Below are positions 1 through 64,000 of a stretch of 64,000 nt of DNA, piece by piece. The notes below the pieces were generated by a model. That model saw nothing but the letters and a program-made list of their open reading frames with translations, searched no databases and was not told the origin of the DNA. The translations under genes were made by a program, and so were the position numbers. Source of the DNA: a virus; the IMG/VR virus record IMGVR_UViG_3300025674_000028, positions 9,230-73,229 of that record; one strand, given 5' to 3'. Each line of letters begins with the position of its first letter. Position 1 is the first letter of the stretch.

Positions 1-1447
1 GGGGGTCCGCTTCAACGCCCATGTACCTGCGCATAAAGAACACTTGGAGGACACTGCCCACCTCGGGGACGTGGTTGACGTACCCCATGCTCACGACAGT
101 AAACGCGCCGTCGCCTGTACCCTCACCCCAGTCAATCCCCATGAAGACATCCCACGCAGGGTCAGCAAGCACCTCTTTTGGCGCAAGGCGCTCTAGGGAC
201 GTGATGCCTGGGTGGCACAGCCTGATCAGCTCCTCTCGGCTTAGCGGCTTCTTTCCGCTGTCCCACGACACGCCAAAGATCTCATTCATCTTTGACGCTT
301 CAGACGCTGTGGGGTCATTGACATCTTGGTAGAAAGCCAGCCAACGCTCAGCGAAGCGGTCCCTGTCATAAATTGATGTGTATGGCATCAAGCAGCGGCT
401 GAGATGAAATCCTTCAAAGTCGCTGTCTAAGGCTCCCGTCCGTACCCAGTTGCAATGCTTGGACAAGGGATTGATGGCGCGTCCGCATTTGATGCACAGC
501 AGCCCCTTACGGCCAATCATGCGATCTACTTCATTGGGATTTTGGGGCGGAAAGTTAGGGTGGTTGCATCGGTCGCAAGGAATCAGCCACAGGTTCTTAG
601 TTGAGCGCTTAGACCAGATTTGCTCAATGGGATTGTCAAAGGTCAGTGGCGTGCCACTGAATAGCGTGATGGCACCAAAGGGCAACTCACTGTTGTTGAG
701 CGTGGCGGTGATGACGGGAATGTTGGCCATGACGAAATCCTGAATCTCATCAATGGCGAGCACGTCGGCCGCGATGCCGCGAACACGGTTGGCGTTTAGG
801 TGCGCCGAGCGCATGACGATGCGGCTGTTGTTGCGTTTGAGTCGTTTGAAGAAGCGGTTGTAGTTGACGAACCCACCGACAAACTGCTTGAGCCTCGGTG
901 AGATGCGCAGCGTGTTGTCGACGCGCTCATCAGCAAACTCCTGCATGTTAAGTCCTGCGCTTGTCACGTACAGCGCGCAGATGTTTGAGAGCATGCTGAT
1001 GAACGTCCACAGCTTATTGCCAAGGCCAGTGGATTTTTCGGTCTGACGTGCGGCCTTGACCAGCGTCTTCCTTGCCAGCCGCGTAGACGCCTCGTCACCT
1101 CCTAAAGCGACAATACGCTTCTTTGTGTATTCGCTGTCGTAGATGGCCTTTTGCCACGGTCGCAGGTGCAGGCTGATGCTCTTTCCCATCGGGTTGCTGC
1201 GATCTGGCGCGTCAAAGTTAATCCGGTACTGCACAAACTCGCTTGGCAGCTCCGGCTGCGTAAACGCTCCGGGTCTCAGGCGTTTGGATGCGCGCTCCTG
1301 TGCCCACTGTACAGCACGGACATAAGCCTCTTGCTCGTCCCGCACATCGCTGCCCCGATCAAAGGGTACGCCTGTGCGCGGATCTATCACTTTTGTCTCT
1401 ACGCCTACGGGTATAGAGCTCTGTACATTAACCAATGGAGAAGTCAT
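1..1447 (-). CDS. terL: Terminase large subunit (GpA-like), 3' end runs off the left edge of the window
   Basis: Hand translation of the minus strand from ATG 1447 (MTSPLVNV...) stays open to the window edge. It shows Walker A-like AARQTEKST, RGIAADVLAIDEIQD (Walker B), coupling motif SGTP, Cys pairs CDRC/CIKC, and nuclease motif VFMGIDWG. Not in the ORF track because it has no stop within the window. Confidence 0.9.
   Translation of the reverse strand, partial: MTSPLVNVQSSIPVGVETKVIDPRTGVPFDRGSDVRDEQEAYVRAVQWAQERASKRLRPGAFTQPELPSEFVQYRINFDAPDRSNPMGKSISLHLRPWQKAIYDSEYTKKRIVALGGDEASTRLARKTLVKAARQTEKSTGLGNKLWTFISMLSNICALYVTSAGLNMQEFADERVDNTLRISPRLKQFVGGFVNYNRFFKRLKRNNSRIVMRSAHLNANRVRGIAADVLAIDEIQDFVMANIPVITATLNNSELPFGAITLFSGTPLTFDNPIEQIWSKRSTKNLWLIPCDRCNHPNFPPQNPNEVDRMIGRKGLLCIKCGRAINPLSKHCNWVRTGALDSDFEGFHLSRCLMPYTSIYDRDRFAERWLAFYQDVNDPTASEASKMNEIFGVSWDSGKKPLSREELIRLCHPGITSLERLAPKEVLADPAWDVFMGIDWGEGTGDGAFTVVSMGYVNHVPEVGSVLQVFFMRRYMGVEADP
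1317..1333 (+). promoter_or_regulatory. Candidate phage promoter Y-GGACATAAG-N5-YG, copy 1
   Basis: cGGACATAAGcctctTG, about 115 nt upstream of the plus-strand gene at 1446; one of five plus-strand copies. Confidence 0.65.
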
Positions 1448-1985
1448 GACTCTGCTCGAAAAAGTCTTGCGTCGCTATGGACGCATCGGCGGAAAGCTGC
1501 CGCCAAACTGCGAACAAGGTGCCTTGCTTAATATACAATGCGACGCTGAGAGCGAACAAATCGTAGACGACAATAACCTCTATCTGATCTGCGACAACCT
1601 GTCTGGTCAGTGGCAGTGTTTACGGCGTGCGACGTGCTGGACGTGCTCAAAGGGCCGTGAAATGGCGCGAGACGAGCTAGACGAGGAGTACGACTACTTT
1701 GTCGCTGACGCCGTACTGTCGTTACTTGCGCCCTGGCTAGATCAAGCTCCTCAAGGACATACCAGAGCCTTTTGCATTCACTGCGATGAAGGCGTCACCT
1801 TGGCCCATACCCCTGCTGACCTAATCACAGCAGGACTCATCGACAGTCCGTGCCTGCAATACCAGTCCTGCGCTCAATGTCCTGAAAGCGCAGAATGGGT
1901 GCAAACAGCAGTCTTTGCATTGATTGAAGAGGGATGGGAGGGCTCAGTCGGGCAGTGGGTACGCAATAGCCTGGGAATGCTTTAG
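1446..1985 (+). CDS. Cys-rich hypothetical protein (putative Zn-binding), isolated plus-strand gene
   Basis: ATG 1446 preceded by GGAG; contains CWTC, CIHC and CAQC motifs. Confidence 0.7.
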   Translation: MTLLEKVLRRYGRIGGKLPPNCEQGALLNIQCDAESEQIVDDNNLYLICDNLSGQWQCLRRATCWTCSKGREMARDELDEEYDYFVADAVLSLLAPWLDQAPQGHTRAFCIHCDEGVTLAHTPADLITAGLIDSPCLQYQSCAQCPESAEWVQTAVFALIEEGWEGSVGQWVRNSLGML

Positions 1986-2608
1986 AACTTGTACTCAAAT
2001 GCGACGCCTGCCGCTCGCCCTTTAAACGGACCGCCTTTTTCTGGCGCAGGCAGGTTCTTTAGATTCACTGTGTCTGAAAGCGGCACGGCCTTGTTGTCGA
2101 TGATCTTTTTCAAAAAAGGCTGCTTGTCAGCCTTTTTTTTTACGTCCTTTCCGGATGACTCTTTGTGATTGCGCGCAAACAGCGACGACGCCAATTTCTG
2201 TGACCTTATTGCGTCCAGTCCTTCAACCATTCGCGTCTCGTAATCGTCAAGACGCACTGATGCGCTCTTCATCAGGCCTAAAGCTTTGAAGCCAGAGAAG
2301 GGATCCGCATACATTTGCGCTGCTTTTCTAGGCACAAACCACGGGTCTAAGTACCAGGGCACTATAGGTCCTAGCTTACCTTGCGGTGTCCCGTCAGCAA
2401 TACGTTTGTTGAAGAAGTACGCGTTTGGGTCTTTAAAGGAAGTGCCTTCGGGCAATGATGAAGCATCAAACTTACTGCGCGGCCGGAATGTGTCGTACAG
2501 GGCGAATCCGCCTGCTCCAACGCCGAGCGCTTTTGCGCCCCGCACAAGGCGTGACTGACGGCGTGCTTGCTCAGCAAACATATGAGGAATGACACCGCGG
2601 TAACTCAT
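1982..2608 (-). CDS. Hypothetical protein with Gly-rich hydrophobic helix (putative virion/internal protein)
   Basis: 208-aa ORF with GAGG SD; segments ALGVGAGGFALY and GFKALGLMKSAS. Confidence 0.65.
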   Translation of the reverse strand: MSYRGVIPHMFAEQARRQSRLVRGAKALGVGAGGFALYDTFRPRSKFDASSLPEGTSFKDPNAYFFNKRIADGTPQGKLGPIVPWYLDPWFVPRKAAQMYADPFSGFKALGLMKSASVRLDDYETRMVEGLDAIRSQKLASSLFARNHKESSGKDVKKKADKQPFLKKIIDNKAVPLSDTVNLKNLPAPEKGGPFKGRAAGVAFEYKF

Positions 2609-2648
2609 GATTCAGTTCCTCAAACTTTCGGAGATGAAACACGCCTGC

Positions 2649-3200
2649 TTACACTGCGCGACTTTCAGCCACTCGTCTCATTTCCTTCTGACATTCCTTT
2701 AGAACGTCTACCATAAAGGTGTGCCACCCAAGATTCTTGTACAACTCAGCAAGGCGCAACTCCAGCAAGTCCATGCCTCTGCGCCTGCTGTCGTGTTTTA
2801 GGGTAACACGGTGAGGACGCTCCATGCCATAAGCGTAGTACTCTGCCTTCACGTTGCAGACCGCGTCGAAGACGCGAGCAAAAGGCTTCTCTATGGCCTC
2901 CAGAAACACATCAAGGCTTGGAAACTGAGCGCGTCCTCGAGGAGGATACAGCTGCATCATGATGTCTCGGTCATCTTCCATCCAGATGTCCGCATCAAAG
3001 CCTTCAAATTCTGTAAAGACGCCAATCTTTTTGTCCTTGAGTTGAACGACAAGACCTTTGCGGCGATCCAACGTAGAAGGATCGCGCAGTTCCTCATCGG
3101 TCATTCCAAAGACATCTTTGTTGACTGAAGAGATCAGTTTGTCGGCAAACTTTTGCTGCTCGACGCTTTGACCCCATGCATCTAAAAGACCGTAGCCCAT
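2649..3200 (-). CDS. Hypothetical protein
   Basis: 183-aa ORF packed within the minus-strand gene run. Confidence 0.7.
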   Translation of the reverse strand: MGYGLLDAWGQSVEQQKFADKLISSVNKDVFGMTDEELRDPSTLDRRKGLVVQLKDKKIGVFTEFEGFDADIWMEDDRDIMMQLYPPRGRAQFPSLDVFLEAIEKPFARVFDAVCNVKAEYYAYGMERPHRVTLKHDSRRRGMDLLELRLAELYKNLGWHTFMVDVLKECQKEMRRVAESRAV

Positions 3201-3251
3201 TGTGTGCCTGGTTAGTAAAGATGTGCGAATGACGCTTGTGCCATCCGGCTT

Positions 3252-3959
3252 TTACCTAGTCAACATTTCATAAGTTGACGTTAAAAAGTCGGGATATCCT
3301 CGGGTCAAGACATCTTGTGCTTCGTCCTGAAAGTAACCTTCTGGCAGGTTCATATATCTACCGAGAAGCGTGGGCTCAGGTGGCTTACGAGCATCGAAAT
3401 AGCGTTGGCGATCATTACCTTTTAATGACCTGACAGAGTCTCGCTTGATCGTTGACGGGCGCGAATATCCGCCAGTCATGGGATCTGACACGTCAGGCGC
3501 TGGCGTTGACTCCGCCGGCATTTCACTTTCCGTCCTGGCGTCGAATGCCTCACGACCCTTCACGTCTGCATACTCGCTTCGGTATCGAGGAGTAGCCAGT
3601 CCAGGCTTTAACCCCAGTGCATTGCTCAGGCCGCCGGCCGCAGTATCAAACATGCGGCCGGTCGCTTCCGAAATGTCTTCGTCGCTCAAGCCGGCAGCGC
3701 GAGCACCGCCGTAAGCGGCAACTGGCGCGGCAAGTCCACCGTACAGAAGACCTCTCGCGACGCCTCTGCCTACGTTTGTGGTTGGAGGTGGGGCTTGCAA
3801 CCCTAAGCGCTGCAATACGGAGCTAATGGCACCCGTCGGACGACGAGACACCTTTTCGCGGACTTGCAAGATATTGGCACCCCGCGCCACCAAAGACGGC
3901 ATGGAGTGTTTTATAAAGTTGTATTGGCCCACGTTTGTCCTCCTCCAAATTTTGCTCAA
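3252..3959 (-). CDS. Glycine-zipper precursor-like protein, paralog A
   Basis: Leader ends in KHS; core GRGVARGLLYGGLAAPVAAYGGARAAGLSDEDI is shared with the neighbouring gene. Confidence 0.75.
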   Translation of the reverse strand: MSKIWRRTNVGQYNFIKHSMPSLVARGANILQVREKVSRRPTGAISSVLQRLGLQAPPPTTNVGRGVARGLLYGGLAAPVAAYGGARAAGLSDEDISEATGRMFDTAAGGLSNALGLKPGLATPRYRSEYADVKGREAFDARTESEMPAESTPAPDVSDPMTGGYSRPSTIKRDSVRSLKGNDRQRYFDARKPPEPTLLGRYMNLPEGYFQDEAQDVLTRGYPDFLTSTYEMLTR

Positions 3960-3974
3960 GCCACAAAGTCACTT

Positions 3975-4559
3975 TCACTTAAACAACTTTTCGTTTGGGT
4001 AAAGGTTGGGGTCAATAGGCACGCCAGGCTGCATTGGGCCCTGCACACCACCGAACATCGTCGGATTGTTTTGGACACCGGGGTAGATATCGGTGGCACC
4101 TAACGCGTCGCGTCCGCCCCCAAAGTAAGCAGCGTCTTCACGTAACGCTTGAGCTGCACTGCCAACAGGCGCTTCCGCAGGACCCTGCACAGAAAGGGCA
4201 CTGCCGGGCGTCCCGGTCTGACCAAAGTACGCTTCATCGCGGCCAAGTTTTGCACTAAGGCTCATGGATGGGTCGTCGGCTACACCAACGCCGCCCATCA
4301 GACCAAGCGCTGTGTCGCCAATGGCCGACCCGATCTGCTCGTCTGAAAGCCCATAAGCACGGGCCCCGCCATATGCAGCCAGTGGAGCAGCTAAGGCGCC
4401 GTAGCCGAGGCCGCGCGCAACTGAAGCACCAATGTTTGGCCCGGCAGGAGCCGGAGTGCGCAGCCCGGCACGCACAAGCAGGTCGTTCAGGAGGCCAGCG
4501 CGGCGCGCACGCATCCCGCGGCTAATCTTGATCATGTTTTTTACAGACGGAGTACGCAT
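3975..4559 (-). CDS. Glycine-zipper precursor-like protein, paralog B
   Basis: Leader ends in KIS; core GASVARGLGYGALAAPLAAYGGARAYGLSDEQI; GAGGA SD. Confidence 0.75.
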   Translation of the reverse strand: MRTPSVKNMIKISRGMRARRAGLLNDLLVRAGLRTPAPAGPNIGASVARGLGYGALAAPLAAYGGARAYGLSDEQIGSAIGDTALGLMGGVGVADDPSMSLSAKLGRDEAYFGQTGTPGSALSVQGPAEAPVGSAAQALREDAAYFGGGRDALGATDIYPGVQNNPTMFGGVQGPMQPGVPIDPNLYPNEKLFK

Positions 4560-4584
4560 TGTGATGTCCTCAAGTATGTGCCTG

Positions 4585-5805
4585 CTAACTTAGCATGGCT
4601 GTCAAAGAGAGAGAATGAGCCACGTCCAGGTCTTCGTCAACCTCAGCGTCAACTTCTTCTACGTCAGATTCGTATTCTACCGCGACAGTCTCTGCCTGTG
4701 TACTGCCAAGCTCCGCACCAAAAAGCTCATCGTCTTTCTCTGGCGCAAGCCGGTCATCCAGCCAGTCTGACAGCTCCATCCTAATTCCGTAGTCAAGCAG
4801 ACGTCCACTGCTGACTTGGTTAAGGAGCTCTTGATACCTAGTGCTGTCAATGCCGCCGTACTTATTGACTTGTTCCAACAATTCGTGGTCGGAGCTGTAG
4901 TCAATTTCGCGCAGTATGTCGCCCAAGTTTTGGAAGTCTTCTGCTTCCCTCAACTTCATCTTGTCCAGTTCGTCTTCAGCCCCAGCAGACAATTCAGCTT
5001 GAATCTCTTGCACTTTAAGCACTGCGGCGTCCATCACCCCATACGCGCTAGTAAATTCGCGATGATCAAACTTTTCAGGGCGAGCGCGCATCATGCGTAT
5101 CTGCGTGTGGGCGACGTCACGTGCATCTTCGTAGCGTTGAAGGTCGGTGTATTTCAACGAGCCTCGACCAAGGCGCCACAGAAACTCTTCGGAGCCACCC
5201 GTGACTGCAGCGGCCTCTTGCATGTTTAAGCCCATGCCGCCGACGTACATCAGGCGATCCGCGACTCCCATGCCTGACAAATCCCAGAACAACAGGCGCA
5301 CTGCCTCGACATCGACAGGCCGAGGAGCCCTCTTGTTGCACAGGCGCAGCTTAGGGACTTGATCTTTTATGGTGTCTGCAATGGAGGTATCAGAGCAATC
5401 TGCGCTTATAAGGCCGCGCAACAGAGTGCGTACGAGGTCGTGCTGCCAAAGCATAATCGCATTTCGAAACTTTGCCGTACGCGCTGACGATCCGATAAAT
5501 CCATCTAGACCGAAGTATTTGAGATATTCGGACTCACTGAGTTTTGTGACGTCCTGGACGTCTAACCAAGTCTGAGGCGCTTTGCTTGATGCTTTTTTTG
5601 ACTTGCTAGACACCAACTTTACAGGTCGGTCTACCCTGCTCGTGTCTACGATGGCGCTGACCGCAGGCGTAAATTCGCCACGTTTAGAGCCTGCAACGCC
5701 TGGCAGACGCAGGTGAATGGACGCTTCTTCGTGCAACGCGACGTGATCAACGCCTTGCCAGATGCGCAACCGAATGTATCTTTCTGCGGGGTGACGCACG
5801 ATCAC
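4585..5805 (-). CDS. Hypothetical protein with acidic C-terminal tail
   Basis: Probable GTG start at 5805 overlapping the upstream TGA (GTGA coupling); D/E-rich C-terminus. Confidence 0.7.
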   Translation of the reverse strand: MIVRHPAERYIRLRIWQGVDHVALHEEASIHLRLPGVAGSKRGEFTPAVSAIVDTSRVDRPVKLVSSKSKKASSKAPQTWLDVQDVTKLSESEYLKYFGLDGFIGSSARTAKFRNAIMLWQHDLVRTLLRGLISADCSDTSIADTIKDQVPKLRLCNKRAPRPVDVEAVRLLFWDLSGMGVADRLMYVGGMGLNMQEAAAVTGGSEEFLWRLGRGSLKYTDLQRYEDARDVAHTQIRMMRARPEKFDHREFTSAYGVMDAAVLKVQEIQAELSAGAEDELDKMKLREAEDFQNLGDILREIDYSSDHELLEQVNKYGGIDSTRYQELLNQVSSGRLLDYGIRMELSDWLDDRLAPEKDDELFGAELGSTQAETVAVEYESDVEEVDAEVDEDLDVAHSLSLTAMLS

Positions 5806-8243
5806 ATGTCCTGCAAGCTGGTCTCTAAAAGTCGCAGACCCTGCAACGTCGGCTCCAATCCATGAATGCACATTGTCAGTGCACTTTCAGGTACTTCAGT
5901 CATACCGAGCCGAGACGCCATTAGCAACGCGCAAAGCTTAGACAAAGACTCTTCTAAGTCGGGCCGCATGTCGGCAAACTTAATCAATGTCTCAGGATTA
6001 AGGAAATTTAAGCTTAGAGCTGCATCGACCGACATGCCAAGAATTAAGCTGCTGACCTTCTCTCGTTCGATGTGTGGTCGCAAGTGACTGTAAGCCACCT
6101 CAATGACCGATGGCATCTCATTGACGGGAATGGCGCTTGACACCTTGTTGAGCAGCTGCTTGACCCTGTTGGCTTTCTCCCTTGCTGACGACGCGATGTC
6201 ACTGCCCATGCTGTGTGCAGGGGTGTCCACTGTAAAGGAGACGCTGTGACTAATCTTGACCTGCTCTAAGACTTCATTTGCCTGCATGTCTGACAAGCCG
6301 CAGAAACGCAGACAGGCACTGGCTTGCTTTGTAAGCATCTTTTCTTGACTGCCAGGGATGCCAGACAGAAGTGGGTGACTGATGGCGTAACCATCTCCCA
6401 TGCTCTGTACCGTCAAAGTCGCAGGATTTTTGATTTCGCCAGCCCAGCGATTTGAATACAGTGCTGCACTTTCTTTCGCGAGGGGCGCTGATTCTTCAAT
6501 TGGCTCAAGCGCCGTCTCTTGGAACAGTTTGTCTTCATCCTGCTGCTTATCACCAAACACAGACGTTCGGCTCGCTTGAGAAGGCACATGCAAGATGACT
6601 CGGTCTTTACGCGGCTCGGTCACCATACGAGCGAAATCTTGACTGAAGTGCGCATAGATTGACCTGTCATTGTCCATCATGCGCGCACAGCCAGTCTCTG
6701 GATCAATGGTCTTGTAGAATAGCTCTCCGTCAATAGAGGTCGTGTTCGAAGACACAAGCAGGCCCAGCAGGGCACCGTCTTGCTTCCACATTGCAAACTC
6801 TGATGGCTGGAAGTCCATACTGGATGCCATGCGGGCACTGACGTATTTGCGTACTTTCTTGATCGCCGGGATGTTGTCAGTAGAGCTGTCCCCTAACCAC
6901 AGAACTTTGATGTCTTCGAGGTCGCTCCACTGATCGGACGGAATACACAAACACCCGTCCATGCTTAGAATGGCTTGCCTGCCAGACGCAAAGCCAGCTT
7001 CCCCGTGCGCCGAGTTGACGATGTATCCATCAAACAACTCAGGCATGCCCAGCTTCTTTTTTGGATTGAGGAACCGCAGCTTGTAGGCAGGGACCGGGCC
7101 TGTCTTCAGTGAACTGTGCTTCGCCTTCCATGGGTAGAAATATCCAGGCTCATGCATCTCTTCAAGCTGCTCAAACGCTTCGCTTTGAGCAAGCTGCTGG
7201 GCTACTGCAGGAAAACTTCCTGTGACGCCGTGCGACTCTTTGGTATGCAACGCGACGTATCCGTCACTAAGCAGCTGTTGAGTCATGTCCTGGCCTAACG
7301 CCTGACTGACTTTGTGGTAGGGCACTGACGACCACTTGCTTCGAGACACTTTGCCGCTGGTAGGATCGCTAAGCCACCAATCACGCGCCTGAATGTCTGC
7401 GCTCGTCTTTTTAAACTCAATCAGACTGAGGCTCGCTTCATTTTCAAGCATAGATGAGATGACGGCGTCCAAGTCGTCTTCCGAGCTACTACTTGAACTC
7501 GCCTTAACAACAGTGCCACCCTTTGTCACGTGGCTTAAAGCTGCTTGCAGCGCCAGACGGCCTTCAGATTGTTTTTGCAGATGAGCGACGTTGTCTGACG
7601 TCAAAAACTCTTCTGCATGACGACGCATGCGAGCGGTGACGGAGGGCAACGCGGCGACCAAAGCATCGGCAGTCAAGTTGCGCAGCTGATCCAAGTCCGA
7701 CACTGCGCTGGAAAACTTGACACCAGGGAGGCTGTTGCTCGCTGTTGTCCAATCAAAGTCCTGAAGCCCTTTCGGGTGCATCCCTTCACGCACATTCTGC
7801 TCAAGAGAGTGCGGTGACCGATCAGTCTCAATATACAGATCAGGCAAGCGCATCAAACGCATGATGCGTTCTTCATTCAACGGGTAGAATTGATCTTTGT
7901 GAAGAAAGATGTCGAAGGGGTAGAGCTTGAAGTCTGAGATGATGATCGGGATCGACACTACGTTAATGCGGTCAGGCCCTGTGGCGCTTGCGGGTATATT
8001 CTGTGGCGTGACATGGAAAAACCCGACAGCATAACCGTCTTCGCTTTTTGCAGTGATGTGCGTGTTGATCGTTGTACGCGCAAGCCAAGGATGCGTGCCG
8101 ATCAAAGCGTCATAGGATTGCTGATCCCACGCATCGCAGTTTTCGCCCACGTCAATACGCGGAGCAGAACTTTTTAAAACAGAGCGTCGTCCGACATGAA
8201 TGTGTTCTTTTAAATCTTGATGTCGGTAAAATGCTGCGGTCAT
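5802..8243 (-). CDS. Putative head/internal structural protein, K-x-S rich
   Basis: 813-aa ORF with GAGG SD; about 14 K-x-S sites by hand count; lies in the morphogenesis block. Function is inferred. Confidence 0.6.
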   Translation of the reverse strand: MTAAFYRHQDLKEHIHVGRRSVLKSSAPRIDVGENCDAWDQQSYDALIGTHPWLARTTINTHITAKSEDGYAVGFFHVTPQNIPASATGPDRINVVSIPIIISDFKLYPFDIFLHKDQFYPLNEERIMRLMRLPDLYIETDRSPHSLEQNVREGMHPKGLQDFDWTTASNSLPGVKFSSAVSDLDQLRNLTADALVAALPSVTARMRRHAEEFLTSDNVAHLQKQSEGRLALQAALSHVTKGGTVVKASSSSSSEDDLDAVISSMLENEASLSLIEFKKTSADIQARDWWLSDPTSGKVSRSKWSSVPYHKVSQALGQDMTQQLLSDGYVALHTKESHGVTGSFPAVAQQLAQSEAFEQLEEMHEPGYFYPWKAKHSSLKTGPVPAYKLRFLNPKKKLGMPELFDGYIVNSAHGEAGFASGRQAILSMDGCLCIPSDQWSDLEDIKVLWLGDSSTDNIPAIKKVRKYVSARMASSMDFQPSEFAMWKQDGALLGLLVSSNTTSIDGELFYKTIDPETGCARMMDNDRSIYAHFSQDFARMVTEPRKDRVILHVPSQASRTSVFGDKQQDEDKLFQETALEPIEESAPLAKESAALYSNRWAGEIKNPATLTVQSMGDGYAISHPLLSGIPGSQEKMLTKQASACLRFCGLSDMQANEVLEQVKISHSVSFTVDTPAHSMGSDIASSAREKANRVKQLLNKVSSAIPVNEMPSVIEVAYSHLRPHIEREKVSSLILGMSVDAALSLNFLNPETLIKFADMRPDLEESLSKLCALLMASRLGMTEVPESALTMCIHGLEPTLQGLRLLETSLQDM

Positions 8244-8271
8244 GTTCTACCTCGCTTCGCGTACAGCAGAG

Positions 8272-11200
8272 CTATCGATACAAATCCAAAAGTTGATCAG
8301 GCTCGTCTACTGACAGAGCTTTATAGATCAAACCAATGTACCCACATGCAGGTACGCTTGCCAACTGCCCATCTGCGCCGTCCCACGGCAACCGGACGTC
8401 TTGCGTTAACACACTATCACGCCAACTTGGTTTTCCGATACGCCAAGCGCCTCCCGCCTCCTTTAAGCCCTCGAGGGTGCGGACCGTGGGATTGGCGTCA
8501 CCGCTATCTATTGTGACAGTAGAGAGAGCTTGCTGTGACCAGACGTCTGCTTGTTTTGTACTAAGCATCAACGACAAACGATTTTGCGCGGGTACGACAT
8601 CTACGACAATGCCGACATGAACTCCGGACTCGCTATGGTTTGCGCTGATGGTTGTGCGCTCGTACCAAGTGCCCGTCAATATATCCTTTTCCTCTAACGC
8701 AAACTGCTGTTGAGTACTCGTCAATGTGAGCACTACCCTGTGGCTGCCGCCCAAAAGCATCACATAGGTGCCGTGCTTAAACTCGTATGTCGGGCGCGCT
8801 GTGATGTATTCTAAGGCCACCCCGCCGCCCCTCAAGTCCGCACTTGGGCGCAGTGATATGCGGCTTGTCTTAGGCAATGTTTCATACCAAATAGAGCCTG
8901 AGTCAACAGGGTCACAACCACCAAAGACAGACATGCCTGCACTGCCTATGCCTGCCCTAGCCCACGGCCTCCCGCTCAGAATAAGATGATCGCCGTCTTC
9001 CCAGATATCTTCGTCACCCAAACTTGTACGGATGAAAGGATTGAACTGCGCATAGGGGCGGTGCCTGTCGTAGCTGACTTCGTCTGAGACGTAGGACGAA
9101 AATTGACTGTTGATGACAAGGTACGCGTCTAGTCCGCCGTAAGAAGAATCTGTGGCACTGTCCACGACGACTTGCCAGGACTTGTTGGGCAAAAGCCCTG
9201 TCTCTCCTAACACATCGTCTGGCAATCCACCGTCCAGCACGCTCAAGTCAAGCTGTGTCATCGAGCCGTCAGCATTACGAACTAACAAGTGGCGCCAGCT
9301 TGAAGGCCGTGCATAGACTGTGACAGGCGATGTACTGACGGATCCAATACCGATACGGACAAGAGAGGGAGCAACGCACGACAACACACGCCACAAGTTG
9401 TTGATTGGCGTAGGCTCCGTTGGGGGCGTGTAAACTGCGCCATCTCTCTCCATACTGTAAAGCGTCGCTGAGCCATTCGCATTGATGGTCTGACCCAACT
9501 CCGTCAAAGACTGGACATCTTTTGCAAGTGCCGTATTTCCGCTGCTTAAAACGCCCTCTATCCTTAAATCCAGATTAGGAAACTCCTGCATCTGACTAAC
9601 ATCCCGAACCTGACTGTCTCCGCTGATGGAACCACTTGTGATGTCAAGCTCGCGGGCGTTTGTCCCTGTCACCACGTCAATGCTCTGGTACGAGCCCCAT
9701 TCGTCGTTGTTGACGTCAATGACATGCCCTGCGGAGATGGCTTGCAAGCCACAGGGCATGGCGGCATCTATGGTAGACACACGGGGCGTGGCGTTTTTCT
9801 TCCACGATGCGGCCAAGTCAAACGACACGCCGGGACACGATTGCGCAATGACACTGGTCTCTGGCGCAGGGCTGCTCGGTTGAATCGTCAGACATGGCTC
9901 TTCGTCCACAAACACTGCGCCAGTCACAATTCCGCCAAGTGTGACGAGTGGAGCTGAGGGCAATGCAGGATAGACGTACACCGTGGAGCCCGGACTTGGA
10001 TCAATCATGGTTGGCGACGTCCTGATGTACCGTAAACTGCCGTCGAACCACGGAACCCCGACGTCGATGTAATATTTCTCATTCAGGAGCACAGCGGGGA
10101 AGCCAAGGCCATCAAGAATTGTCCACAGTGACAAGCTGTCGATGGCGCAGCCCCCCGGAAGAATCGTACCTCCCACAAAAGTGTCTGTCGGCTGAGACGG
10201 AGATCCAGACGCCTCGATTTTGTAGTTTTCCGTAGGCAGTTCGGAGTATAGCGCTGTCTGCCTTGAAATCTGGACGTCACTGTGGGGGATATTGGAACGC
10301 ACGCCTGACGCAACCATTCGCGTCGTTGTCCATGTGCTGGCATCGTCTCCAAGAGGTAAGGTAGCACCACCAAGGAGTGGATACTTTTCAGTGATCCACG
10401 CATTGCGTGCCTGCGCGGGAGGCACTGAGACAATGGCCCTGTAATCAGGTTCAATAGAACGACTGCTACCATATCGGTCTAAACGACGCAGCAATCTTTC
10501 AGGGGGGGCAATGGCATCGATGATGACATTTGCGTCCGCTGGAGTGCCAAGATCCAGGCCTGCGTTAACGGAGGTATCACTGTCAACGTTATCAACGGGC
10601 GTATCGACGCCAGTCTCTCCAACTGTGCCGTCTCTATCGATTGCGTTATCGGGCGGTAACGACGCAAAGTCAGAGACTCCTTCAGTGACAGCGTCAATCG
10701 GGACTTTTGCCTCCGGACCGTCACACAGGTACTCCTGCCAATCCTCCTCCGTAGGTGCAAAGAGGTTGGCAAACAGCCGAGACAGCGCGCCTTCGACAAA
10801 GAAGATGCCTACGCCGTAAATCAGCAGGTTTCCGGGAGGGCCAAAGCTAAGGGACGGAAACACTGCTTGAATTCCTTCGGCGTAGCTTTTCCGTATGGTC
10901 TCGCCTGCTCGGTATACTCTTGGATCTGAGTAGTTGAACCCGTCTCTGCCAGCGGCAGTAAATTCATCATCCAACTGCAAAAGCTCGCTGCGCTTCATCC
11001 AGTCGTTAACTTGCTGACCTGAATATGACGGTATCCCTGTAGTGTCCGTCGGCAGCGCGGTAATCCTTCCATACCTGTACTCTGTCAACGATGGCGACCC
11101 GTCGTCGTTGACGCCTGCGTGAATGGTCCCCCAGGTGATTCGTACAGTGTCATCCCGCTTCGCGGTCTCAATGCGGTTTACGAGATGATCGAGACCTCCA

Positions 11201-12348
11201 GCCTCAGGCTCAATATGTAACCGCCACACCTGCGCCAGATCCATGATGTCTGCCACACGGGTCAGAAAATCGACGGTACGGTCAAACATCTCCAGATATT
11301 TTCGGATCTTCTCAGCTAAGCGCTCGGCGATGGTCAACAGAGAGAAGTTTTCTGGATACGGCAACCCTGCAAACTCAACGAGGTTCTTCATGTCCAGCAG
11401 AAAATTGCCCAGGAAAGGTAAAACTTCTGCTGATGACAACCGCTCAAAGTCCGGACTTGATGAATAGCGCGGCATGATAAAGGGCCGCAGCGGAGAATTG
11501 ACACCATTCCACTGTAAGCTGTCTTGAAGGTTCCAGTGCTCAATGGTGTCGAGGCCGAGATTCTTGTCCAAGTCTTCTACAATGTCTGAGAAGTCCAAAT
11601 GCTCAGTGGTCACCTCTTCAAAGACTGTCTTAAGACGCAGGAACGAATCGTACACTTCTAGAGGATCTTCACCTTGGATGGCGAAGAGAAAACCTCCGAT
11701 TTTGTCCTGGTCAAAGACGACAGGCTTATTTGGATCACCTGGATCGTAGAATGCTGCCAGTATTGGCGCGAGCCAATCGTTGAATGCGTTGAACTCTGTA
11801 TCTTGAAATGCGTCTAGTGCGCTGCGCACAGCTTCTCTTCGCCGCGCATCCAGTTGACCTTGGATGATTTCAGGATAGCGGCGATACGACTGAAAAGCAC
11901 CCTGCTGCGGGTCTGCTTCAGGTCCAAACTGCACAAAGCTCGAGAGCTCCCCTTCGCGAGCGGCCAAGCCTTGCAGGTCGGCTTCTCGGATGTAGTTCTC
12001 CATCCCTTCTATAAACTGAGCCGTCCCGGTCCTCTCAAACAACTCTCGCGTATTGCCATGCTGAATGAAGTAGACGCCATCAGTAAGGTACTGCTTCAGA
12101 AACTCCATTAGGAGTTCAGACAACACGAGGCCCAAAGCTCGCGGCGTACTCAAGATCTGGAAGATTTCAGTCAGGCGTATCTCGATCTCAGCGACCGTTG
12201 ACAATCCCTGGGCGATGGGATCGAGCACCTGTAAGAAATCTCTCGCCTGCCGTAAGATGTCTAACAGGTCTCGCAAAGATTCCGGACTGCCTATCCGGGC
12301 AGACCGTATCCAAGTCAATTCGTCTGGCGCGCAGCTATGCTCAGTCAT
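8272..12348 (-). CDS. Large putative tail/baseplate-associated protein, possible C-terminal LamG-like beta-sandwich
   Basis: 1358 aa: helical N-terminal half, beta-rich C-terminal half ending in GYIGLIYKALSVDE (resembles the LamG IYxRALS motif); two genes downstream of the spike gene. Confidence 0.5.
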   Translation of the reverse strand: MTEHSCAPDELTWIRSARIGSPESLRDLLDILRQARDFLQVLDPIAQGLSTVAEIEIRLTEIFQILSTPRALGLVLSELLMEFLKQYLTDGVYFIQHGNTRELFERTGTAQFIEGMENYIREADLQGLAAREGELSSFVQFGPEADPQQGAFQSYRRYPEIIQGQLDARRREAVRSALDAFQDTEFNAFNDWLAPILAAFYDPGDPNKPVVFDQDKIGGFLFAIQGEDPLEVYDSFLRLKTVFEEVTTEHLDFSDIVEDLDKNLGLDTIEHWNLQDSLQWNGVNSPLRPFIMPRYSSSPDFERLSSAEVLPFLGNFLLDMKNLVEFAGLPYPENFSLLTIAERLAEKIRKYLEMFDRTVDFLTRVADIMDLAQVWRLHIEPEAGGLDHLVNRIETAKRDDTVRITWGTIHAGVNDDGSPSLTEYRYGRITALPTDTTGIPSYSGQQVNDWMKRSELLQLDDEFTAAGRDGFNYSDPRVYRAGETIRKSYAEGIQAVFPSLSFGPPGNLLIYGVGIFFVEGALSRLFANLFAPTEEDWQEYLCDGPEAKVPIDAVTEGVSDFASLPPDNAIDRDGTVGETGVDTPVDNVDSDTSVNAGLDLGTPADANVIIDAIAPPERLLRRLDRYGSSRSIEPDYRAIVSVPPAQARNAWITEKYPLLGGATLPLGDDASTWTTTRMVASGVRSNIPHSDVQISRQTALYSELPTENYKIEASGSPSQPTDTFVGGTILPGGCAIDSLSLWTILDGLGFPAVLLNEKYYIDVGVPWFDGSLRYIRTSPTMIDPSPGSTVYVYPALPSAPLVTLGGIVTGAVFVDEEPCLTIQPSSPAPETSVIAQSCPGVSFDLAASWKKNATPRVSTIDAAMPCGLQAISAGHVIDVNNDEWGSYQSIDVVTGTNARELDITSGSISGDSQVRDVSQMQEFPNLDLRIEGVLSSGNTALAKDVQSLTELGQTINANGSATLYSMERDGAVYTPPTEPTPINNLWRVLSCVAPSLVRIGIGSVSTSPVTVYARPSSWRHLLVRNADGSMTQLDLSVLDGGLPDDVLGETGLLPNKSWQVVVDSATDSSYGGLDAYLVINSQFSSYVSDEVSYDRHRPYAQFNPFIRTSLGDEDIWEDGDHLILSGRPWARAGIGSAGMSVFGGCDPVDSGSIWYETLPKTSRISLRPSADLRGGGVALEYITARPTYEFKHGTYVMLLGGSHRVVLTLTSTQQQFALEEKDILTGTWYERTTISANHSESGVHVGIVVDVVPAQNRLSLMLSTKQADVWSQQALSTVTIDSGDANPTVRTLEGLKEAGGAWRIGKPSWRDSVLTQDVRLPWDGADGQLASVPACGYIGLIYKALSVDEPDQLLDLYR

Positions 12349-13055
12349 GTAAATACCAATGGTAAGCCAGGATAAGGCACGCCTGGCACAGCCGGCGTCG
12401 TTGCGGGCGGTGATGGATTTACGATTCCGCAGCCCAGCTGTATTGAATTTACCGCATCCACTACGGCACCAACCATAGCATTTGCCATCAAAAACCTGTC
12501 AGTGCTCACGCCAAGGTCTGGGTCTGCGTTCCATGCAGCGAGGACTTGCGGGACAAACTGCTGGGCAGTCAACGGCGCTCTTTGTAACTCTACAAATCCG
12601 GAGATGAGGTTAAGAAAGACGGGATCGGCAGGCGTCGCTGCGATTGAAAACGGACTGCTGTTTAAGGCCATCAGCACTCCCATGGCGACCCCTGTCGGCA
12701 ACGCAGCGGCAAAAGGCCCTGACCATGTGTTTTGAGCGGCAATGGACTGAGCATTGACCGGAACAATTGGAAGCCGTATTGCGATGTCTGCCTGCATCTG
12801 AGTAAGGCTGACAAAAGGCATTGGAGCTGGCGGTGACACGACCGCACTGGGCCCGCCTACGCTGCCAACAAAGATCCCAGCCTGGAAACCCGCGAGCACC
12901 TGCGGCCACATCACGTCCAGCATAATGTCTGCCATGCGATGTAAAGGGTTGAAGGGCACCTGCGTTGCACCGACAGCAATAGCGCCAGGGGCGCCAGCAG
13001 CGGTCAACTGCGCTTTCATCAAAGTGCCGACATATGGTGCTTGCGGTAAAGGCAT
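12345..13055 (-). CDS. Hypothetical Ala/Pro/Gly-rich baseplate-associated protein
   Basis: Probable ATG at 13055 (TGATG overlap with the spike gene stop); directly follows the spike gene. Confidence 0.6.
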   Translation of the reverse strand: MPLPQAPYVGTLMKAQLTAAGAPGAIAVGATQVPFNPLHRMADIMLDVMWPQVLAGFQAGIFVGSVGGPSAVVSPPAPMPFVSLTQMQADIAIRLPIVPVNAQSIAAQNTWSGPFAAALPTGVAMGVLMALNSSPFSIAATPADPVFLNLISGFVELQRAPLTAQQFVPQVLAAWNADPDLGVSTDRFLMANAMVGAVVDAVNSIQLGCGIVNPSPPATTPAVPGVPYPGLPLVFT

Positions 13056-14794
13056 CAGGTTGCAGCAATGGCTTCGGGCAATGAAGGCGTCGGTAATGGC
13101 GCGACAGCGGGAACGGCAACACCTGCGGTACCAATTGTCGGAGGACCTAACGACGATACAGTCAATGCCGCCGTTCCTAGAGGAGGCAAGCCAGTCACGT
13201 AGCATTTGTGACTTAAAGTCGTCACGGCATAACCAGCAGGGGTGGCAGGATTGGCAGAGCCGATGTGAATTTTACCAGTCACGTCACTGTGGACAGAGCC
13301 TCTAGAGCCGCCCAGTCCTGCCAACTGCCACGCGCCGTCCTGTTGCAAGACCAAGCGGCCGCCTACCTTCGTTCCCAACTCGACACGCCCAACAAATGCA
13401 GCCAAGCGTACCGGGTCGTTTATCATGCGCATATACCCCAGCGCTTGCCCCGCAGGTCCAATGTTTAACTCTAAGCTACCAGTCTCTACTTGCAGCAGAC
13501 TCTTACCCCTCTTAACGATCGTCCTGTGACTGACAATGTCACGACCTGCGTTTTCCAGGGCATCGCCGCCCATGACCCTCAGCGAGTATCGACCGCCGAC
13601 TGCCGTCGACAAGGACTCACCGATTGAGCGCGTCATTGCACCGTCGGTGGCCGTAAGCGCGTGACCTCCAATGATCGTGTTAAAATTCCCTTGAGTCTTC
13701 CAATCGCAACCCCCGTCAAAACTAAACGTGCCGTTGCTTGCGCGGTGAAAGTAATCTTTGGACTGGACGCGCATTTTTCCTGAAGCCAGGAACGACATTG
13801 CTCGCTTTGACTTCAATGACAGCTGTCCGGCGCTGGTGACCTCATACGCGCCTGCCGTCGTTTCATGCTTGATCGAGTTTGCATTGACCACTTCACGGCC
13901 GTACACAGCGCTGGTCCTGTCTCTCGCCTCCATAAAGACGTGGCCCTTAGACCGTATCTGAATGTCGCCGCTCGCATACATGCGCACCAAGACCCTTGCT
14001 TGTCGAGGGTCAGGGGGATTTAAGCCTGCGCTGGCCTGGTTCTGAGCAAATGCCTGCTCAAAAATCATGATGCGGACGCACGACCCAAATCCAAAGGCCT
14101 TCTGCGACACTGACGGATACCCAGCCGGCGGCAGGCTTTCATCTTCAAGGACTGCCCCTGCGTCTACAAAGATATGAGGTGCCTGTTGCGCCAAGCTTTT
14201 AAGCTGAAGGCTCATGCCTGTAGGCGTCTCATCCTGCTCATCGCGCCCATCTTCGCGCAACGTCCAGTACCGTTGAGAGCCGAAAATGCCTTCAAGTACG
14301 AAGTTTTGACAGACCGTCTTAATGGTCTTTTCATCACGGAAAAAGGCTTGAGTACACAGTGGGTCAGCCTTTATTTCCATGTTGCCGTTGCGCCGAATCA
14401 GCATTTCGCCACCAGCCGGACCCATCATCCCCAATTCACCCGGCTGGAGAATCGGACGATCACCCCTGTAATCATTTCGCGGCGTCGTTTCTGTGCCGTC
14501 CTCAGTGCCGTCAGTTGCTTTACGGTTTGGATAGGGGACGTAGTTGATGAGGATGTAATCCTCACTCATCTCAGGCTTAGCAAGCAAAGCAAGGTCGCCG
14601 ACTTCAGGCAGAGCCCCCATCCAGCCGGGGCCTCTCAGCGAGACGTAGGAACCTCCAAGGATGACCTCCTCGACAGGAATCTCACTGTTCACCAACTGGG
14701 CAGAAACCGTATAGGTGTCTGGATTGACTGCGACGACAATCGCCATCCGCAACAACACGCGAAAATCAGAGTCGATTGCGCCGCGACTGACCAT
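13055..14794 (-). CDS. Baseplate central spike (gp5/gpV/VgrG-like)
   Basis: N-terminal OB-fold-like signature (IVVAVNPDTYTV...LPEVGDLALL), beta-strand repeats, C-terminal HKCYVTG putative metal-binding apex. Confidence 0.7.
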   Translation of the reverse strand: MVSRGAIDSDFRVLLRMAIVVAVNPDTYTVSAQLVNSEIPVEEVILGGSYVSLRGPGWMGALPEVGDLALLAKPEMSEDYILINYVPYPNRKATDGTEDGTETTPRNDYRGDRPILQPGELGMMGPAGGEMLIRRNGNMEIKADPLCTQAFFRDEKTIKTVCQNFVLEGIFGSQRYWTLREDGRDEQDETPTGMSLQLKSLAQQAPHIFVDAGAVLEDESLPPAGYPSVSQKAFGFGSCVRIMIFEQAFAQNQASAGLNPPDPRQARVLVRMYASGDIQIRSKGHVFMEARDRTSAVYGREVVNANSIKHETTAGAYEVTSAGQLSLKSKRAMSFLASGKMRVQSKDYFHRASNGTFSFDGGCDWKTQGNFNTIIGGHALTATDGAMTRSIGESLSTAVGGRYSLRVMGGDALENAGRDIVSHRTIVKRGKSLLQVETGSLELNIGPAGQALGYMRMINDPVRLAAFVGRVELGTKVGGRLVLQQDGAWQLAGLGGSRGSVHSDVTGKIHIGSANPATPAGYAVTTLSHKCYVTGLPPLGTAALTVSSLGPPTIGTAGVAVPAVAPLPTPSLPEAIAAT

Positions 14795-14796
14795 GG

Positions 14797-17700
14797 CTAG
14801 TAGTCCCCTTGCTTGTTACGCGCCCCTCCTGCCTTTGATGCTCTGTTAAACTCAGCCGCATACGTCAACGCAGGGATTGGGTGCGTACTATGATAATTTG
14901 AAGTAGCGCCTGTTTGCGCTGCGTCTGTCAAGACTTGGCGGAGGTTGTTGTAGTTAAAGCGCGCTAAGAAGTCCTCCCGATACTCTCTCGGCGCGACGTC
15001 CACACCTCGCAGCAACGGCCGCACTGTCAGGTTTTTAAATGTCTTGTGAAGTTTCTTTGCTTGTGCTTCGGGAATCTTTTGACCGGGCAGCAGGTCTGCA
15101 CCGCCAGGATCTGCAACCTCGACAGTGCCAGTCATGGCACGAACCACCCCTTCAACATTTCGCCGCAGCACGCCCTTTTCCGCAAACAAGTTGCCAAGAC
15201 GATTTGTCAGGTAGCCGCGAACCTTCTCCATGTCACCCGTGGCGTCTAAGATTTCCTTTGGGTTTGCCAGGCCGTCAGTCAAAACGTCGCCCTTCCCTAT
15301 GCGTCTCCCCTTTTTGTAAAACCTCGGCGCATCGTACCCATCAGGAGCGTTGCGATTGCCGGGTAAAAAGATGGTAGGGTTGGGGGCGTTGCCGGCTGTC
15401 TGTATCTTCAAATCCCAGCCGCCTTTTTCGCGATTTCTCTTTATGGTGTCGACCTTACCTGCGACTGGAGACACCACTGCTTTTTGACCGCCCATGGTTC
15501 CTGGCATACGAAGCAACGCGCTTGCTTCTTGGAACAGGTTTTTCGCAGTGCTCGTGTCCCCTGGCTCGTAAACGCCGCCAGCGTGGAAGGTAGACAGCGT
15601 AAGCTGAGTGGATCTTTCACCGATGGCCTGCGAAGCCAAGATGCCGAAGTTGTTGCCGATAGGCAGCGTCTTGCCGTTGGGTAATGCACCGACGCACTTC
15701 TGACACACACCTTCTTCAGCTTCACAGGTGGCAGGCGAGCGTACCTTAATCTTGCCTTGCCCCTTTTGGCGCATGAAAGACAGCACATTGCCGTCTACCA
15801 GTCTGTTGCGGTTCCAGCTTTTGTTGCCACTCTTCACGGAGGACGCCAAAAAACGTCCTTCTAAGTCGTCTTCCGGACGGTTGATGTCCACGTCAACGCC
15901 AGATTTGGTTCCACAATCTTCGACGGTGACTGTCATGTCCATCGCTGTGTTAATCAGCTGCTTTGTAAGATAGCCAGGATCTTGAACCTCAATAACTTTT
16001 GACACTGTACCCATTCGAGCGCCGTGCAAAGTACCCCAGTAGCCCGTAGCGTCCAGTCCCTCGGTGTAGCTCTTCATAATCGGAGTGCCGACAACATCTC
16101 CCCGGCCATCCAGCACAGCGCCGGCGCCCATCATGACCTGTTGAAGCTGGACGGGCTTGACGCGAGCACCTGAAAAGGTCAACTCCGCGTTGACGTTGCT
16201 TCGCTGAGTTGGCTGACTTGTGATTCGACCCTTGAGGACATTCATGCCTCGTTTGTTGAGCTTACCTAGGACGTCGTCAAAAATGCCGCGGATTGCACGC
16301 TGGTGCTCGTTCTGAGTGCGACTTGTTGCCTTTGCAATCTGCAACTTCTTCAGCAACGTCTTTTCAGCCGCCTCACGTTCTTTTTTTAGAACTGGCTTGA
16401 AGTCTTCCATTAAAAGAGTCGTGCCCGTCAACGTTGCTTGCTCAGCTCCAAGCGTACGAAGCCTGTTGGCGGCTCCACCGAAGGCCTCTGGCGTCTTTAC
16501 CGCAATGTGAGTCGTCAGCTTTTTAATGTCCTTCTTTGACAGTCCGATGTCGCCATAATTCTGTGAAACGATGCCGGCTGATTGGAGAGAATCAAGCGTC
16601 ATGCCCGCAGGCAGCGCCTGGTTTACGAGCGATCGTCCAAGAGTTGTTCTCTGGCCGCCTACAGTAATCAAGTCATTGACGTCGATCTTGTCTTCAATAA
16701 ACGCTTTGCGAGCGTCACCAACCTTCGAAAAACTGCCGACAGGCTTCTTTTGCACGGGATTCCGAGTGATCCTGTTCAATCCAAGAATCGCCTCGTGACT
16801 CAACGTGTATGCCAGGTCTCCTGACGCTAGGCTAAAGAGGTTTGCTTGCGGTCTGAGCTTTTCCTTTAACTCTCTGTTAGCTGCTTTTGAGACTGGAGCG
16901 AACACCGCCATCGTGTCGCCGTCATTGTCAGCACCAAACCCTCCGTATACCAACGGGTTCAATTGTATGGTCTTCTCATCCGTCAGGCGAGTACGAAAGC
17001 CCTGGAAGCCGTACTTGTGCAACACGGGATCTCGCTTAAGAGCGACCCAATTAGTTTTGACAGTTCGTTCAAGAATGCGGTCAACTTCCTTGTCTTTCTT
17101 GCCGTCTGATGCGTATTCGCCAAGTGCTTTATTGAATCGTCTGAGCTTGTCCCTACCTACAGTTGTCTTCCATTGCGGGTGGCTTTTCTTGTATTCGGCT
17201 TCAAGCATTGGCCGATAGACTTTGACTGCCAGATTTCTCGGCAGTGCAATCTCGTCGATGTCCAAATCGCCATTTGGCCCAATGACAGTGCGGCCGCTGA
17301 GAACTTGACGTCGCTGCACCAGCGTCTTTTTCAACAGAGATTGCTTGAGATCTCCGACCTCCCTGCCGTTTGTGACGGGGCGACGCCCTGTGATTGTGCC
17401 GACGATGCCTTGATACTCAGCGCCGCTTAAAGGAGCACTACCTTCGGTCTGCATAAGCTGCAGCATGCCAGCGTACAAACCCGACTCAAGCTCTGAAATG
17501 ACCTTCTGCGGCAGTTTGCGCTTCTTTGCGTCCTTTAACTGCTCATCAATCATGGCAAGGTCACGATACAGGTAGTTCACGTCCCCAACGACAAAATCTC
17601 CGGAGTCCTTGTCGATTTTGAAGTCACGCATATTGGCAGGCAGTACAAGCACCTGCTTACGCATAAATGCTTCAGCTGGAGACAGTTTGTTGCGCTCAAG

Positions 17701-20700
17701 CATGTCTATAGTTTTGATTGTCCGGTAAGCGCTCGAACGCTTTGAGGCCTTCTTGTCATTCTTGGCGACGTCGTAGGCTTGCTTACGCACGCTTTTGAGG
17801 TCGACATTTTTGAGCATGTACTCTACGGCAGCAGCACCATATATCTCCTTGTCGCCGTCTTTGACTCCCTCAATGCCGGCCATAATGTTTTCGAACTGCT
17901 TCTTTTTCAGACCAAGTACGTCCCGGATTCCATTCTCGTACACTGGATTTGGGATGTTTTGTGAGAGCTCAAATCGAGACCAACGCTGACCTCCGCGACC
18001 TCCTGTCGCTTTGGGATCAAACAATCCACCCTTGTCTGGAGACATCGTACGTGCCGAAACAGTCCGAGTAGGACGCGCGATGACATTGTCCTGACCGTTG
18101 GTCTTGGACATAATCAGGACGTCACGGTCTGTTAAGGGCTTCATTCGAAGCTCGCTATGTTTAGCACTTCGCTCTACATCAATGCCCGCAGCTTTAAGGT
18201 AATTTTGGAACCGCACAAAAGCTCCGGGTACTCTACCTGGAGGCAAAGGCCGGCCGGCTGCCAGCGCATCCCACACTTCCGGGCGGTCTTCAGAACTGTA
18301 GAGCTGGGCAGAACGTAAAAACTCGCGTGCGTCCTGGGCAAGAAGACCGTAGGTTCCCAACTCACCGAGGCTTTGTGCGCCGTCTTTACCCTTACTGGCC
18401 AGTCCGGACTCTTGGAATGTGCCAACTCCGCGACCTTTGCTTTTGTGGTCAACTTGATGCTTAGCCTTGAGTATGTACTGATTCCCGACCCCGATGCTTT
18501 TAAGAGTCTTGCCTGATCGAGGGTCATACAAGTCCTCCCCGTCAGCGACGCCGGCCTCTTTCAGCTTTTGAGCAACAAAGTCCCAGTTCGACTCGTATTT
18601 GTAGTTCTCAACAATTTCAGGTGCGCCTGCTTTCTTTGCGATCTTACCTAAAAACGTCTCAAAGTTCTGGCTGGGGTTGATGCGTCCAGTCACCGCCGCA
18701 GGGTTATACAGAATCTCCAGGTGCTCGCCTGCACTGTTACGCGGCATTTCATCGTCAGGGACAATCTCAGCGATGGTTGCTTTGTTGGCGTGTCGGCCAT
18801 AAACCTTGTCGCCGACTTCCATAGGCTCGACAGTCTTTACGTAGACTTTAGCGCCGATGACGTTGCCATCGCGGTCACGTTCTTTTGCAACGTCTACAAC
18901 CTCGCCTCCATGACTGTGATCCCATCGTTTTTCAAAAAAACGACGCGCCCTCTTTGCGCCTCTACGGTCTTGAGTCTTGTAAAGCCCAACCTGCTTAGTC
19001 CGCTCCAACATCTCTTTGCCAGCAAGAGCGTCTGACTGATGTCCTACGAGGTAAAGGTCTCCAGGCTCTATGATCGTACCGACTTTGATGACTCCGTCGT
19101 CATCCAGCTTCGTATCGATGTCCGTTGGAAGTGGCGTACTGACTGTCTTGCGCCAAAACTTCTTACCAAGACGCATCGTATCGCTGGCGGCGCCTTCCTC
19201 ATACATATGAAGGCTTGCCATTTTGTCAGCGGCTGATTGGCTGACGGTGATTGAATCCTCAAAGGTGGATGTATGGTAAGGCAAATATGCCGTTTTCAGG
19301 TTCACGCCCATTGCCAGTACGCCGTCCTTTGTAAACGTACTGTCTGCCAACAGGTCACCCTTTTTGATTTCATCGCCGACCTTGACGGTCGGGGTAGAGT
19401 CGAGGGGGGCGCCACCGCCAAGCATCAGGTTTTTCGGCAGAGCAATTTGAACTGTCTTCCGCTTACCCTTTGGTAAAATCTCGATGTATCTCTCGCCCTT
19501 ATCCTTATCCACAATGCGCTTGACGACACCGTCGTAAGCGGAGCGTACAGCGCCTGCCTCTTCAGCAAGTAACGTCTCTGTGGAGTGAGTGACGCCGTCA
19601 AATTTGGTTTGCACTAACGGGGCTTCGCGGCGCAGCAGAGGCACAGATTGAGTCGTTTGCTTGTCGCTGTAGCCGATACGGCCGCCCTGAATGCTGTTTA
19701 CAAAGGGAATGAGCGCACTGTTGGTGTCGAAGAGGCTTGCACTGTCTTTGAGGTAGTATGCGACCTCTGACGGCTTTACACGAACAATCTCGCCATCTCT
19801 CCAACCCTTGACCATGCCTTGAGCATCGACTTTAGGCTTAAACTTGCCTCCGTCCTTGGTCCACTGATCAAATGCTCCAATGACTTTGCCGACCAGCTTA
19901 TCTGGACTGACGTCAACGCTGCGCCCTGATGGTGACAACATGTCGGCCATCAGCTTGCTGTGGCCGATATTTCGATCCGTCACGGATGAAGTATCTTTTA
20001 CGATCCTCGTGCGAATTGGCACATTTAGGATGACGCCGGCCCGACCCGACTCCGGCGTGTGGACAGGATCAAGAAATCCAACACTGCCAGGATTAAGTAA
20101 CTTGGCGTCTTTTGGAATGGCCATCTCCGCGCCAATTGCGCCCTCGCCCATGATGGTCGTCGAGGTGGCTTGTCCAAACGCGTCTAAAGGCGTCGTACTT
20201 GTATCTGTACGTTGCACCATGGACGTTGACGCTCGTCCTTTGATGTTTTTCTCAAAAGGACTGCCAATCAACTGATCAACTTTGATGGGAGTTTTGTTGT
20301 CAGTATATCGACGCAGACGTGATTCGATGCCCCTGACATACTTTCTAACAGTGGACTCACGTCCCACTGACTCCGCGAGCAAGTCAGCCGGACTGTAAAT
20401 TTTCTTCAGTGCAATCGACTCACGGTCATCCTCGGGTTCGCCGTTTGCGACTTGTTGAAGTCTGGAAAAACTGGCAAGCAACGTCTTTGCGCTTATGCGG
20501 TCTGACTTAGTGCCAAGTGTGACTGCCGTGATGGATGGGTCGACGCGGCTTGTGTTGAACTGATCTTTGAGTTGAGTAATGACTGCATCAAACTCGATGT
20601 CGTCTTTTTGCCTTTTGTACCGGGGGAAGACCTGACCGTACAGGTTTCGCATGGACTTCTCAAAACGCTCATCTGTACTCTGACTTATGATTGCCTTAGC

Positions 20701-21435
20701 GGTCTTTTTGCCTACGGCCTTTTCTAAGTCTTCGTTTTTAGCGCCGAGCAGCTTAGCGATGTCCCAGACCGGGATTGATTTGCTGCTCTTGTACAGCAGC
20801 TTAAAGTCAGGATCGTCACCCGTGCGGTCAAACAAGACTTTAAAGCTGCGCACGTTGCTTGATGTCGCCGGGTCAACGTTAAACTCAGTGACGATGTCGC
20901 CTGACTCGTTCGTGCGCGTAAATACACCAGGCTTACGACGCCACTGATGCATCATGAAGCGTTTTTTCCCGTCGACAATAAACGATCGGTCAAAGACCGG
21001 CGTCGGAATCTGACCAAGCTGCACTCTCTTGCTGCTGACCACCTTGCCTGTCTTGGTATCAACCACTTCAAAGTCACCAAAGGCGCGGACGCCATATGTC
21101 GACTTCACGCGGCCCTTTGGCTCTCGCAGCGTTTGATAGATTTTTTTGTAGTCTCTAGGGTCTGGGATGTCTGTGTGTTGGATGTCGCCCTTTAGTCTAA
21201 GACTGTACCTCCCGCCTTCAATCGGTTGATCGTAGGTCCGCTGCATCGCTTGCACGACCTCTTTCACCACAGTCTCTGCGGTCTCTGCGGGGTCAGGCAA
21301 GCTGCGAAAGGTTTCTAGAAATTCTTGACGCTGAGGGCTGACCGCTGTCGCTTCTGACAGCTTCTCTACAAATGACTGCTCTTCCGCATCCCACAATACT
21401 ACGTCGCTCTCAGGCGTATCTGGAAAGTCAGTCAT
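14797..21435 (-). CDS. rpoBC: DNA-directed RNA polymerase, fused beta-beta' single chain (2212 aa)
   Basis: Beta motifs: PVHTPESGRAG, GDKVYGRHANKA, NPAAVTGRINPSQ, YILKAKHQVDHK. Beta' motifs: KRDPVLHK, catalytic ADNDGD, GYLTKQL, EDCGT...RSPATC...CQKC, QAIGERSTQLTLSTFHAGG. Likely start ATG 21435 with GAGG SD, just after the portal stop. Confidence 0.95.
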   Translation of the reverse strand: MTDFPDTPESDVVLWDAEEQSFVEKLSEATAVSPQRQEFLETFRSLPDPAETAETVVKEVVQAMQRTYDQPIEGGRYSLRLKGDIQHTDIPDPRDYKKIYQTLREPKGRVKSTYGVRAFGDFEVVDTKTGKVVSSKRVQLGQIPTPVFDRSFIVDGKKRFMMHQWRRKPGVFTRTNESGDIVTEFNVDPATSSNVRSFKVLFDRTGDDPDFKLLYKSSKSIPVWDIAKLLGAKNEDLEKAVGKKTAKAIISQSTDERFEKSMRNLYGQVFPRYKRQKDDIEFDAVITQLKDQFNTSRVDPSITAVTLGTKSDRISAKTLLASFSRLQQVANGEPEDDRESIALKKIYSPADLLAESVGRESTVRKYVRGIESRLRRYTDNKTPIKVDQLIGSPFEKNIKGRASTSMVQRTDTSTTPLDAFGQATSTTIMGEGAIGAEMAIPKDAKLLNPGSVGFLDPVHTPESGRAGVILNVPIRTRIVKDTSSVTDRNIGHSKLMADMLSPSGRSVDVSPDKLVGKVIGAFDQWTKDGGKFKPKVDAQGMVKGWRDGEIVRVKPSEVAYYLKDSASLFDTNSALIPFVNSIQGGRIGYSDKQTTQSVPLLRREAPLVQTKFDGVTHSTETLLAEEAGAVRSAYDGVVKRIVDKDKGERYIEILPKGKRKTVQIALPKNLMLGGGAPLDSTPTVKVGDEIKKGDLLADSTFTKDGVLAMGVNLKTAYLPYHTSTFEDSITVSQSAADKMASLHMYEEGAASDTMRLGKKFWRKTVSTPLPTDIDTKLDDDGVIKVGTIIEPGDLYLVGHQSDALAGKEMLERTKQVGLYKTQDRRGAKRARRFFEKRWDHSHGGEVVDVAKERDRDGNVIGAKVYVKTVEPMEVGDKVYGRHANKATIAEIVPDDEMPRNSAGEHLEILYNPAAVTGRINPSQNFETFLGKIAKKAGAPEIVENYKYESNWDFVAQKLKEAGVADGEDLYDPRSGKTLKSIGVGNQYILKAKHQVDHKSKGRGVGTFQESGLASKGKDGAQSLGELGTYGLLAQDAREFLRSAQLYSSEDRPEVWDALAAGRPLPPGRVPGAFVRFQNYLKAAGIDVERSAKHSELRMKPLTDRDVLIMSKTNGQDNVIARPTRTVSARTMSPDKGGLFDPKATGGRGGQRWSRFELSQNIPNPVYENGIRDVLGLKKKQFENIMAGIEGVKDGDKEIYGAAAVEYMLKNVDLKSVRKQAYDVAKNDKKASKRSSAYRTIKTIDMLERNKLSPAEAFMRKQVLVLPANMRDFKIDKDSGDFVVGDVNYLYRDLAMIDEQLKDAKKRKLPQKVISELESGLYAGMLQLMQTEGSAPLSGAEYQGIVGTITGRRPVTNGREVGDLKQSLLKKTLVQRRQVLSGRTVIGPNGDLDIDEIALPRNLAVKVYRPMLEAEYKKSHPQWKTTVGRDKLRRFNKALGEYASDGKKDKEVDRILERTVKTNWVALKRDPVLHKYGFQGFRTRLTDEKTIQLNPLVYGGFGADNDGDTMAVFAPVSKAANRELKEKLRPQANLFSLASGDLAYTLSHEAILGLNRITRNPVQKKPVGSFSKVGDARKAFIEDKIDVNDLITVGGQRTTLGRSLVNQALPAGMTLDSLQSAGIVSQNYGDIGLSKKDIKKLTTHIAVKTPEAFGGAANRLRTLGAEQATLTGTTLLMEDFKPVLKKEREAAEKTLLKKLQIAKATSRTQNEHQRAIRGIFDDVLGKLNKRGMNVLKGRITSQPTQRSNVNAELTFSGARVKPVQLQQVMMGAGAVLDGRGDVVGTPIMKSYTEGLDATGYWGTLHGARMGTVSKVIEVQDPGYLTKQLINTAMDMTVTVEDCGTKSGVDVDINRPEDDLEGRFLASSVKSGNKSWNRNRLVDGNVLSFMRQKGQGKIKVRSPATCEAEEGVCQKCVGALPNGKTLPIGNNFGILASQAIGERSTQLTLSTFHAGGVYEPGDTSTAKNLFQEASALLRMPGTMGGQKAVVSPVAGKVDTIKRNREKGGWDLKIQTAGNAPNPTIFLPGNRNAPDGYDAPRFYKKGRRIGKGDVLTDGLANPKEILDATGDMEKVRGYLTNRLGNLFAEKGVLRRNVEGVVRAMTGTVEVADPGGADLLPGQKIPEAQAKKLHKTFKNLTVRPLLRGVDVAPREYREDFLARFNYNNLRQVLTDAAQTGATSNYHSTHPIPALTYAAEFNRASKAGGARNKQGDY

Positions 21436-21448
21436 GTTGTCCTCTTTG

Positions 21449-23719
21449 TTAGAAATTTGAGCCGTAGTCTCGAGTCTCTGCTCGGTTATGGCCCTTAGCG
21501 TAAACAGACCTTTCGCCCATGTATGCCTGGCCCATGTAAAGCTGAGATTGGACAGCAGTGGCGATATCCATGCCCATGTCATCCTGAATCTGCTGAATCA
21601 TACCAGGCCAGTGCATAGGGTCTACATTGCCAAACATTCTGACAAGCCGGGCAACATAATCACTGTCATCATCGTTAGAAGACGGTGAAGGCTCTGGAGT
21701 TGCGTTTGGGTCGTTTACAAAATCCCCCAGCAACATTTTCACAGCTTGTGGATCTACAGCATCCAGAGTCATCTGCGCACTTTGATCTGCTGCTGCTTGA
21801 GGAGCGACCATTTGAGGGATAGGCGTCTGCGGCGTCTCTGACTGTATTGCCCTGTTAGACAGTTGAGACACTTCCGCGCTGTTGGGTCCAAAGATAGACG
21901 CAGCGAGCTCAGGACTGGCCATGACATGCTGGTACATCTGCGGATCTGACCGAACGCGCTCAGCCAACTTCTTCGCCTCTTCCAGCATCGTCTCCTGGCC
22001 TTTAACTTGACCTTCGGCTTGCCCCATCGTCTGACGCAACATGATCTCCTGCTGCGTTCTGGCGTCAAGCTTCATGCGGTTGCGCTGCAACTCCATCTCA
22101 AACATGACATCTTCACGGATGTCTTGACGCTCAGATTCTGTGTCAATACGAAGCAAACGGTGAAGACGTCGTGTACCGACGGCATACTGGCCTTTGAGTG
22201 ATGCGATCATCTGAATAAAGGGCAAGTCCTGACCGAGTCGGAATTCGTCAAATTCAACAATGACGTCTGGCCACCCCATCACTTCACAAATCCTACGCAC
22301 GACCCACTTATTCATCGCCAATAGGTCTGCTCGATAGTCCTCCAGCTTTTTAATCATCTGCTGGATGCTGACGTCGCTTCCACTGTAAGACAAGCCGCCG
22401 AAGATAAACTCAATAGGACATTCAAGCGCTGCACACAGAATCTCCATGTACACTCTGATTTCAGACGACAACAGCAGCGCTTTACCATCCCCGCCTACCC
22501 TGGTCGAGGCTACAGGAAATGGCATGACGGGGCGGTAGTTTGGATCTTGCCTGTGCTGGGCCAACTCGCCTCGGATGACGTCCATGTAGTTTGCGACGTT
22601 GATCATCTCAAACAAGTTGCCACTTCGCGCCGAAGACTCTGGATAGACAATGTCTAGGGGGTAGATGTGCAGGTTACTGATCGATTCGCTGGCACGCTGA
22701 AGCTGCCGCATTTGCCAGTAGTCTTTGAGACTCGACAGGAATGCGGGCATGGGCAGGCCGTGCTTCGCAAACTCCAAGTGGACATTGCGCATCAGGTAAA
22801 ACTGGTCATCGCGCAACTTGACAAAGGGCTTGTCAGACATCCACCCGCCATATCGACGCAATCCCAGTGCTGCTTCAATGTATGCCTGAGGCTGGCGCAA
22901 GATAAACGCCCGATCCCCGTACTCCTTCGAGCGCAGCCGCTCAATGGTATGCGAGTCGATCTTTAAGTAGACATCGACATCGTCGCCAGCACCACTTTTG
23001 AGCGTATGGACCATGCTCATGTCTGGGACGCTCAGCTTCACGTCGTGCGGGGAACGGATGTAGCGATCCGTCACCATTTTTGGGCCTTTGCTACTGCAAT
23101 GTATGCAGCACGCCTCAAATCGTCCGTCTTCCTTCAATTCCCAGTCCGATTGATCAGCCCTAAAGGTCTTCGTGCAATCTGGACAGGTCAGCATCTTAAT
23201 GAAGGGGAAATGTATTTGGACGACACTGCTGCTGTACGTCCAAAACTGAACCCCCACGCGCTGATTAAACTTCTTAAGGCGCAAGTGATCGTCTAAGAGG
23301 GCCCGCACTCGATCAGTCAACGCATCCTCTGGCATTGCAAAGGAGTCAGTGCGTTCCTCACGGACCTTTTGACCTCTACGGGGTGTGTGCCGCTTACTCT
23401 TTATGACTGGATCAGTGGCGGGCAGGCACGCCATGTTTCGCACAAACGCTTTGTGGACAGGTGACCATATTGCCAGAAATTTACACAGCTTAAACATCTC
23501 CTGAGGGTCTTCAGGGATGGATAAGTTAGACAGGTCTGTAAAGGGCGAACTGCTGGGCACAAACCCGCCAACGGAAGCGGCACCAGACCCTACTGTCGGC
23601 GAAGCGTTGTAGCCATTGCTTACATACTCAGAAAGGCTATCATTCATGCCTCGAGGAGACAGTCCAGTGCGAGGCAGCCTGGGCTTGTTTAATGCGGGCG
23701 GTCCTACGATGTTTGCCAC
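21449..23719 (-). CDS. Probable portal protein with Zn-ribbon insertion
   Basis: 756 aa, mostly helical, with portal-like C-terminal ICAALECPIEFIFGGLSYSG and WPDVIVEFDEF segments, CPDC/CIHC insert, and Q-rich coiled tail; head-gene context. Confidence 0.6.
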   Translation of the reverse strand: MANIVGPPALNKPRLPRTGLSPRGMNDSLSEYVSNGYNASPTVGSGAASVGGFVPSSSPFTDLSNLSIPEDPQEMFKLCKFLAIWSPVHKAFVRNMACLPATDPVIKSKRHTPRRGQKVREERTDSFAMPEDALTDRVRALLDDHLRLKKFNQRVGVQFWTYSSSVVQIHFPFIKMLTCPDCTKTFRADQSDWELKEDGRFEACCIHCSSKGPKMVTDRYIRSPHDVKLSVPDMSMVHTLKSGAGDDVDVYLKIDSHTIERLRSKEYGDRAFILRQPQAYIEAALGLRRYGGWMSDKPFVKLRDDQFYLMRNVHLEFAKHGLPMPAFLSSLKDYWQMRQLQRASESISNLHIYPLDIVYPESSARSGNLFEMINVANYMDVIRGELAQHRQDPNYRPVMPFPVASTRVGGDGKALLLSSEIRVYMEILCAALECPIEFIFGGLSYSGSDVSIQQMIKKLEDYRADLLAMNKWVVRRICEVMGWPDVIVEFDEFRLGQDLPFIQMIASLKGQYAVGTRRLHRLLRIDTESERQDIREDVMFEMELQRNRMKLDARTQQEIMLRQTMGQAEGQVKGQETMLEEAKKLAERVRSDPQMYQHVMASPELAASIFGPNSAEVSQLSNRAIQSETPQTPIPQMVAPQAAADQSAQMTLDAVDPQAVKMLLGDFVNDPNATPEPSPSSNDDDSDYVARLVRMFGNVDPMHWPGMIQQIQDDMGMDIATAVQSQLYMGQAYMGERSVYAKGHNRAETRDYGSNF

Positions 23720-23723
23720 AATA

Positions 23724-24611
23724 TCACCTCATAGCCTCGGCAATCTGCTCTGATAGCTTTTCAAGCACCAACTCACGAGCAACTTCTCCTCGATGGTACA
23801 ACTGATTAAAGCGCCCATGGAAGTCGAGTACTCGAATAACTTGTATTCTCGTAATCAGCTCTCGCTCTGAAATACCTTCTTCATCAGGGTCAGCTGCATC
23901 GTCACTGCCTTTTTGATCTATCAACAAGCCAATGACGCGCTTTTGGACGGCATCAACGTCTGCTCTACCGACTGGTATGCGCAAATACTGGAGGTTTTGA
24001 TATACAGCGTCTTGCGCCATTGCCAAGATCTCTGGCAGGCACCACGTCCCGTGGTATAGACAACATGAAGCAATGGCGCCCATCACCTGATCGGAGAAGC
24101 CGTGCGGTCTAAACTCCAAGGCAATGTGGGCGGCAATAGCTATCTCAACGGGCGTCGGCACACACATCTCGCCCCACTTCACAGGGCGCCCCATAAGCGC
24201 ACACGTCATGAACAAAAAGCTGTTCCAGTCGCGGTAAAAGGGGTTGTTGTGAAGAGGGGCGCGCAAGAGGCACCAGAGCGCCATCAACTTACTGTGTCCC
24301 GGTCCGTCGAAAAAGTAATTGTCTTTTGCAAGCTCTTCGACAAGGACTTCCCATTCGTGCATCCACCACTGTTTGCCCAGCTTCGCGACAAGCAAGTAAT
24401 ACAGAGCCTCGCATGGAATGCGACCGACCCTGCGCCGAGACTCGTCGTCAGTCAGCTGTTCTAGCGCAATCTCTTCTTCGGAGTCGTCACGAGACAGGTC
24501 TACTTCCCAATCAAAGTGCACTACTTCGACGGGCGCAACACCAGTAAAAGGGTCTTCACCGTGCTTCTGGCGCACGCGCTCCAAAGCATCCTGAGGAGTA
24601 ATTTCAACCAT
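23724..24611 (-). CDS. Hypothetical protein (head module)
   Basis: 295-aa ORF with AAGGAG SD, immediately upstream of the portal gene. Confidence 0.7.
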   Translation of the reverse strand: MVEITPQDALERVRQKHGEDPFTGVAPVEVVHFDWEVDLSRDDSEEEIALEQLTDDESRRRVGRIPCEALYYLLVAKLGKQWWMHEWEVLVEELAKDNYFFDGPGHSKLMALWCLLRAPLHNNPFYRDWNSFLFMTCALMGRPVKWGEMCVPTPVEIAIAAHIALEFRPHGFSDQVMGAIASCCLYHGTWCLPEILAMAQDAVYQNLQYLRIPVGRADVDAVQKRVIGLLIDQKGSDDAADPDEEGISERELITRIQVIRVLDFHGRFNQLYHRGEVARELVLEKLSEQIAEAMR

Positions 24612-24624
24612 GTTTTAGCGCTCC

Positions 24625-25863
24625 TTACGGACGCGCAGTGGGGCTTGGATACAAACGACCGCCACGGATACGTTCGTTCATAAAGTTTGCCATCCAACGC
24701 TTCCCAGCTGCCGACAATTTTTCAAATGTGGCGATAGGGTCGGTGCGCAAGCCTTGTACGACATCGCTGCTGAAGATTTCTTTGACGTGCCTCAGGGGCA
24801 TCAGCTCCAGCTGGTCAAAATCGCATTCTCGGAGAATGATTGCGCCTTCAGAGTAAACAACTGGACTGGCAGGCTTAGCCGACTGTTTTTCCATTGCGGT
24901 TGGAAAAAACACACTGAACGCAGGAGTGACTTTATCCTGGATGCCTAATGCTTCGTCTAAGCCAGACATCTGCATCGCAACGGATATGCCCTCTTCAATC
25001 GTCCACGGCGCGCTTCGCTTTTCCACTGTTGAAAGCAATCCTTCATACGCCGCAATGAGCCTATCGCCATTAGTCACAGTGTCAGCTGACAATTTGACTT
25101 GATCCAGCGCCTCTCTTCGCTCATCAACCATGTACGCGGCGTCCTGCCTGACACTCGTCAGGTCATGGGCGTGCTTCATCAGGCTGCGATGATATGTTTT
25201 TCCCACGCGGCTACGAATAGGATCTATTCCAAAATGCAGGTACCCGTCTATGAGTCCTACAGCCATAGTGTGCCGGGCGTAAGACGACAATTTGTGGGCG
25301 TTGCGATCAAGCCATAGGTGCGCGTCCTTTAAGTCAGATACTTTACGCACGGGCACAGAAACGTCCTGGCTGTCACGCAGCAGAGGATTTGCCGAGACTT
25401 TAATGAAGAACTCGACAGGGCCCTTGCCCTTTGTGCTCTTTTTTTGAAGAGAACGTGCAATGTTGAAGTCAGCATCCCATTCACTGTTCCACGCCCAATA
25501 ACGACGTGCAGTGCCAGAGCAAACCATTTTTAGTTCGCGGGGAGCTTCAACCTGCATTTCACTCAGCCTGTTTACAAGCAATTTTGCTGCAGCTCCTGCC
25601 ATGTCTGATGGGATGGCATCGTGAAGTCCCACTACGACCCCTGCACTGTGCTTTGCTAACGCGGCGGTGGCCATAGGTAACAGCCTGTGGACAGTGCCAG
25701 TTGGGCCGTGGCAAATCAGCGCAAACTCAGAGTCTGGCAAAGTTTCAAGTAAATCCTGAACCTCAGCGCTGCTGATCTTCAACATCGCGCTGTCTACTTC
25801 CCAGGGTAAGTTACAGAAACCATCATATGAGACATTTGCCCGTGGTGCGTCTGGTTGCTTCAT
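24625..25863 (-). CDS. Putative head/internal protein, K-x-S rich
   Basis: 412 aa; 10 of 23 lysines are in K-x-S (hand count); first gene of the leftward block. Confidence 0.6.
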   Translation of the reverse strand: MKQPDAPRANVSYDGFCNLPWEVDSAMLKISSAEVQDLLETLPDSEFALICHGPTGTVHRLLPMATAALAKHSAGVVVGLHDAIPSDMAGAAAKLLVNRLSEMQVEAPRELKMVCSGTARRYWAWNSEWDADFNIARSLQKKSTKGKGPVEFFIKVSANPLLRDSQDVSVPVRKVSDLKDAHLWLDRNAHKLSSYARHTMAVGLIDGYLHFGIDPIRSRVGKTYHRSLMKHAHDLTSVRQDAAYMVDERREALDQVKLSADTVTNGDRLIAAYEGLLSTVEKRSAPWTIEEGISVAMQMSGLDEALGIQDKVTPAFSVFFPTAMEKQSAKPASPVVYSEGAIILRECDFDQLELMPLRHVKEIFSSDVVQGLRTDPIATFEKLSAAGKRWMANFMNERIRGGRLYPSPTARP

Positions 25864-25942
25864 CGTTTTTTGGCTCCGAATTAGACGTCGTGCGGCAGCC
25901 CATCGCAGGCTTACAGATCAGTAGAGTACACGAAACTGTTTT

Positions 25943-25959
25943 TGGACATAAGACCATTG
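25943..25959 (+). promoter_or_regulatory. Candidate phage promoter Y-GGACATAAG-N5-YG, copy 2
   Basis: tGGACATAAGaccatTG in the divergent intergenic region, 52 nt before the first gene of the plus-strand block; followed by an 8-bp hairpin at 25963-25984. Confidence 0.75.
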
Positions 25960-26011
25960 ACCGCACACGCCGACCTGCGTGTGCACTTTGTAAACCACAG
26001 AGGAGAAGACA

Positions 26012-26782
26012 ATGGCAAACATTACTAATCTCAGCAACCGAGGGCTGAGTGAGGGCACGGGAAGCCAAGTGGGTACGTTTATCCCAAAGGAAAAGTTGTT
26101 TAACCTTTACACACAGACGCTGGCCGAGGCTCACCAGATCCGAGACCAGATGAAGTCTGTACCGCCCTCAGAGCCTCAATTCAAGGCACTGAAGACGAGA
26201 TACGACTCGGCGCAGCAACGCCTTGTCGGACTCCAAGTGCTCGTTGACAAGCACGGATGGGCCAACGACTTGAAGAAGTACGCGGGCATCCAGCTGGCGC
26301 ACGTCTACAACGTCGGCAGCCGGCAGCCGACAAGCCTCACAAGGTCAACGTCGGCGACCATGGACAGCCTTCGCCAGAAGTATGTCAACGACCCCGTCCG
26401 ATGGACGACTGCCTTGCAGGAGGGGGAGCAAGCGATAAGTGAGGGGACTCAGTCTAATCAGCAGACGCTGCCAACCATCAGCCCGCAACTCCAAGGCACG
26501 GTGCAACTGAACAACTCAGGCGCGCAGATGGTCAGCGGCATGAACGCCGACTTTGCGCGACTGGCAAACAGCCAGCCTGCGCGACTGAACCTGATGCCTC
26601 CTGGCGCGGGTCGCGACAGCGTTGACTTCCTGAACATCTTCGTCGTCAATGGTCTTGCAGCAGGCATGACGTGGGCGGTGAACAAGATGGCGCAGGGTCA
26701 CAACTTCTTTGCACCGACCACGCCGGCCCACGAGATGCACTTCCAGCAGCACTACTTCAAAACCGTCACCGGCAACGAGTGA
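26012..26782 (+). CDS. Hypothetical protein, first gene of the plus-strand block
   Basis: 256 aa, strong GAGGAG SD, C-ending codon bias. Confidence 0.85.
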   Translation: MANITNLSNRGLSEGTGSQVGTFIPKEKLFNLYTQTLAEAHQIRDQMKSVPPSEPQFKALKTRYDSAQQRLVGLQVLVDKHGWANDLKKYAGIQLAHVYNVGSRQPTSLTRSTSATMDSLRQKYVNDPVRWTTALQEGEQAISEGTQSNQQTLPTISPQLQGTVQLNNSGAQMVSGMNADFARLANSQPARLNLMPPGAGRDSVDFLNIFVVNGLAAGMTWAVNKMAQGHNFFAPTTPAHEMHFQQHYFKTVTGNE

Positions 26783-26793
26783 CATTCCTGACA

Positions 26794-26831
26794 TGCACCC
26801 CCCTTCGTCCTGTTGGGGCGAAGGGGGTGCA
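26794..26831 (+). terminator. Strong GC-rich stem-loop after the stop of 26012..26782 (terminator or mRNA stabiliser; no U-tract)
   Basis: tgcaccccccttcgtcc-tgtt-ggggcgaagggggtgca inverted repeat. Confidence 0.5.
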
Positions 26832-26854
26832 CAAGCATCTCCATGAGGTTTTAC

Positions 26855-27019
26855 ATGTCAAACCCTTTCAGTCCCTTCTTTACGGATGCGACACGCCAGA
26901 TTTCCCAGCAGCAGTTGATGGCAATGCTGATGCGCATTGAGCAGAGACTTGCTGCGATCGAAAAAAGACTGGAGCAAATCCAGGCACAGCAAAACTCAAA
27001 ACCGCAGGAGACAAAATGA
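26855..27019 (+). CDS. Small coiled-coil protein
   Basis: ATG 26855 with GAGG SD; heptads LMRIEQRLAAIEKRLEQI; ATGA overlap with the next gene. Confidence 0.7.
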   Translation: MSNPFSPFFTDATRQISQQQLMAMLMRIEQRLAAIEKRLEQIQAQQNSKPQETK

Positions 27020-28131
27020 CAACCGACGATGGCCGTGCTGATGCATGGAAAGGACATTACAAAGCCTGGCGCCACTGCCTCCGCTGTAAAAACGCTGATT
27101 GGCGCTGTCACCATGACCCCGACATCAACAAGCGCGCTACACCAACTCCAATGGCGGGATCACTGAAGACATATACGAACTGGCGCAAGCCAAAAATTGT
27201 CAATCAGTTTCCGATCGTCTTGCTTCTACCTTTCCCGGACAGCGTTCAATCTTACTACGCCAGTCCTGTCGGCAACGTCAAAGACAATAAGGAAGAGTGG
27301 TCTCCTCAACTCCACGCACTTGTCAGCGTATGGGGTGATTTGGAAGGCAAGCTGCCTTACGACCTCGCAGAAATCCCCATCGTCTTTGCGTTAGGGTGTC
27401 GTCCCGTCAATTGGCGCCGGACGCGCGACGTTGTAGGTCCAAGTCAAACCATCCTGTCGTCGTGTCGGCGCAGATGGCAGGAGCAACTGCTGATGATTGA
27501 CCCTGCGCTCGTGATTTCGTTTGGCCACTGGGGGCACGCGACTCTCTTTCCAAACGAAATGAAGAAAGGCGACTACAGCGATTCTTTGGGCGAAGTCAAG
27601 ACATTCTCAATTCCCTCTCCAAAGGGCAGTGTCAGTTACCCTGCCTATATTGCATATGATCCATATGTCGTTGCCGACAGAGCTCGAAATGACCAGTGGA
27701 CGCGGCCCTTTAGTGCCCTCCCCACGTCATCGTCTGCCAAGCACCCCGTCGAGGCTTTACGCTGGGATATTTGGAGAGCCTGTTGGCTAGGCAAGGTTTT
27801 GGAGTTGTCTTCGCATGGGGAGTTTACCTTGCCGGGCGTTGATGAGGGACTGGATGAGTGGGTATCTATGGTCACTGCGCTAAACGACTTTTATGACGGA
27901 CGAGACCATGTGACGGATGCAGTCAGTCAAGTTGAAGGGTATGTTGACTATCTGACAAAGGTTGAGACATCGCCCCAGAATGTGCGCCTAGCACAGTTGG
28001 GTGAGATACCTGCCGAACGGCCTAAGACACACATCTTTAACAAGATCGGCGCGCACCGTAAAAGAAGCATGAACGCAGATATGGAGGACTTCGACGATGG
28101 AGATTCCACAAGCCCTTCGACGCAAAGTTAA
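27016..28131 (+). CDS. Uracil-DNA glycosylase family 4-like protein (degenerate active site)
   Basis: CLRC, LGCRP and CRRRWQEQLLMIDPALVISFG match the Fe-S family-4 UDG pattern; the GEAPG and HPAA motifs are replaced by LPFPD and YDPY. Confidence 0.65.
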   Translation: MTTDDGRADAWKGHYKAWRHCLRCKNADWRCHHDPDINKRATPTPMAGSLKTYTNWRKPKIVNQFPIVLLLPFPDSVQSYYASPVGNVKDNKEEWSPQLHALVSVWGDLEGKLPYDLAEIPIVFALGCRPVNWRRTRDVVGPSQTILSSCRRRWQEQLLMIDPALVISFGHWGHATLFPNEMKKGDYSDSLGEVKTFSIPSPKGSVSYPAYIAYDPYVVADRARNDQWTRPFSALPTSSSAKHPVEALRWDIWRACWLGKVLELSSHGEFTLPGVDEGLDEWVSMVTALNDFYDGRDHVTDAVSQVEGYVDYLTKVETSPQNVRLAQLGEIPAERPKTHIFNKIGAHRKRSMNADMEDFDDGDSTSPSTQS

Positions 28132-28420
28132 GCCTGCCCTTAAGCGCCTAGCCTTACTGGGCGTGATGGTGTGGAGACTTAAGAAAAGTCCACTGAGGCA
28201 AAAGCAACAACTTCGTAAGGATTTGCGTCAGGCTGGACACGACTTGCTCAACAACGTGCTCGCTGTTCTTGACCCATTCTTAGATACTGTCGCTTCCTTT
28301 GAGTTTGATGAGTTGCAGGTACATCTTAAGAAAGAAGATGGTGACTCAATCAAAGTGTACGTCGAGATTTGCGGTGAACACCGCATACTGACGACGACCT
28401 GGCAGTTTGATGCCCTCTAA
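28097..28420 (+). CDS. Hypothetical protein
   Basis: GGAGG SD; fills the gap in the operon. Confidence 0.6.
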   Translation: MEIPQALRRKVKPALKRLALLGVMVWRLKKSPLRQKQQLRKDLRQAGHDLLNNVLAVLDPFLDTVASFEFDELQVHLKKEDGDSIKVYVEICGEHRILTTTWQFDAL

Positions 28421-28434
28421 ATTTAGGAGTCCAA

Positions 28435-29214
28435 ATGTTCGACCTACACCGCAACTTTAAGTCGTCCATCTCCATCAACGACTTGGTCTTGCTGGGCGTC
28501 AAAAAACAGGGCCTGACAATCAGTGTGCGAAAACTTGATGTCTCATTGTGCAATGAGATGGCCCCGTTTGAAATGGACGTCGAAGTAGACACGCTCTTGA
28601 AGCATATGCTGATGGACGCCGAGGCAGAGAAGAGCACACTTTTGCCTTGGCCTGATGAGAGGGCGTGGGTCAATCTCCAGCGGCAGAAACTGGGCATACA
28701 TGAGCAGCAAGCTACCTTCGTCTCGATGCTTGACGGCCTCTGGGGCCTTATCACGAAGTGGCTCGGACATAAGACGCCTGAATTCCTGCTCCAGCTGAGT
28801 GAGAAGAGCAAGACGGCGGGCAAGACATTTGGATATACGCTGGAGCCAGCGATCGTCGTTGTGAAGAAGCTTGACGTTGAACATTTTAAAGACAACGTGT
28901 TCGTCTTCCCTCACGTACTCGCCAGCCTCGACCGTATGACGCACGCATCGTCCGCCATCATGCACTCGCGCTTTATTGCGTCTCCGACTGAGCAAGAGAA
29001 GGCGGGCTCATTGCACGCCAACTTAGAACACGCCATTACTCTAGAAGCGTTTGACAATCTTCCAGAAGATCTTCAACACGACTTGAGGCAGGCGGTAGAA
29101 CAGATGCAGACAATCATCTGCATGTACACGTCCATAGCCACAATGGCTGTGACCATGCGGCGCATTGAGCGTCACTTTACAAATGAAGACACCACGGAAA
29201 AGGCCATAAATTGA
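28435..29214 (+). CDS. Hypothetical protein
   Basis: 259 aa, AGGAG SD. Confidence 0.75.
   Translation: MFDLHRNFKSSISINDLVLLGVKKQGLTISVRKLDVSLCNEMAPFEMDVEVDTLLKHMLMDAEAEKSTLLPWPDERAWVNLQRQKLGIHEQQATFVSMLDGLWGLITKWLGHKTPEFLLQLSEKSKTAGKTFGYTLEPAIVVVKKLDVEHFKDNVFVFPHVLASLDRMTHASSAIMHSRFIASPTEQEKAGSLHANLEHAITLEAFDNLPEDLQHDLRQAVEQMQTIICMYTSIATMAVTMRRIERHFTNEDTTEKAIN
28764..28780 (+). promoter_or_regulatory. Candidate phage promoter, copy 3 (internal, upstream of helicase)
   Basis: cGGACATAAGacgccTG. Confidence 0.6.
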
Positions 29215-29232
29215 GCTTACCAGGGAGGGTAA

Positions 29233-30828
29233 ATGAACAGCCCGATACACGAGCTGTGCCGAAATAATGAGGACGCCGAAGTCCTGGCAGCGATGGCTGT
29301 CACGAAAGACTTCAAGGCTCTCTTAGATGGCACTGTCGATCCCAGATTTATGAGGGAGGAGCAAAGAAAGATCGCCCAAGTGATCATAGACAGGTACTCC
29401 ACTGACGTTGACTGGCCACCGAGTTTTGATGCGCTCTTGGCTGAGTTTGGAGCCAGGGCGTGTTTTCCCGTTGGATGGACAAAGAAGGACATGCAGGGCT
29501 TAAACCTGAACCACTACATTACGCGGTTCAATGCTCAGGCACGCGCATGGGCCATGCAGGACGTTGCCATTAAGTTGTTTCGCAGCGTCCATACGCTTAT
29601 CGGGGAGCACGACAGCGCGCAAGAAGAGGCTATAAGGGAGTTTGCACGCGAAGCGCGCAACATCAGCGACATCGGCAAGCCACGACAAGGCGCTTACGTC
29701 GTCGGTCAGAACCTTGAAGACATTCGGGCGGAAATTACAGGCAAGCGAACACGTACGAGCCTGTGTCGAACACACATCCCTATGCAAAATGCGCTGATTA
29801 GAGCGTATGAGCCTGGGGTGTATCTTTGGTTTTCAAGGATGAAGAACGGCAAGACTCACGAACTCAATCAGATTGTGATTGAGAACGCCGTTGAGGCCGG
29901 ACTTCGTGGCGTGTACGTCGATAGAGAGAACAACCGCAAAGACATCTTGACCAGGATGGCGTGTGCCATTGTCGGTGCGCCGTACCACCACTTCAAGTCT
30001 CTGGCCCTTAAAGTGCACCACTATGACCGTACTCACCAACGAGGAAAGTATCCTCTTGCAGACTTTGATAAGCATCTCTTTGAGCTTGTCATGGACTCGT
30101 TTGAGGAGCTTGCCGCCACAGGTGCGCTGGCAATCATTGACAAGACTGCGAACCAACAAAACCTGCGTGACCCAAGCCGCACTTCGTCCTTTTTTACCAT
30201 CAACGAGGTGTTGCGGGCCGCAGATAAACACGATGCGCAGTGGGTGGCATTTGACCAAATCCAACGCTACGAAATCGACAACCTGCGCAAAGGCGCTGCT
30301 GCAAATGAGCGAATGGAGAAGACGTTTGCGCTGCTCGACAGCTATGACGACCGCATCTTCTTTGGGACTTGTCAGGAAAACCGCGAAGGCGTGGATGAAG
30401 ACACGCAAATGCACTTCCCAAAAACAGCACACATTTACGGAGGTGACACCGCCGCCCAGATGTGCAGCTACCTGTGTCACGTCAGGACGGTACGCATGAT
30501 CCACCCCGTCCTTTACAAGGACATCTATGGCATCGAACGCCAAGCCAAGTTTATGCGCTGCTTCACACCACTGCTGAACAGGCCAGGTGAAGACGCAGGG
30601 ACGCACGCTCGATGGTTCGGTCACTTGGACCACTACAGTTACAGTGAGTACCTGCCGGGGGACATCGGCTTTCCCATGTTCGAAGGGGTTATCGGAGATG
30701 CCCGAGAGGCTGCTGGGCTGCCTCGTGACTGGAAAGAAAAACCAGGAAAGAAATCCGCGAAAGCCGGCAAGTCCATGGGCAAGATGCCGTCATCGTTCAC
30801 GTCGTTCTCATCCGACGACGACGAGTAG
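29233..30828 (+). CDS. Replicative helicase, DnaB/SF4-like
   Basis: Walker A SRMKNGKT, H1a VYVDREN...LTRM, H2 VAFDQIQ, H3 TCQENRE, H4 GGDTAAQ...LNR; adjacent to the primase. Confidence 0.8.
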   Translation: MNSPIHELCRNNEDAEVLAAMAVTKDFKALLDGTVDPRFMREEQRKIAQVIIDRYSTDVDWPPSFDALLAEFGARACFPVGWTKKDMQGLNLNHYITRFNAQARAWAMQDVAIKLFRSVHTLIGEHDSAQEEAIREFAREARNISDIGKPRQGAYVVGQNLEDIRAEITGKRTRTSLCRTHIPMQNALIRAYEPGVYLWFSRMKNGKTHELNQIVIENAVEAGLRGVYVDRENNRKDILTRMACAIVGAPYHHFKSLALKVHHYDRTHQRGKYPLADFDKHLFELVMDSFEELAATGALAIIDKTANQQNLRDPSRTSSFFTINEVLRAADKHDAQWVAFDQIQRYEIDNLRKGAAANERMEKTFALLDSYDDRIFFGTCQENREGVDEDTQMHFPKTAHIYGGDTAAQMCSYLCHVRTVRMIHPVLYKDIYGIERQAKFMRCFTPLLNRPGEDAGTHARWFGHLDHYSYSEYLPGDIGFPMFEGVIGDAREAAGLPRDWKEKPGKKSAKAGKSMGKMPSSFTSFSSDDDE

Positions 30829-30843
30829 CTTTAGGGAGACAAT

Positions 30844-32025
30844 GTGGTGGCCGAAAAGAACGTGCTTGAAGATATTCTGGCGCAAGCTCAGGCGTCGTAT
30901 GAGATCTTTCTTGCAGACGGACTCGACCCTGTTGGTGAAGCACGCCGACAGGTGGAGGTCGCAATTAAGGAGGTGTCTGGACAACTGAAAAAAGTTCGTC
31001 CTGTGGAGTACCGAGGAAAGACAGAGCTGTGGTCTTTGTGCCCCTTCCACGACGATCGCAATGTCGGCAGCTTTTCAGTCGACAGCAGTACCGGCAATCA
31101 CTTTTGCTGGGTCTGCGGGGCACAAGGTGGACTTGTCTCACTGCTAAAGCACTTCGGGCTGTGGACTCAGAAGATGCGCAGCGCTTTTAAGGATATAGAT
31201 CTCACTGCCCTGCTTAAAGGCACGTCAGACCGCGGCAAAGTACAAAGCCTTACGCCTCTTCCAGAGGCGCTGTTGGCCCATATCAAGCAATACAGGCCTC
31301 GGCGCTATGTCTCAAAAGGGCACATGCGTCACATCCTCGACAACATGGAGGTCTGCTACGATGATCAGCATCAGAGAATCTGCTTCCCAGTACGAAGCGC
31401 AACTCAGGACTTGGTGGGGATACAATCAAGGGTTGCGTTTGATACGTCTCAGCATCTGCGCTGGAAATGGTACCGATTTGAGTTGGGTGACATGCAGAAG
31501 TATTTGCTGGAGCCTGAGTTCTTAGATGCCTACGAGCCGCCGCGCAGCACTGTCTTCTACAACGAGCATCAAGTGCTGATTCCGCTGGCTCAGGGCGCAA
31601 TCGACTGCGTCGTAATCGTTGAGGGCATGGGAGGTGCGCTGCGCGTCATGGCTGCGGGGTATCCTGTACTTGCCACATTTGGCACTCGTATGGGTGCAGG
31701 TCAGAAACAGCGCATGCTTAACGCACTGCGTCAAAGCGTCATTTCACGGCACGGACATAAGGTCCGTGTCGTACTGGCTCACGATGGTGACGCGCCTGGT
31801 CGTCAGGCAGCGCTTGAAGTGCTGTTCTACCTGGGCATGGAGGCTGACTGCGTTCTTGCTGAACTGCCGCAGGGGAAAGACCCTGAAGACCTGACTCCTG
31901 CCGCACTGCGTCATACCCTGAGCTCCGCTCAGAGCCTGGATAAAGTCACATCGGACGTTTGGAATGACGCACTGTGTCAGTACTTGGCAACAACTACAAA
32001 GCACAAAAAAAGGGAGGCGCCCTAA
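30844..32025 (+). CDS. DNA primase, DnaG-like (CHC2 zinc finger + TOPRIM)
   Basis: CPFHDDRNVGSFSV...CWVCG, IVEG, HDGDAPG, GKDPED. Confidence 0.9.
   Translation: MVAEKNVLEDILAQAQASYEIFLADGLDPVGEARRQVEVAIKEVSGQLKKVRPVEYRGKTELWSLCPFHDDRNVGSFSVDSSTGNHFCWVCGAQGGLVSLLKHFGLWTQKMRSAFKDIDLTALLKGTSDRGKVQSLTPLPEALLAHIKQYRPRRYVSKGHMRHILDNMEVCYDDQHQRICFPVRSATQDLVGIQSRVAFDTSQHLRWKWYRFELGDMQKYLLEPEFLDAYEPPRSTVFYNEHQVLIPLAQGAIDCVVIVEGMGGALRVMAAGYPVLATFGTRMGAGQKQRMLNALRQSVISRHGHKVRVVLAHDGDAPGRQAALEVLFYLGMEADCVLAELPQGKDPEDLTPAALRHTLSSAQSLDKVTSDVWNDALCQYLATTTKHKKREAP
31752..31768 (+). promoter_or_regulatory. Candidate phage promoter, copy 4 (in the primase 3' part)
   Basis: cGGACATAAGgtccgTG, about 290 nt upstream of 32060. 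Confidence 0.6.
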
Positions 32026-32042
32026 ATATTAAGACGCCTCCC
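32005..32042 (-). terminator. Intrinsic terminator oriented on the minus (antisense) strand
   Basis: Minus-strand RNA GGGAGGCGUCUUAA-UAU-UUAGGGCGCCUCCC-UUUUUUU; 14-bp stem with two G-U pairs that form only in this orientation. Confidence 0.65.
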
Positions 32043-32059
32043 AACGGAGCTTCTATAGC

Positions 32060-33553
32060 ATGACCGAAACACAACCCAACCCAACTGCGCAACCATTGCC
32101 ATCGAACTTGCCGATGTTCCCCGCAATGGTGTCAGCCCCCAGGAGGATCACTCGCAGTATGAGAACCAATAAGCAGACTGTCAATGGTCAAAAGTCGATG
32201 CGGTGTCGCATCGGAGACTATGCGTTCTGGTCTCCTCGATTGTCCCCCATGTATTGGGTGGAACGACAGAAGACCGTGTTGATGCGCTTGATGCCCGTCC
32301 ATCACTGTAAGCGACAAACACTCTACCAAGTCAGAACCCCTGCCGACGTCAGCGTGCTTCCAAAGTGGATGCGGCCCTACGCACACAACAAGTACTACCT
32401 CGGCCCACTTTCCAGCCCTTCGTTTCCGGTATTTGATGACAATTGGACTGCCGACAGGCGATGGGAGTCCATGATGATCGATGACGCTTACAAAGGGATG
32501 CGACTTGAACGAGGGGCAATCACTGTCGAGATTCAGGAAAAAGCTGAAAATGTGTGGAGACTTTTGAGCGCCCCGGAGCACATCCCTCAATTTTCCGCAG
32601 TTAGCAGTGATTTGAGACTGCGTGAGCTGCAATTCAGGTGCGAGTGCATCATTCAAGAGTGTTTTCACAACCCGCTGGGCATGCAGGCGACGACGGACGC
32701 ACTGACTAAAGACTACAAGCAGAGACAGGTCGTAGAACGCGATGTTTACCTTGCGCCGGGGTATTGTATGGCTTGGTGTAAATACGTCGATGCCGGCTCA
32801 GACAAGCTTGGCAAGATGCAGCCGGATGGCGATTATCCGATGCGCAAACCGTTAGGGAATGGCATGCCATACGCTCGGCTGGGTATGACTTGGCTGGAAC
32901 TGTCCAATGACGCCTTGAGCCCTAAATACGCCAGCACGGTAAACTACCACAAACACGCACTTTCGGTTTTTCACATCTGCAAAACGTGCTCCGCCGACCA
33001 ACGCTATCCGTCACTTGAGAAGTATCCCCGCATCCACTTCTCTGACCCCTTCGAATGTAAGCACTGCATTCGTGTGCTGAGCAAGGATGACATAGCTTAC
33101 GACCGACGATTCTTTGCCGGTGCGACAACCGAAGAGTTGGCTATGCACGCACTCTCCCCATGTGAGTGTCCGTCGTGCGGTGCAGTGGATACGCCCAAGG
33201 TGAAGTTGACGTGCAGCAATCCTGACTGCAAGAACCCCCAACCGACTGCACTTGATGACGTCATCACTTACGCAAAGAAAGACTCTGCGGGCGTCTGGCA
33301 GTTTGGCGTCTTTTACATTGACGCAATGCCGTCATTACTGCCACGATGGGAAGATGTCATTGCATCTTACCCTCAAAATATCGGCAGCCTGAACGTCCCT
33401 GCAAACGTCAAAGATGGGTACTACGATCAGTTCGATCCATGTAAAGCCGGGTACTACGTTTATCTCTCGGCACCAGATCAAGTCCGCTTCTTGGGAAGTG
33501 ACTTGTTTAATCCCAGCAGCGAGGCTGCTGAACAACGGAGGTTTGAAGAATGA
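32060..33553 (+). CDS. Cys-rich replication-module protein (possible ssDNA-binding protein)
   Basis: 497 aa with CKTC, CKHC, CPSC and CSNPDC; lies between primase and polymerase. The SSB suggestion is positional inference only. Confidence 0.45.
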   Translation: MTETQPNPTAQPLPSNLPMFPAMVSAPRRITRSMRTNKQTVNGQKSMRCRIGDYAFWSPRLSPMYWVERQKTVLMRLMPVHHCKRQTLYQVRTPADVSVLPKWMRPYAHNKYYLGPLSSPSFPVFDDNWTADRRWESMMIDDAYKGMRLERGAITVEIQEKAENVWRLLSAPEHIPQFSAVSSDLRLRELQFRCECIIQECFHNPLGMQATTDALTKDYKQRQVVERDVYLAPGYCMAWCKYVDAGSDKLGKMQPDGDYPMRKPLGNGMPYARLGMTWLELSNDALSPKYASTVNYHKHALSVFHICKTCSADQRYPSLEKYPRIHFSDPFECKHCIRVLSKDDIAYDRRFFAGATTEELAMHALSPCECPSCGAVDTPKVKLTCSNPDCKNPQPTALDDVITYAKKDSAGVWQFGVFYIDAMPSLLPRWEDVIASYPQNIGSLNVPANVKDGYYDQFDPCKAGYYVYLSAPDQVRFLGSDLFNPSSEAAEQRRFEE

Positions 33554-34212
33554 AGCCACAACTTGCGATGCCTAACGTCATGGGCAAAGAGATGAAAGAG
33601 CGCGTCCGTCTGGCGCAGTTTACCGCCGCGCTGTCCTTACCAGAAACGGCTGAAGACATGGGGTTAGAGTTTGAACGAGGTGCGGACGGAGCCCCATTGC
33701 CAGCAGACGTCAGTTCGGCAAACGCTGACGCCTCGTACTTTGCCACCGTGACGAGCGCCATGCTCACGATGGCGGCGTACAACATCTTCTTTGCGTCTCA
33801 GGACAAGCTTAGAAGAACCAACATTTTGCAGGTCGCAAAGGAAATCGAGCGTACATTCGAAGTCGCGTGGGTTCGACTTGACGCATTTAAGCTGCGTCCT
33901 GAAGGACAAGACCTCCCCCTGATTATTCGCAGGCACATCGCATCATACTTCGTCGCGGTCGGAACTGCCGTCGATCCTGATTTTCTAGAGGTTCTGCGAA
34001 AGGCGACAATCAACTGTCCAACCACACTGCCGCCTACAGACGAGAATTATCTCATCAGTAAGGTGTTCGCATTGCTGATGGCAGACAGCGAAACACAGGC
34101 TCAGTGGCATCAAGCTCGACTCGCAGTTGAACGAGACGCAAAGAAAGCGAAGCAGGCGCTGATGCGCAAGCGCCTTAAGAACAAACGCAAGAGTAAAGAG
34201 GACAAAGCATGA
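33550..34212 (+). CDS. Hypothetical protein with basic C-terminus
   Basis: 220 aa; ATGA overlaps on both sides. Confidence 0.7.
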   Translation: MKPQLAMPNVMGKEMKERVRLAQFTAALSLPETAEDMGLEFERGADGAPLPADVSSANADASYFATVTSAMLTMAAYNIFFASQDKLRRTNILQVAKEIERTFEVAWVRLDAFKLRPEGQDLPLIIRRHIASYFVAVGTAVDPDFLEVLRKATINCPTTLPPTDENYLISKVFALLMADSETQAQWHQARLAVERDAKKAKQALMRKRLKNKRKSKEDKA

Positions 34213-36830
34213 GATTTTCATCGAGGGGTCAGCTGCCAGACTCCCAGTGGATCTGCCACCCAAAAGACGTGGAGCGTGTCGCGCAAGCTCTTGTCGATTA
34301 TCAAGGCATGTATGGCTTTGACACTGAGACAGATGGCCTTGGCTACACGATAGAAAAGGTCAAACGCAAAAGCACGGGGCAAAAGAGTGTTAGTGAAGAC
34401 CATGCCGGAGATGGCCTCGGCGCTTATCTGGAGGTCGTTTGTCTCGCATTTGACAACCAGCGCTACGGCATCGACGTTGGCCATGAGTTTAGAGACAACT
34501 TGAACATCTTGGCTCCCGCGATATGGGAGACGCAAGAGTACTCTTGCTGCTTCAATGCAATCTTTGACTGGAACGTGTGGGAGTACAACCTTCAAGGCAA
34601 ATACTCCCTGACCACCTGCTACGCCGATGGGCTGACCTTATGGCAGCTGTGGGATGAGGACGCGGAGGACACTCACGGCAAGCGCGGACTTAAAGCTCGC
34701 AGCAAGCACTATCTCGGCATCAACATGTCCAGCTTCGGCGATCTTATCTTGAAGCAAGGCGGAATCCGACAATGTCTGCGAGACAGAAAGCTCGCAAAGC
34801 GCACCCGTAACTATTGCTCTAGAGACGCATGGGCGCACCTAGGCATCTGCGCACTGGGAGAGCGCCTGGCTCGAAACCTGACGTGGTGCATGCTGTGCCC
34901 AAAGTGCGACAACCCTGCATACCAGCGCAACCACATCACAAAACAGTGGGTTTGTGCGGACTGTGGCGATGTCAATGGCGGCAAGATGCTGTCTATGTGG
35001 GACTGGCACAAACAAAAAGACATTCCGTTTTTGCAGATTCTCAAGGAGATGGAGCAGGATGGCGTACCAGTCAGTGAACAGTACATGCGACAGTTCATTG
35101 AGCCGCTTGAACAGTCACTTCAAACATCGCTTAAGCAGTTCCAACGCGAAGCCAGCGATGCGCTGGTTAAACTTGGTGGAGACCCTGTAGAAATCACGCC
35201 AAGCTCTCAACAGCTTTCAAAGTTCTACTTTCAAGACTTTGATGTGACAGGCAAGCGCGTGGGTCTTGGACTGCCAGTCATTGAGCGTACAGATGCAGGA
35301 GGAGCGTCCACGACAGAAAAAGTGATGGACGAGCTGACGGTGCGATTCCAAGCGCCAGGCACGACCTCGTTGATGCGCTACAGAAAGATCGAAAAGATTC
35401 TGTCTACATACGCGGAAGGAGCGACGGCGTGCATCTGGGATGACACAAACAGGGTTCACCCAAAGATTCGACCAGACACGGCCACAGGTCGGTGCAGTTG
35501 TCGCCGGCCAAACATGATGAACCTACCGCGAGACCCACTGCAATTCGAGGTCAGTGCAGTTCAGCCTCTGCCAGCAGAGACGGTCGAACAACTCGCGACT
35601 CTGTGGGGCATCGCTGAGTCTGAAGCTCAAGCAGAATTTGACAAGCCATGTTACCACCCATCGAAGTACGCCATTGAGGTGCGGCGCGCCGTGGTAGCAC
35701 CGCCTGGCTACAGTCTTGTCGGGGCTGACTACGCTCAGCTTGAAGTCAGACTGACTGCTGCAGAGAGTCAGGACAGTAAGCTGATTGACATCATCAACAC
35801 AGGCAAAGACATGCACAGCTACACGGCATCAATCGTGTACGCGGCGCAAGTCCCTGGCCTTTCCTACAACGACATTGTGGAGGCAAAGAAATGGAAGGAC
35901 GTTGAGGGTCCAGAAACCTACGCATCAAAGCCTGCGTTGTATCGATTCGCGACGCTGGGGAAGATGCTGCGCAGTAAGCGTGACTTCGATGAGGTATTGA
36001 CCATGCGTTGCCAGCACATGTCTGGAGGCGAAAGGTCGCAGGTGAGGTCGAGTGTTGAAACCGCGGTGTCCAATATAACCAGCGCCCTGAGTGCGCGCGA
36101 CATGCTTGGGGCAGCACAACACAAGATGATTGATGCGGTTGCGCTGGGAGCGTCTGATTCGTGCGTTGCTGAAGGCATCTCGACGATCGAAGCCTTAATG
36201 TCTGTGTGTACTGCTGAAGACATAGACGCTTGCTTCTCAGTGCTCGGCGCTAAAGACAAGGAGCTGCGCGATTTCAGGCAGGCGGCCAAGAACGCCATCT
36301 TTGGCATCATCTACGGCATCGCAGGAGTCGGCTTAGCGGTGCAGATAACCAAGGCCACGGGCGTTGTTTGCGCCCCTGAAGACGCTCAGAAGATTATCGA
36401 GTCAATCAAGACCGAAGCCTACCCAGGCATAGGCATTATGATTGAGCGCCTGCATGAAACTGCAAAAAAATACGGATACGTCCGCACTCAGATGGGGAGA
36501 TACCGGCACCCCGCAGGCGTCCACTCCGGTAACCATCGACATGTCGGGCGTGCGCTGAGGCAGGCAGGCAATGCCCCTATTCAAGGCCTTGCGGCCAACA
36601 TCATGCAAACCATCATGATTGCGCTTCGGCGCGATCCGAAATGGAATGGCATGAAGGCGCGCATGATTATGCAGGTCCATGACGAACTCCTGTCGCTGGT
36701 TCCTGAAGAGCACGCCGATGATGCGCTAGCCCTACAAATTCATCACATGGAGACAAGTCATCGCCTCGTTACTCCATGCCATCTGGCGGCAGAGGGCGGA
36801 GTCGCTAAAGTCTGGTGTGATATTAAGTAG
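34209..36830 (+). CDS. polA: DNA polymerase family A (3'-5' exonuclease + polymerase)
   Basis: ExoI FDTETDG, ExoIII YCSRDA, TATGRCS, motif A ADYAQLEVR, motif B RQAAKNAIFGIIYG, motif C QVHDEL. Confidence 0.95.
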   Translation: MRFSSRGQLPDSQWICHPKDVERVAQALVDYQGMYGFDTETDGLGYTIEKVKRKSTGQKSVSEDHAGDGLGAYLEVVCLAFDNQRYGIDVGHEFRDNLNILAPAIWETQEYSCCFNAIFDWNVWEYNLQGKYSLTTCYADGLTLWQLWDEDAEDTHGKRGLKARSKHYLGINMSSFGDLILKQGGIRQCLRDRKLAKRTRNYCSRDAWAHLGICALGERLARNLTWCMLCPKCDNPAYQRNHITKQWVCADCGDVNGGKMLSMWDWHKQKDIPFLQILKEMEQDGVPVSEQYMRQFIEPLEQSLQTSLKQFQREASDALVKLGGDPVEITPSSQQLSKFYFQDFDVTGKRVGLGLPVIERTDAGGASTTEKVMDELTVRFQAPGTTSLMRYRKIEKILSTYAEGATACIWDDTNRVHPKIRPDTATGRCSCRRPNMMNLPRDPLQFEVSAVQPLPAETVEQLATLWGIAESEAQAEFDKPCYHPSKYAIEVRRAVVAPPGYSLVGADYAQLEVRLTAAESQDSKLIDIINTGKDMHSYTASIVYAAQVPGLSYNDIVEAKKWKDVEGPETYASKPALYRFATLGKMLRSKRDFDEVLTMRCQHMSGGERSQVRSSVETAVSNITSALSARDMLGAAQHKMIDAVALGASDSCVAEGISTIEALMSVCTAEDIDACFSVLGAKDKELRDFRQAAKNAIFGIIYGIAGVGLAVQITKATGVVCAPEDAQKIIESIKTEAYPGIGIMIERLHETAKKYGYVRTQMGRYRHPAGVHSGNHRHVGRALRQAGNAPIQGLAANIMQTIMIALRRDPKWNGMKARMIMQVHDELLSLVPEEHADDALALQIHHMETSHRLVTPCHLAAEGGVAKVWCDIK

Positions 36831-36834
36831 GCTT

Positions 36835-37135
36835 TCGACCTGCACAAAGGGCGTGATCACAAACACTGGCACCCTCTCTGAATGCTTAGCTTTAGAGTGT
36901 TGGAGGTACATCTAAAATAGTGGTGACCCGTGGCTGGTAAGCACAGATGTCTCTATCATGGTGGGGAGCAGAAGTGTGCGGCCTCGTGCCTGATAATACC
37001 GGGTACGAGGCCTTACATTTCGCAACCAAGATATCTGCTTGTCAGGTGTCTAAAAACTTGCCAGGGATCTCGGTCAGTCGGTACATTGACATGCTGAGAC
37101 CTGTCAGCAACGGCAGCATGTGGGCTGCAGGAGGA
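36835..37135 (+). other. Structured intergenic region (candidate ncRNA or origin)
   Basis: About 300 nt with no convincing ORF; long hairpin at 36971-37021 plus several smaller stems. Confidence 0.4.
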
Positions 37136-37140
37136 ACATC

Positions 37141-37308
37141 GTGGAAAAGAACAGCGTCGTGCAGAAGAACAAGCCGCAAGTATTGCGGCTTGGACATAAG
37201 ACCAGCGCCAGACGCCCTGAGCCTCGCTGCCCTGTATGCGGTAAAGACGCAATGCAAGTAGGTCAGACTTTGAAATGTCCAGACCACGGCTCTAGGCCCT
37301 GGGAGTGA
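37141..37308 (+). CDS. Small zinc-ribbon protein (55 aa)
   Basis: AGGAGG SD and GTG start; MEKNSV...KTSA...CPVCG...CPDHGSRPWE. Confidence 0.75.
   Translation: MEKNSVVQKNKPQVLRLGHKTSARRPEPRCPVCGKDAMQVGQTLKCPDHGSRPWE
37191..37207 (+). promoter_or_regulatory. Candidate phage promoter, copy 5 (upstream of the Cas4-like gene)
   Basis: tGGACATAAGaccagCG; shares the 15-nt string ttggacataagacca with copy 2. Confidence 0.6.
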
Positions 37309-37381
37309 ATTCCCCTCACTCCCACTGCTTAGTGTGACCCCGTAAGTCAGTATCTGCTGACACAACATGAGGAGATTTAGC

Positions 37382-38212
37382 ATGACCGACACCTCCGCCG
37401 AGGGGGGTGCGAACCTGTATGGTGCGCTCAGGTTTAAACCGCCCCCTAATGTCGCACGATCGTTCATGGATTTTTGTGAATGGTCTGCGCAGCAGCCCCC
37501 AGCCTTACGGGGTGAGGTTCACGTCTCTGACGTGGTCAGTCCTCGCGGCTGGGATTGCGATCGTTACGTCCAGTTCATCCTTCAACAATCCATCACCAAC
37601 CAGGTAGACAGTCTGAAGTTTATCTACAAGTCGTTGACCTACGGGACGGCGTTTCATCAGTGGATTTACAACGACTTGGAAAACTCATTGACGTGGGCAT
37701 ACAAAGACCGGGACTACGTCATTCAAGACATCATCGTCGAGCAGTCAGGACGGGACGAGACCACTGACATCGTCATGACTCCAGACATTGTCGTTCGCTA
37801 CTCCCATACTGACAATCCTGATGAGACTGCCCTGGCGGTCTATGACGTAAAAACTGTCACGGTGTCGAAGTGGAAGAGGCGTCAGAGTCGTTTGGGCTAC
37901 AGCATTGAGCCCGAATATAAAAGGCAGCTTTCATTTTACGCCCAGTCACTCGATGCGACGCACGCCGCGTTTATTATCGGCGTCATAGACGATCGTCCGG
38001 GCAAAAATCGGGCAGACAACCATCGGCTGTTTCAGCTGGAGCACGATTTTTCAGGACGGCGTCTTTTGCCTTGGATTCGAGATCGACTTGATGGCCTCGA
38101 GCAGATGACTGCGCAAGGTGCCATCGCTGAAAAGACGACAAAGAAATCACGGTGCACAGCGTGCCACTTCAGCGCCATCTGTCAGAAGGCAGATGCTATG
38201 CAGAGGAAATAA
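37382..38212 (+). CDS. Cas4-like PD-(D/E)XK exonuclease
   Basis: N-terminal Cys (WDCDR), GTAFH, TPD...DVKT, QLSFY, C-terminal CTACHFSAIC (4-Cys Fe-S pattern); AGGAG SD before ATG 37382. Confidence 0.85.
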   Translation: MTDTSAEGGANLYGALRFKPPPNVARSFMDFCEWSAQQPPALRGEVHVSDVVSPRGWDCDRYVQFILQQSITNQVDSLKFIYKSLTYGTAFHQWIYNDLENSLTWAYKDRDYVIQDIIVEQSGRDETTDIVMTPDIVVRYSHTDNPDETALAVYDVKTVTVSKWKRRQSRLGYSIEPEYKRQLSFYAQSLDATHAAFIIGVIDDRPGKNRADNHRLFQLEHDFSGRRLLPWIRDRLDGLEQMTAQGAIAEKTTKKSRCTACHFSAICQKADAMQRK

Positions 38213-38214
38213 GC

Positions 38215-39030
38215 ATGACAGAACGCGACCAAACTCAGAATCCCCCTGAGACGGACGAAGAAGAAGGAGACCAGCACGGAGGTTACTTCACGCAAGACCT
38301 GCTGGAACAAAGGCGGATGATCATCAAAGCTGCGAAGGCGACGGACTACGCAGCAGATTTGCAGCGCCGTGCCGCTCAGCAAAAGATTGTGATTCACCCG
38401 TTTCCACCAATCCCTCGATCTCTTGTGGGACTCATCAGAGTTTCAATCCCAGGGGTGCCTGACCATGAAGCGCAGCAGGGCGAGATCGAAGTTGAACGTA
38501 TTACTGTCCCGTTGACACAAGCGGTGTACCAAAGCCACAGCGACACTGCGGTGCCCATTCTGAGCGTCGGAGACACCCAGAAGATGATGGGTGACGCGAT
38601 GTTTGAGTACTGGAGTTATGGTAGAGCATACCAAGCGTATCTGCGCACGCAGGAGAGCTTGTACCGGGCTAAGGAAAAAAGCTTTAAGGTGCGAGCTCGA
38701 ACGCTGAAGCTTGAACTGGCGTCGATGTACGAGCAAGCACGAGACGCAAAAGGCAACAAGATCCCTCAAGCGACCCGTAAAGCCAACACTGAGAATGATC
38801 CTGTGTTGAAGAAGTGGGAACGTGAGGAGGCGATGGCCAAGTTGATTGCCGAGCACCTTTCTCTTCAAGTCAAGACCGTCAATGACGTTGTTGAGCTTTG
38901 CAGTCGCATGTTGACCAGCAATCTCAAAATGATGGACTTGTACAATCAAGGCCGACAGTCCAACTCCCGTCAGAGTAGGCAAGACCAAGCGTTTAACGCG
39001 TTGAGTCACTTAGCCAATGGAGGCGACTGA
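38215..39030 (+). CDS. Helical protein, possibly UvsY-like recombination mediator
   Basis: C-terminal helical segment KIPQATRKANTENDPVL resembles UvsY-like proteins; adjacent to the nuclease. Confidence 0.4.
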   Translation: MTERDQTQNPPETDEEEGDQHGGYFTQDLLEQRRMIIKAAKATDYAADLQRRAAQQKIVIHPFPPIPRSLVGLIRVSIPGVPDHEAQQGEIEVERITVPLTQAVYQSHSDTAVPILSVGDTQKMMGDAMFEYWSYGRAYQAYLRTQESLYRAKEKSFKVRARTLKLELASMYEQARDAKGNKIPQATRKANTENDPVLKKWEREEAMAKLIAEHLSLQVKTVNDVVELCSRMLTSNLKMMDLYNQGRQSNSRQSRQDQAFNALSHLANGGD

Positions 39031-39590
39031 TGTCAGACATCGTATGGACCCGGCAGCGTCTCGTAGAGTGTCCTGTTGATGAGCTTCCTCCTCGCTTTCA
39101 CCCATACCGCAAGAAGAAAAAGCAGACATGGGAGTCATGGCGTCAAGAGATCATCATGCGGATAGACAACGGTACCATTGACCTGTCCCCGCGGCAGAAG
39201 AAAAGCACGAAAAAGACAGAGTACGACAAGCGCCAAAAGGAAACGCTTGAAGCGCTGTCGAGCTTTGGCATTAAAGACGAAGCAGCGCTTCGCTTTTGTG
39301 CTGACCCAAACTATGACGACGCATACATGCGCAATCTGAACGTCAAGTCCTGGCAACACCAAAATGACGTTGAGCCCTGCGGTCAAGGCGGCATGTGGCA
39401 CCTCCGTATGGGCATGGAGCGCGCTGTGAGAGCTTCTATCGAGCTTAAGCTGGAAGAGGCAAACTGTGACTTGATGTGTGTCCACTGTCCGGCTGGGACA
39501 GTCCTAGGCTGCGTCACGCAGAACGTGACAAGCATTGAAACTGAAGGAATCAACCTGAAGCCAATACTTGGCCTTACACAGGAGAACTGA
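39030..39590 (+). CDS. Hypothetical protein, Cys-rich C-terminus
   Basis: 186 aa, GGAGG SD, CDLMCVHC motif. Confidence 0.7.
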   Translation: MSDIVWTRQRLVECPVDELPPRFHPYRKKKKQTWESWRQEIIMRIDNGTIDLSPRQKKSTKKTEYDKRQKETLEALSSFGIKDEAALRFCADPNYDDAYMRNLNVKSWQHQNDVEPCGQGGMWHLRMGMERAVRASIELKLEEANCDLMCVHCPAGTVLGCVTQNVTSIETEGINLKPILGLTQEN

Positions 39591-40711
39591 TGACGATCTA
39601 CCCAATTGACAAGCTAGAGCCTACCACGGCTTACGACAGGGCAACGTTGAAGCGCTTCCTTGAAGAGAATCCGCTGCAAAAGGTGCAAGAGTGGCTTCTT
39701 AACGCATATGGAGAAGACCACTTCGGCAAGCCTGTTGAGAGCGAGCATACGCCCATCTTGAAGACGGGACATGAAGGCTGGCTGCCTCATCAAATCAAAG
39801 CCTTCGGACAGGGTCAGAAGTTTCGTGCGAAGCTGATGGACTCTGAGTTATTGGACTACATCGACCATGCTTACGCGGTCGCGCTTCAGGGGGGTACCAA
39901 TGTCCGGTCTTACGATGAGATCTTTGGTGAAACGGCTGAACAAACCAAAGCTGCCGAAGCACCTAAGAAAAAGCCCGCAAAGAAGAGAAAGACAAAGAGC
40001 GCTGCCAAAGAGCAAACTTCGCTCATCGCTACGGACCACACTGCGAGTCCTCCAGATGCGACCATCGAAGTAAGTCAGCCTACGGCCCAGACTGACTTGA
40101 TGAAAATGCTGGCGCAGCTTGGTCAGGAGGTCCAGACGGGTTTTAAGCGAATGGACTCTCGCTGTGACGTACTGGAGTCGTCCATTGCTGAAAACAGGCA
40201 GGCCATCGAGCAGTGTGGGTCTGAGGTCAAGGCAGCACTGACATACCTAAGTGATCCTTTCAACATTCCAGGCATGTCCGCCTACAAAACACAGCTGACC
40301 AACTCGCTCGCATACTTGGGTGGCATTACGGGAGGTCAGTCTGCCGAAGACGTCGTGTTTGGCATTTGGGCAACCGAGCCTGCCACTCAAGACGTTGTTT
40401 CTGTTGAGCCTGCGACCGAGCCTGCAAGCCCCGATGACAATCAAGAGCCAGACGAAGTCCCCTTGTTTACTGAGGGGGATGAAGTCAGCTTGCCAATTGA
40501 TGAGTTGTTGCAGGGAGATCGGTTGATTTTGAGTCGTCTGCTCAAAGGCTGCCAAGTCTCAACGGTCAAAGAGCTCTCGGAGCGATGTACTCAGCAACGA
40601 GCTTTTCGCAATCGGGCTTTGAAGATGCTGGCTGACAATGGCGTGGAAATCAAAAGCGCTGACAAAATTGGGGAGCTGCTTGCTTGGATCAGCGCCGCAT
40701 CTGAGGGATGA
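39590..40711 (+). CDS. Hypothetical protein with basic linker and coiled coil
   Basis: 373 aa, AGGAG SD; last gene of the plus-strand block. Confidence 0.75.
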   Translation: MTIYPIDKLEPTTAYDRATLKRFLEENPLQKVQEWLLNAYGEDHFGKPVESEHTPILKTGHEGWLPHQIKAFGQGQKFRAKLMDSELLDYIDHAYAVALQGGTNVRSYDEIFGETAEQTKAAEAPKKKPAKKRKTKSAAKEQTSLIATDHTASPPDATIEVSQPTAQTDLMKMLAQLGQEVQTGFKRMDSRCDVLESSIAENRQAIEQCGSEVKAALTYLSDPFNIPGMSAYKTQLTNSLAYLGGITGGQSAEDVVFGIWATEPATQDVVSVEPATEPASPDDNQEPDEVPLFTEGDEVSLPIDELLQGDRLILSRLLKGCQVSTVKELSERCTQQRAFRNRALKMLADNGVEIKSADKIGELLAWISAASEG

Positions 40712-41024
40712 CTTGTTGGGGGCTAGGAGGGGAGGCGTTGGCATTGTAGAGCGCGCTGCCAGCCAGCAGTACGCCAGGCAGTACGGCCCAACGAGGCATG
40801 CCAGCTAATGCTGCGGCGCCAAGCCCCAATCCTGTCCCAACAGCAGCCCCTCGCATCGTCTCTGTCTTCGGGTCTCGCCGAGGGTCACCGCTTAAGGACG
40901 CCGCCCCTCTGGAGGCTGTGCCTCCTATGACAGCACCGCCCAGCGCCATTGGAACCATACTGCTCTGCTTAATTCCTAGGAGGCGCTGCCCCTTTGCATA
41001 AAGCCTTCTATTGAGCGAGTGCAT
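40689..41024 (-). CDS. Small glycine-zipper membrane protein with KQS leader
   Basis: MHSLNRRLYAKGQRLLGIKQS followed by GGAVIGG and GAAVGTGLGLGAA. Confidence 0.65.
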   Translation of the reverse strand: MHSLNRRLYAKGQRLLGIKQSSMVPMALGGAVIGGTASRGAASLSGDPRRDPKTETMRGAAVGTGLGLGAAALAGMPRWAVLPGVLLAGSALYNANASPPSPQQVIPQMRR

Positions 41025-41481
41025 AAATCAAGCCTCCAATGACGGCAACCAGGACTCCTTCAATTATAAGATGCGTCGGACTCCATAACGTCGTGTCAGG
41101 GCAAGCCGGCTCTAATACTACAGGGGTCCGACGCATCTCCAATTCATTCTCTAACAAAGCAACCGTTTCTGTCAGGGACTCAATCTGCTCGTCTTTTATT
41201 TTTAGCCTCTGGCCGAGCAATCCGTAGCGTCTTTTAAGGTCGCCGTGCTGTGCGTCAAATATCGCCAAGCGCTTGATCCCTTCAAGATCGTAAGCCATGT
41301 AAGACTTGCCATCGACTTCAATCAGAGTACCGCCGGGCACATGCTCAATGGCTATTTTTGCAGTATCTGCACATGCAGCTTGAGGACAGATCGTACTAAC
41401 GAGCAAAACGGCGGCGAGCGTCAGTGCGCAAACCTTAAAAAGAAAAGCAATCAGGAAACTGAAGTGACTGGCTTTACGCAT
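41008..41481 (-). CDS. Exported coiled-coil protein with C-terminal TM helix (spanin-like)
   Basis: N-terminal signal/hydrophobic stretch, central coiled coil, C-terminal LIIEGVLVAVIGGLIYAL. Confidence 0.5.
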   Translation of the reverse strand: MRKASHFSFLIAFLFKVCALTLAAVLLVSTICPQAACADTAKIAIEHVPGGTLIEVDGKSYMAYDLEGIKRLAIFDAQHGDLKRRYGLLGQRLKIKDEQIESLTETVALLENELEMRRTPVVLEPACPDTTLWSPTHLIIEGVLVAVIGGLIYALAQ

Positions 41482-41540
41482 TTCTGGAAACCCCTGACGT
41501 TGCCCTTTTTCAGCATAAGGATGTCTTGATCCTGGTAAGA

Positions 41541-41846
41541 TTACTTTCGGAAAATAAAATCTTCCAGATCGTTTGCAGTTTCTATGCTTCGGACCTTTTT
41601 TTCTAGCGCGGACTGATCAACTTCCTGGCTTTCAAGGTCGTTATCTTCGGCATCGAGAGACTTTTGCCGACTCTTACGAGTTTCCAGTTTATCTCGTAAT
41701 TCTGCCAGTCGCTCTTTCAAGCGGATCTCGTCGTGTTTGAATTTATCGATGTGACGCAGCGCGTGTTGATACCTGCTGTAGGTCCATAGAAGCCCGACAG
41801 TTAAACAAAACCCCATGACAACCGTTAGAAAAAAGGTGTAGTCCAT
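41541..41846 (-). CDS. N-terminal TM + coiled-coil protein (i-spanin/Rz-like)
   Basis: FFLTVVMGFCLTVGLLW followed by a charged coiled coil; follows the tail fibre gene. Confidence 0.5.
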   Translation of the reverse strand: MDYTFFLTVVMGFCLTVGLLWTYSRYQHALRHIDKFKHDEIRLKERLAELRDKLETRKSRQKSLDAEDNDLESQEVDQSALEKKVRSIETANDLEDFIFRK

Positions 41847-41847
41847 G

Positions 41848-44283
41848 TCAGTACCACGTCGGATCATACCCGAATACGACGATTCGAAAAGTTAGGTTAA
41901 CGTCAGTGGTCAAATTCGTAACATTGTTTGACATGGTATGCCGTAACAAAAAATCCATGCGATATCGTGGGTCGACTATACCATTTACTCGTTGGTGATT
42001 GTAAATCTCAACACTGTACTCATCCGTATCAGTTTTAAAAATAATCCACGCTTGCGCGAACTGTCTTAACTGATTGCTAACGCCAGTCACACCCGAAGCA
42101 TCAGCGTTGAAAGAAAATGTGACATTGATGTCTTGGCTACCAAGCTGATTGTATCCAACAGCATCCACGTTGTTCTCAAAATCACCAGAGCCGTCATTCC
42201 ATATTGTAATTGTCGGTGCTACACCTCCTGCATTTGTAAAAATGTTGATGATCGCCATTGCGCGGGGTGTGTTGTAGGCATATACGTGCCCCGACACATC
42301 TACGGTGTTGGCTGTCAACGTATCGCCGGACAAATCAGACGACACAGTAATCGCGCCGCCTGTTGTCGACTCAAGAAAATCAGTTTTTAGGGTGACGGTA
42401 GATGGAACAATAATGTCGGATGCAGTGAGGATGACGATGTCTTTCAATACATCGTTAGGGTTGTCCCATACACTGACGACGCCAGCCGTATCTCTATCAT
42501 TTGATGCATTGGCATTTTCTGCACGAATCAACAACTGCGTAAACATCTCAGTGCCGTGAAATGCACGCAGAGCTAAGCCAGTCTTGCGGTATCCTGTAAG
42601 ATATGACGTCCCTGCATCGTCGTCGGTGTTATCGATGGTCAGGGCAACCATCTCAGAGTTGCTGTTGATGCTCTCGCGCAGCGTCGTTCTGGGTGAACCA
42701 TAGTCAAGGTTCGGCCCAGACAGGTCGTAATAGACAGGATCTACGTCGTCGGTGGACAGGATGGAGTTTGTGTCAATCAACACCGGCCGTCCTGTCAGTA
42801 TGCTGATCTCGTCGCTGCGAATAATGAATCCAGGATTAAGTTGTAATGGATCTGACCCGTCATTGACCTCAATTCGAAATTCACCGTCCGTAGTATCCGT
42901 CGCGTAGGGGTTCAGAAAGCTGATTTTGCCCACATCATGCAGCGTGCCGTCTTGCTTTTCGCCGCTCCCAATAAGGCAAGTCTCTCTGCCAAGGGTTAAG
43001 TCTGTTGCATGAACGTCATGCAGGCGGATGCCAACGTAATCAATGTTGGCATCGTTGCCGTCATCCATGACTGTCAGCGTAATGTCCGTAAAAGGCTTGT
43101 AGTCTACGCCATCCTTACGGTGGATCAATACGCCGTCTTCACTGCGAATTTGAATGGGAGAGCCAATATGTGACAGGTCGGTATTGTATGCCACAGTAGA
43201 CTGAATTTTTACGGGGGCGTCTGTGACGTTCTGAGAAAAAGTCGCGTCGCCCCTGAACAAAAACGTCGATGTTCCGCTGTTTAGAATAAACGTTCCCGCC
43301 TGCGTCGTGCCTAACACCAAGTCGGCGTCATTGTTTGCCGTAATGCTGAGCGTGCCAGATGCGTCGTTCTCGTAGATAGTCAACCCAGCGACGCCAAACT
43401 CCAGACCGCGCTCGAACTGAAGCCCAGTAACCAAGCCAAAGTTCATCGTCGCGCCAAACTCAAATGACCCATTGTCACCGCACGTAAAGCGGAAGTCGTC
43501 GCCGGCATTGAAGTTTGAACTGTTGCCTAAGAATAATGAACTGTTATGTGAAAATAGAAGTTGACTGTTGTCTTGACCTTGCAGCTCCATGGCTCCAATC
43601 GTGGCAGTCACAGAGATTGTTGAATCGCTGACTTGCACATACTGCGTATCACGATCAAGCAGCTTCCAAGTCATTCCGTCTCGGATCGTCCAACGACCTC
43701 CCACGACCGACAATGACGTACCCGCTATTTTAAATAATGGGACGTACTGCGATGCCTGCTCCGCGCTAGTGTAGCTTGCTGGCTGATTCGGGTCGCCTGC
43801 GTTAAAAATCGCAGATTGAGACGCAGCGAGGCTGTTTGACAAGATAATGCGGCCGTCATTATTGGGACTGTCCGAGATGCTTGCTAAGTCAGCGGTCACT
43901 ACGACGTCAGATCCAGGCGTCAAACGCACCCAGACGTTGTTGCCGCCTCCGCCAAGGACGTGCGCCCCTTCATTGATGACAATGCGCGTCGAGCCTGGTG
44001 ATCCAGTAGATGGATCTACCCAGGCTGCTTCCAACGTAAAAGCACTGCCCGTAATCGTCAGTGTTTGAGTTGCGTAGTCCCATGCAAGAGACGGTTGATC
44101 TGCCGACACAGGCTCAAGGCTTTGCCACGCTCGTCCAGCAGCGGCCAGGAAGTCTGTGCTGGCAGCCATCAAACTGCTGCCCCTGTTGTCTGTCGCAGCA
44201 GCCACAGACTCAAAGGGATTGATCAACAACTTCTTACCCAGAGCATCCGGAAAGTTGAGCTCAGCGTCAGACTTGTAACCCAT
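41848..44283 (-). CDS. Putative tail fibre / receptor-binding protein
   Basis: About 811 aa, rich in T/S/G/N/D beta-type sequence; AAGGAG SD before ATG 44283; downstream of the baseplate genes. Confidence 0.6.
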   Translation of the reverse strand: MGYKSDAELNFPDALGKKLLINPFESVAAATDNRGSSLMAASTDFLAAAGRAWQSLEPVSADQPSLAWDYATQTLTITGSAFTLEAAWVDPSTGSPGSTRIVINEGAHVLGGGGNNVWVRLTPGSDVVVTADLASISDSPNNDGRIILSNSLAASQSAIFNAGDPNQPASYTSAEQASQYVPLFKIAGTSLSVVGGRWTIRDGMTWKLLDRDTQYVQVSDSTISVTATIGAMELQGQDNSQLLFSHNSSLFLGNSSNFNAGDDFRFTCGDNGSFEFGATMNFGLVTGLQFERGLEFGVAGLTIYENDASGTLSITANNDADLVLGTTQAGTFILNSGTSTFLFRGDATFSQNVTDAPVKIQSTVAYNTDLSHIGSPIQIRSEDGVLIHRKDGVDYKPFTDITLTVMDDGNDANIDYVGIRLHDVHATDLTLGRETCLIGSGEKQDGTLHDVGKISFLNPYATDTTDGEFRIEVNDGSDPLQLNPGFIIRSDEISILTGRPVLIDTNSILSTDDVDPVYYDLSGPNLDYGSPRTTLRESINSNSEMVALTIDNTDDDAGTSYLTGYRKTGLALRAFHGTEMFTQLLIRAENANASNDRDTAGVVSVWDNPNDVLKDIVILTASDIIVPSTVTLKTDFLESTTGGAITVSSDLSGDTLTANTVDVSGHVYAYNTPRAMAIINIFTNAGGVAPTITIWNDGSGDFENNVDAVGYNQLGSQDINVTFSFNADASGVTGVSNQLRQFAQAWIIFKTDTDEYSVEIYNHQRVNGIVDPRYRMDFLLRHTMSNNVTNLTTDVNLTFRIVVFGYDPTWY

Positions 44284-44323
44284 GGACTTGCGCTCCTTGC
44301 ATGTCAAATTTTTTTTGGACAGT

Positions 44324-44779
44324 TCAGAGCCCAGAACCGTAATATTCTGGAGCGTCGTCAAACCGCCTGATTTTGTGCTTTGTGTTGATTAAAGCATCAT
44401 ATGCACTAGGCACACCGCCCACTAGTAAGCCTACACCTGCCATCGTCGCAATCCGATGTGGGGCGCGCCTCGCTACTTCCCCAATAAGAAGGCCTTTCAA
44501 TGCTCCGTAACCTGCTGCCTTTGATGCATAGTCGTAATCGACAGGAAGGTATGCAGGCACGAGCCCTTTATCACGGTCACGGTGCTGTTGGTAAATATTC
44601 CGCAAACCTTCAGTCGTGCCAAATAACGCAGCGCCTCCAAGTGGATACGCAAAAGTCGCAGCGCCTCCAAGTGGAAACGCAAAATGTCTTGCTGAAATGC
44701 GCGCACTCATTTTATAGAAGGCATCATGTCGCTTGGCGCCAACTATCGACAAGCCTTTTTGGTAGAGCCCATGAGCCAT
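44324..44779 (-). CDS. Small glycine-zipper membrane protein with KMS leader
   Basis: MAHGLYQKGLSIVG...FYKMS followed by hydrophobic Gly-rich segments. Confidence 0.65.
   Translation of the reverse strand: MAHGLYQKGLSIVGAKRHDAFYKMSARISARHFAFPLGGAATFAYPLGGAALFGTTEGLRNIYQQHRDRDKGLVPAYLPVDYDYASKAAGYGALKGLLIGEVARRAPHRIATMAGVGLLVGGVPSAYDALINTKHKIRRFDDAPEYYGSGL
44627..44686. repeat. 30-bp tandem duplication (FAFPLGGAAT / FAYPLGGAAL)
   Basis: cgcagcgcctccaagtgga(t/a)acgcaaaa present twice, in frame. Confidence 0.9.
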
Positions 44780-44799
44780 GATATTGCCTACTTACCAGT

Positions 44800-46269
44800 T
44801 TAGAAGGGGCCGTACTTTAAATACTCGGAGAGAAAAGCCGTAGGCACAGCAGGCACTAACCCGGCAGCCATCCCTCCAAGCATGGCAGTGGACCCTACTG
44901 CATTAGGGACGATAAACGGGGCACCTGCACCGTATGCCCCTCCAAACGTCATGCCCATCGCAGCGCCTTCTAGCCCTTCTCCTGAAGGCGCTCCGATGCC
45001 CGCCCCAACAAGTCCGCCAGCGCCTATCCCCAGGGCCGTACGCTTTGCAAACCTGTTTAACATCCCTGGACTGTACAGCTTCTTTTGGTCGTAGCTATAT
45101 CGATTCGTGAGGTCGCGCAACGATTGCCGAAATGTCGGATTTCTGCGTATGAACGATGTTTTGCCTTGACCGCCTGAGTTATTCAGGAGAGAAGCCGCGA
45201 GCAGTGGATCTTCCGCAACAGCTTCGTCTAAATCAACGCCATAAGCGATCTCGGGAGCCGTCTCAGGATCTTCGAAGTGTTCTCTGGTCGCAACCGCGAA
45301 GTTGCCAGGCTGTTGACCGGGCGACAGTTGAGCAAAAACGTTTTGAGGAGCGCGCCCTGCGAAATAACCCAAGGCTTCACCGGTGCCAGTGTCATAGATC
45401 GTGTTGACTGACCTGTTGGACATGCCTCCGAGCAAGCCGCCGCCGAGCAAACCTAGCCCTGCACCAAGCAGACCTGGCTTTCGGCCGGCACCCCGCATTT
45501 TTAGCGCAAAGTTTTGGAGTGCGGGGCTTGTCATGCGTGGAGCAAGAGCGGCAGCAGCGCGCTGAGCAGCCACTCCTGCACCGCCGCCTAACAAGCCGCC
45601 GACACCACCAAGGACCGCAGCACGTTGTAGCCGGTCTTTGACGCCGGGTGCAGTTTCCTCCATGTAGTATTCCAGAAACGGAGCGTCGGCATTCTGCTGA
45701 TACCCAACAAGGCCGGCGTTGCGCAATTGAGGGACGTCTTGACTGATTTTTTGAAGCATGCGACGTCGCATGTGCAACTCACGCGCAGCGCTGGTCTTAC
45801 CGCTTGTCATTGGAGTCTCCTCATTGTCGGGGTTGTCATATCCGCTGTCGTTTTGAGGGCTCCGTAAACCCATGGCACGACGCACGTCCTGTTCTACCGC
45901 TTTGCTCTTGCGAACTTCACGATCAAGCTCACGTCCAAGTTGTTCTCCCAGCGCATTCTGCTCCCAGAGCGTCATGGCTTGATCTAACGCGAGGGCCTGC
46001 ATGCCCTGTTTGGCTTCGTGTATTGCGTTCAGCGTTCGCTCTTTCTCAATCTTAGCGTAAGCTTCGGCGTGCCGCTGTTCCATTGCCATCTCATTGAGCT
46101 CGGCGATGGTCTTGACCTTTTCGGCGCCAGCAGAATCGGCCATTAAGCTCTTGGCCAGTGCGAGCGTAGGGTTGCTCTCAGGCAGCGGACCAATAGAACC
46201 AACGTTGCTTTTCTTGTATGTCATCTTCTTCGTGGCCTCGTCCAATTCTGTCGTTATCCTAACAGCCAA
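44800..46269 (-). CDS. Multi-module glycine-zipper protein (putative internal/ejection polyprotein)
   Basis: Coiled-coil N-terminus, then KTS, KIS and KTS sites separating several GxxxG hydrophobic helices; start codon uncertain. Confidence 0.6.
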   Translation of the reverse strand: MAVRITTELDEATKKMTYKKSNVGSIGPLPESNPTLALAKSLMADSAGAEKVKTIAELNEMAMEQRHAEAYAKIEKERTLNAIHEAKQGMQALALDQAMTLWEQNALGEQLGRELDREVRKSKAVEQDVRRAMGLRSPQNDSGYDNPDNEETPMTSGKTSAARELHMRRRMLQKISQDVPQLRNAGLVGYQQNADAPFLEYYMEETAPGVKDRLQRAAVLGGVGGLLGGGAGVAAQRAAAALAPRMTSPALQNFALKMRGAGRKPGLLGAGLGLLGGGLLGGMSNRSVNTIYDTGTGEALGYFAGRAPQNVFAQLSPGQQPGNFAVATREHFEDPETAPEIAYGVDLDEAVAEDPLLAASLLNNSGGQGKTSFIRRNPTFRQSLRDLTNRYSYDQKKLYSPGMLNRFAKRTALGIGAGGLVGAGIGAPSGEGLEGAAMGMTFGGAYGAGAPFIVPNAVGSTAMLGGMAAGLVPAVPTAFLSEYLKYGPF

Positions 46270-46275
46270 GCGTGT

Positions 46276-47052
46276 CTACGTCCGAATCTCCCACCGTACC
46301 GTAAAGCTCATCTCGAAAAGCTTGACGACGTCGGCGACCTTGCGTGCTAAAAGCGTACTCGGGGACGCGGAAGGCACTTGAGGGTCACCTATGACCGCGG
46401 GGGCGCCTTCAATAGGATGATCGTCTCCGCCCGCGCTGTTAAACAACCCAAATTCGCGCAAGAGATAAGGTGTGGCCTCAGCATCGACCCCCTGACGCAA
46501 GGTTCCTGCGGGGATGTCAAACTCAAAGGCCACGTTAATAGATTCAAACAATGCGTCGTATTCCGACTTGGCGTCCTGGACAATCACCCTCGATAAGTCA
46601 AAGTAGACTGGCGCCGCATTCAATGTATCTGATTCTGTCAGGTAGTAATCCAACTGCGTGTCAGTTGGCGCAGAAGGTGTTGCGCCTGTGCCGACGTAAA
46701 GGCGCACTGGAAAAACGGGATCATTGTAGTCAAAGCCGTCTTTGCCATTGGGAAAAGACGATGTTCCTACGACCGCTTGGACTTGCGCCTCCTTGCGTGC
46801 AAGGATTTTGGCAACAATGACTCGGAATGGATATGTCAGCGTGTTGCGCCCCAAGTCCTGAGTTTTAACGACTTCATTCTTATGCTTGTGAAGCAAAAGT
46901 ACGCGGCCCTCTCTCAAGATCTTGGAGCAATCGTTCAATTGCTTTTGCACGACCGCCTTGCGTACCAGACCCAAGGCATTGAGGTCATCGTCGCTCAGCA
47001 GCGCCAACTGTCGTTGAATGAATTGTTTTCGCACGACGAGTTTCCCCCTCAA
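46276..47052 (-). CDS. Baseplate wedge / fibre-attachment protein
   Basis: N-x-x-T, YVGTG...TDTQL, LREFGLF, LARKV and terminal VRWEI pattern typical of myovirus peripheral baseplate proteins. Confidence 0.6.
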   Translation of the reverse strand: MRGKLVVRKQFIQRQLALLSDDDLNALGLVRKAVVQKQLNDCSKILREGRVLLLHKHKNEVVKTQDLGRNTLTYPFRVIVAKILARKEAQVQAVVGTSSFPNGKDGFDYNDPVFPVRLYVGTGATPSAPTDTQLDYYLTESDTLNAAPVYFDLSRVIVQDAKSEYDALFESINVAFEFDIPAGTLRQGVDAEATPYLLREFGLFNSAGGDDHPIEGAPAVIGDPQVPSASPSTLLARKVADVVKLFEMSFTVRWEIRT

Positions 47053-47414
47053 GAGCCGATGTATGAGTACACGCCAGTGCCCGAGGTACTGACGACGTAA
47101 ATGTTGGCGATGTCGTTGATTTCCAACTTAGGGCTGCTTTCGCCAGGTCGGACAGGGTAGCCTGTGGCATCTGTCACAGTTGCGTCGCCAACATACACCG
47201 TCTCGGGACTGGCAGAATCGCATGTTATTGTAATGCCGCTTAATACTGCCGTAGATGCACCCAAAGCAGCTGCAACAGCTCCAGCAGTGCCTTGACCAAA
47301 CAGCAGCGCCGATCCCATTTCCTTAATATGGTGAGGAACGTGGTTGCCCGAGCCATTGACGGTACTTTCAACGGCGATTTTAATGTGGTTTGCGTCAAAA
47401 ACGTCAAAGGCCAT
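47049..47414 (-). CDS. Small beta-sandwich virion protein
   Basis: VYVGDATV...TGYPVRPGES...IYVV pattern; GAGG SD. Confidence 0.55.
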   Translation of the reverse strand: MAFDVFDANHIKIAVESTVNGSGNHVPHHIKEMGSALLFGQGTAGAVAAALGASTAVLSGITITCDSASPETVYVGDATVTDATGYPVRPGESSPKLEINDIANIYVVSTSGTGVYSYIGS

Positions 47415-47424
47415 GTGCGTGTCC

Positions 47425-50139
47425 TCAGATTATAGGCACATAGGGAGAATTGATCGCCCTGGAAAAATCAAGATTGACTTCAGAGCCCTCACACTCGTCC
47501 CAATAGTCCGGTTCGTTGAATGTGTGACTCTCACCAGCGCTCAGTGTCTTGTCTTCTTTATACACCCGGAGCACCTGAGGGCCATTGTCTACGCCAGTGT
47601 AGCTCGCAGTCAACGTGACCCGCGAGTCCATGACCCAGATTTCAGCTTGGTCGTACAAGGGCAGCGGTTGAGGGCATGCGTCTGGATCGGGAGGGTCATC
47701 CCCATAGACGTCGCTCCCCACATTGTAGCGCGGGTCATTATAGCCTGTCAGGGCTTCCCTGGCGGTCAATTGTGTCCGATCTCGAGGATAGGTTGTGCGG
47801 TCAAATTCAAGAGTCGTAAACACGAAATCGGACCCGCTGGCACCATCGACGTCAATCCCATTGTAAATCAGCATGTCACTTGGATTGTTGAATGTGTATG
47901 GCGCGATCAGCGGCTCAGTGGCGTGCAGCACGACCCTTAAATTCTCTGGAGGAACGCCCCCGACGTTTTCGACCAGCAGTGACCATTGATAGCCGATCCA
48001 ATTGACAATGTCTCCGTCTGCAACAGTCAAAGTCCCAGCCGTTAGTACGCCGCCACCCCCAGACACAATGTAGGCGTCTCCGAAACCAGGACTCAGTGCA
48101 TTCAAGTTGGCGACTGTTTGTTGGCCGACCATGTATCGCGTTGCAGGCTTGTAGTCCTGGTACAACGACTCTACGACTCGAAGATTGACAAAGTCATCCG
48201 GCTGTTGATTATCCCAATCACTGGCAAGCTGAGGAGAGGGGGGCATGCTTACTATTCTAGCGACATAATGGTCCCTCCGGCCTGACAGTGACGCATAGTC
48301 GGTAAGCTCCAAGTCGTCGTGGATCTTCGACGTGATATTGATCAGGACGTCAGTCAAGCCGCACCACACTCCTATGGCGTTAAGAAGGTATCGCCTGATG
48401 CGTTCTGAAAATCTGCTGCTGAACAATCGAATGATGTTGCCTGTCAGTGGACGCGGCAGTGCACGAAACTCGGCCATCAGGTATTCGACTTGAACGTCTG
48501 TCAATACTCGGCTGTATTTCTGAACTTCGTGTGACACCGCTTCAGCCAGCCTCACAGGTGCGCTGACCCAATCGTGACACACGGGCATTTCAACCAGCGG
48601 GTCAAAACGTTCAACGAGGTCGCCGATTTCTACTGTCGTTTGTAGTCCTGGCGGGTAAGGGTAAATGCGCTCCCTGTCGACCTCCTCCATGACAATAGCA
48701 GGTTGACCTCCCAATGACGTAAAAGACTTAACAACGCCAGGCCGCACTGCGATGGGCGCCCCAAGAAGACCCCCGATGGCCGAAGACAACGGACCAAGGT
48801 GTGGACCGCTGATCAATCCGTACAGTGCGCCGATGATTTGCGTTTTTAGCTTCAACGTATCAGACGATTCCAAAAGGTCTGCTATGCCAGTAAGGGGCGC
48901 AAACATCTTCTGCATCAGCTTGCCATCTAAAGCGACGGCCTCAGCCCACAACCTCGACGCTGGCTGATCTTCAAATTTTATGTACGCCCACAGGCCCTGC
49001 GGATGGCGCAGTAAGTCGTAATCAATGCTGGCGCGCAGAAACCCTTCGTCGTTTGAGACGTTTGGCTGGAGGATGGGCAGGTGACGAACGTTCGCGTCTA
49101 CGGATGGGTCGACAAAGTTCACAGTCTCAGGCTTGACCTTGACTATGGAGTCATTGGATGCGAACGCGGGGACAGCCTGAGCAACGGCAAGGCTTGGCGT
49201 CGTGATAACCCACGAATCCGCCCACCACGGATCAAGATACGTGTCATTTGTGCGTTCGGTGGTAAAGGACAGCCGGAGGGTTTTGCTTAAAGTAGCGCCG
49301 TTGTCCAGGTCATCAACTTGAACTGTGACTTCCGCTCCCTCCGTAGGGTTTAGGCCGTGGGTCGAGCCGTCATACCACAACTGGACTTGCAGTCTGTTGC
49401 CAGACGTCGTTCCGAGAACTCCCAAAGATGTATATTCGATAGAGTCGCTGGTCAGTGTCGCTGCAAATCCATCTTGTCCAGCTTTAATGACAAGCAGACT
49501 GACATCGCCTTTTGTGCTGATGCACACGTACAGTCCGCTATGCCTCGATGCGTGTGCCTGGTTACGATTCTTGTACCCCAGCATGACCCATGCCTTGTCC
49601 ACCGTCGGCGACAGGACTGCTGTGAAGCTCAAGATCGTCGAAAATCTATACTCTGTGTCGTAGCTAGAAGCTGAGCGGAATGGCACACCGACAAAAACAT
49701 CCGGGCCGGTCGTGTAAAGATCGTACTGCGTGCGAAAGTTGTCTTCGTCTACAGCGTACTGCGTGACTTTACTTTGCGTGTTCCCAGTGGTGCCGTCTAC
49801 GATGGACGTGACGTCAGTTTCTAACTCGACTGTGCGCAGTATGTCGTAGTAGAGCCACTTGCGAGGCAGGTGCAGGGGAAAGTCAATGAGACTGGCTGTT
49901 TGGTCGAGGTGAGCCGTCCTGACCATGATGTCAGAGGCGTATTGAATTAGCCCGCGCCACACGCATTCTAAGATGCGCTGGTCGTTTGCTGGCAACTCTT
50001 GCAGGTCGTCAGGAACAATGCCCCATAGAGGAGAGACATTGATGCCCTCAATAGTACCAAGCAAGGGCTCGTATGATTCTTTGCCTTGCGCCGTCGTGAC
50101 AACTTCAAGACCGTCAGTGAGCAGCGTAACGAAACTCAT
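47425..50139 (-). CDS. Putative baseplate wedge/tail protein
   Basis: 904 aa, two genes downstream of the baseplate J-like gene; ALYGLISGP...IGGLLGAP segment. Confidence 0.5.
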   Translation of the reverse strand: MSFVTLLTDGLEVVTTAQGKESYEPLLGTIEGINVSPLWGIVPDDLQELPANDQRILECVWRGLIQYASDIMVRTAHLDQTASLIDFPLHLPRKWLYYDILRTVELETDVTSIVDGTTGNTQSKVTQYAVDEDNFRTQYDLYTTGPDVFVGVPFRSASSYDTEYRFSTILSFTAVLSPTVDKAWVMLGYKNRNQAHASRHSGLYVCISTKGDVSLLVIKAGQDGFAATLTSDSIEYTSLGVLGTTSGNRLQVQLWYDGSTHGLNPTEGAEVTVQVDDLDNGATLSKTLRLSFTTERTNDTYLDPWWADSWVITTPSLAVAQAVPAFASNDSIVKVKPETVNFVDPSVDANVRHLPILQPNVSNDEGFLRASIDYDLLRHPQGLWAYIKFEDQPASRLWAEAVALDGKLMQKMFAPLTGIADLLESSDTLKLKTQIIGALYGLISGPHLGPLSSAIGGLLGAPIAVRPGVVKSFTSLGGQPAIVMEEVDRERIYPYPPGLQTTVEIGDLVERFDPLVEMPVCHDWVSAPVRLAEAVSHEVQKYSRVLTDVQVEYLMAEFRALPRPLTGNIIRLFSSRFSERIRRYLLNAIGVWCGLTDVLINITSKIHDDLELTDYASLSGRRDHYVARIVSMPPSPQLASDWDNQQPDDFVNLRVVESLYQDYKPATRYMVGQQTVANLNALSPGFGDAYIVSGGGGVLTAGTLTVADGDIVNWIGYQWSLLVENVGGVPPENLRVVLHATEPLIAPYTFNNPSDMLIYNGIDVDGASGSDFVFTTLEFDRTTYPRDRTQLTAREALTGYNDPRYNVGSDVYGDDPPDPDACPQPLPLYDQAEIWVMDSRVTLTASYTGVDNGPQVLRVYKEDKTLSAGESHTFNEPDYWDECEGSEVNLDFSRAINSPYVPII

Positions 50140-51488
50140 ACAAAACCTCCAAGCACCTCGGTCCCGCTTGGACCTTCACCTGCCGGGGGTGCCAAAGTTT
50201 TGCCAAGGTGAACGACAACAGACTGTGGATACAGCGTCTGGTTAATGCTGAGTTTGACTGGGGGCTCGTCGTAAGTCCGCTGCCACAGCACTTGCCTAAA
50301 CTCCATGTCAAAGACATAAAGCACGCCGCCATCTTCTAAATCAGTATCCGGGTTAAAACGAACCAGAACACCTGGATTTATGCCGTCAAACGCGACATCT
50401 AATATTTGACCGGGCGTCGGGATGCTGCTGCCCCGCACTTCCAGTCCAAGATCGTCACCATCAAAAGTCGCCCACAACTCATAGTTTTCCGGAGCACCTT
50501 TTGGGTCGCTGATTTTCAGGATTGCAGAGGCACAGAAGATGTAAGCGCTGCCGTCAGGATCAAATACGATGCGCGGGATTATTTGCGTGGTAGCGTCAGT
50601 TCCGATCTGACTCTCTGCGATAGAGTCAAAGACAAAGCTGGGCAACAATGTCGATGTCAGGGTCCATGAGGCAGTGCTCGCTCCGCCAGATGCAAAGGCA
50701 ATGCTTGGTACTAAGGGGCCGTTGGATCTACCAAAAACAACTTCTCCTGCCTTGTAAGCTAAAAAGCACGCAAAGCCATCGGGACGTATTTTGAAGTCAA
50801 GAAATCGGTGCGCGAGATCTGTTGTAATCATCCCAGGCGCTAACTCCAAAGCTTGCCAGGGGCGCGTCCACGCTGTAGTGTCGGGGAGACGGTACAGCAC
50901 TTCCACGGCCTCTTCTCCGCCCACGACGATGACTTCACCATCACCAAAGATGGCGTGCTCTAAAATTGTGAGCGACATGCCAGGATAATTTGCACACAGT
51001 TCGCCGCCCTCAATGACATTGGGAATAGCTGCGTCTGGTAACCCTGGCGCCCTGTAAATTGTATACGTGTCTTCACCGTAGTCTGCGTTCCACAATGTGT
51101 CGCCTTCGCGCAGCACAAAGTACCCGCCGCGGTATAGGCGACTCTTGTGTTTTCGGCGATCTGAGACGCCTACGGTGTAGTGGGAGATGAGCTCATCACG
51201 GGTGATGTACTCTATACCCTGTGTTTCAATTTCACTCCCATTGCACAAAAAGACATGATTTTCGCACAATATGACAAGAGGGGACGGCGGCCACTGCTTC
51301 CCAATGTCTGTAAACCATTGCGCTGCATTGCTGTCAGAGTCCAGGCCAGTGACGCTGTAGGTAGACGCATCGATGAAAGACTCCATACGTCCGGGCGCGT
51401 CATAATCTAAGATGGCCGACGATGGGTCCATAATTTCGTCACCGCTGTCATCACTTCGTGACACGGCATCTGTCGACCGGATGCGCAT
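50136..51488 (-). CDS. Hypothetical baseplate-region protein (beta-rich)
   Basis: Probable ATG at 51488 with GAGG SD, directly after the J-like stop. Confidence 0.6.
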   Translation of the reverse strand: MRIRSTDAVSRSDDSGDEIMDPSSAILDYDAPGRMESFIDASTYSVTGLDSDSNAAQWFTDIGKQWPPSPLVILCENHVFLCNGSEIETQGIEYITRDELISHYTVGVSDRRKHKSRLYRGGYFVLREGDTLWNADYGEDTYTIYRAPGLPDAAIPNVIEGGELCANYPGMSLTILEHAIFGDGEVIVVGGEEAVEVLYRLPDTTAWTRPWQALELAPGMITTDLAHRFLDFKIRPDGFACFLAYKAGEVVFGRSNGPLVPSIAFASGGASTASWTLTSTLLPSFVFDSIAESQIGTDATTQIIPRIVFDPDGSAYIFCASAILKISDPKGAPENYELWATFDGDDLGLEVRGSSIPTPGQILDVAFDGINPGVLVRFNPDTDLEDGGVLYVFDMEFRQVLWQRTYDEPPVKLSINQTLYPQSVVVHLGKTLAPPAGEGPSGTEVLGGFV

Positions 51489-51490
51489 TG

Positions 51491-54400
51491 CTAGTCCTCT
51501 TGGTAGTCCCCAAAGCGGTAGACAAACTCGCCAATCCAATTGCTGGGATTTTCGTCAACGAAATCTTGATTGTTTGCTTTAGCCTGAGCGCGAAGCGTCG
51601 TGTCGATCTGACGACACAAGATGGCATCAGGGATTAAGTCACCGATGTCATCAAGCTGAGTGGTGCCACGGCTGGCGTTGCGCCTAAAGTCACGCAAGTG
51701 ATCCTGCACCATGACAAAGGCTCGCCCCGTACTGACATAGGTCGCCCCAGCGTCACGCAAAGCATCAACCAAATCTGACAAGTCTAATGCCTTGCTGACT
51801 TGCGCTTCAGCGAATGCGGCTACAACCACGCTGGCTGCCTGCTCCGCCTCTAAGTCCTCAGCTTCGTAATGAAATGCAATGACAACGCGCGCGGGCGGCA
51901 TCTGCCGTACAAGTCCTGTGTTTGTCATAGGACGTACAGATGGATCATCCAGCGTCTCCTGAATGTCTGTCAGACGACTGCCTGTTGGCCCGTAGAGCTG
52001 CAGGGTTCTGCCGTCTACTTCTTCCCCGTCATTGAGGTATCCAGTTGGCAGCAAAAGGCTGACGTCGTCGTCTGCCGACATAAACGTGCCCGGCCGCGAC
52101 GAGTACAGGAAAAAACCATGCGCGTACAGTTCAAGGGGATCAAACTGAGCGGGCGTATTGAACGGCGGGTGTTCTACGTCTTGCGGATCGCTGCTTGTGT
52201 GGTCAAGACGTGCACAGAAGACATCAAAATTATATGTGCCTTCCGCTGTACGTCCTTGAGCAATCTGCGCAGCCCGGCTCGTACCCTGCACTATAAAAAG
52301 CCGCCCGGTCTCGTTAGAAGGTATGTCTGGCGCAGCGACAATAATCGCGTCACCGCCTGCTTCTATGCTTTGAATTGGAAAAGCTCGAGCAACCTTGAAC
52401 CACTCCTGCTCTGATAAATCAGTGTAGTTTGGAGCGTAGGGGTAGGGGTCTGGCCAACCTGCTGTGTCGGAGATGACTGCGTCAACAAAGGTGTCGGGGA
52501 TCAAAAACGCCCAATCGCCTGCCCTCGGTGTTCTTGGGCCATCCTCATCGTAGACAATTTGACCAATAAAATCCGTCAAATTGGATTCGGCGATGCCGGG
52601 CGTGCCCAGTACAAGACGGTCTGTCTCGGCCAGGGTTGCGTCAAGTGGAGTGGCCGCATACGTCGTGGAGCCCCAATAGAGGGGTCTGTATGGGCCATAG
52701 CGCTTCCACGAATCCTTTCCGACGACAGGATTTCCTGGCGACGCCGCCTCGTAACTGACGCCTGAACCTACAGGCGTGTATCCGCTGGGGACTGACGGAT
52801 CGACGTCAAAGTCAATCCCGTCGATACCTATACTGCAAGCAGGGCTTGGAGCCATGGCCTGCGGGCCCGTTAGGTGAAATCGAACACGCACAGGCGTCGA
52901 CCCTGCGGTGGCGTCTGCGCTGTGACGCGCCTCCAAAAATTCTACAAATAGTGGGTGTGCAGGATAGGCGTAAGCCCGTTGCCCATTGGACTTTGGTTGT
53001 CCGTTGATGGCATCCATCAACTCAATACGCGACAACCACGCCAAGGGCAGCGGAGTCTCTTGCTCAATCAAGTTGCGAGTTCTGGGCACGTAGGCAAAGT
53101 TTACAAGCTCGGGCGTCTCAACGCCTGGCTTTGTCAACGCTGGATAATTGCCAACAGTGATGACATCTCCATTTGCCCCAATTGCTCGTCGCCGTATTAA
53201 GGGCAACGCAAAACATGGAACGGATGTGTGTGGCAAGATGCTAGCAGCGTACTTTCCGCGGCTGGAATCCGTCCAGTCTGCGTTGCTGCGCACAGCTTGC
53301 CACCTGAAGCGATCGACATCAATGTTTATGGCAGTATCGGTTGTATCCCACTCAACAACCGTCTTTTGCCCGTTGGTCAAGATGCCGTTGCCGAGGGACC
53401 GCACAATGCCCCGTGACCGGATGCCCGTCAGAGTATCCACCCAAGACTCACGTTCGATAACGTCCCCTATTTCAATAGGGAAAGCAGACCAGGTGTGACG
53501 CACAAAAGGTTGACGATAGATGGAAGGATCGTTGACAACCAAGCCCAGGCTCAAAGCGCGTGTCACGAAGACATACTCATTAGACGCAAGGGGTGCACTT
53601 GATGTTGGGTCTACTTGAACCGGTGTCGCCGGGTTTCCGTCGTGCTCAATATACCCAATGTCTCCGCTGACAAGCAGCAGCCCTTCGTCTCGACAGTTGC
53701 TGACTCGTACCGTTGTCGTCTCTTGTTGTGTGCCTCCTTCAGACGTAATCCACAGATCGTAGGCCACGCCAAGCGACACAAACTCTCCTTGAGTCAAGCT
53801 GGTTGAGGAATTGCTGTAGTCCCGCTTGTAGCCTCCTAACACGCCGCTGATAAAGGACGGACCGTAAATGCGGTCGCGCAGCATAAGCTCATCGCCTGCT
53901 CGACTGAGGTAGTAGGCTGACAGTCCCAGCGTCCCAAGCAAATACTCCAGCCCGCCAAAGGAAGCGGCACTGCGATTGCGGTTGCTGTTTTGAATGCGCG
54001 CCAAATAACTTGTTGGATCGTCAGCGTCTGCCCCGCCTTCAATCCGAGTCAAGTTGGTGATGCTGCTTGCACCGACTACGCCTGTTGCGCCTCTCGCCTG
54101 ACCAACCTCCAAATCATAGATTGTCCCTGGCTCTGTCGCGACTACGGGAATGTCTACATAGTAGCGAGTCCCGTCAATTTGATTGCGCATAGAGGCAGCG
54201 GTAATCGTGACAAAAGAGCTTGGCCTGTAGATACGCTCCGGCGCGTCGCCGCTGCTTGCAATCGTGATGCGCGTCACACCATCGACAGTCAAATTGCGAG
54301 GTGTTGGGAAATATGCCCGCATGGTACCTGACGCAAATCGACCGTTTTCGGGGTCGACAAAGAAAGAACTGCGATGGTCTTCTAGGTCGCTGCCTGACAG

Positions 54401-54706
54401 CAGCCGGCGATCATTCAAAGACCTACGGCTTTTGGCCGCCTCGTTCTCCAAGTCAAGCGTTTGAAAAATCAATGCCGCGATACGTCCGACGGCGTCACTC
54501 AGCGCGCTGTCTTCTATATCGGGAAACTCTTCAGACAGTCGCGCTCTGACAATCGCAAGGACGTCAGACTTTGGCTGCCCTATGCCAAAATAGGAAGACA
54601 CCGGAGATGTAAACTCCGCTTGAAACGTGGTGCTGTTTTGATCTACTTCGGGAGCTACAGCGGCCAAGCGCTCAAGTAAAAACTCGAGTGTATTTTCAGA
54701 GGACAT
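51491..54706 (-). CDS. Baseplate J-like (T4 gp6-like) protein with large insertion
   Basis: ASGTMRAYF, IPVVATEPGTIYD and ITNLTRIEGGADADDPTSYLARI signatures; 1071 aa. Confidence 0.8.
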   Translation of the reverse strand: MSSENTLEFLLERLAAVAPEVDQNSTTFQAEFTSPVSSYFGIGQPKSDVLAIVRARLSEEFPDIEDSALSDAVGRIAALIFQTLDLENEAAKSRRSLNDRRLLSGSDLEDHRSSFFVDPENGRFASGTMRAYFPTPRNLTVDGVTRITIASSGDAPERIYRPSSFVTITAASMRNQIDGTRYYVDIPVVATEPGTIYDLEVGQARGATGVVGASSITNLTRIEGGADADDPTSYLARIQNSNRNRSAASFGGLEYLLGTLGLSAYYLSRAGDELMLRDRIYGPSFISGVLGGYKRDYSNSSTSLTQGEFVSLGVAYDLWITSEGGTQQETTTVRVSNCRDEGLLLVSGDIGYIEHDGNPATPVQVDPTSSAPLASNEYVFVTRALSLGLVVNDPSIYRQPFVRHTWSAFPIEIGDVIERESWVDTLTGIRSRGIVRSLGNGILTNGQKTVVEWDTTDTAINIDVDRFRWQAVRSNADWTDSSRGKYAASILPHTSVPCFALPLIRRRAIGANGDVITVGNYPALTKPGVETPELVNFAYVPRTRNLIEQETPLPLAWLSRIELMDAINGQPKSNGQRAYAYPAHPLFVEFLEARHSADATAGSTPVRVRFHLTGPQAMAPSPACSIGIDGIDFDVDPSVPSGYTPVGSGVSYEAASPGNPVVGKDSWKRYGPYRPLYWGSTTYAATPLDATLAETDRLVLGTPGIAESNLTDFIGQIVYDEDGPRTPRAGDWAFLIPDTFVDAVISDTAGWPDPYPYAPNYTDLSEQEWFKVARAFPIQSIEAGGDAIIVAAPDIPSNETGRLFIVQGTSRAAQIAQGRTAEGTYNFDVFCARLDHTSSDPQDVEHPPFNTPAQFDPLELYAHGFFLYSSRPGTFMSADDDVSLLLPTGYLNDGEEVDGRTLQLYGPTGSRLTDIQETLDDPSVRPMTNTGLVRQMPPARVVIAFHYEAEDLEAEQAASVVVAAFAEAQVSKALDLSDLVDALRDAGATYVSTGRAFVMVQDHLRDFRRNASRGTTQLDDIGDLIPDAILCRQIDTTLRAQAKANNQDFVDENPSNWIGEFVYRFGDYQED

Positions 54707-54714
54707 GATTGCTC

Positions 54715-55497
54715 CTAAATAGTCACTGCCGACGCTAACTCAACCACGTCATCGCCTTGCACGACTTGCATTTTTAGCGTCACGGCCAACACGCGCTCGT
54801 CAGACTGCGATGCAGTTAATGAGCGTCCCACAAGATCGGTGTCACCCAGAGGTACAAGCCCCCAGGCGTCCTCAACCTGAGACCACGTCAAGTAACGCAC
54901 CCTAAAAGGCTTTGTATGTTGAACAGTCCATCGAGATACTGCACGCACTCTACGAGGGTACGTATTCCAGCTATGACATGCAGTCTCAACCATGCGATGC
55001 GCGACTGCTTCAGTCAACAGCCCTCTGCGACGCATTTGAAGCAACTGGCCGCCGCGGTCTGGCCGCAACGGATCTTTGCCCATAAGCAAAAACCGAATGC
55101 ATCGCTGTACGGCCTCTTCTAACGACGACTCTAAGACTGGCGCTGCGCCCATCCCAACAGAGACAGAGACCGTTTGTGGAGTGTCGGGCGTTGTCCCCAG
55201 TTCTCTCAATCGGGCATCTGCAAAGATCCTGATTGTGCTGTTCTGTAAGAACCCTGTCAGCGACTCTCCGCTCCGTCGCAGCGTCTCAGGGATGATGAAT
55301 GCGACGACGCGACCGCCATAAAACTCAACGTCTGAGGCAGCAGTATGGTCTATTTCGACTCGGTAGATGCTTGCCACGGCACGCGACAATTGGACGACGA
55401 CCTTCCATACACCGTCAGTGTCAGTGTATTTGAGAAATTTACCGGGCACGGGCTCGATGCCGCGGTAGAGTATCAAGTCGCCTCGCGTAGTCATCAA
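54715..55497 (-). CDS. Putative gp25/W-like baseplate protein
   Basis: Immediately upstream of the J-like gene; segment EEAVQRCIRFLL...PDRGGQL. Confidence 0.5.
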   Translation of the reverse strand: MMTTRGDLILYRGIEPVPGKFLKYTDTDGVWKVVVQLSRAVASIYRVEIDHTAASDVEFYGGRVVAFIIPETLRRSGESLTGFLQNSTIRIFADARLRELGTTPDTPQTVSVSVGMGAAPVLESSLEEAVQRCIRFLLMGKDPLRPDRGGQLLQMRRRGLLTEAVAHRMVETACHSWNTYPRRVRAVSRWTVQHTKPFRVRYLTWSQVEDAWGLVPLGDTDLVGRSLTASQSDERVLAVTLKMQVVQGDDVVELASAVTI

Positions 55498-55853
55498 GCA
55501 TCCTCTTGCGTCAGAAGAAGCTGCTGCTCTTCAAGGCTGTCTAGGAGTATTACACCGAAGCTCTCAGGGTCATCGAGCATCATCTCCATCTGATCGATCA
55601 GCCCTTCACGCAACTCGATCATATCTCCGATGGAGACGACGGTGCGCCGATTGCCGTAATCATCCAACACGGTAGGCAAATCAGGCCTTTGATTGTTGGT
55701 CAGATCCGCAAGAACACGAACGCGAGCCGCTTCTAAGTCAAAGCGCTCCAAGTCACCCGCAGCCGCCCTTTGAGCCAGCCAGTTATTGGCGTCAGCAAGG
55801 CGATCAAAGATGTCAAAGCGCCTTTGAATATTTTGTTGTGTTTGGTTGCTCAT
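55494..55853 (-). CDS. Hypothetical helical protein
   Basis: 119 aa; ATGA overlaps on both sides. Confidence 0.65.
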   Translation of the reverse strand: MSNQTQQNIQRRFDIFDRLADANNWLAQRAAAGDLERFDLEAARVRVLADLTNNQRPDLPTVLDDYGNRRTVVSIGDMIELREGLIDQMEMMLDDPESFGVILLDSLEEQQLLLTQEDA

Positions 55854-58800
55854 TGGCCGCCTTCAATTGGAGACACCCTGCGACGGCTCAAAGATGACAT
55901 GAGGTCGTCTACCCTGTCCATAAGGTCCGTCGCTCCTTGGGATAACCACCCAGGATCTATCCAGTCCTCAAACTCTGATTCTAACAGAGCGTCAGCTGCT
56001 TTATCATGTCCTTGTGATTTTAAACGCGACGCAGCATCCACGATCCTGTTCCTGGACGGGGCAACAGGGTATCCCAGGTATTGGTCAAGCGATTCTAGGT
56101 ATCGGTATAAGCTGCGTACTTCTCGCCAGGCATTGCTAAGAACGCTCTCAAAAAGGGTAACAGTCCCACTTAGAGAAGTAGGGACTGGCCGGGAAAACGT
56201 GACTGTGACAACGGTTGGGGCCGCGTCATCATCAATCGTCGCAGTCTGTATGCGTATGGGTGGGTCTGGCTCATCGCCAACGCTGAAGACGACGTCACAC
56301 CCCTCTAACCGACTGACGCCTGGCGTACCGACGACAGTCAGCGTCCCGCCGCGCCTATCGCTGTTGACTGTCAGCGTGAGTCCAGCCTGGGAAGCTAATG
56401 CCCTGCGCGGCCGACCGAGCGTCGCTCTTGCACGCCCGATTTCGTCAAAGAGCTCGTTTAGGTCAGGCGTAATTCGTCTTTCCAGCCGATACTCCATCAA
56501 TGCGTAGGGCGGGTAAGACGGACTGCCGCCCGTCGTCAATGGACCTCGAACACTTCCACGCAGTTGAGTGCTTGTCCTAACTGACACTTCGCCGGTCGTA
56601 GCAGGCAGGAGAAGCGCAGGAATGCCGATACGCACTTTCTTTATGATGTCATAAACCAGCGATCCACCTGCGGGAAATTCTCCCAAAGGGTCACCGTCTA
56701 GGCCTACCCATAACTCTCGAAGATTTAACAAGCCATCATAGCCGTCGGACCTGATCCGAACGGCAAATTGCGCGTCGATAGGGCTCGATGGCAGTGGCCG
56801 ATTCAAACTGGTCGTGATGATATTATAGAGGCCGACCATCGACGCGGAATGCACTCTACCTCCAGCACGCAGAAACCACCGTACAGGAATGACGCTGCCG
56901 GGGTCTTGCGTAATGCTTTTGGCAAGTTGGTAGCGGAACCGACGCTCGATAGCGTCAAGATCAACCAAATCTTCGCTGTCGCTCTCGACAACCTCAAAGC
57001 GCCGTGTCGTCGCCGAGTCAGAGCACAGAGCCACAGGGCCGCGGTAGTACACACCGTCCACTAAGTCTACGCCTATACCAGTCAGTGGCTTCACTTTGAG
57101 GTATGCGCTGCCGCCGATAAACTCTACAGACTCAAATTTCCATGTTCCAGTTTCAGCCTCAGTGTCGGACAACAATACGAATCGATCTCCGCGTCCGCTG
57201 TGACGTGTCCGGTGACCCTCCACTGTCTCGCCGTCAGCTAGTGTGATGGCTGGAACGATGTACGCGATGTGACCGTTTGTCGCCCATACAGTAATACGGC
57301 GCCCATCACTCAACGTAATTCGATCTCCAGGCGCTATGTCGAGGGCAAGATTCGTGAAGCCGCGCCAAGGGCTCAGTGCGCTGACCTCCAGCGTCGTGCA
57401 GGCATCTGGGTCTTGAATTGACCCTGCTTGCATTTGAAGAGTCCAGTCAACTGTAGAGTCTATATTCGTGTCCAAAATGACGTAGAAGTCCCCGTCAGAT
57501 ACAAAATCAGCACTGGCTGCTTCCAGCGTATGACCTGTCCGTATGCCGCTTTCCAAAGCACGTACAGAAATTGGCGGATTGACTCCACTTCGATCTACCA
57601 GCCGCAATGGGCGTTGCGCCAGTGCCGATGTCAAGCTGTTCGCATAGGATGCGCTTACAGGCATATCGAGAACGACGGTATCGGTCACTCCTGCCGCGAC
57701 ACGGTCTCGATACAAAACAGCTGATCCGCTCCACGCTCGCCCTCCATATGGGTCTGTAGATGGTATGGTACTCGACAAGGATGCAGACGTTACAACACCA
57801 TCAGTGCCAAGTGCCGACACTTGACGATCATACGCACTGGAAAATAATGGACTGTAGTAACTATCATACGGAGCATTCAGACGCAGATTGACGCGGATGC
57901 CTGACGTCGCAGGGTTAACGTAATCAAAGCTAGTTAAAGGGAAGCCAAAATCTACAGCTTGCCAGACGTTGAGTTGGGGAGTTGCTACGGGAGGTGTGGC
58001 TGAATTTGCCAGTCCTTCCAGCCATCCGCCCATTGCGGTGCGATTCGGGTATAGGTCTGACTGTATTTCCAGTAGCCTGTAAACGCCCGGCACATTCGTA
58101 AATTCGATGGGAATGGGGGCTACATTGGCGATAAGAAGTCTGTCGGACCCATCAGCCCCCCATACAACATAATCGCCAATTGAAGGCGGCACTGAGGGTT
58201 CTTCAATCAAGACGTTGTATGTGCCCACGGTCTTGTACGCTGTTGCGTAATAAAGGCTGTGATTCGACGGTGTCAGTTGGTCGATGACGTTGTGATGCAT
58301 GACGTAGACAGGCAAGTCAGTGCCATCTATTTGATGCAGCGGGGTCGCCGATGCGGTCTCTACGAGCACCTTATTGACTGGGTTGACTTGAACGACATCG
58401 ACCCACCCAGCCTTAAACTGTGAGGGGGTGATGCTTACGCCCTGTTCAAACCAAGTAGGGTGATCCCAGCCGCCGTCACTGCGAATACATGTTTCTAGAT
58501 ATTGCTTGTCTCCATCGACAGACAAGCGTGCAGGAAAGGTGCGCCGTCCTTTAATCTTCTCGGGAATTGGACGTAACCGGACATCCAAAGTCTTTGCATC
58601 CGGCTTGCTCCTAATGCTGACGTCAGGACTTCTTAACTCTCCAAAAGGTGTGACGACAGACAACAAGCGGTCCATGATCTCAATTGCAAGAACTGTGTGG
58701 ATCAGAGTCTCATCGACGGGCCCATCATTTGGTCCAAGTTTGCGTATGCCTTCAATGTCCAAGGACAGGTCTGCATCAAAGCTTTCAAGCATGCGCCGAA

Positions 58801-59419
58801 GGGCAAACTCCCGCCAGTCCACCGACTGATATCGTGAGGGTAAAGACAAAAGGTCGTCGATCTGGGTTTCTAATGCTCGGATGTCGTCTCGAAAGTTTGA
58901 AAGGGCTTGAGGTGACGGCAGGCTTGCCGCGAGGGTATCGGGCAGCGCCTTGAGCTCCGCCAAGTACTGGGCAGCGAGCCTTGCCTGATTTAGGATTCCA
59001 GTATGCACTTCCTCTGTGACAGACGAGCGTGCAAAACGGCCTTGCCTGACTAAATCTTGAAGCGCGGTCAGACGGGACAAGTCAATTTCTTCTCTGAGCG
59101 ACAAGCTGCTGGGTGACCATCTGAGCAAGCCGTTTTTACCGTCAAACAGCGCGTCTGTCTTTTCTATCGCCTGTGCAACCGCTGAGCGCACCTTCTGAAT
59201 ACGAAGGCTCGCAGCTTCGTAGTATGCCTCTGGCTCTAATGCCATCAGTCCTGCGATAAAACCCATTTCGCGCGCGATGGTCGGGTTACCCACTGCCGCA
59301 TCTGCCATTTGTGCGCCCAGTGCGATAAGCTCGTTGTGCTGCGCTCCGACATATACTTGTGCGCGGTCACGCAATATTTTACTGGCTAGAGTAAAAGCGT
59401 CTTGACGGTCGTCGCTCAC
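55850..59419 (-). CDS. Large putative tail/baseplate protein
   Basis: 1189 aa; helical ends and beta-rich middle; within the baseplate operon. Confidence 0.55.
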   Translation of the reverse strand: MSDDRQDAFTLASKILRDRAQVYVGAQHNELIALGAQMADAAVGNPTIAREMGFIAGLMALEPEAYYEAASLRIQKVRSAVAQAIEKTDALFDGKNGLLRWSPSSLSLREEIDLSRLTALQDLVRQGRFARSSVTEEVHTGILNQARLAAQYLAELKALPDTLAASLPSPQALSNFRDDIRALETQIDDLLSLPSRYQSVDWREFALRRMLESFDADLSLDIEGIRKLGPNDGPVDETLIHTVLAIEIMDRLLSVVTPFGELRSPDVSIRSKPDAKTLDVRLRPIPEKIKGRRTFPARLSVDGDKQYLETCIRSDGGWDHPTWFEQGVSITPSQFKAGWVDVVQVNPVNKVLVETASATPLHQIDGTDLPVYVMHHNVIDQLTPSNHSLYYATAYKTVGTYNVLIEEPSVPPSIGDYVVWGADGSDRLLIANVAPIPIEFTNVPGVYRLLEIQSDLYPNRTAMGGWLEGLANSATPPVATPQLNVWQAVDFGFPLTSFDYVNPATSGIRVNLRLNAPYDSYYSPLFSSAYDRQVSALGTDGVVTSASLSSTIPSTDPYGGRAWSGSAVLYRDRVAAGVTDTVVLDMPVSASYANSLTSALAQRPLRLVDRSGVNPPISVRALESGIRTGHTLEAASADFVSDGDFYVILDTNIDSTVDWTLQMQAGSIQDPDACTTLEVSALSPWRGFTNLALDIAPGDRITLSDGRRITVWATNGHIAYIVPAITLADGETVEGHRTRHSGRGDRFVLLSDTEAETGTWKFESVEFIGGSAYLKVKPLTGIGVDLVDGVYYRGPVALCSDSATTRRFEVVESDSEDLVDLDAIERRFRYQLAKSITQDPGSVIPVRWFLRAGGRVHSASMVGLYNIITTSLNRPLPSSPIDAQFAVRIRSDGYDGLLNLRELWVGLDGDPLGEFPAGGSLVYDIIKKVRIGIPALLLPATTGEVSVRTSTQLRGSVRGPLTTGGSPSYPPYALMEYRLERRITPDLNELFDEIGRARATLGRPRRALASQAGLTLTVNSDRRGGTLTVVGTPGVSRLEGCDVVFSVGDEPDPPIRIQTATIDDDAAPTVVTVTFSRPVPTSLSGTVTLFESVLSNAWREVRSLYRYLESLDQYLGYPVAPSRNRIVDAASRLKSQGHDKAADALLESEFEDWIDPGWLSQGATDLMDRVDDLMSSLSRRRVSPIEGGQ

Positions 59420-60384
59420 GGCTCACCTGCTTGCTTCTTTGGGACGTGCTTGGCTCTACATGAACGACAATATGACTGCCTGCGGTAAACAGTATTTCCG
59501 CTGACCACCTTTGTTCGTCTGAAACCAAACAACTCGCTGACCTGCACGACTCCTTTGGCCTTTACGCCACACGTCGGGCAGTGTCCTGTTGTCACTCGAA
59601 TTCCATTGATGCGGACATCGAGCAAATGGTCAACCGTCTCAGCGTCCAGCGGCTTAATTTCTTCAACATGCCGTTCATGTCTCGCTGTAGGAGTTTCATC
59701 AGGACGTACTAAGTGTAACCACATGCGTGCCGCGCGAGCGTCAACGCCACATATCTCACAACAACTCTCAAAGGTCATGTAGGATTGGTTGCCGATAACC
59801 TCGAAGGGTGCAGTGCCAGGGCCTTGCGGATAGTAAGGGACATCTGATGCAGTCGGCCTGATGAGACGTTCTGCACTTATATCGACCTCTTCATACAGAC
59901 TTGAGGGCGTCGTTGACCACTTGCTGACTTCCCCGCATATGATGCCAGGGATTCCGTCGTCGGGATTGTCGAGAACCTTTTGTGTGAGTAGAAACGGGTG
60001 ATTGTTGATCCACCAGTAAGCGTTGATGGCCTGACGCTGATCTCCGCTTAAAGGAGACACCACACCGCAGGCGTAGTCTAAGAACGCCCGCCGTATGACT
60101 CCGGCGTAAAGACCTCGTTCGCTGTACTCAGTTTCTACCGACGGCTCTGCCCAGGCTTGAAAGGGCCTTGGCTTGCTGAAGATGTACGCAATGCGTTCCT
60201 CGCGCTTGAGGGCCCGCACGTCTTTTACGCTTTGAGAACGAGACGGTAAGACAGGGGGAGGCTTGTACGATGGACGCCCAAGTAGTACAGACCAACGAGC
60301 CGTAATGTCGCCCAGAACTTGATTGATCTGAGATGCGTTCCAGTACCAAGTCGGATTTCTGCCTATCCATCGAGTCCTGTTCAC
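59416..60384 (-). CDS. Hypothetical protein with C-terminal zinc finger
   Basis: CPTCG...LFGFR...QSYCRSCR, plus AGVIRRAFLDY...TFESCCEICGVD; start codon uncertain. Confidence 0.65.
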   Translation of the reverse strand: MNRTRWIGRNPTWYWNASQINQVLGDITARWSVLLGRPSYKPPPVLPSRSQSVKDVRALKREERIAYIFSKPRPFQAWAEPSVETEYSERGLYAGVIRRAFLDYACGVVSPLSGDQRQAINAYWWINNHPFLLTQKVLDNPDDGIPGIICGEVSKWSTTPSSLYEEVDISAERLIRPTASDVPYYPQGPGTAPFEVIGNQSYMTFESCCEICGVDARAARMWLHLVRPDETPTARHERHVEEIKPLDAETVDHLLDVRINGIRVTTGHCPTCGVKAKGVVQVSELFGFRRTKVVSGNTVYRRQSYCRSCRAKHVPKKQAGEP

Positions 60385-60465
60385 CGCATCTTCTCTACAA
60401 CTTGGCGCTGCCTACTGGCGGATAGGCTTTGTCTTTATCATGTCTTGCCGGAATCTTAATCTACG

Positions 60466-61155
60466 TCAAACAAACCTGACCGCCAAATCAACGGGCAGAG
60501 TAATATCGAAATCTGACTCAGGAATCAGGATGACAGGCAATGCGCTGTCATCAATCTCAAAGGGGTCGTCGACATTCTGAGTCACGACCGTCACATCGCC
60601 AGGGTTTGGCTGTGTGATGGCCAGAGCCTGCCCTTCGACCACGGTGTAGCCGGGGTTTGGAGTCGCTGAGAGTGCGTCGGAGGTGAAGGCCGTGACACGT
60701 CCATCGCTGTACTTTACGCGAAGGGCAATGTTAATCGTCTCACCTGCGTTGAGCTCGACGTGCAACATGCCGCCATCGTGGTGATATGACAAGTCAGGGT
60801 AGGTGACCGTCCCATCAACTCCGACAGACAATTCACTCCAGTCAATCTCTGAGGGTCGTGGGTAGAGATAGTCTGCCAGCCTCCCATGAGTTTCTGTCGG
60901 CACCAGCATGCGTACAGGGTCGTCCTCGCCGGGCAGGAAAACATCAAAGCAGACGCCCTGCATTAAGTTAATGACAAAGGTGCCGTCCTTAGCAGTGTAG
61001 GCTGAAATGGCATGAGGGCCTGGTGCCAGCTTATTCTGAAATAACACACCGCCAGAGCCGGGCACCCCAATGTATTCCGCGCGCAAGTGCGCAAAAGACA
61101 GTGCTGTGCCGTCCAGATTTATAAGTGTGCCGCTTAATGCGCAGGTCGTTCCCAT
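60466..61155 (-). CDS. Ig-like / beta-sandwich virion protein
   Basis: CALSGTLINLDG...YTAKDGTFVINL pattern; GGAGG SD. Confidence 0.55.
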   Translation of the reverse strand: MGTTCALSGTLINLDGTALSFAHLRAEYIGVPGSGGVLFQNKLAPGPHAISAYTAKDGTFVINLMQGVCFDVFLPGEDDPVRMLVPTETHGRLADYLYPRPSEIDWSELSVGVDGTVTYPDLSYHHDGGMLHVELNAGETINIALRVKYSDGRVTAFTSDALSATPNPGYTVVEGQALAITQPNPGDVTVVTQNVDDPFEIDDSALPVILIPESDFDITLPVDLAVRFV

Positions 61156-61859
61156 CAGCTGCCTCCAATGAGGTCGTATGGTGCGCTGCTGCGGTTGGCG
61201 TCAATCAGCGTTGTGACCTCTGCGTCCAATCCAGCGGCAGGCGTTGTAAAGTAGGGCTGCCCAGCGATGTTAGGCATATCGACTCGGTACAATGACTCAG
61301 GAGTCAGCAATGCCTCCCACCTGCCATTGCGGTCGATGGCGTAATTCAATGCCTCGCGAGTGTGCAGCGTTGCAGCTTCACCTGGGATGTCGGCTGAGAT
61401 GCGCCACACGCGTACAGTACGATCATACTCAGTGTTCGTCCCAAACTGCGTCTTCTCAACCACCCCAAAGCCCGCAGCCCTACGGTTGACAGTGCCTCCA
61501 GGGACATCTAGTCCAACCCAACCATAAACCCTGCAAAACCCTGCTGAACTTTGCTCTGTCGCAGTAGAGGCCCCGGTGGCAACCAAATCAATGACACGAG
61601 GTGTCAGCGCGGTCGGACCATCATCTGCGTTGACAGTGATTGTCGTCGGGAACGCAAAAACATGCCCATCTGCCCGTGCCCACAACGTGTATGTTCCGGG
61701 CTCTAAGCTAATCACAGTGATTTCAAGATGGTTGACCAGAGCGCCAAACGCCTCAGTCAGCAAAATCTGGTTTTGATCGTCGATGACCGTCACGACGACC
61801 TTGCCAATGTCACTGTTGGTTGCGGTCTTAGGTGCAAATGAGATGTATTCGGCCATCAC
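61155..61859 (-). CDS. Ig-like / beta-sandwich virion protein
   Basis: LEPGTYTLWARADG and CRVYG...DRNGRWEALL; resembles the downstream neighbour. Confidence 0.55.
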   Translation of the reverse strand: MMAEYISFAPKTATNSDIGKVVVTVIDDQNQILLTEAFGALVNHLEITVISLEPGTYTLWARADGHVFAFPTTITVNADDGPTALTPRVIDLVATGASTATEQSSAGFCRVYGWVGLDVPGGTVNRRAAGFGVVEKTQFGTNTEYDRTVRVWRISADIPGEAATLHTREALNYAIDRNGRWEALLTPESLYRVDMPNIAGQPYFTTPAAGLDAEVTTLIDANRSSAPYDLIGGS

Positions 61860-62080
61860 AGCCCCCTGAGTAAATCCTGCGTCCGTCGAAATGCACCTGT
61901 CACGATACTTGGGTTTGCGCTCGGGCGGCTATGGCCAAAGAAAGTGTGCAGACTACCAAGCAGCCTCGCGTCCAACTCAAGGCGTTTTTGATACCGCTCA
62001 GACTCCTTCCTTAACTCGTCGAGCAGCTGCACGACCTCTTCGCGGCGCAACTCAATCTGCCGAACAGGGACTTTGGTCAT
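61856..62080 (-). CDS. Small helical protein
   Basis: 74 aa, tightly coupled between the sigma gene and the next gene. Confidence 0.6.
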   Translation of the reverse strand: MTKVPVRQIELRREEVVQLLDELRKESERYQKRLELDARLLGSLHTFFGHSRPSANPSIVTGAFRRTQDLLRGL

Positions 62081-62081
62081 G

Positions 62082-63134
62082 TCAAAAACCCAGGATGCGC
62101 AGCTCGTCTTGAATGTCTTGACGAAGCTGACGTTTGATCACGCTCATCTGAGATTCGGTCACGTTGAACTTCTTTGCGAGTTTTGCATTGGACGCAATGT
62201 GCTCCGCACCGTCTAGGCCGAAGATGTGGTTAATGACCTTGGTCTTCTTTGGGCCCTGGTAGTCACGCACTCTGCGGATTGCCATCATGGTGCTGCGTTC
62301 AATATCGACATCATGCTCAGCGTCAAGCTTCTTGCTACCAAGCAAGTCGCCCCGGCTTTCCTGAAGAATGAGCTTGATGTCTTTCACAGTCATCTCGCCA
62401 GGCATCATCTTTTTCTGGATGTCTTCCGCAGAGGGGACGTAGCCTTTCTCGTACTCGATTTGTTTTGCTACCTGAAGGGTTCGTTCAGTTTTCGCAGCAC
62501 GAGTACGTTCTGGCCTGCCAAACTGCGCCATCTGTCGCATATCTCTGTTGATGTTCTGTTTGTAGTTGCTTTTGTAGAAAGTCCTGATGTTCGCTTTCTT
62601 CTCTGGATTCCAGTTGTCGATGGCCTTTTTGAAGTTGTTGTACACGACGCCCTCAATGGCAGGCTTAGGCAATCTGTACTGCACATTGAGGCCATAGACT
62701 TGCTGGCTCAGGAAGTTCTTGTTGCGAGCATACAGCGACTCCAGAGCGTCCATGTCGTTAGACTTCTGGTAGCGATTTAGCAGGTCTGTTTCAGTTTCGT
62801 TTTCACTGGCTGAATCATTCCATGTGACGGGCCGAGAGACGAATTGAAACGAACTGGGGTTGACCAGTGCGCTGTCTGCTGGCCTATCAAAGTCTCTGTC
62901 GCTGTCACCGAACTCTACAGCCGGCAGCTGGGGCGCGTCGATGATCGTAAATTCGTGGTCATCGTCTTCGTCATCTTCTGCGTCTTGCGCCGCCCGGCCA
63001 AAGAAGTTTAAGAACGTCTTGCGAGGCGCGGACACCTTTGCATGTCCAAAGGGCTGTATTGAACGCACTTCCCCCCGCATCTCGTCTTCAAGCTCTGACA
63101 GCTTTGCAAACGCATCTTGGAGGTTGAAGGTCAC
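62082..63134 (-). CDS. Sigma70-family RNA polymerase sigma factor with acidic N-terminal extension
   Basis: Region 2-like KAIDNWNPEKKANIRTF, region 3-like GYVPSAEDIQ, region 4 HTH-like IFGLDG...SNAKLAKKFNVTESQMSVIK; TAAGGAG SD and GTG start. Confidence 0.85.
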   Translation of the reverse strand: MTFNLQDAFAKLSELEDEMRGEVRSIQPFGHAKVSAPRKTFLNFFGRAAQDAEDDEDDDHEFTIIDAPQLPAVEFGDSDRDFDRPADSALVNPSSFQFVSRPVTWNDSASENETETDLLNRYQKSNDMDALESLYARNKNFLSQQVYGLNVQYRLPKPAIEGVVYNNFKKAIDNWNPEKKANIRTFYKSNYKQNINRDMRQMAQFGRPERTRAAKTERTLQVAKQIEYEKGYVPSAEDIQKKMMPGEMTVKDIKLILQESRGDLLGSKKLDAEHDVDIERSTMMAIRRVRDYQGPKKTKVINHIFGLDGAEHIASNAKLAKKFNVTESQMSVIKRQLRQDIQDELRILGF

Positions 63135-63145
63135 GCCGGGACTCC

Positions 63146-64000
63146 TTATGTCGTAGTGACAGTGATAGGCGCGCTATTGCCTCCGCCGCCGCCAAATATT
63201 TGACCGCCAAGGTAAGCAGCAGACGCCATGCCGGCTGCACCGAGCAGGGGGTTCTCTTTCATGTAATCCAGGACGCCTTGAGCAGTGAACTGTCCGTTGC
63301 CTGGACTTGTCTGCTGATTAGCCACTCGCGCCGCTTGCTGAGGGCTAACATGCTGTATGGGATTTGCAGCCGTCGGCGCCTGTAGGCGTTGGTTTACCCT
63401 TCTTCGAAGCGCATTTGTAGCACCACCTTCCCTTATGAACCTAAAAGGATTGACGAAATACTGTGACCCAAAGAGACCTCGAGCGCCACCGCCCAGAATT
63501 CCGAAAGTCGACGGGCCAGCAGCATATTGTCCGACTAATTCATCTCTAAACTGTCTCAGGGCATAGGCTATTTCGGGCTCACTTAAATTGCCCCGTGCAA
63601 GAAGGTTGCGCTCTGCATTCGCAATTTCAAGACGCAATAACTGATGGTGTTCCCGGGCTAGTGGAGTTTGAGCTGCGAAAGGAAGGTTGTAAGCGTCAGG
63701 CGCAACCGATTGTGCTGGCGCACCTGGCATAGTTTGCTGATTTGGCACTACACGCGTCGTGGTAGTCGTGTTGCCCTGTACGACCTGCTGCGTATTCGTG
63801 CCCGTCGTGTTGCCCTGTACGACCTGCTGCGTATTCGTGCCCGTCGTGTTGCCCTGTACGACCTGCTGCGTATTCGTGCCCGTTGCCCTTGACTGCGCAC
63901 CTGTTGGCGTCGCCTGCAGCTGCTGACCCGTTGCCCTTGGCTGCGCACCTGTTGGCGTCGCCTGCAGCTGCTGACCCGTTGCCCTTGGCTGCGCACCTGT
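63146..64000 (-). CDS. Gln/Thr/Gly-rich repeat protein with C-terminal hydrophobic helix (5' end outside the window)
   Basis: The frame of 63146..63748 stays open through the repeats to the edge (...TGAQPRATGQQLQATP...TGTNTQQVVQGNT...VVPNQQTM). Confidence 0.75.
   Translation of the reverse strand, partial: TGAQPRATGQQLQATPTGAQPRATGQQLQATPTGAQSRATGTNTQQVVQGNTTGTNTQQVVQGNTTGTNTQQVVQGNTTTTTRVVPNQQTMPGAPAQSVAPDAYNLPFAAQTPLAREHHQLLRLEIANAERNLLARGNLSEPEIAYALRQFRDELVGQYAAGPSTFGILGGGARGLFGSQYFVNPFRFIREGGATNALRRRVNQRLQAPTAANPIQHVSPQQAARVANQQTSPGNGQFTAQGVLDYMKENPLLGAAGMASAAYLGGQIFGGGGGNSAPITVTTT
63765..63881. repeat. 39-bp perfect tandem repeat x3
   Basis: gtcgtgttgccctgtacgacctgctgcgtattcgtgccc at 63765, 63804 and 63843. 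Confidence 0.95.
63882..64000. repeat. 48-bp tandem repeat, at least 2.5 copies, runs off the edge
   Basis: gttgcccttg(a/g)ctgcgcacctgttggcgtcgcctgcagctgctgaccc at 63882, 63930 and 63978. Confidence 0.95.

Follow-up and report, generated by a model that had tools for sequence, protein, structure and literature searches.

A fused beta-beta' RNA polymerase and a divergent sigma70-family factor as a candidate virion-borne transcription pair in an uncultured myovirus-like phage

A phage that places a bacterial-type RNA polymerase (RNAP) gene directly beside its portal gene and a sigma70-like gene next to its tail genes raises the question of whether it brings its own transcription machinery into the host cell and, if so, where that machinery would start. 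The window (the whole 64,000-nt stretch of DNA analysed here) is part of a 73-kb IMG/VR viral record that is rated ~40% complete and whose source is best explained as a roughly 180-kb uncultured myovirus-like phage. Its relevant genes are:

2..1447, minus strand: large terminase, extending past the window edge (637 aa in the full record)
5802..8243, minus strand: head-module protein of 813 aa with 14 K-x-S sites
14797..21435, minus strand: fused beta-beta' RNAP of 2212 aa (Pfam and NCBIfam matches)
21449..23719, minus strand: portal protein of 756 aa, immediately 5' of the RNAP gene
23724..24611, minus strand: conserved 295-aa portal neighbour, whose homologs adjoin the portal in loci L007 and L008
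24625..25863, minus strand: head-module protein of 412 aa with 10 K-x-S sites
26012..40711, plus strand: replication module with DnaG-type primase, family A DNA polymerase and PD-(D/E)XK nuclease (Pfam/PHROG matches)
51491..61859, minus strand: tail/baseplate block, 3' of the sigma gene (Pfam and PHROG matches)
51491-54706, minus strand: Baseplate_J-like gene, the seventh past sigma
62082..63134, minus strand: sigma70-family factor of 350 aa (profile and fold searches)

The terminase matches phrog_675 (6.4e-25) and gp1 of phage Arash (tblastn, 2e-28), and reaches 25.5 bits against GpA_ATPase, marginally below the Pfam cut-off of 25.6. The first-pass annotation had set the RNAP gene between portal and spike genes; the portal is confirmed by tblastn matches to Arash gp204 (1e-30) and to phage D69 (9e-41), while the spike gave no family match. 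Searches of families, PDB and Atlas returned nothing for the 295-aa portal neighbour, the family search returned nothing for 11 head-module ORFs, and no major capsid protein was recognised in the 73-kb fragment.

The ORF listing of the polymerase spans 14797..21582, but since the upstream gene overlaps the first 49 of its codons and an AAAGAGG ribosome site precedes ATG 21435, the latter is taken as the start. Both coordinates and identity hold as first proposed: the chain matches Rpb2_6 (7.3e-39, 134.4 bits, Pfam cut-off 23.4), Rpb1_5 (6.2e-22, 78.8 bits, cut-off 28.5) and Rpb1_2 (8e-21, 75.4 bits, cut-off 25.3), NCBIfam models of fused beta/beta' match it far under their cut-off (410 bits vs 5372), and fused bacterial beta-beta' forms are present among its distant matches. 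The catalytic A-D-N-D-G-D occupies residues 1502-1507, with D1503, D1505 and D1507 invariant in 11 homologs. Alpha (PF01193) and omega (PF01192), neither of which had been seen at first inspection, are absent from the record, which is a fragment, from the related genomes G003 and G005 and from the complete genomes of Arash and D69, in a search whose controls were detected in 14/14 genomes. The phage polymerase is a beta-beta' core in one chain, lacking both subunits.

The sigma70-like character of 62082-63134 is borne out by sensitive profile and fold methods only and lies below all Pfam cut-offs. No Pfam sigma model matched at E<=10 (the only match was PAS_7 at 0.14), FliA_WhiG was reached at 9e-4 with 19 bits, far under the NCBIfam cut-off of 189.6, and sigma70-ECF with 8.2 bits against a cut-off of 42.9. 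A 4-sequence sigma profile searched against PDB gave RpoD/SigA in 9/9 matches (best E 0.0016), aligned collinearly over sigma residues 168-334; Foldseek on the AF2 model (pLDDT 59.6) gave 41 matches at E<=0.001, with sigma70-family chains among the matches listed and a best E of 2.2e-6, at a TM of only 0.16-0.24. Domains sigma2-sigma3-sigma4 run from about residue 110, the signature R-L-P-K-P-A-I-E-G lies at residues 154-162, and the core-binding helix bears a family-specific LPxPA signature instead of the bacterial motif. The phage encodes a dedicated, divergent sigma70-family factor.

Our preferred answer to the opening question, at about even odds (roughly 0.5), is that the two proteins form a holoenzyme that is packaged, clipped and ejected and that starts early and replication transcription at the motif Y-GGACATAAG-N5-YG. 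RNAP and sigma would be synthesised along with the head and tail genes and would associate through the LPxPA helix on the beta' clamp helices and the sigma C-terminal domain on the beta flap. Short acidic N-terminal extensions with K-x-S would bring both into the prohead, where the prohead protease would clip this site, the same one that recurs many times in putative head-core proteins, much as in T4 at L/I-x-E sites and capsid-targeting sequences. The holoenzyme would then leave the capsid with the DNA and begin transcribing early and replication genes, initiating at an extended -10-like element with CATAAG at -12 to -7 and the start at G. For the phage of the window itself, packaging, clipping, ejection and promoter use are what we infer, and the first-pass reading of a virion transcription system is partly supported.

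The case for a shared tag begins with the two extensions:

21340..21435, minus strand: acidic N-terminal extension of the RNAP, 32 residues long, with K25-L-S27 (alignment of 11 homologs)
62787..63134, minus strand: acidic disordered N-terminal extension of sigma, residues 1-116, carrying K33-V-S35-A

The conserved RNAP core begins at S-P-Q, after the extension, and the AF2 model of sigma falls below pLDDT 50 over residues 18-102. K-x-S occurs in 8/9 RNAP homologs that have an extension (0.64 expected) and in 30/39 sigma-family extensions (11.2 expected), counts that none of 200,000 simulations reached in either case. The likeness to head proteins claimed for these extensions is above chance, and of the two sigma sites cited for it HAKVS is conserved and FAKLS is not. 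In the 412-aa protein, a candidate scaffold or core protein, K.S ranks first of 400 X.Y patterns (10 vs 1.89 expected, p 2.9e-5), and 8 of the 10 sites are followed by A or S. The 813-aa protein, a candidate internal or ejected protein, has 14 against 4.8 expected (p 4.7e-4), and the two pooled give 24 vs 6.7 (P 1.8e-7), control patterns not being enriched. The positional counterpart of the 412-aa protein in L008 has 8 K.S vs 1.48 expected; those in L010 and L011 have K.A in place of K.S, and the 813-aa homologs there show K.A at 18 vs 4.64 expected (L010) and 11 vs 2.36 (L011). The K-x-S enrichment is real, and distant relatives use K-x-A in equivalent proteins. Confinement of the multi-site enrichment to equivalent head-module proteins, together with the S-to-A switch between lineages, fits a protease specificity.

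The extensions co-vary: RNAP and sigma are both extended here and in the P0155/P0004 pair, and both are without a K-x-S extension in Arash, D69 and G005, as are the distant RNAPs, so that the tag would be dispensable for whatever puts the Arash proteins in particles. The mature part of the RNAP holds 10 further K-x-S sites, RNAP and sigma taken whole are not enriched (13 seen vs 13.0 expected), and the pattern is not avoided in other virion proteins (28 seen vs 24.4 expected). The best lead to the protease is an ORF at the record's left end, with a weak match to phrog_18299 (head maturation protease, E 0.0066) and an unusable AF2 model (pLDDT 34.6).

Since RNAP and sigma are tagged like head-core proteins, the virion probably carries both, and they would start transcription in the host. 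Adjacency of portal and RNAP is kept in Arash, D69 and 4/5 IMG/VR loci (L007, L008, L010 and L011, with L009 the exception), although the RNAPs of these relatives are only 25-49% identical. In the available part of the Arash report, virion mass spectrometry gives RNAP beta Gp206 the top count, 3516 spectra, with 1210 for beta' Gp216 and 467 for sigma Gp10 (PMC10585845); from these counts we calculate similar values per residue, about 2.3, about 2.0 and about 2.0, respectively. By profile search, the virion-detected gp10 belongs to the sigma family of the window. The first-pass annotation was aware of no characterised packaged holoenzyme with a fused bacterial-type core and a sigma70-family factor; for a packaged set of beta, beta' and sigma a published precedent exists in Arash, descriptively, in a proteome that, in the part available, only lists proteins (PMC10585845). 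Our literature search turned up no functional study of enzymes of this class.

The alternative that survives best, although we consider it unlikely, is that RNAP and sigma form a non-virion polymerase made after infection for middle or late genes, with the first genes left to host RNAP or something else; the gene's place beside the portal would then reflect co-expression only, and the extensions would be regulatory (for example, sigma-1.1-like autoinhibition or controlled turnover). The Arash particle proteome comprises 116 proteins, among them such obviously non-structural enzymes as ribonucleotide reductases and RNA ligases, and its authors, in the text available, allow that abundant enzymes may be mere carry-over (PMC10585845); the charge of the acidic, disordered N-terminus of sigma is like that of region 1.1, and there are relatives without the extension. 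This explanation sits poorly, however, with a gene adjacency conserved at such sequence divergence, with the top rank of beta and the similar per-residue counts of beta, beta' and sigma in the available Arash data, with a K-x-S site common to multi-site head-module proteins, and with a sequence scan that found no sigma70 consensus promoter at the intergenic motif sites or before early-looking genes.

The preferred reading of an ejected holoenzyme also calls for a promoter, for which GGACATAAG is the candidate. Its copies in the window are:

25943..25959, plus strand: T-GGACATAAG-ACCAT-TG in the divergent intergenic region, 59 nt 5' of the ATG at 26012
28764..28780, plus strand: motif copy inside ORF 28435-29214, in the orientation of the replication genes
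31752..31768, plus strand: motif copy within the primase gene, about 300 nt 5' of the gene starting at 32060
37191..37207, plus strand: motif copy 166 nt 5' of the PD-(D/E)XK nuclease gene starting at 37367
1317..1333, plus strand: motif copy antisense in the terminase 5' region, 47 nt 5' of the plus-strand ORF 1374-1985

These 5 exact copies compare with 0.28 expected (0/100 shuffles reach 5), and the record as a whole has 8 on both strands (reversed control 0), the three outside the window including two on the minus strand. The frame Y-GGACATAAG-N5-YG fits 8/8 copies. The motif had been said to precede only the opposite-strand replication genes; all 8 copies do face non-structural genes downstream, but the copy antisense in the terminase and the minus-strand copies break the narrower rule. 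A hairpin at 25963-25984 follows the intergenic copy, the syntenic divergent intergenic site of L008 also carries one, and the 9-mer is not enriched in relatives (1 copy in G003, 0 in G005, 0 in G004, 1 in Arash). Its first description as non-sigma70-like does not stand, as the geometry, a -10-like CATAAG, N5 and a presumptive Y(-1)G(+1) start, is arguably sigma70-like. The pattern of copies supports a role for GGACATAAG as a putative phage-specific promoter. The RNA run yielded a few contigs of 151-261 nt only, uninformative on transcript starts.

It is improbable, in our estimation, that GGACATAAG is instead a site for a phage regulator or a replication or DNA-processing signal and that K-x-S serves binding or modification and has nothing to do with proteolysis. 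Half of the eight GGACATAAG copies are intragenic, yet the orientation of the copies always agrees with downstream non-structural genes on both strands, the spacing to the conserved YG fits a -10-to-start geometry, and the divergent intergenic copy is syntenic in L008; on the protein side, the head-module-confined K-x-S enrichment and its S-to-A switch have the look of protease specificity.

A dedicated holoenzyme further implies that RNAP and sigma belong together. Both are encoded by the complete relatives Arash and D69, and the A4 sigma profile picks out family members in Arash (1.7e-33), D69 (6e-24) and G005 (2.6e-45), each of which also encodes the RNAP, and none in G003 or G004, both fragments. 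Across 50,697 phage records, full-length relatives of Arash gp10 are confined to Arash itself and the Vibrio phages D69, D181 and D148, the four that rank highest among phages with the RNAP. Co-occurrence across related genomes, proposed earlier as a check, is seen for RNAP and sigma. In the structure prediction suggested alongside it, sigma with the RNAP flap/clamp scored 0.73 (best control 0.00), a mark reached by 58/80 solved complexes and 2/110 mismatched pairs, with at least 39% contact agreement between runs and a partner pLDDT of at least 69; the predicted contacts join sigma 154-173 to RNAP 1273-1342 and the sigma C-terminus to RNAP 802-835. Because the pair resembles solved sigma-core complexes, this pass may reflect likeness to known holoenzymes, and because the interface is the textbook one, the prediction is blind to phage versus host core.

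T4 gp55 and SPO1 gp28 redirect host core RNAP to phage promoters, and the non-virion RNAPs of phiKZ and AR9 use another initiation factor. That the present sigma likewise steers host core to phage promoters, leaving the fused RNAP to some other, unrecognised initiation factor, fits the blindness of the complex prediction and the statement, in the available part of a 2026 review, that jumbo phages without an RNAP usually have host-core-using sigmas (PMC13282480), but it is the least probable of the alternatives, as this sigma subfamily occurs among isolates only alongside the phage RNAP, LPxPA replaces the bacterial motif in its core-binding helix, and Arash particles contained sigma along with beta and beta'.

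The preferred virion-borne holoenzyme has its closest counterparts in Arash, D69, D181 and D148, whose RNAP, portal and terminase are homologous to those of the window, with the same portal-RNAP order, and whose sigma is of the same family and likewise in the structural gene block. In that group, however, two genes encode the RNAP (about 1525 + about 606 aa, against one 2212-aa chain), sigma has 234-255 aa, neither protein bears a K-x-S N-terminal extension, RNAP identity is only about 28%, and GGACATAAG is not enriched in Arash. The virion RNAPs of phiKZ, AR9 and SPN3US are also multisubunit-type without alpha or omega and, according to the available texts, are packaged and ejected for early genes; the N-terminal part of their beta has been proposed, in the sections accessible, as head-targeting (PMC5105663, PMC13282480). 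These enzymes comprise, in the descriptions available, 4-5 polypeptides without a sigma homolog, in contrast to one chain plus sigma here, and the phages also carry a second, non-virion RNAP.

The phiKZ-group protease cuts after S/A/G-x-E. Its cleavage after a glutamyl residue, the three-residue site of T4 gp21, at which core proteins are cut repeatedly, and the short N-terminal targeting peptides of T4 internal proteins, clipped off at the protease site, are described in the accessible part of one source (PMC9026906). The T4 site is L/I-x-E and T4 is not known to package an RNAP or sigma, whereas the site here would be K-x-S. The mReC lineage of metagenomic tailed phages has deep-branching beta and beta' genes with a T4-type MCP (PF07068) and TerL (PF03237), and in the available text of that paper the words 'sigma', 'virion' and 'packaged' do not occur (Weinheimer and Aylward 2020; PMC7481178). 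Compared by these markers, as given in the part of the paper at hand, the window differs, its TerL being GpA-like (GpA_ATPase, phrog_675) and unlike PF03237.

The N4 virion RNAP is one giant polypeptide with a T7-like single-subunit fold, which is packaged and then ejected to transcribe early genes. The crAss-like virion RNAP, as described in the text available, is likewise one giant chain that travels in the particle and is ejected for early transcription, but a highly divergent two-barrel protein; neither is known to use a sigma70-family factor such as the window encodes. Fused rpoBC in Helicobacter, Wolbachia and some candidate phyla joins beta and beta' in one chain as here, but these are cellular enzymes with alpha and omega.

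To our knowledge, the known virion RNAPs (N4, crAss-like, phiKZ/AR9) lack a sigma70-family factor, and the preferred reading, if true, would make this the first virion RNA polymerase that depends on a sigma factor; packaging core and sigma together would add a third way of freeing early transcription from the host. It is tempting to generalise, with somewhat less than an even chance of being right, that a large, mostly uncultured clade delivers a two-protein holoenzyme (fused core without alpha or omega, plus a sigma70-family factor) from the capsid, with a three-residue K-x-S/A code that is common to cargo and core proteins, directs loading and trimming and co-evolves with the protease, and with a minimal extended -10-like promoter, GGACATAAG-N5-YG, lacking a -35 element. 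In the available part of the 2026 review, phage multisubunit RNAPs are described as lacking alpha, sigma and omega homologs (PMC13282480). If true, the pair, with its two polypeptides and no alpha scaffold, would be smaller than any bacterial-type holoenzyme known, which bears on the way beta and beta' assemble and on whether an enzyme of 250 kDa can traverse a tail. The K-x-S/A site, if the protease and targeting code, would explain cargo choice and could be tried as a loading tag, and cultured relatives, Arash (Salmonella) and D69 (Vibrio), open several of these predictions to bench tests. On the tail side, sigma and the next seven genes keep their order in L013, at 38-55% identity.

The genes and motifs described here are real and non-random. 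In their best reading, to which we give a probability of about one half, the fused RNA polymerase (RNAP) and the sigma70-like protein would be made together with the virion genes, loaded and trimmed through K-x-S, a candidate head-protease site, and ejected, then initiating transcription at the promoter-like 9-mer GGACATAAG. Among virion RNAPs, such a system would stand apart in having a one-chain core and, as its partner, a true sigma70-family factor. The layout is as follows:

2-25863: genes on the minus strand (ORF listing)
26012-40711: genes on the plus strand (ORF listing)
40689-64000: genes on the minus strand (ORF listing)
14797-21435, minus strand: fused beta-beta' RNAP
21449-23719, minus strand: portal protein
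62082-63134, minus strand: sigma70-like protein
Left window edge: large terminase (family match)
Plus-strand module: DnaG-type primase, family A DNA polymerase and PD-(D/E)XK nuclease (family matches)
51491-54706, minus-strand region: Baseplate_J-like gene (family match)

The record comprises 73,229 bases without end repeats, of which the window covers bases 9230-73229, and is about 40% complete according to CheckV. Most of the remaining window ORFs gave no family match. Eleven head-module ORFs returned nothing usable from Pfam at E<=10, nor did two of them in phmmer searches of the PDB, and the best ESM Atlas scores of the two ORFs upstream of the portal gene (0.77-0.79) lie under the level at which matches carry meaning. 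ORF 4585-5871 was dropped as a capsid-protein candidate because its sole homolog is itself.

The boundaries and domain content of the RNAP agree with the first-pass annotation. The ORF lister placed its start at 21582; since that start overlaps the upstream gene and the ATG at 21435 is preceded by AAAGAGG, the latter is taken as the start, giving 2212 residues. Pfam domains follow in the order beta (Rpb2_6, 7.3e-39), then beta' (Rpb1_2, Rpb1_5), NCBIfam models of fused beta/beta' chains match with scores far under their cut-offs, and the catalytic D1503, D1505 and D1507 are retained and invariant in 11 homologs. A database search in which 8000 candidates were scored yielded at least 337 related proteins at E<=1e-10. 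The one-chain RNAP is common in uncultured phages, as the best 51 of these 337 are fused metagenomic forms of 1992-2954 aa, from contigs as long as 184 kb, and intein or homing-endonuclease domains occur in some of them. Nine fused homologs (P0155, P0156, P0159, P0160, P0178, P0183, P0187, P0201 and P0204) are 500-700 aa longer than the others; five of them (P0160, P0178, P0183, P0187 and P0201) contain LAGLIDADG or intein-splicing domains; P0204 has other endonuclease domains. Of 50,697 phage records, those with the best RNAP matches (about 28% identity) belong to Salmonella phage Arash and to Vibrio phages D69, D181 and D148; in D181 and D148 a homing endonuclease lies under the RNAP match. 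Two of these, Arash and D69, were examined, and both encode the enzyme as two separate genes (about 1525 and 606 aa), unlike the single 2212-aa chain of the window. The absence of visible alpha and omega subunits holds beyond the window: searches for PF01193 and PF01192 came back empty for the record, two longer related fragments and the complete Arash and D69 genomes, with controls positive in 14 of 14 genomes.

The proposed sigma70-like identity of ORF 62082-63134 is borne out by sensitive methods, which concur. Pfam gave no sigma match even at E<=10, and the FliA/WhiG model scored only 19 bits. A profile of the protein with three relatives matched nine PDB sequences, all RpoD or SigA (best E 0.0016), and the alignment to them is collinear from region 2.3-2.4 through region 4. 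The AF2 model (mean pLDDT 59.6) is disordered at residues 18-102 and helical from about residue 110; Foldseek returned 41 PDB matches at E<=0.001, those among the matches listed being of the sigma70 family, with TM-scores that are low (0.16-0.24) because the domains are arranged differently. The family profile collected 163 cluster representatives at E<=0.001, and across 40 of them, when aligned, conservation peaks at R-[LI]-P-x-P-A-[IV]-x-G, residues 154-162. Scans of IMG/VR with two sigma profiles (A2 and A5) found no relatives, and a scan of metagenome contigs found only an identical copy (L012) and a relative of 41% identity (L013); protein P0001, run by tblastn against the 50,697 phage records, gave no match. 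The sigma gene heads a block of seven genes, the last being the baseplate gene, and this order is kept in L013. The record ends within tandem DNA repeats (about 40-48 nt) that occupy 63749-64000, inside the ORF directly upstream of sigma, so the assembly probably broke there.

Several observations tie the sigma factor to the RNAP. A 40-sequence sigma profile (A4) has members in Arash (gp10, 1.7e-33), D69 (6e-24) and the 119.7-kb IMG/VR record G005 (2.6e-45), all three of which hold the RNAP; it has none in the related records G003 and G004, fragments 55% and 22% complete, and five fragments searched with a narrower profile gave none either. Of the 50,697 phage records, exactly four contain full-length relatives of Arash gp10, and they are the four best RNAP holders. 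For both the metagenomic sigma P0004 and RNAP P0155, the longest contig given is 113,566 bases long, which suggests that they lie on one contig. The structure prediction called for in the first-pass annotation, run on RNAP residues 700-1420 with sigma residues 105-350, cleared its three controls (0.73, the best control scoring 0.00; among reference pairs, 58 of 80 solved complexes but only 2 of 110 mismatched ones attained such a score), yet because sigma-core complexes are abundant among solved structures this pass shows likeness of the model to them, not binding, and phage and host cores are indistinguishable by it. Contact agreement between runs was at least 39% and partner pLDDT at least 69. 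In the predicted fold, the sigma LPxPA helix contacts RNAP 1273-1342, the expected place of the beta' clamp helices, and the sigma C-terminal domain would contact RNAP 802-835 in the flap region.

Gene position places the RNAP beside the head genes. The 756-aa ORF upstream of it is the portal gene (tblastn, Arash gp204 1e-30, D69 9e-41), and the order portal then RNAP recurs in Arash, D69 and four of five IMG/VR loci (L007, L008, L010 and L011); the fifth, L009, has no portal in its 10-kb flank. Arash gp10 is situated among genes annotated as structural. In the accessible part of the Arash report, particle mass spectrometry lists beta (Gp206) with 3516 spectra, the most of any protein, beta' (Gp216) with 1210 and the sigma factor Gp10 with 467 at 100% coverage, and a second sigma, gp196, is absent from the examined part of the particle-protein table (PMC10585845). 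By our own arithmetic from those counts and the gene lengths, this amounts to about 2.3 spectra per residue for beta, 2.0 for beta' and 2.0 for sigma, next to about 1.5 for the portal and 4.3 for the capsid protein. The main rival explanation, that the RNAP is a non-virion phage polymerase, is rather unlikely; it should be noted that the 116 Arash particle proteins include ribonucleotide reductases and RNA ligases, and that in the accessible text the authors allow that abundant enzymes may be carried over (PMC10585845). The earlier statement that no packaged RNAP-sigma pair is known needs softening, because the Arash particle proteome, as far as it is accessible, lists such a pair, although it is not characterised there; with this descriptive precedent, the novelty of a packaged RNAP-sigma pair is lower than was assumed. 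The DNA helicase gp217 (L003, the Arash locus, 26067-27485), encoded beside the beta' C-terminal gene, has 1148 particle spectra and may be a further RNAP partner, since its spectra per residue are similar to those of the RNAP subunits.

K-x-S stands out in two head-module proteins. All 400 X.Y patterns were scanned in 47 window proteins, one protein at a time, and K.S ranked first in ORF 24625-25863 (10 against 1.89 expected, p 2.9e-5) and in ORF 5802-8243 (14 against 4.8, p 4.7e-4), the two lowest p-values of the whole table; combined, the two hold 24 sites against 6.7 expected (P 1.8e-7), mostly K-x-S-[A/S], and none of the control patterns S.K, R.S, K.T, K.A, K.G and E.S shows enrichment there. 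At the matching position in L008, two genes before the portal, an ORF has 8 K.S sites against 1.48 expected. K.A takes first place in L010 and L011, which are more distant, both in the homolog of ORF 5802-8243 (18 against 4.64; 11 against 2.36) and in an ORF before the portal (19 against 5.31; 10 against 1.65). The K-x-A-rich proteins equivalent to the K-x-S-rich ones are:

L010: 3485-5185 and 18173-20125
L011: 4780-5946 and 20539-22509

Their sequences suggest that the site shifted from K-x-S to K-x-A by lineage. At the record's left end, outside the window, three further ORFs hold K.S clusters (9, 4 and 7 sites). One of them, L002 2-1156 on the minus strand, weakly matches a head-maturation-protease PHROG (E 0.0066); its N-terminus reads M-E-K-W-V-K-L-S, its C-terminal third contains six K-x-S sites, and it may be a head protease with self-cut tails. 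Its AF2 model has a pLDDT of 34.6, and phmmer against the PDB gave a chance-level match only.

The same tripeptide marks the N-terminal extensions. In the RNAP family the conserved core begins S-P-Q, and a variable extension of 26-66 residues precedes it in nine of the 11 closest homologs; K-x-S is present in eight of the nine (shuffles predict 0.64) and in 30 of 39 sigma extensions (11.2 expected), levels reached in 0 of 200,000 simulations each, counts that overstate independence because the family members are related. In sigma the site usually falls at residues 6-36, often with F or W directly after it. Both proteins carry an extension in the window phage and in the P0155/P0004 pair, and neither does in Arash, D69 and G005, so that the extensions appear, from their sequences, to co-vary. 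The distant RNAP group has no extension and no conserved N-terminal K-x-A. The sequence pattern matches the T4 scheme as given in the accessible part of its source, with a three-residue site, multiply cut core proteins and cargo whose short N-terminal targeting peptides are later removed (PMC9026906); for phage SPN3US, the accessible text proposes that an N-terminal portion of beta targets the virion RNAP into the head (PMC5105663). Counting against a tag, ten further K-x-S sites lie inside the RNAP; the missing extensions in Arash and the lack of K-x-S avoidance in other virion proteins (28 against 24.4 expected) are further points against it.

The motif GGACATAAG has five exact copies in the window against 0.28 expected (five reached in 0 of 100 shuffles); the enrichment concerns exact copies only, copies with one mismatch being at chance (9 against 9.64). 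All five fit the frame Y-GGACATAAG-N5-YG (0.05 expected). The whole record has eight copies and none of the reversed control pattern; the three outside the window also fit the frame, two of them on the minus strand. The copies are distributed as follows:

Four intergenic copies: 14-143 nt before non-structural genes
Three copies within plus-strand genes: next start 166-467 nt further on
One copy inside the terminase gene, antisense to it: plus-strand ORF 1374-1985 begins 47 nt downstream

Targets of the intergenic copies include the first gene of the plus-strand module and a 400-aa ORF that is followed by a pentapeptide-repeat gene. The idea that the motif stands only before replication genes was too narrow, because copies precede other non-structural genes, including the pentapeptide-repeat region and ORF 1374-1985, and some are on the minus strand; none of the eight is directed into a structural gene. 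By analogy with established promoter geometry, CATAAG would lie at -12 to -7, N5 at -6 to -2, the pyrimidine at -1 and G at +1. CATAAG equals TATAAT at the four central positions, including A at -11, and such spacing between element and start, like this start preference, is usual for bacterial promoters. No sigma70 consensus promoter was found in the intergenic regions concerned. Of the expected co-occurrence of RNAP, sigma and motif, the first two keep company in Arash, D69 and G005, but the motif is not enriched in relatives (one copy each in G003 and Arash, none in G005 or G004), and the extended motif had no match in IMG/VR. The one copy in L008 lies in a divergent intergenic region 88 nt before the K.S-rich ORF, the window counterpart distance being 81 nt. 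In a k-mer survey, the pentapeptide-repeat gene drowned out other signals. Eight pieces with 100% identity, 151-261 nt long, come from metatranscriptome run X20, one beginning 9 nt after the predicted start at 25959 and another spanning the 37192 copy from upstream; they are not counted as evidence of transcript starts because contigs cannot show starts and the library may contain DNA.

Several minor observations concern the same regions. A perfect 8-bp hairpin at 25963-25984 (GCACACGC, 6-nt loop, GCGTGTGC) begins about 5 nt past the predicted transcript start of the 25944 copy. The 203-aa ORF 1374-1985, on the plus strand with a motif copy ahead of it, exactly fills the sole gap in the minus-strand late genes, from terminase to ORF 1982-2608, and has no Pfam match at E<=0.01. 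Outside the window, L002 5662-6462 encodes a 266-aa pentapeptide-repeat protein (Pfam 3.3e-74) in an early-looking region downstream of a minus-strand motif copy; since such proteins can act as DNA mimics, it may have an anti-host role. The identical sigma copy lies on a 5.3-kb contig of another metagenome, and in the aquatic run X3 all 30 bins of 22000-41900 are covered by contigs at >=99% identity; the phage therefore recurs in more than one sample.
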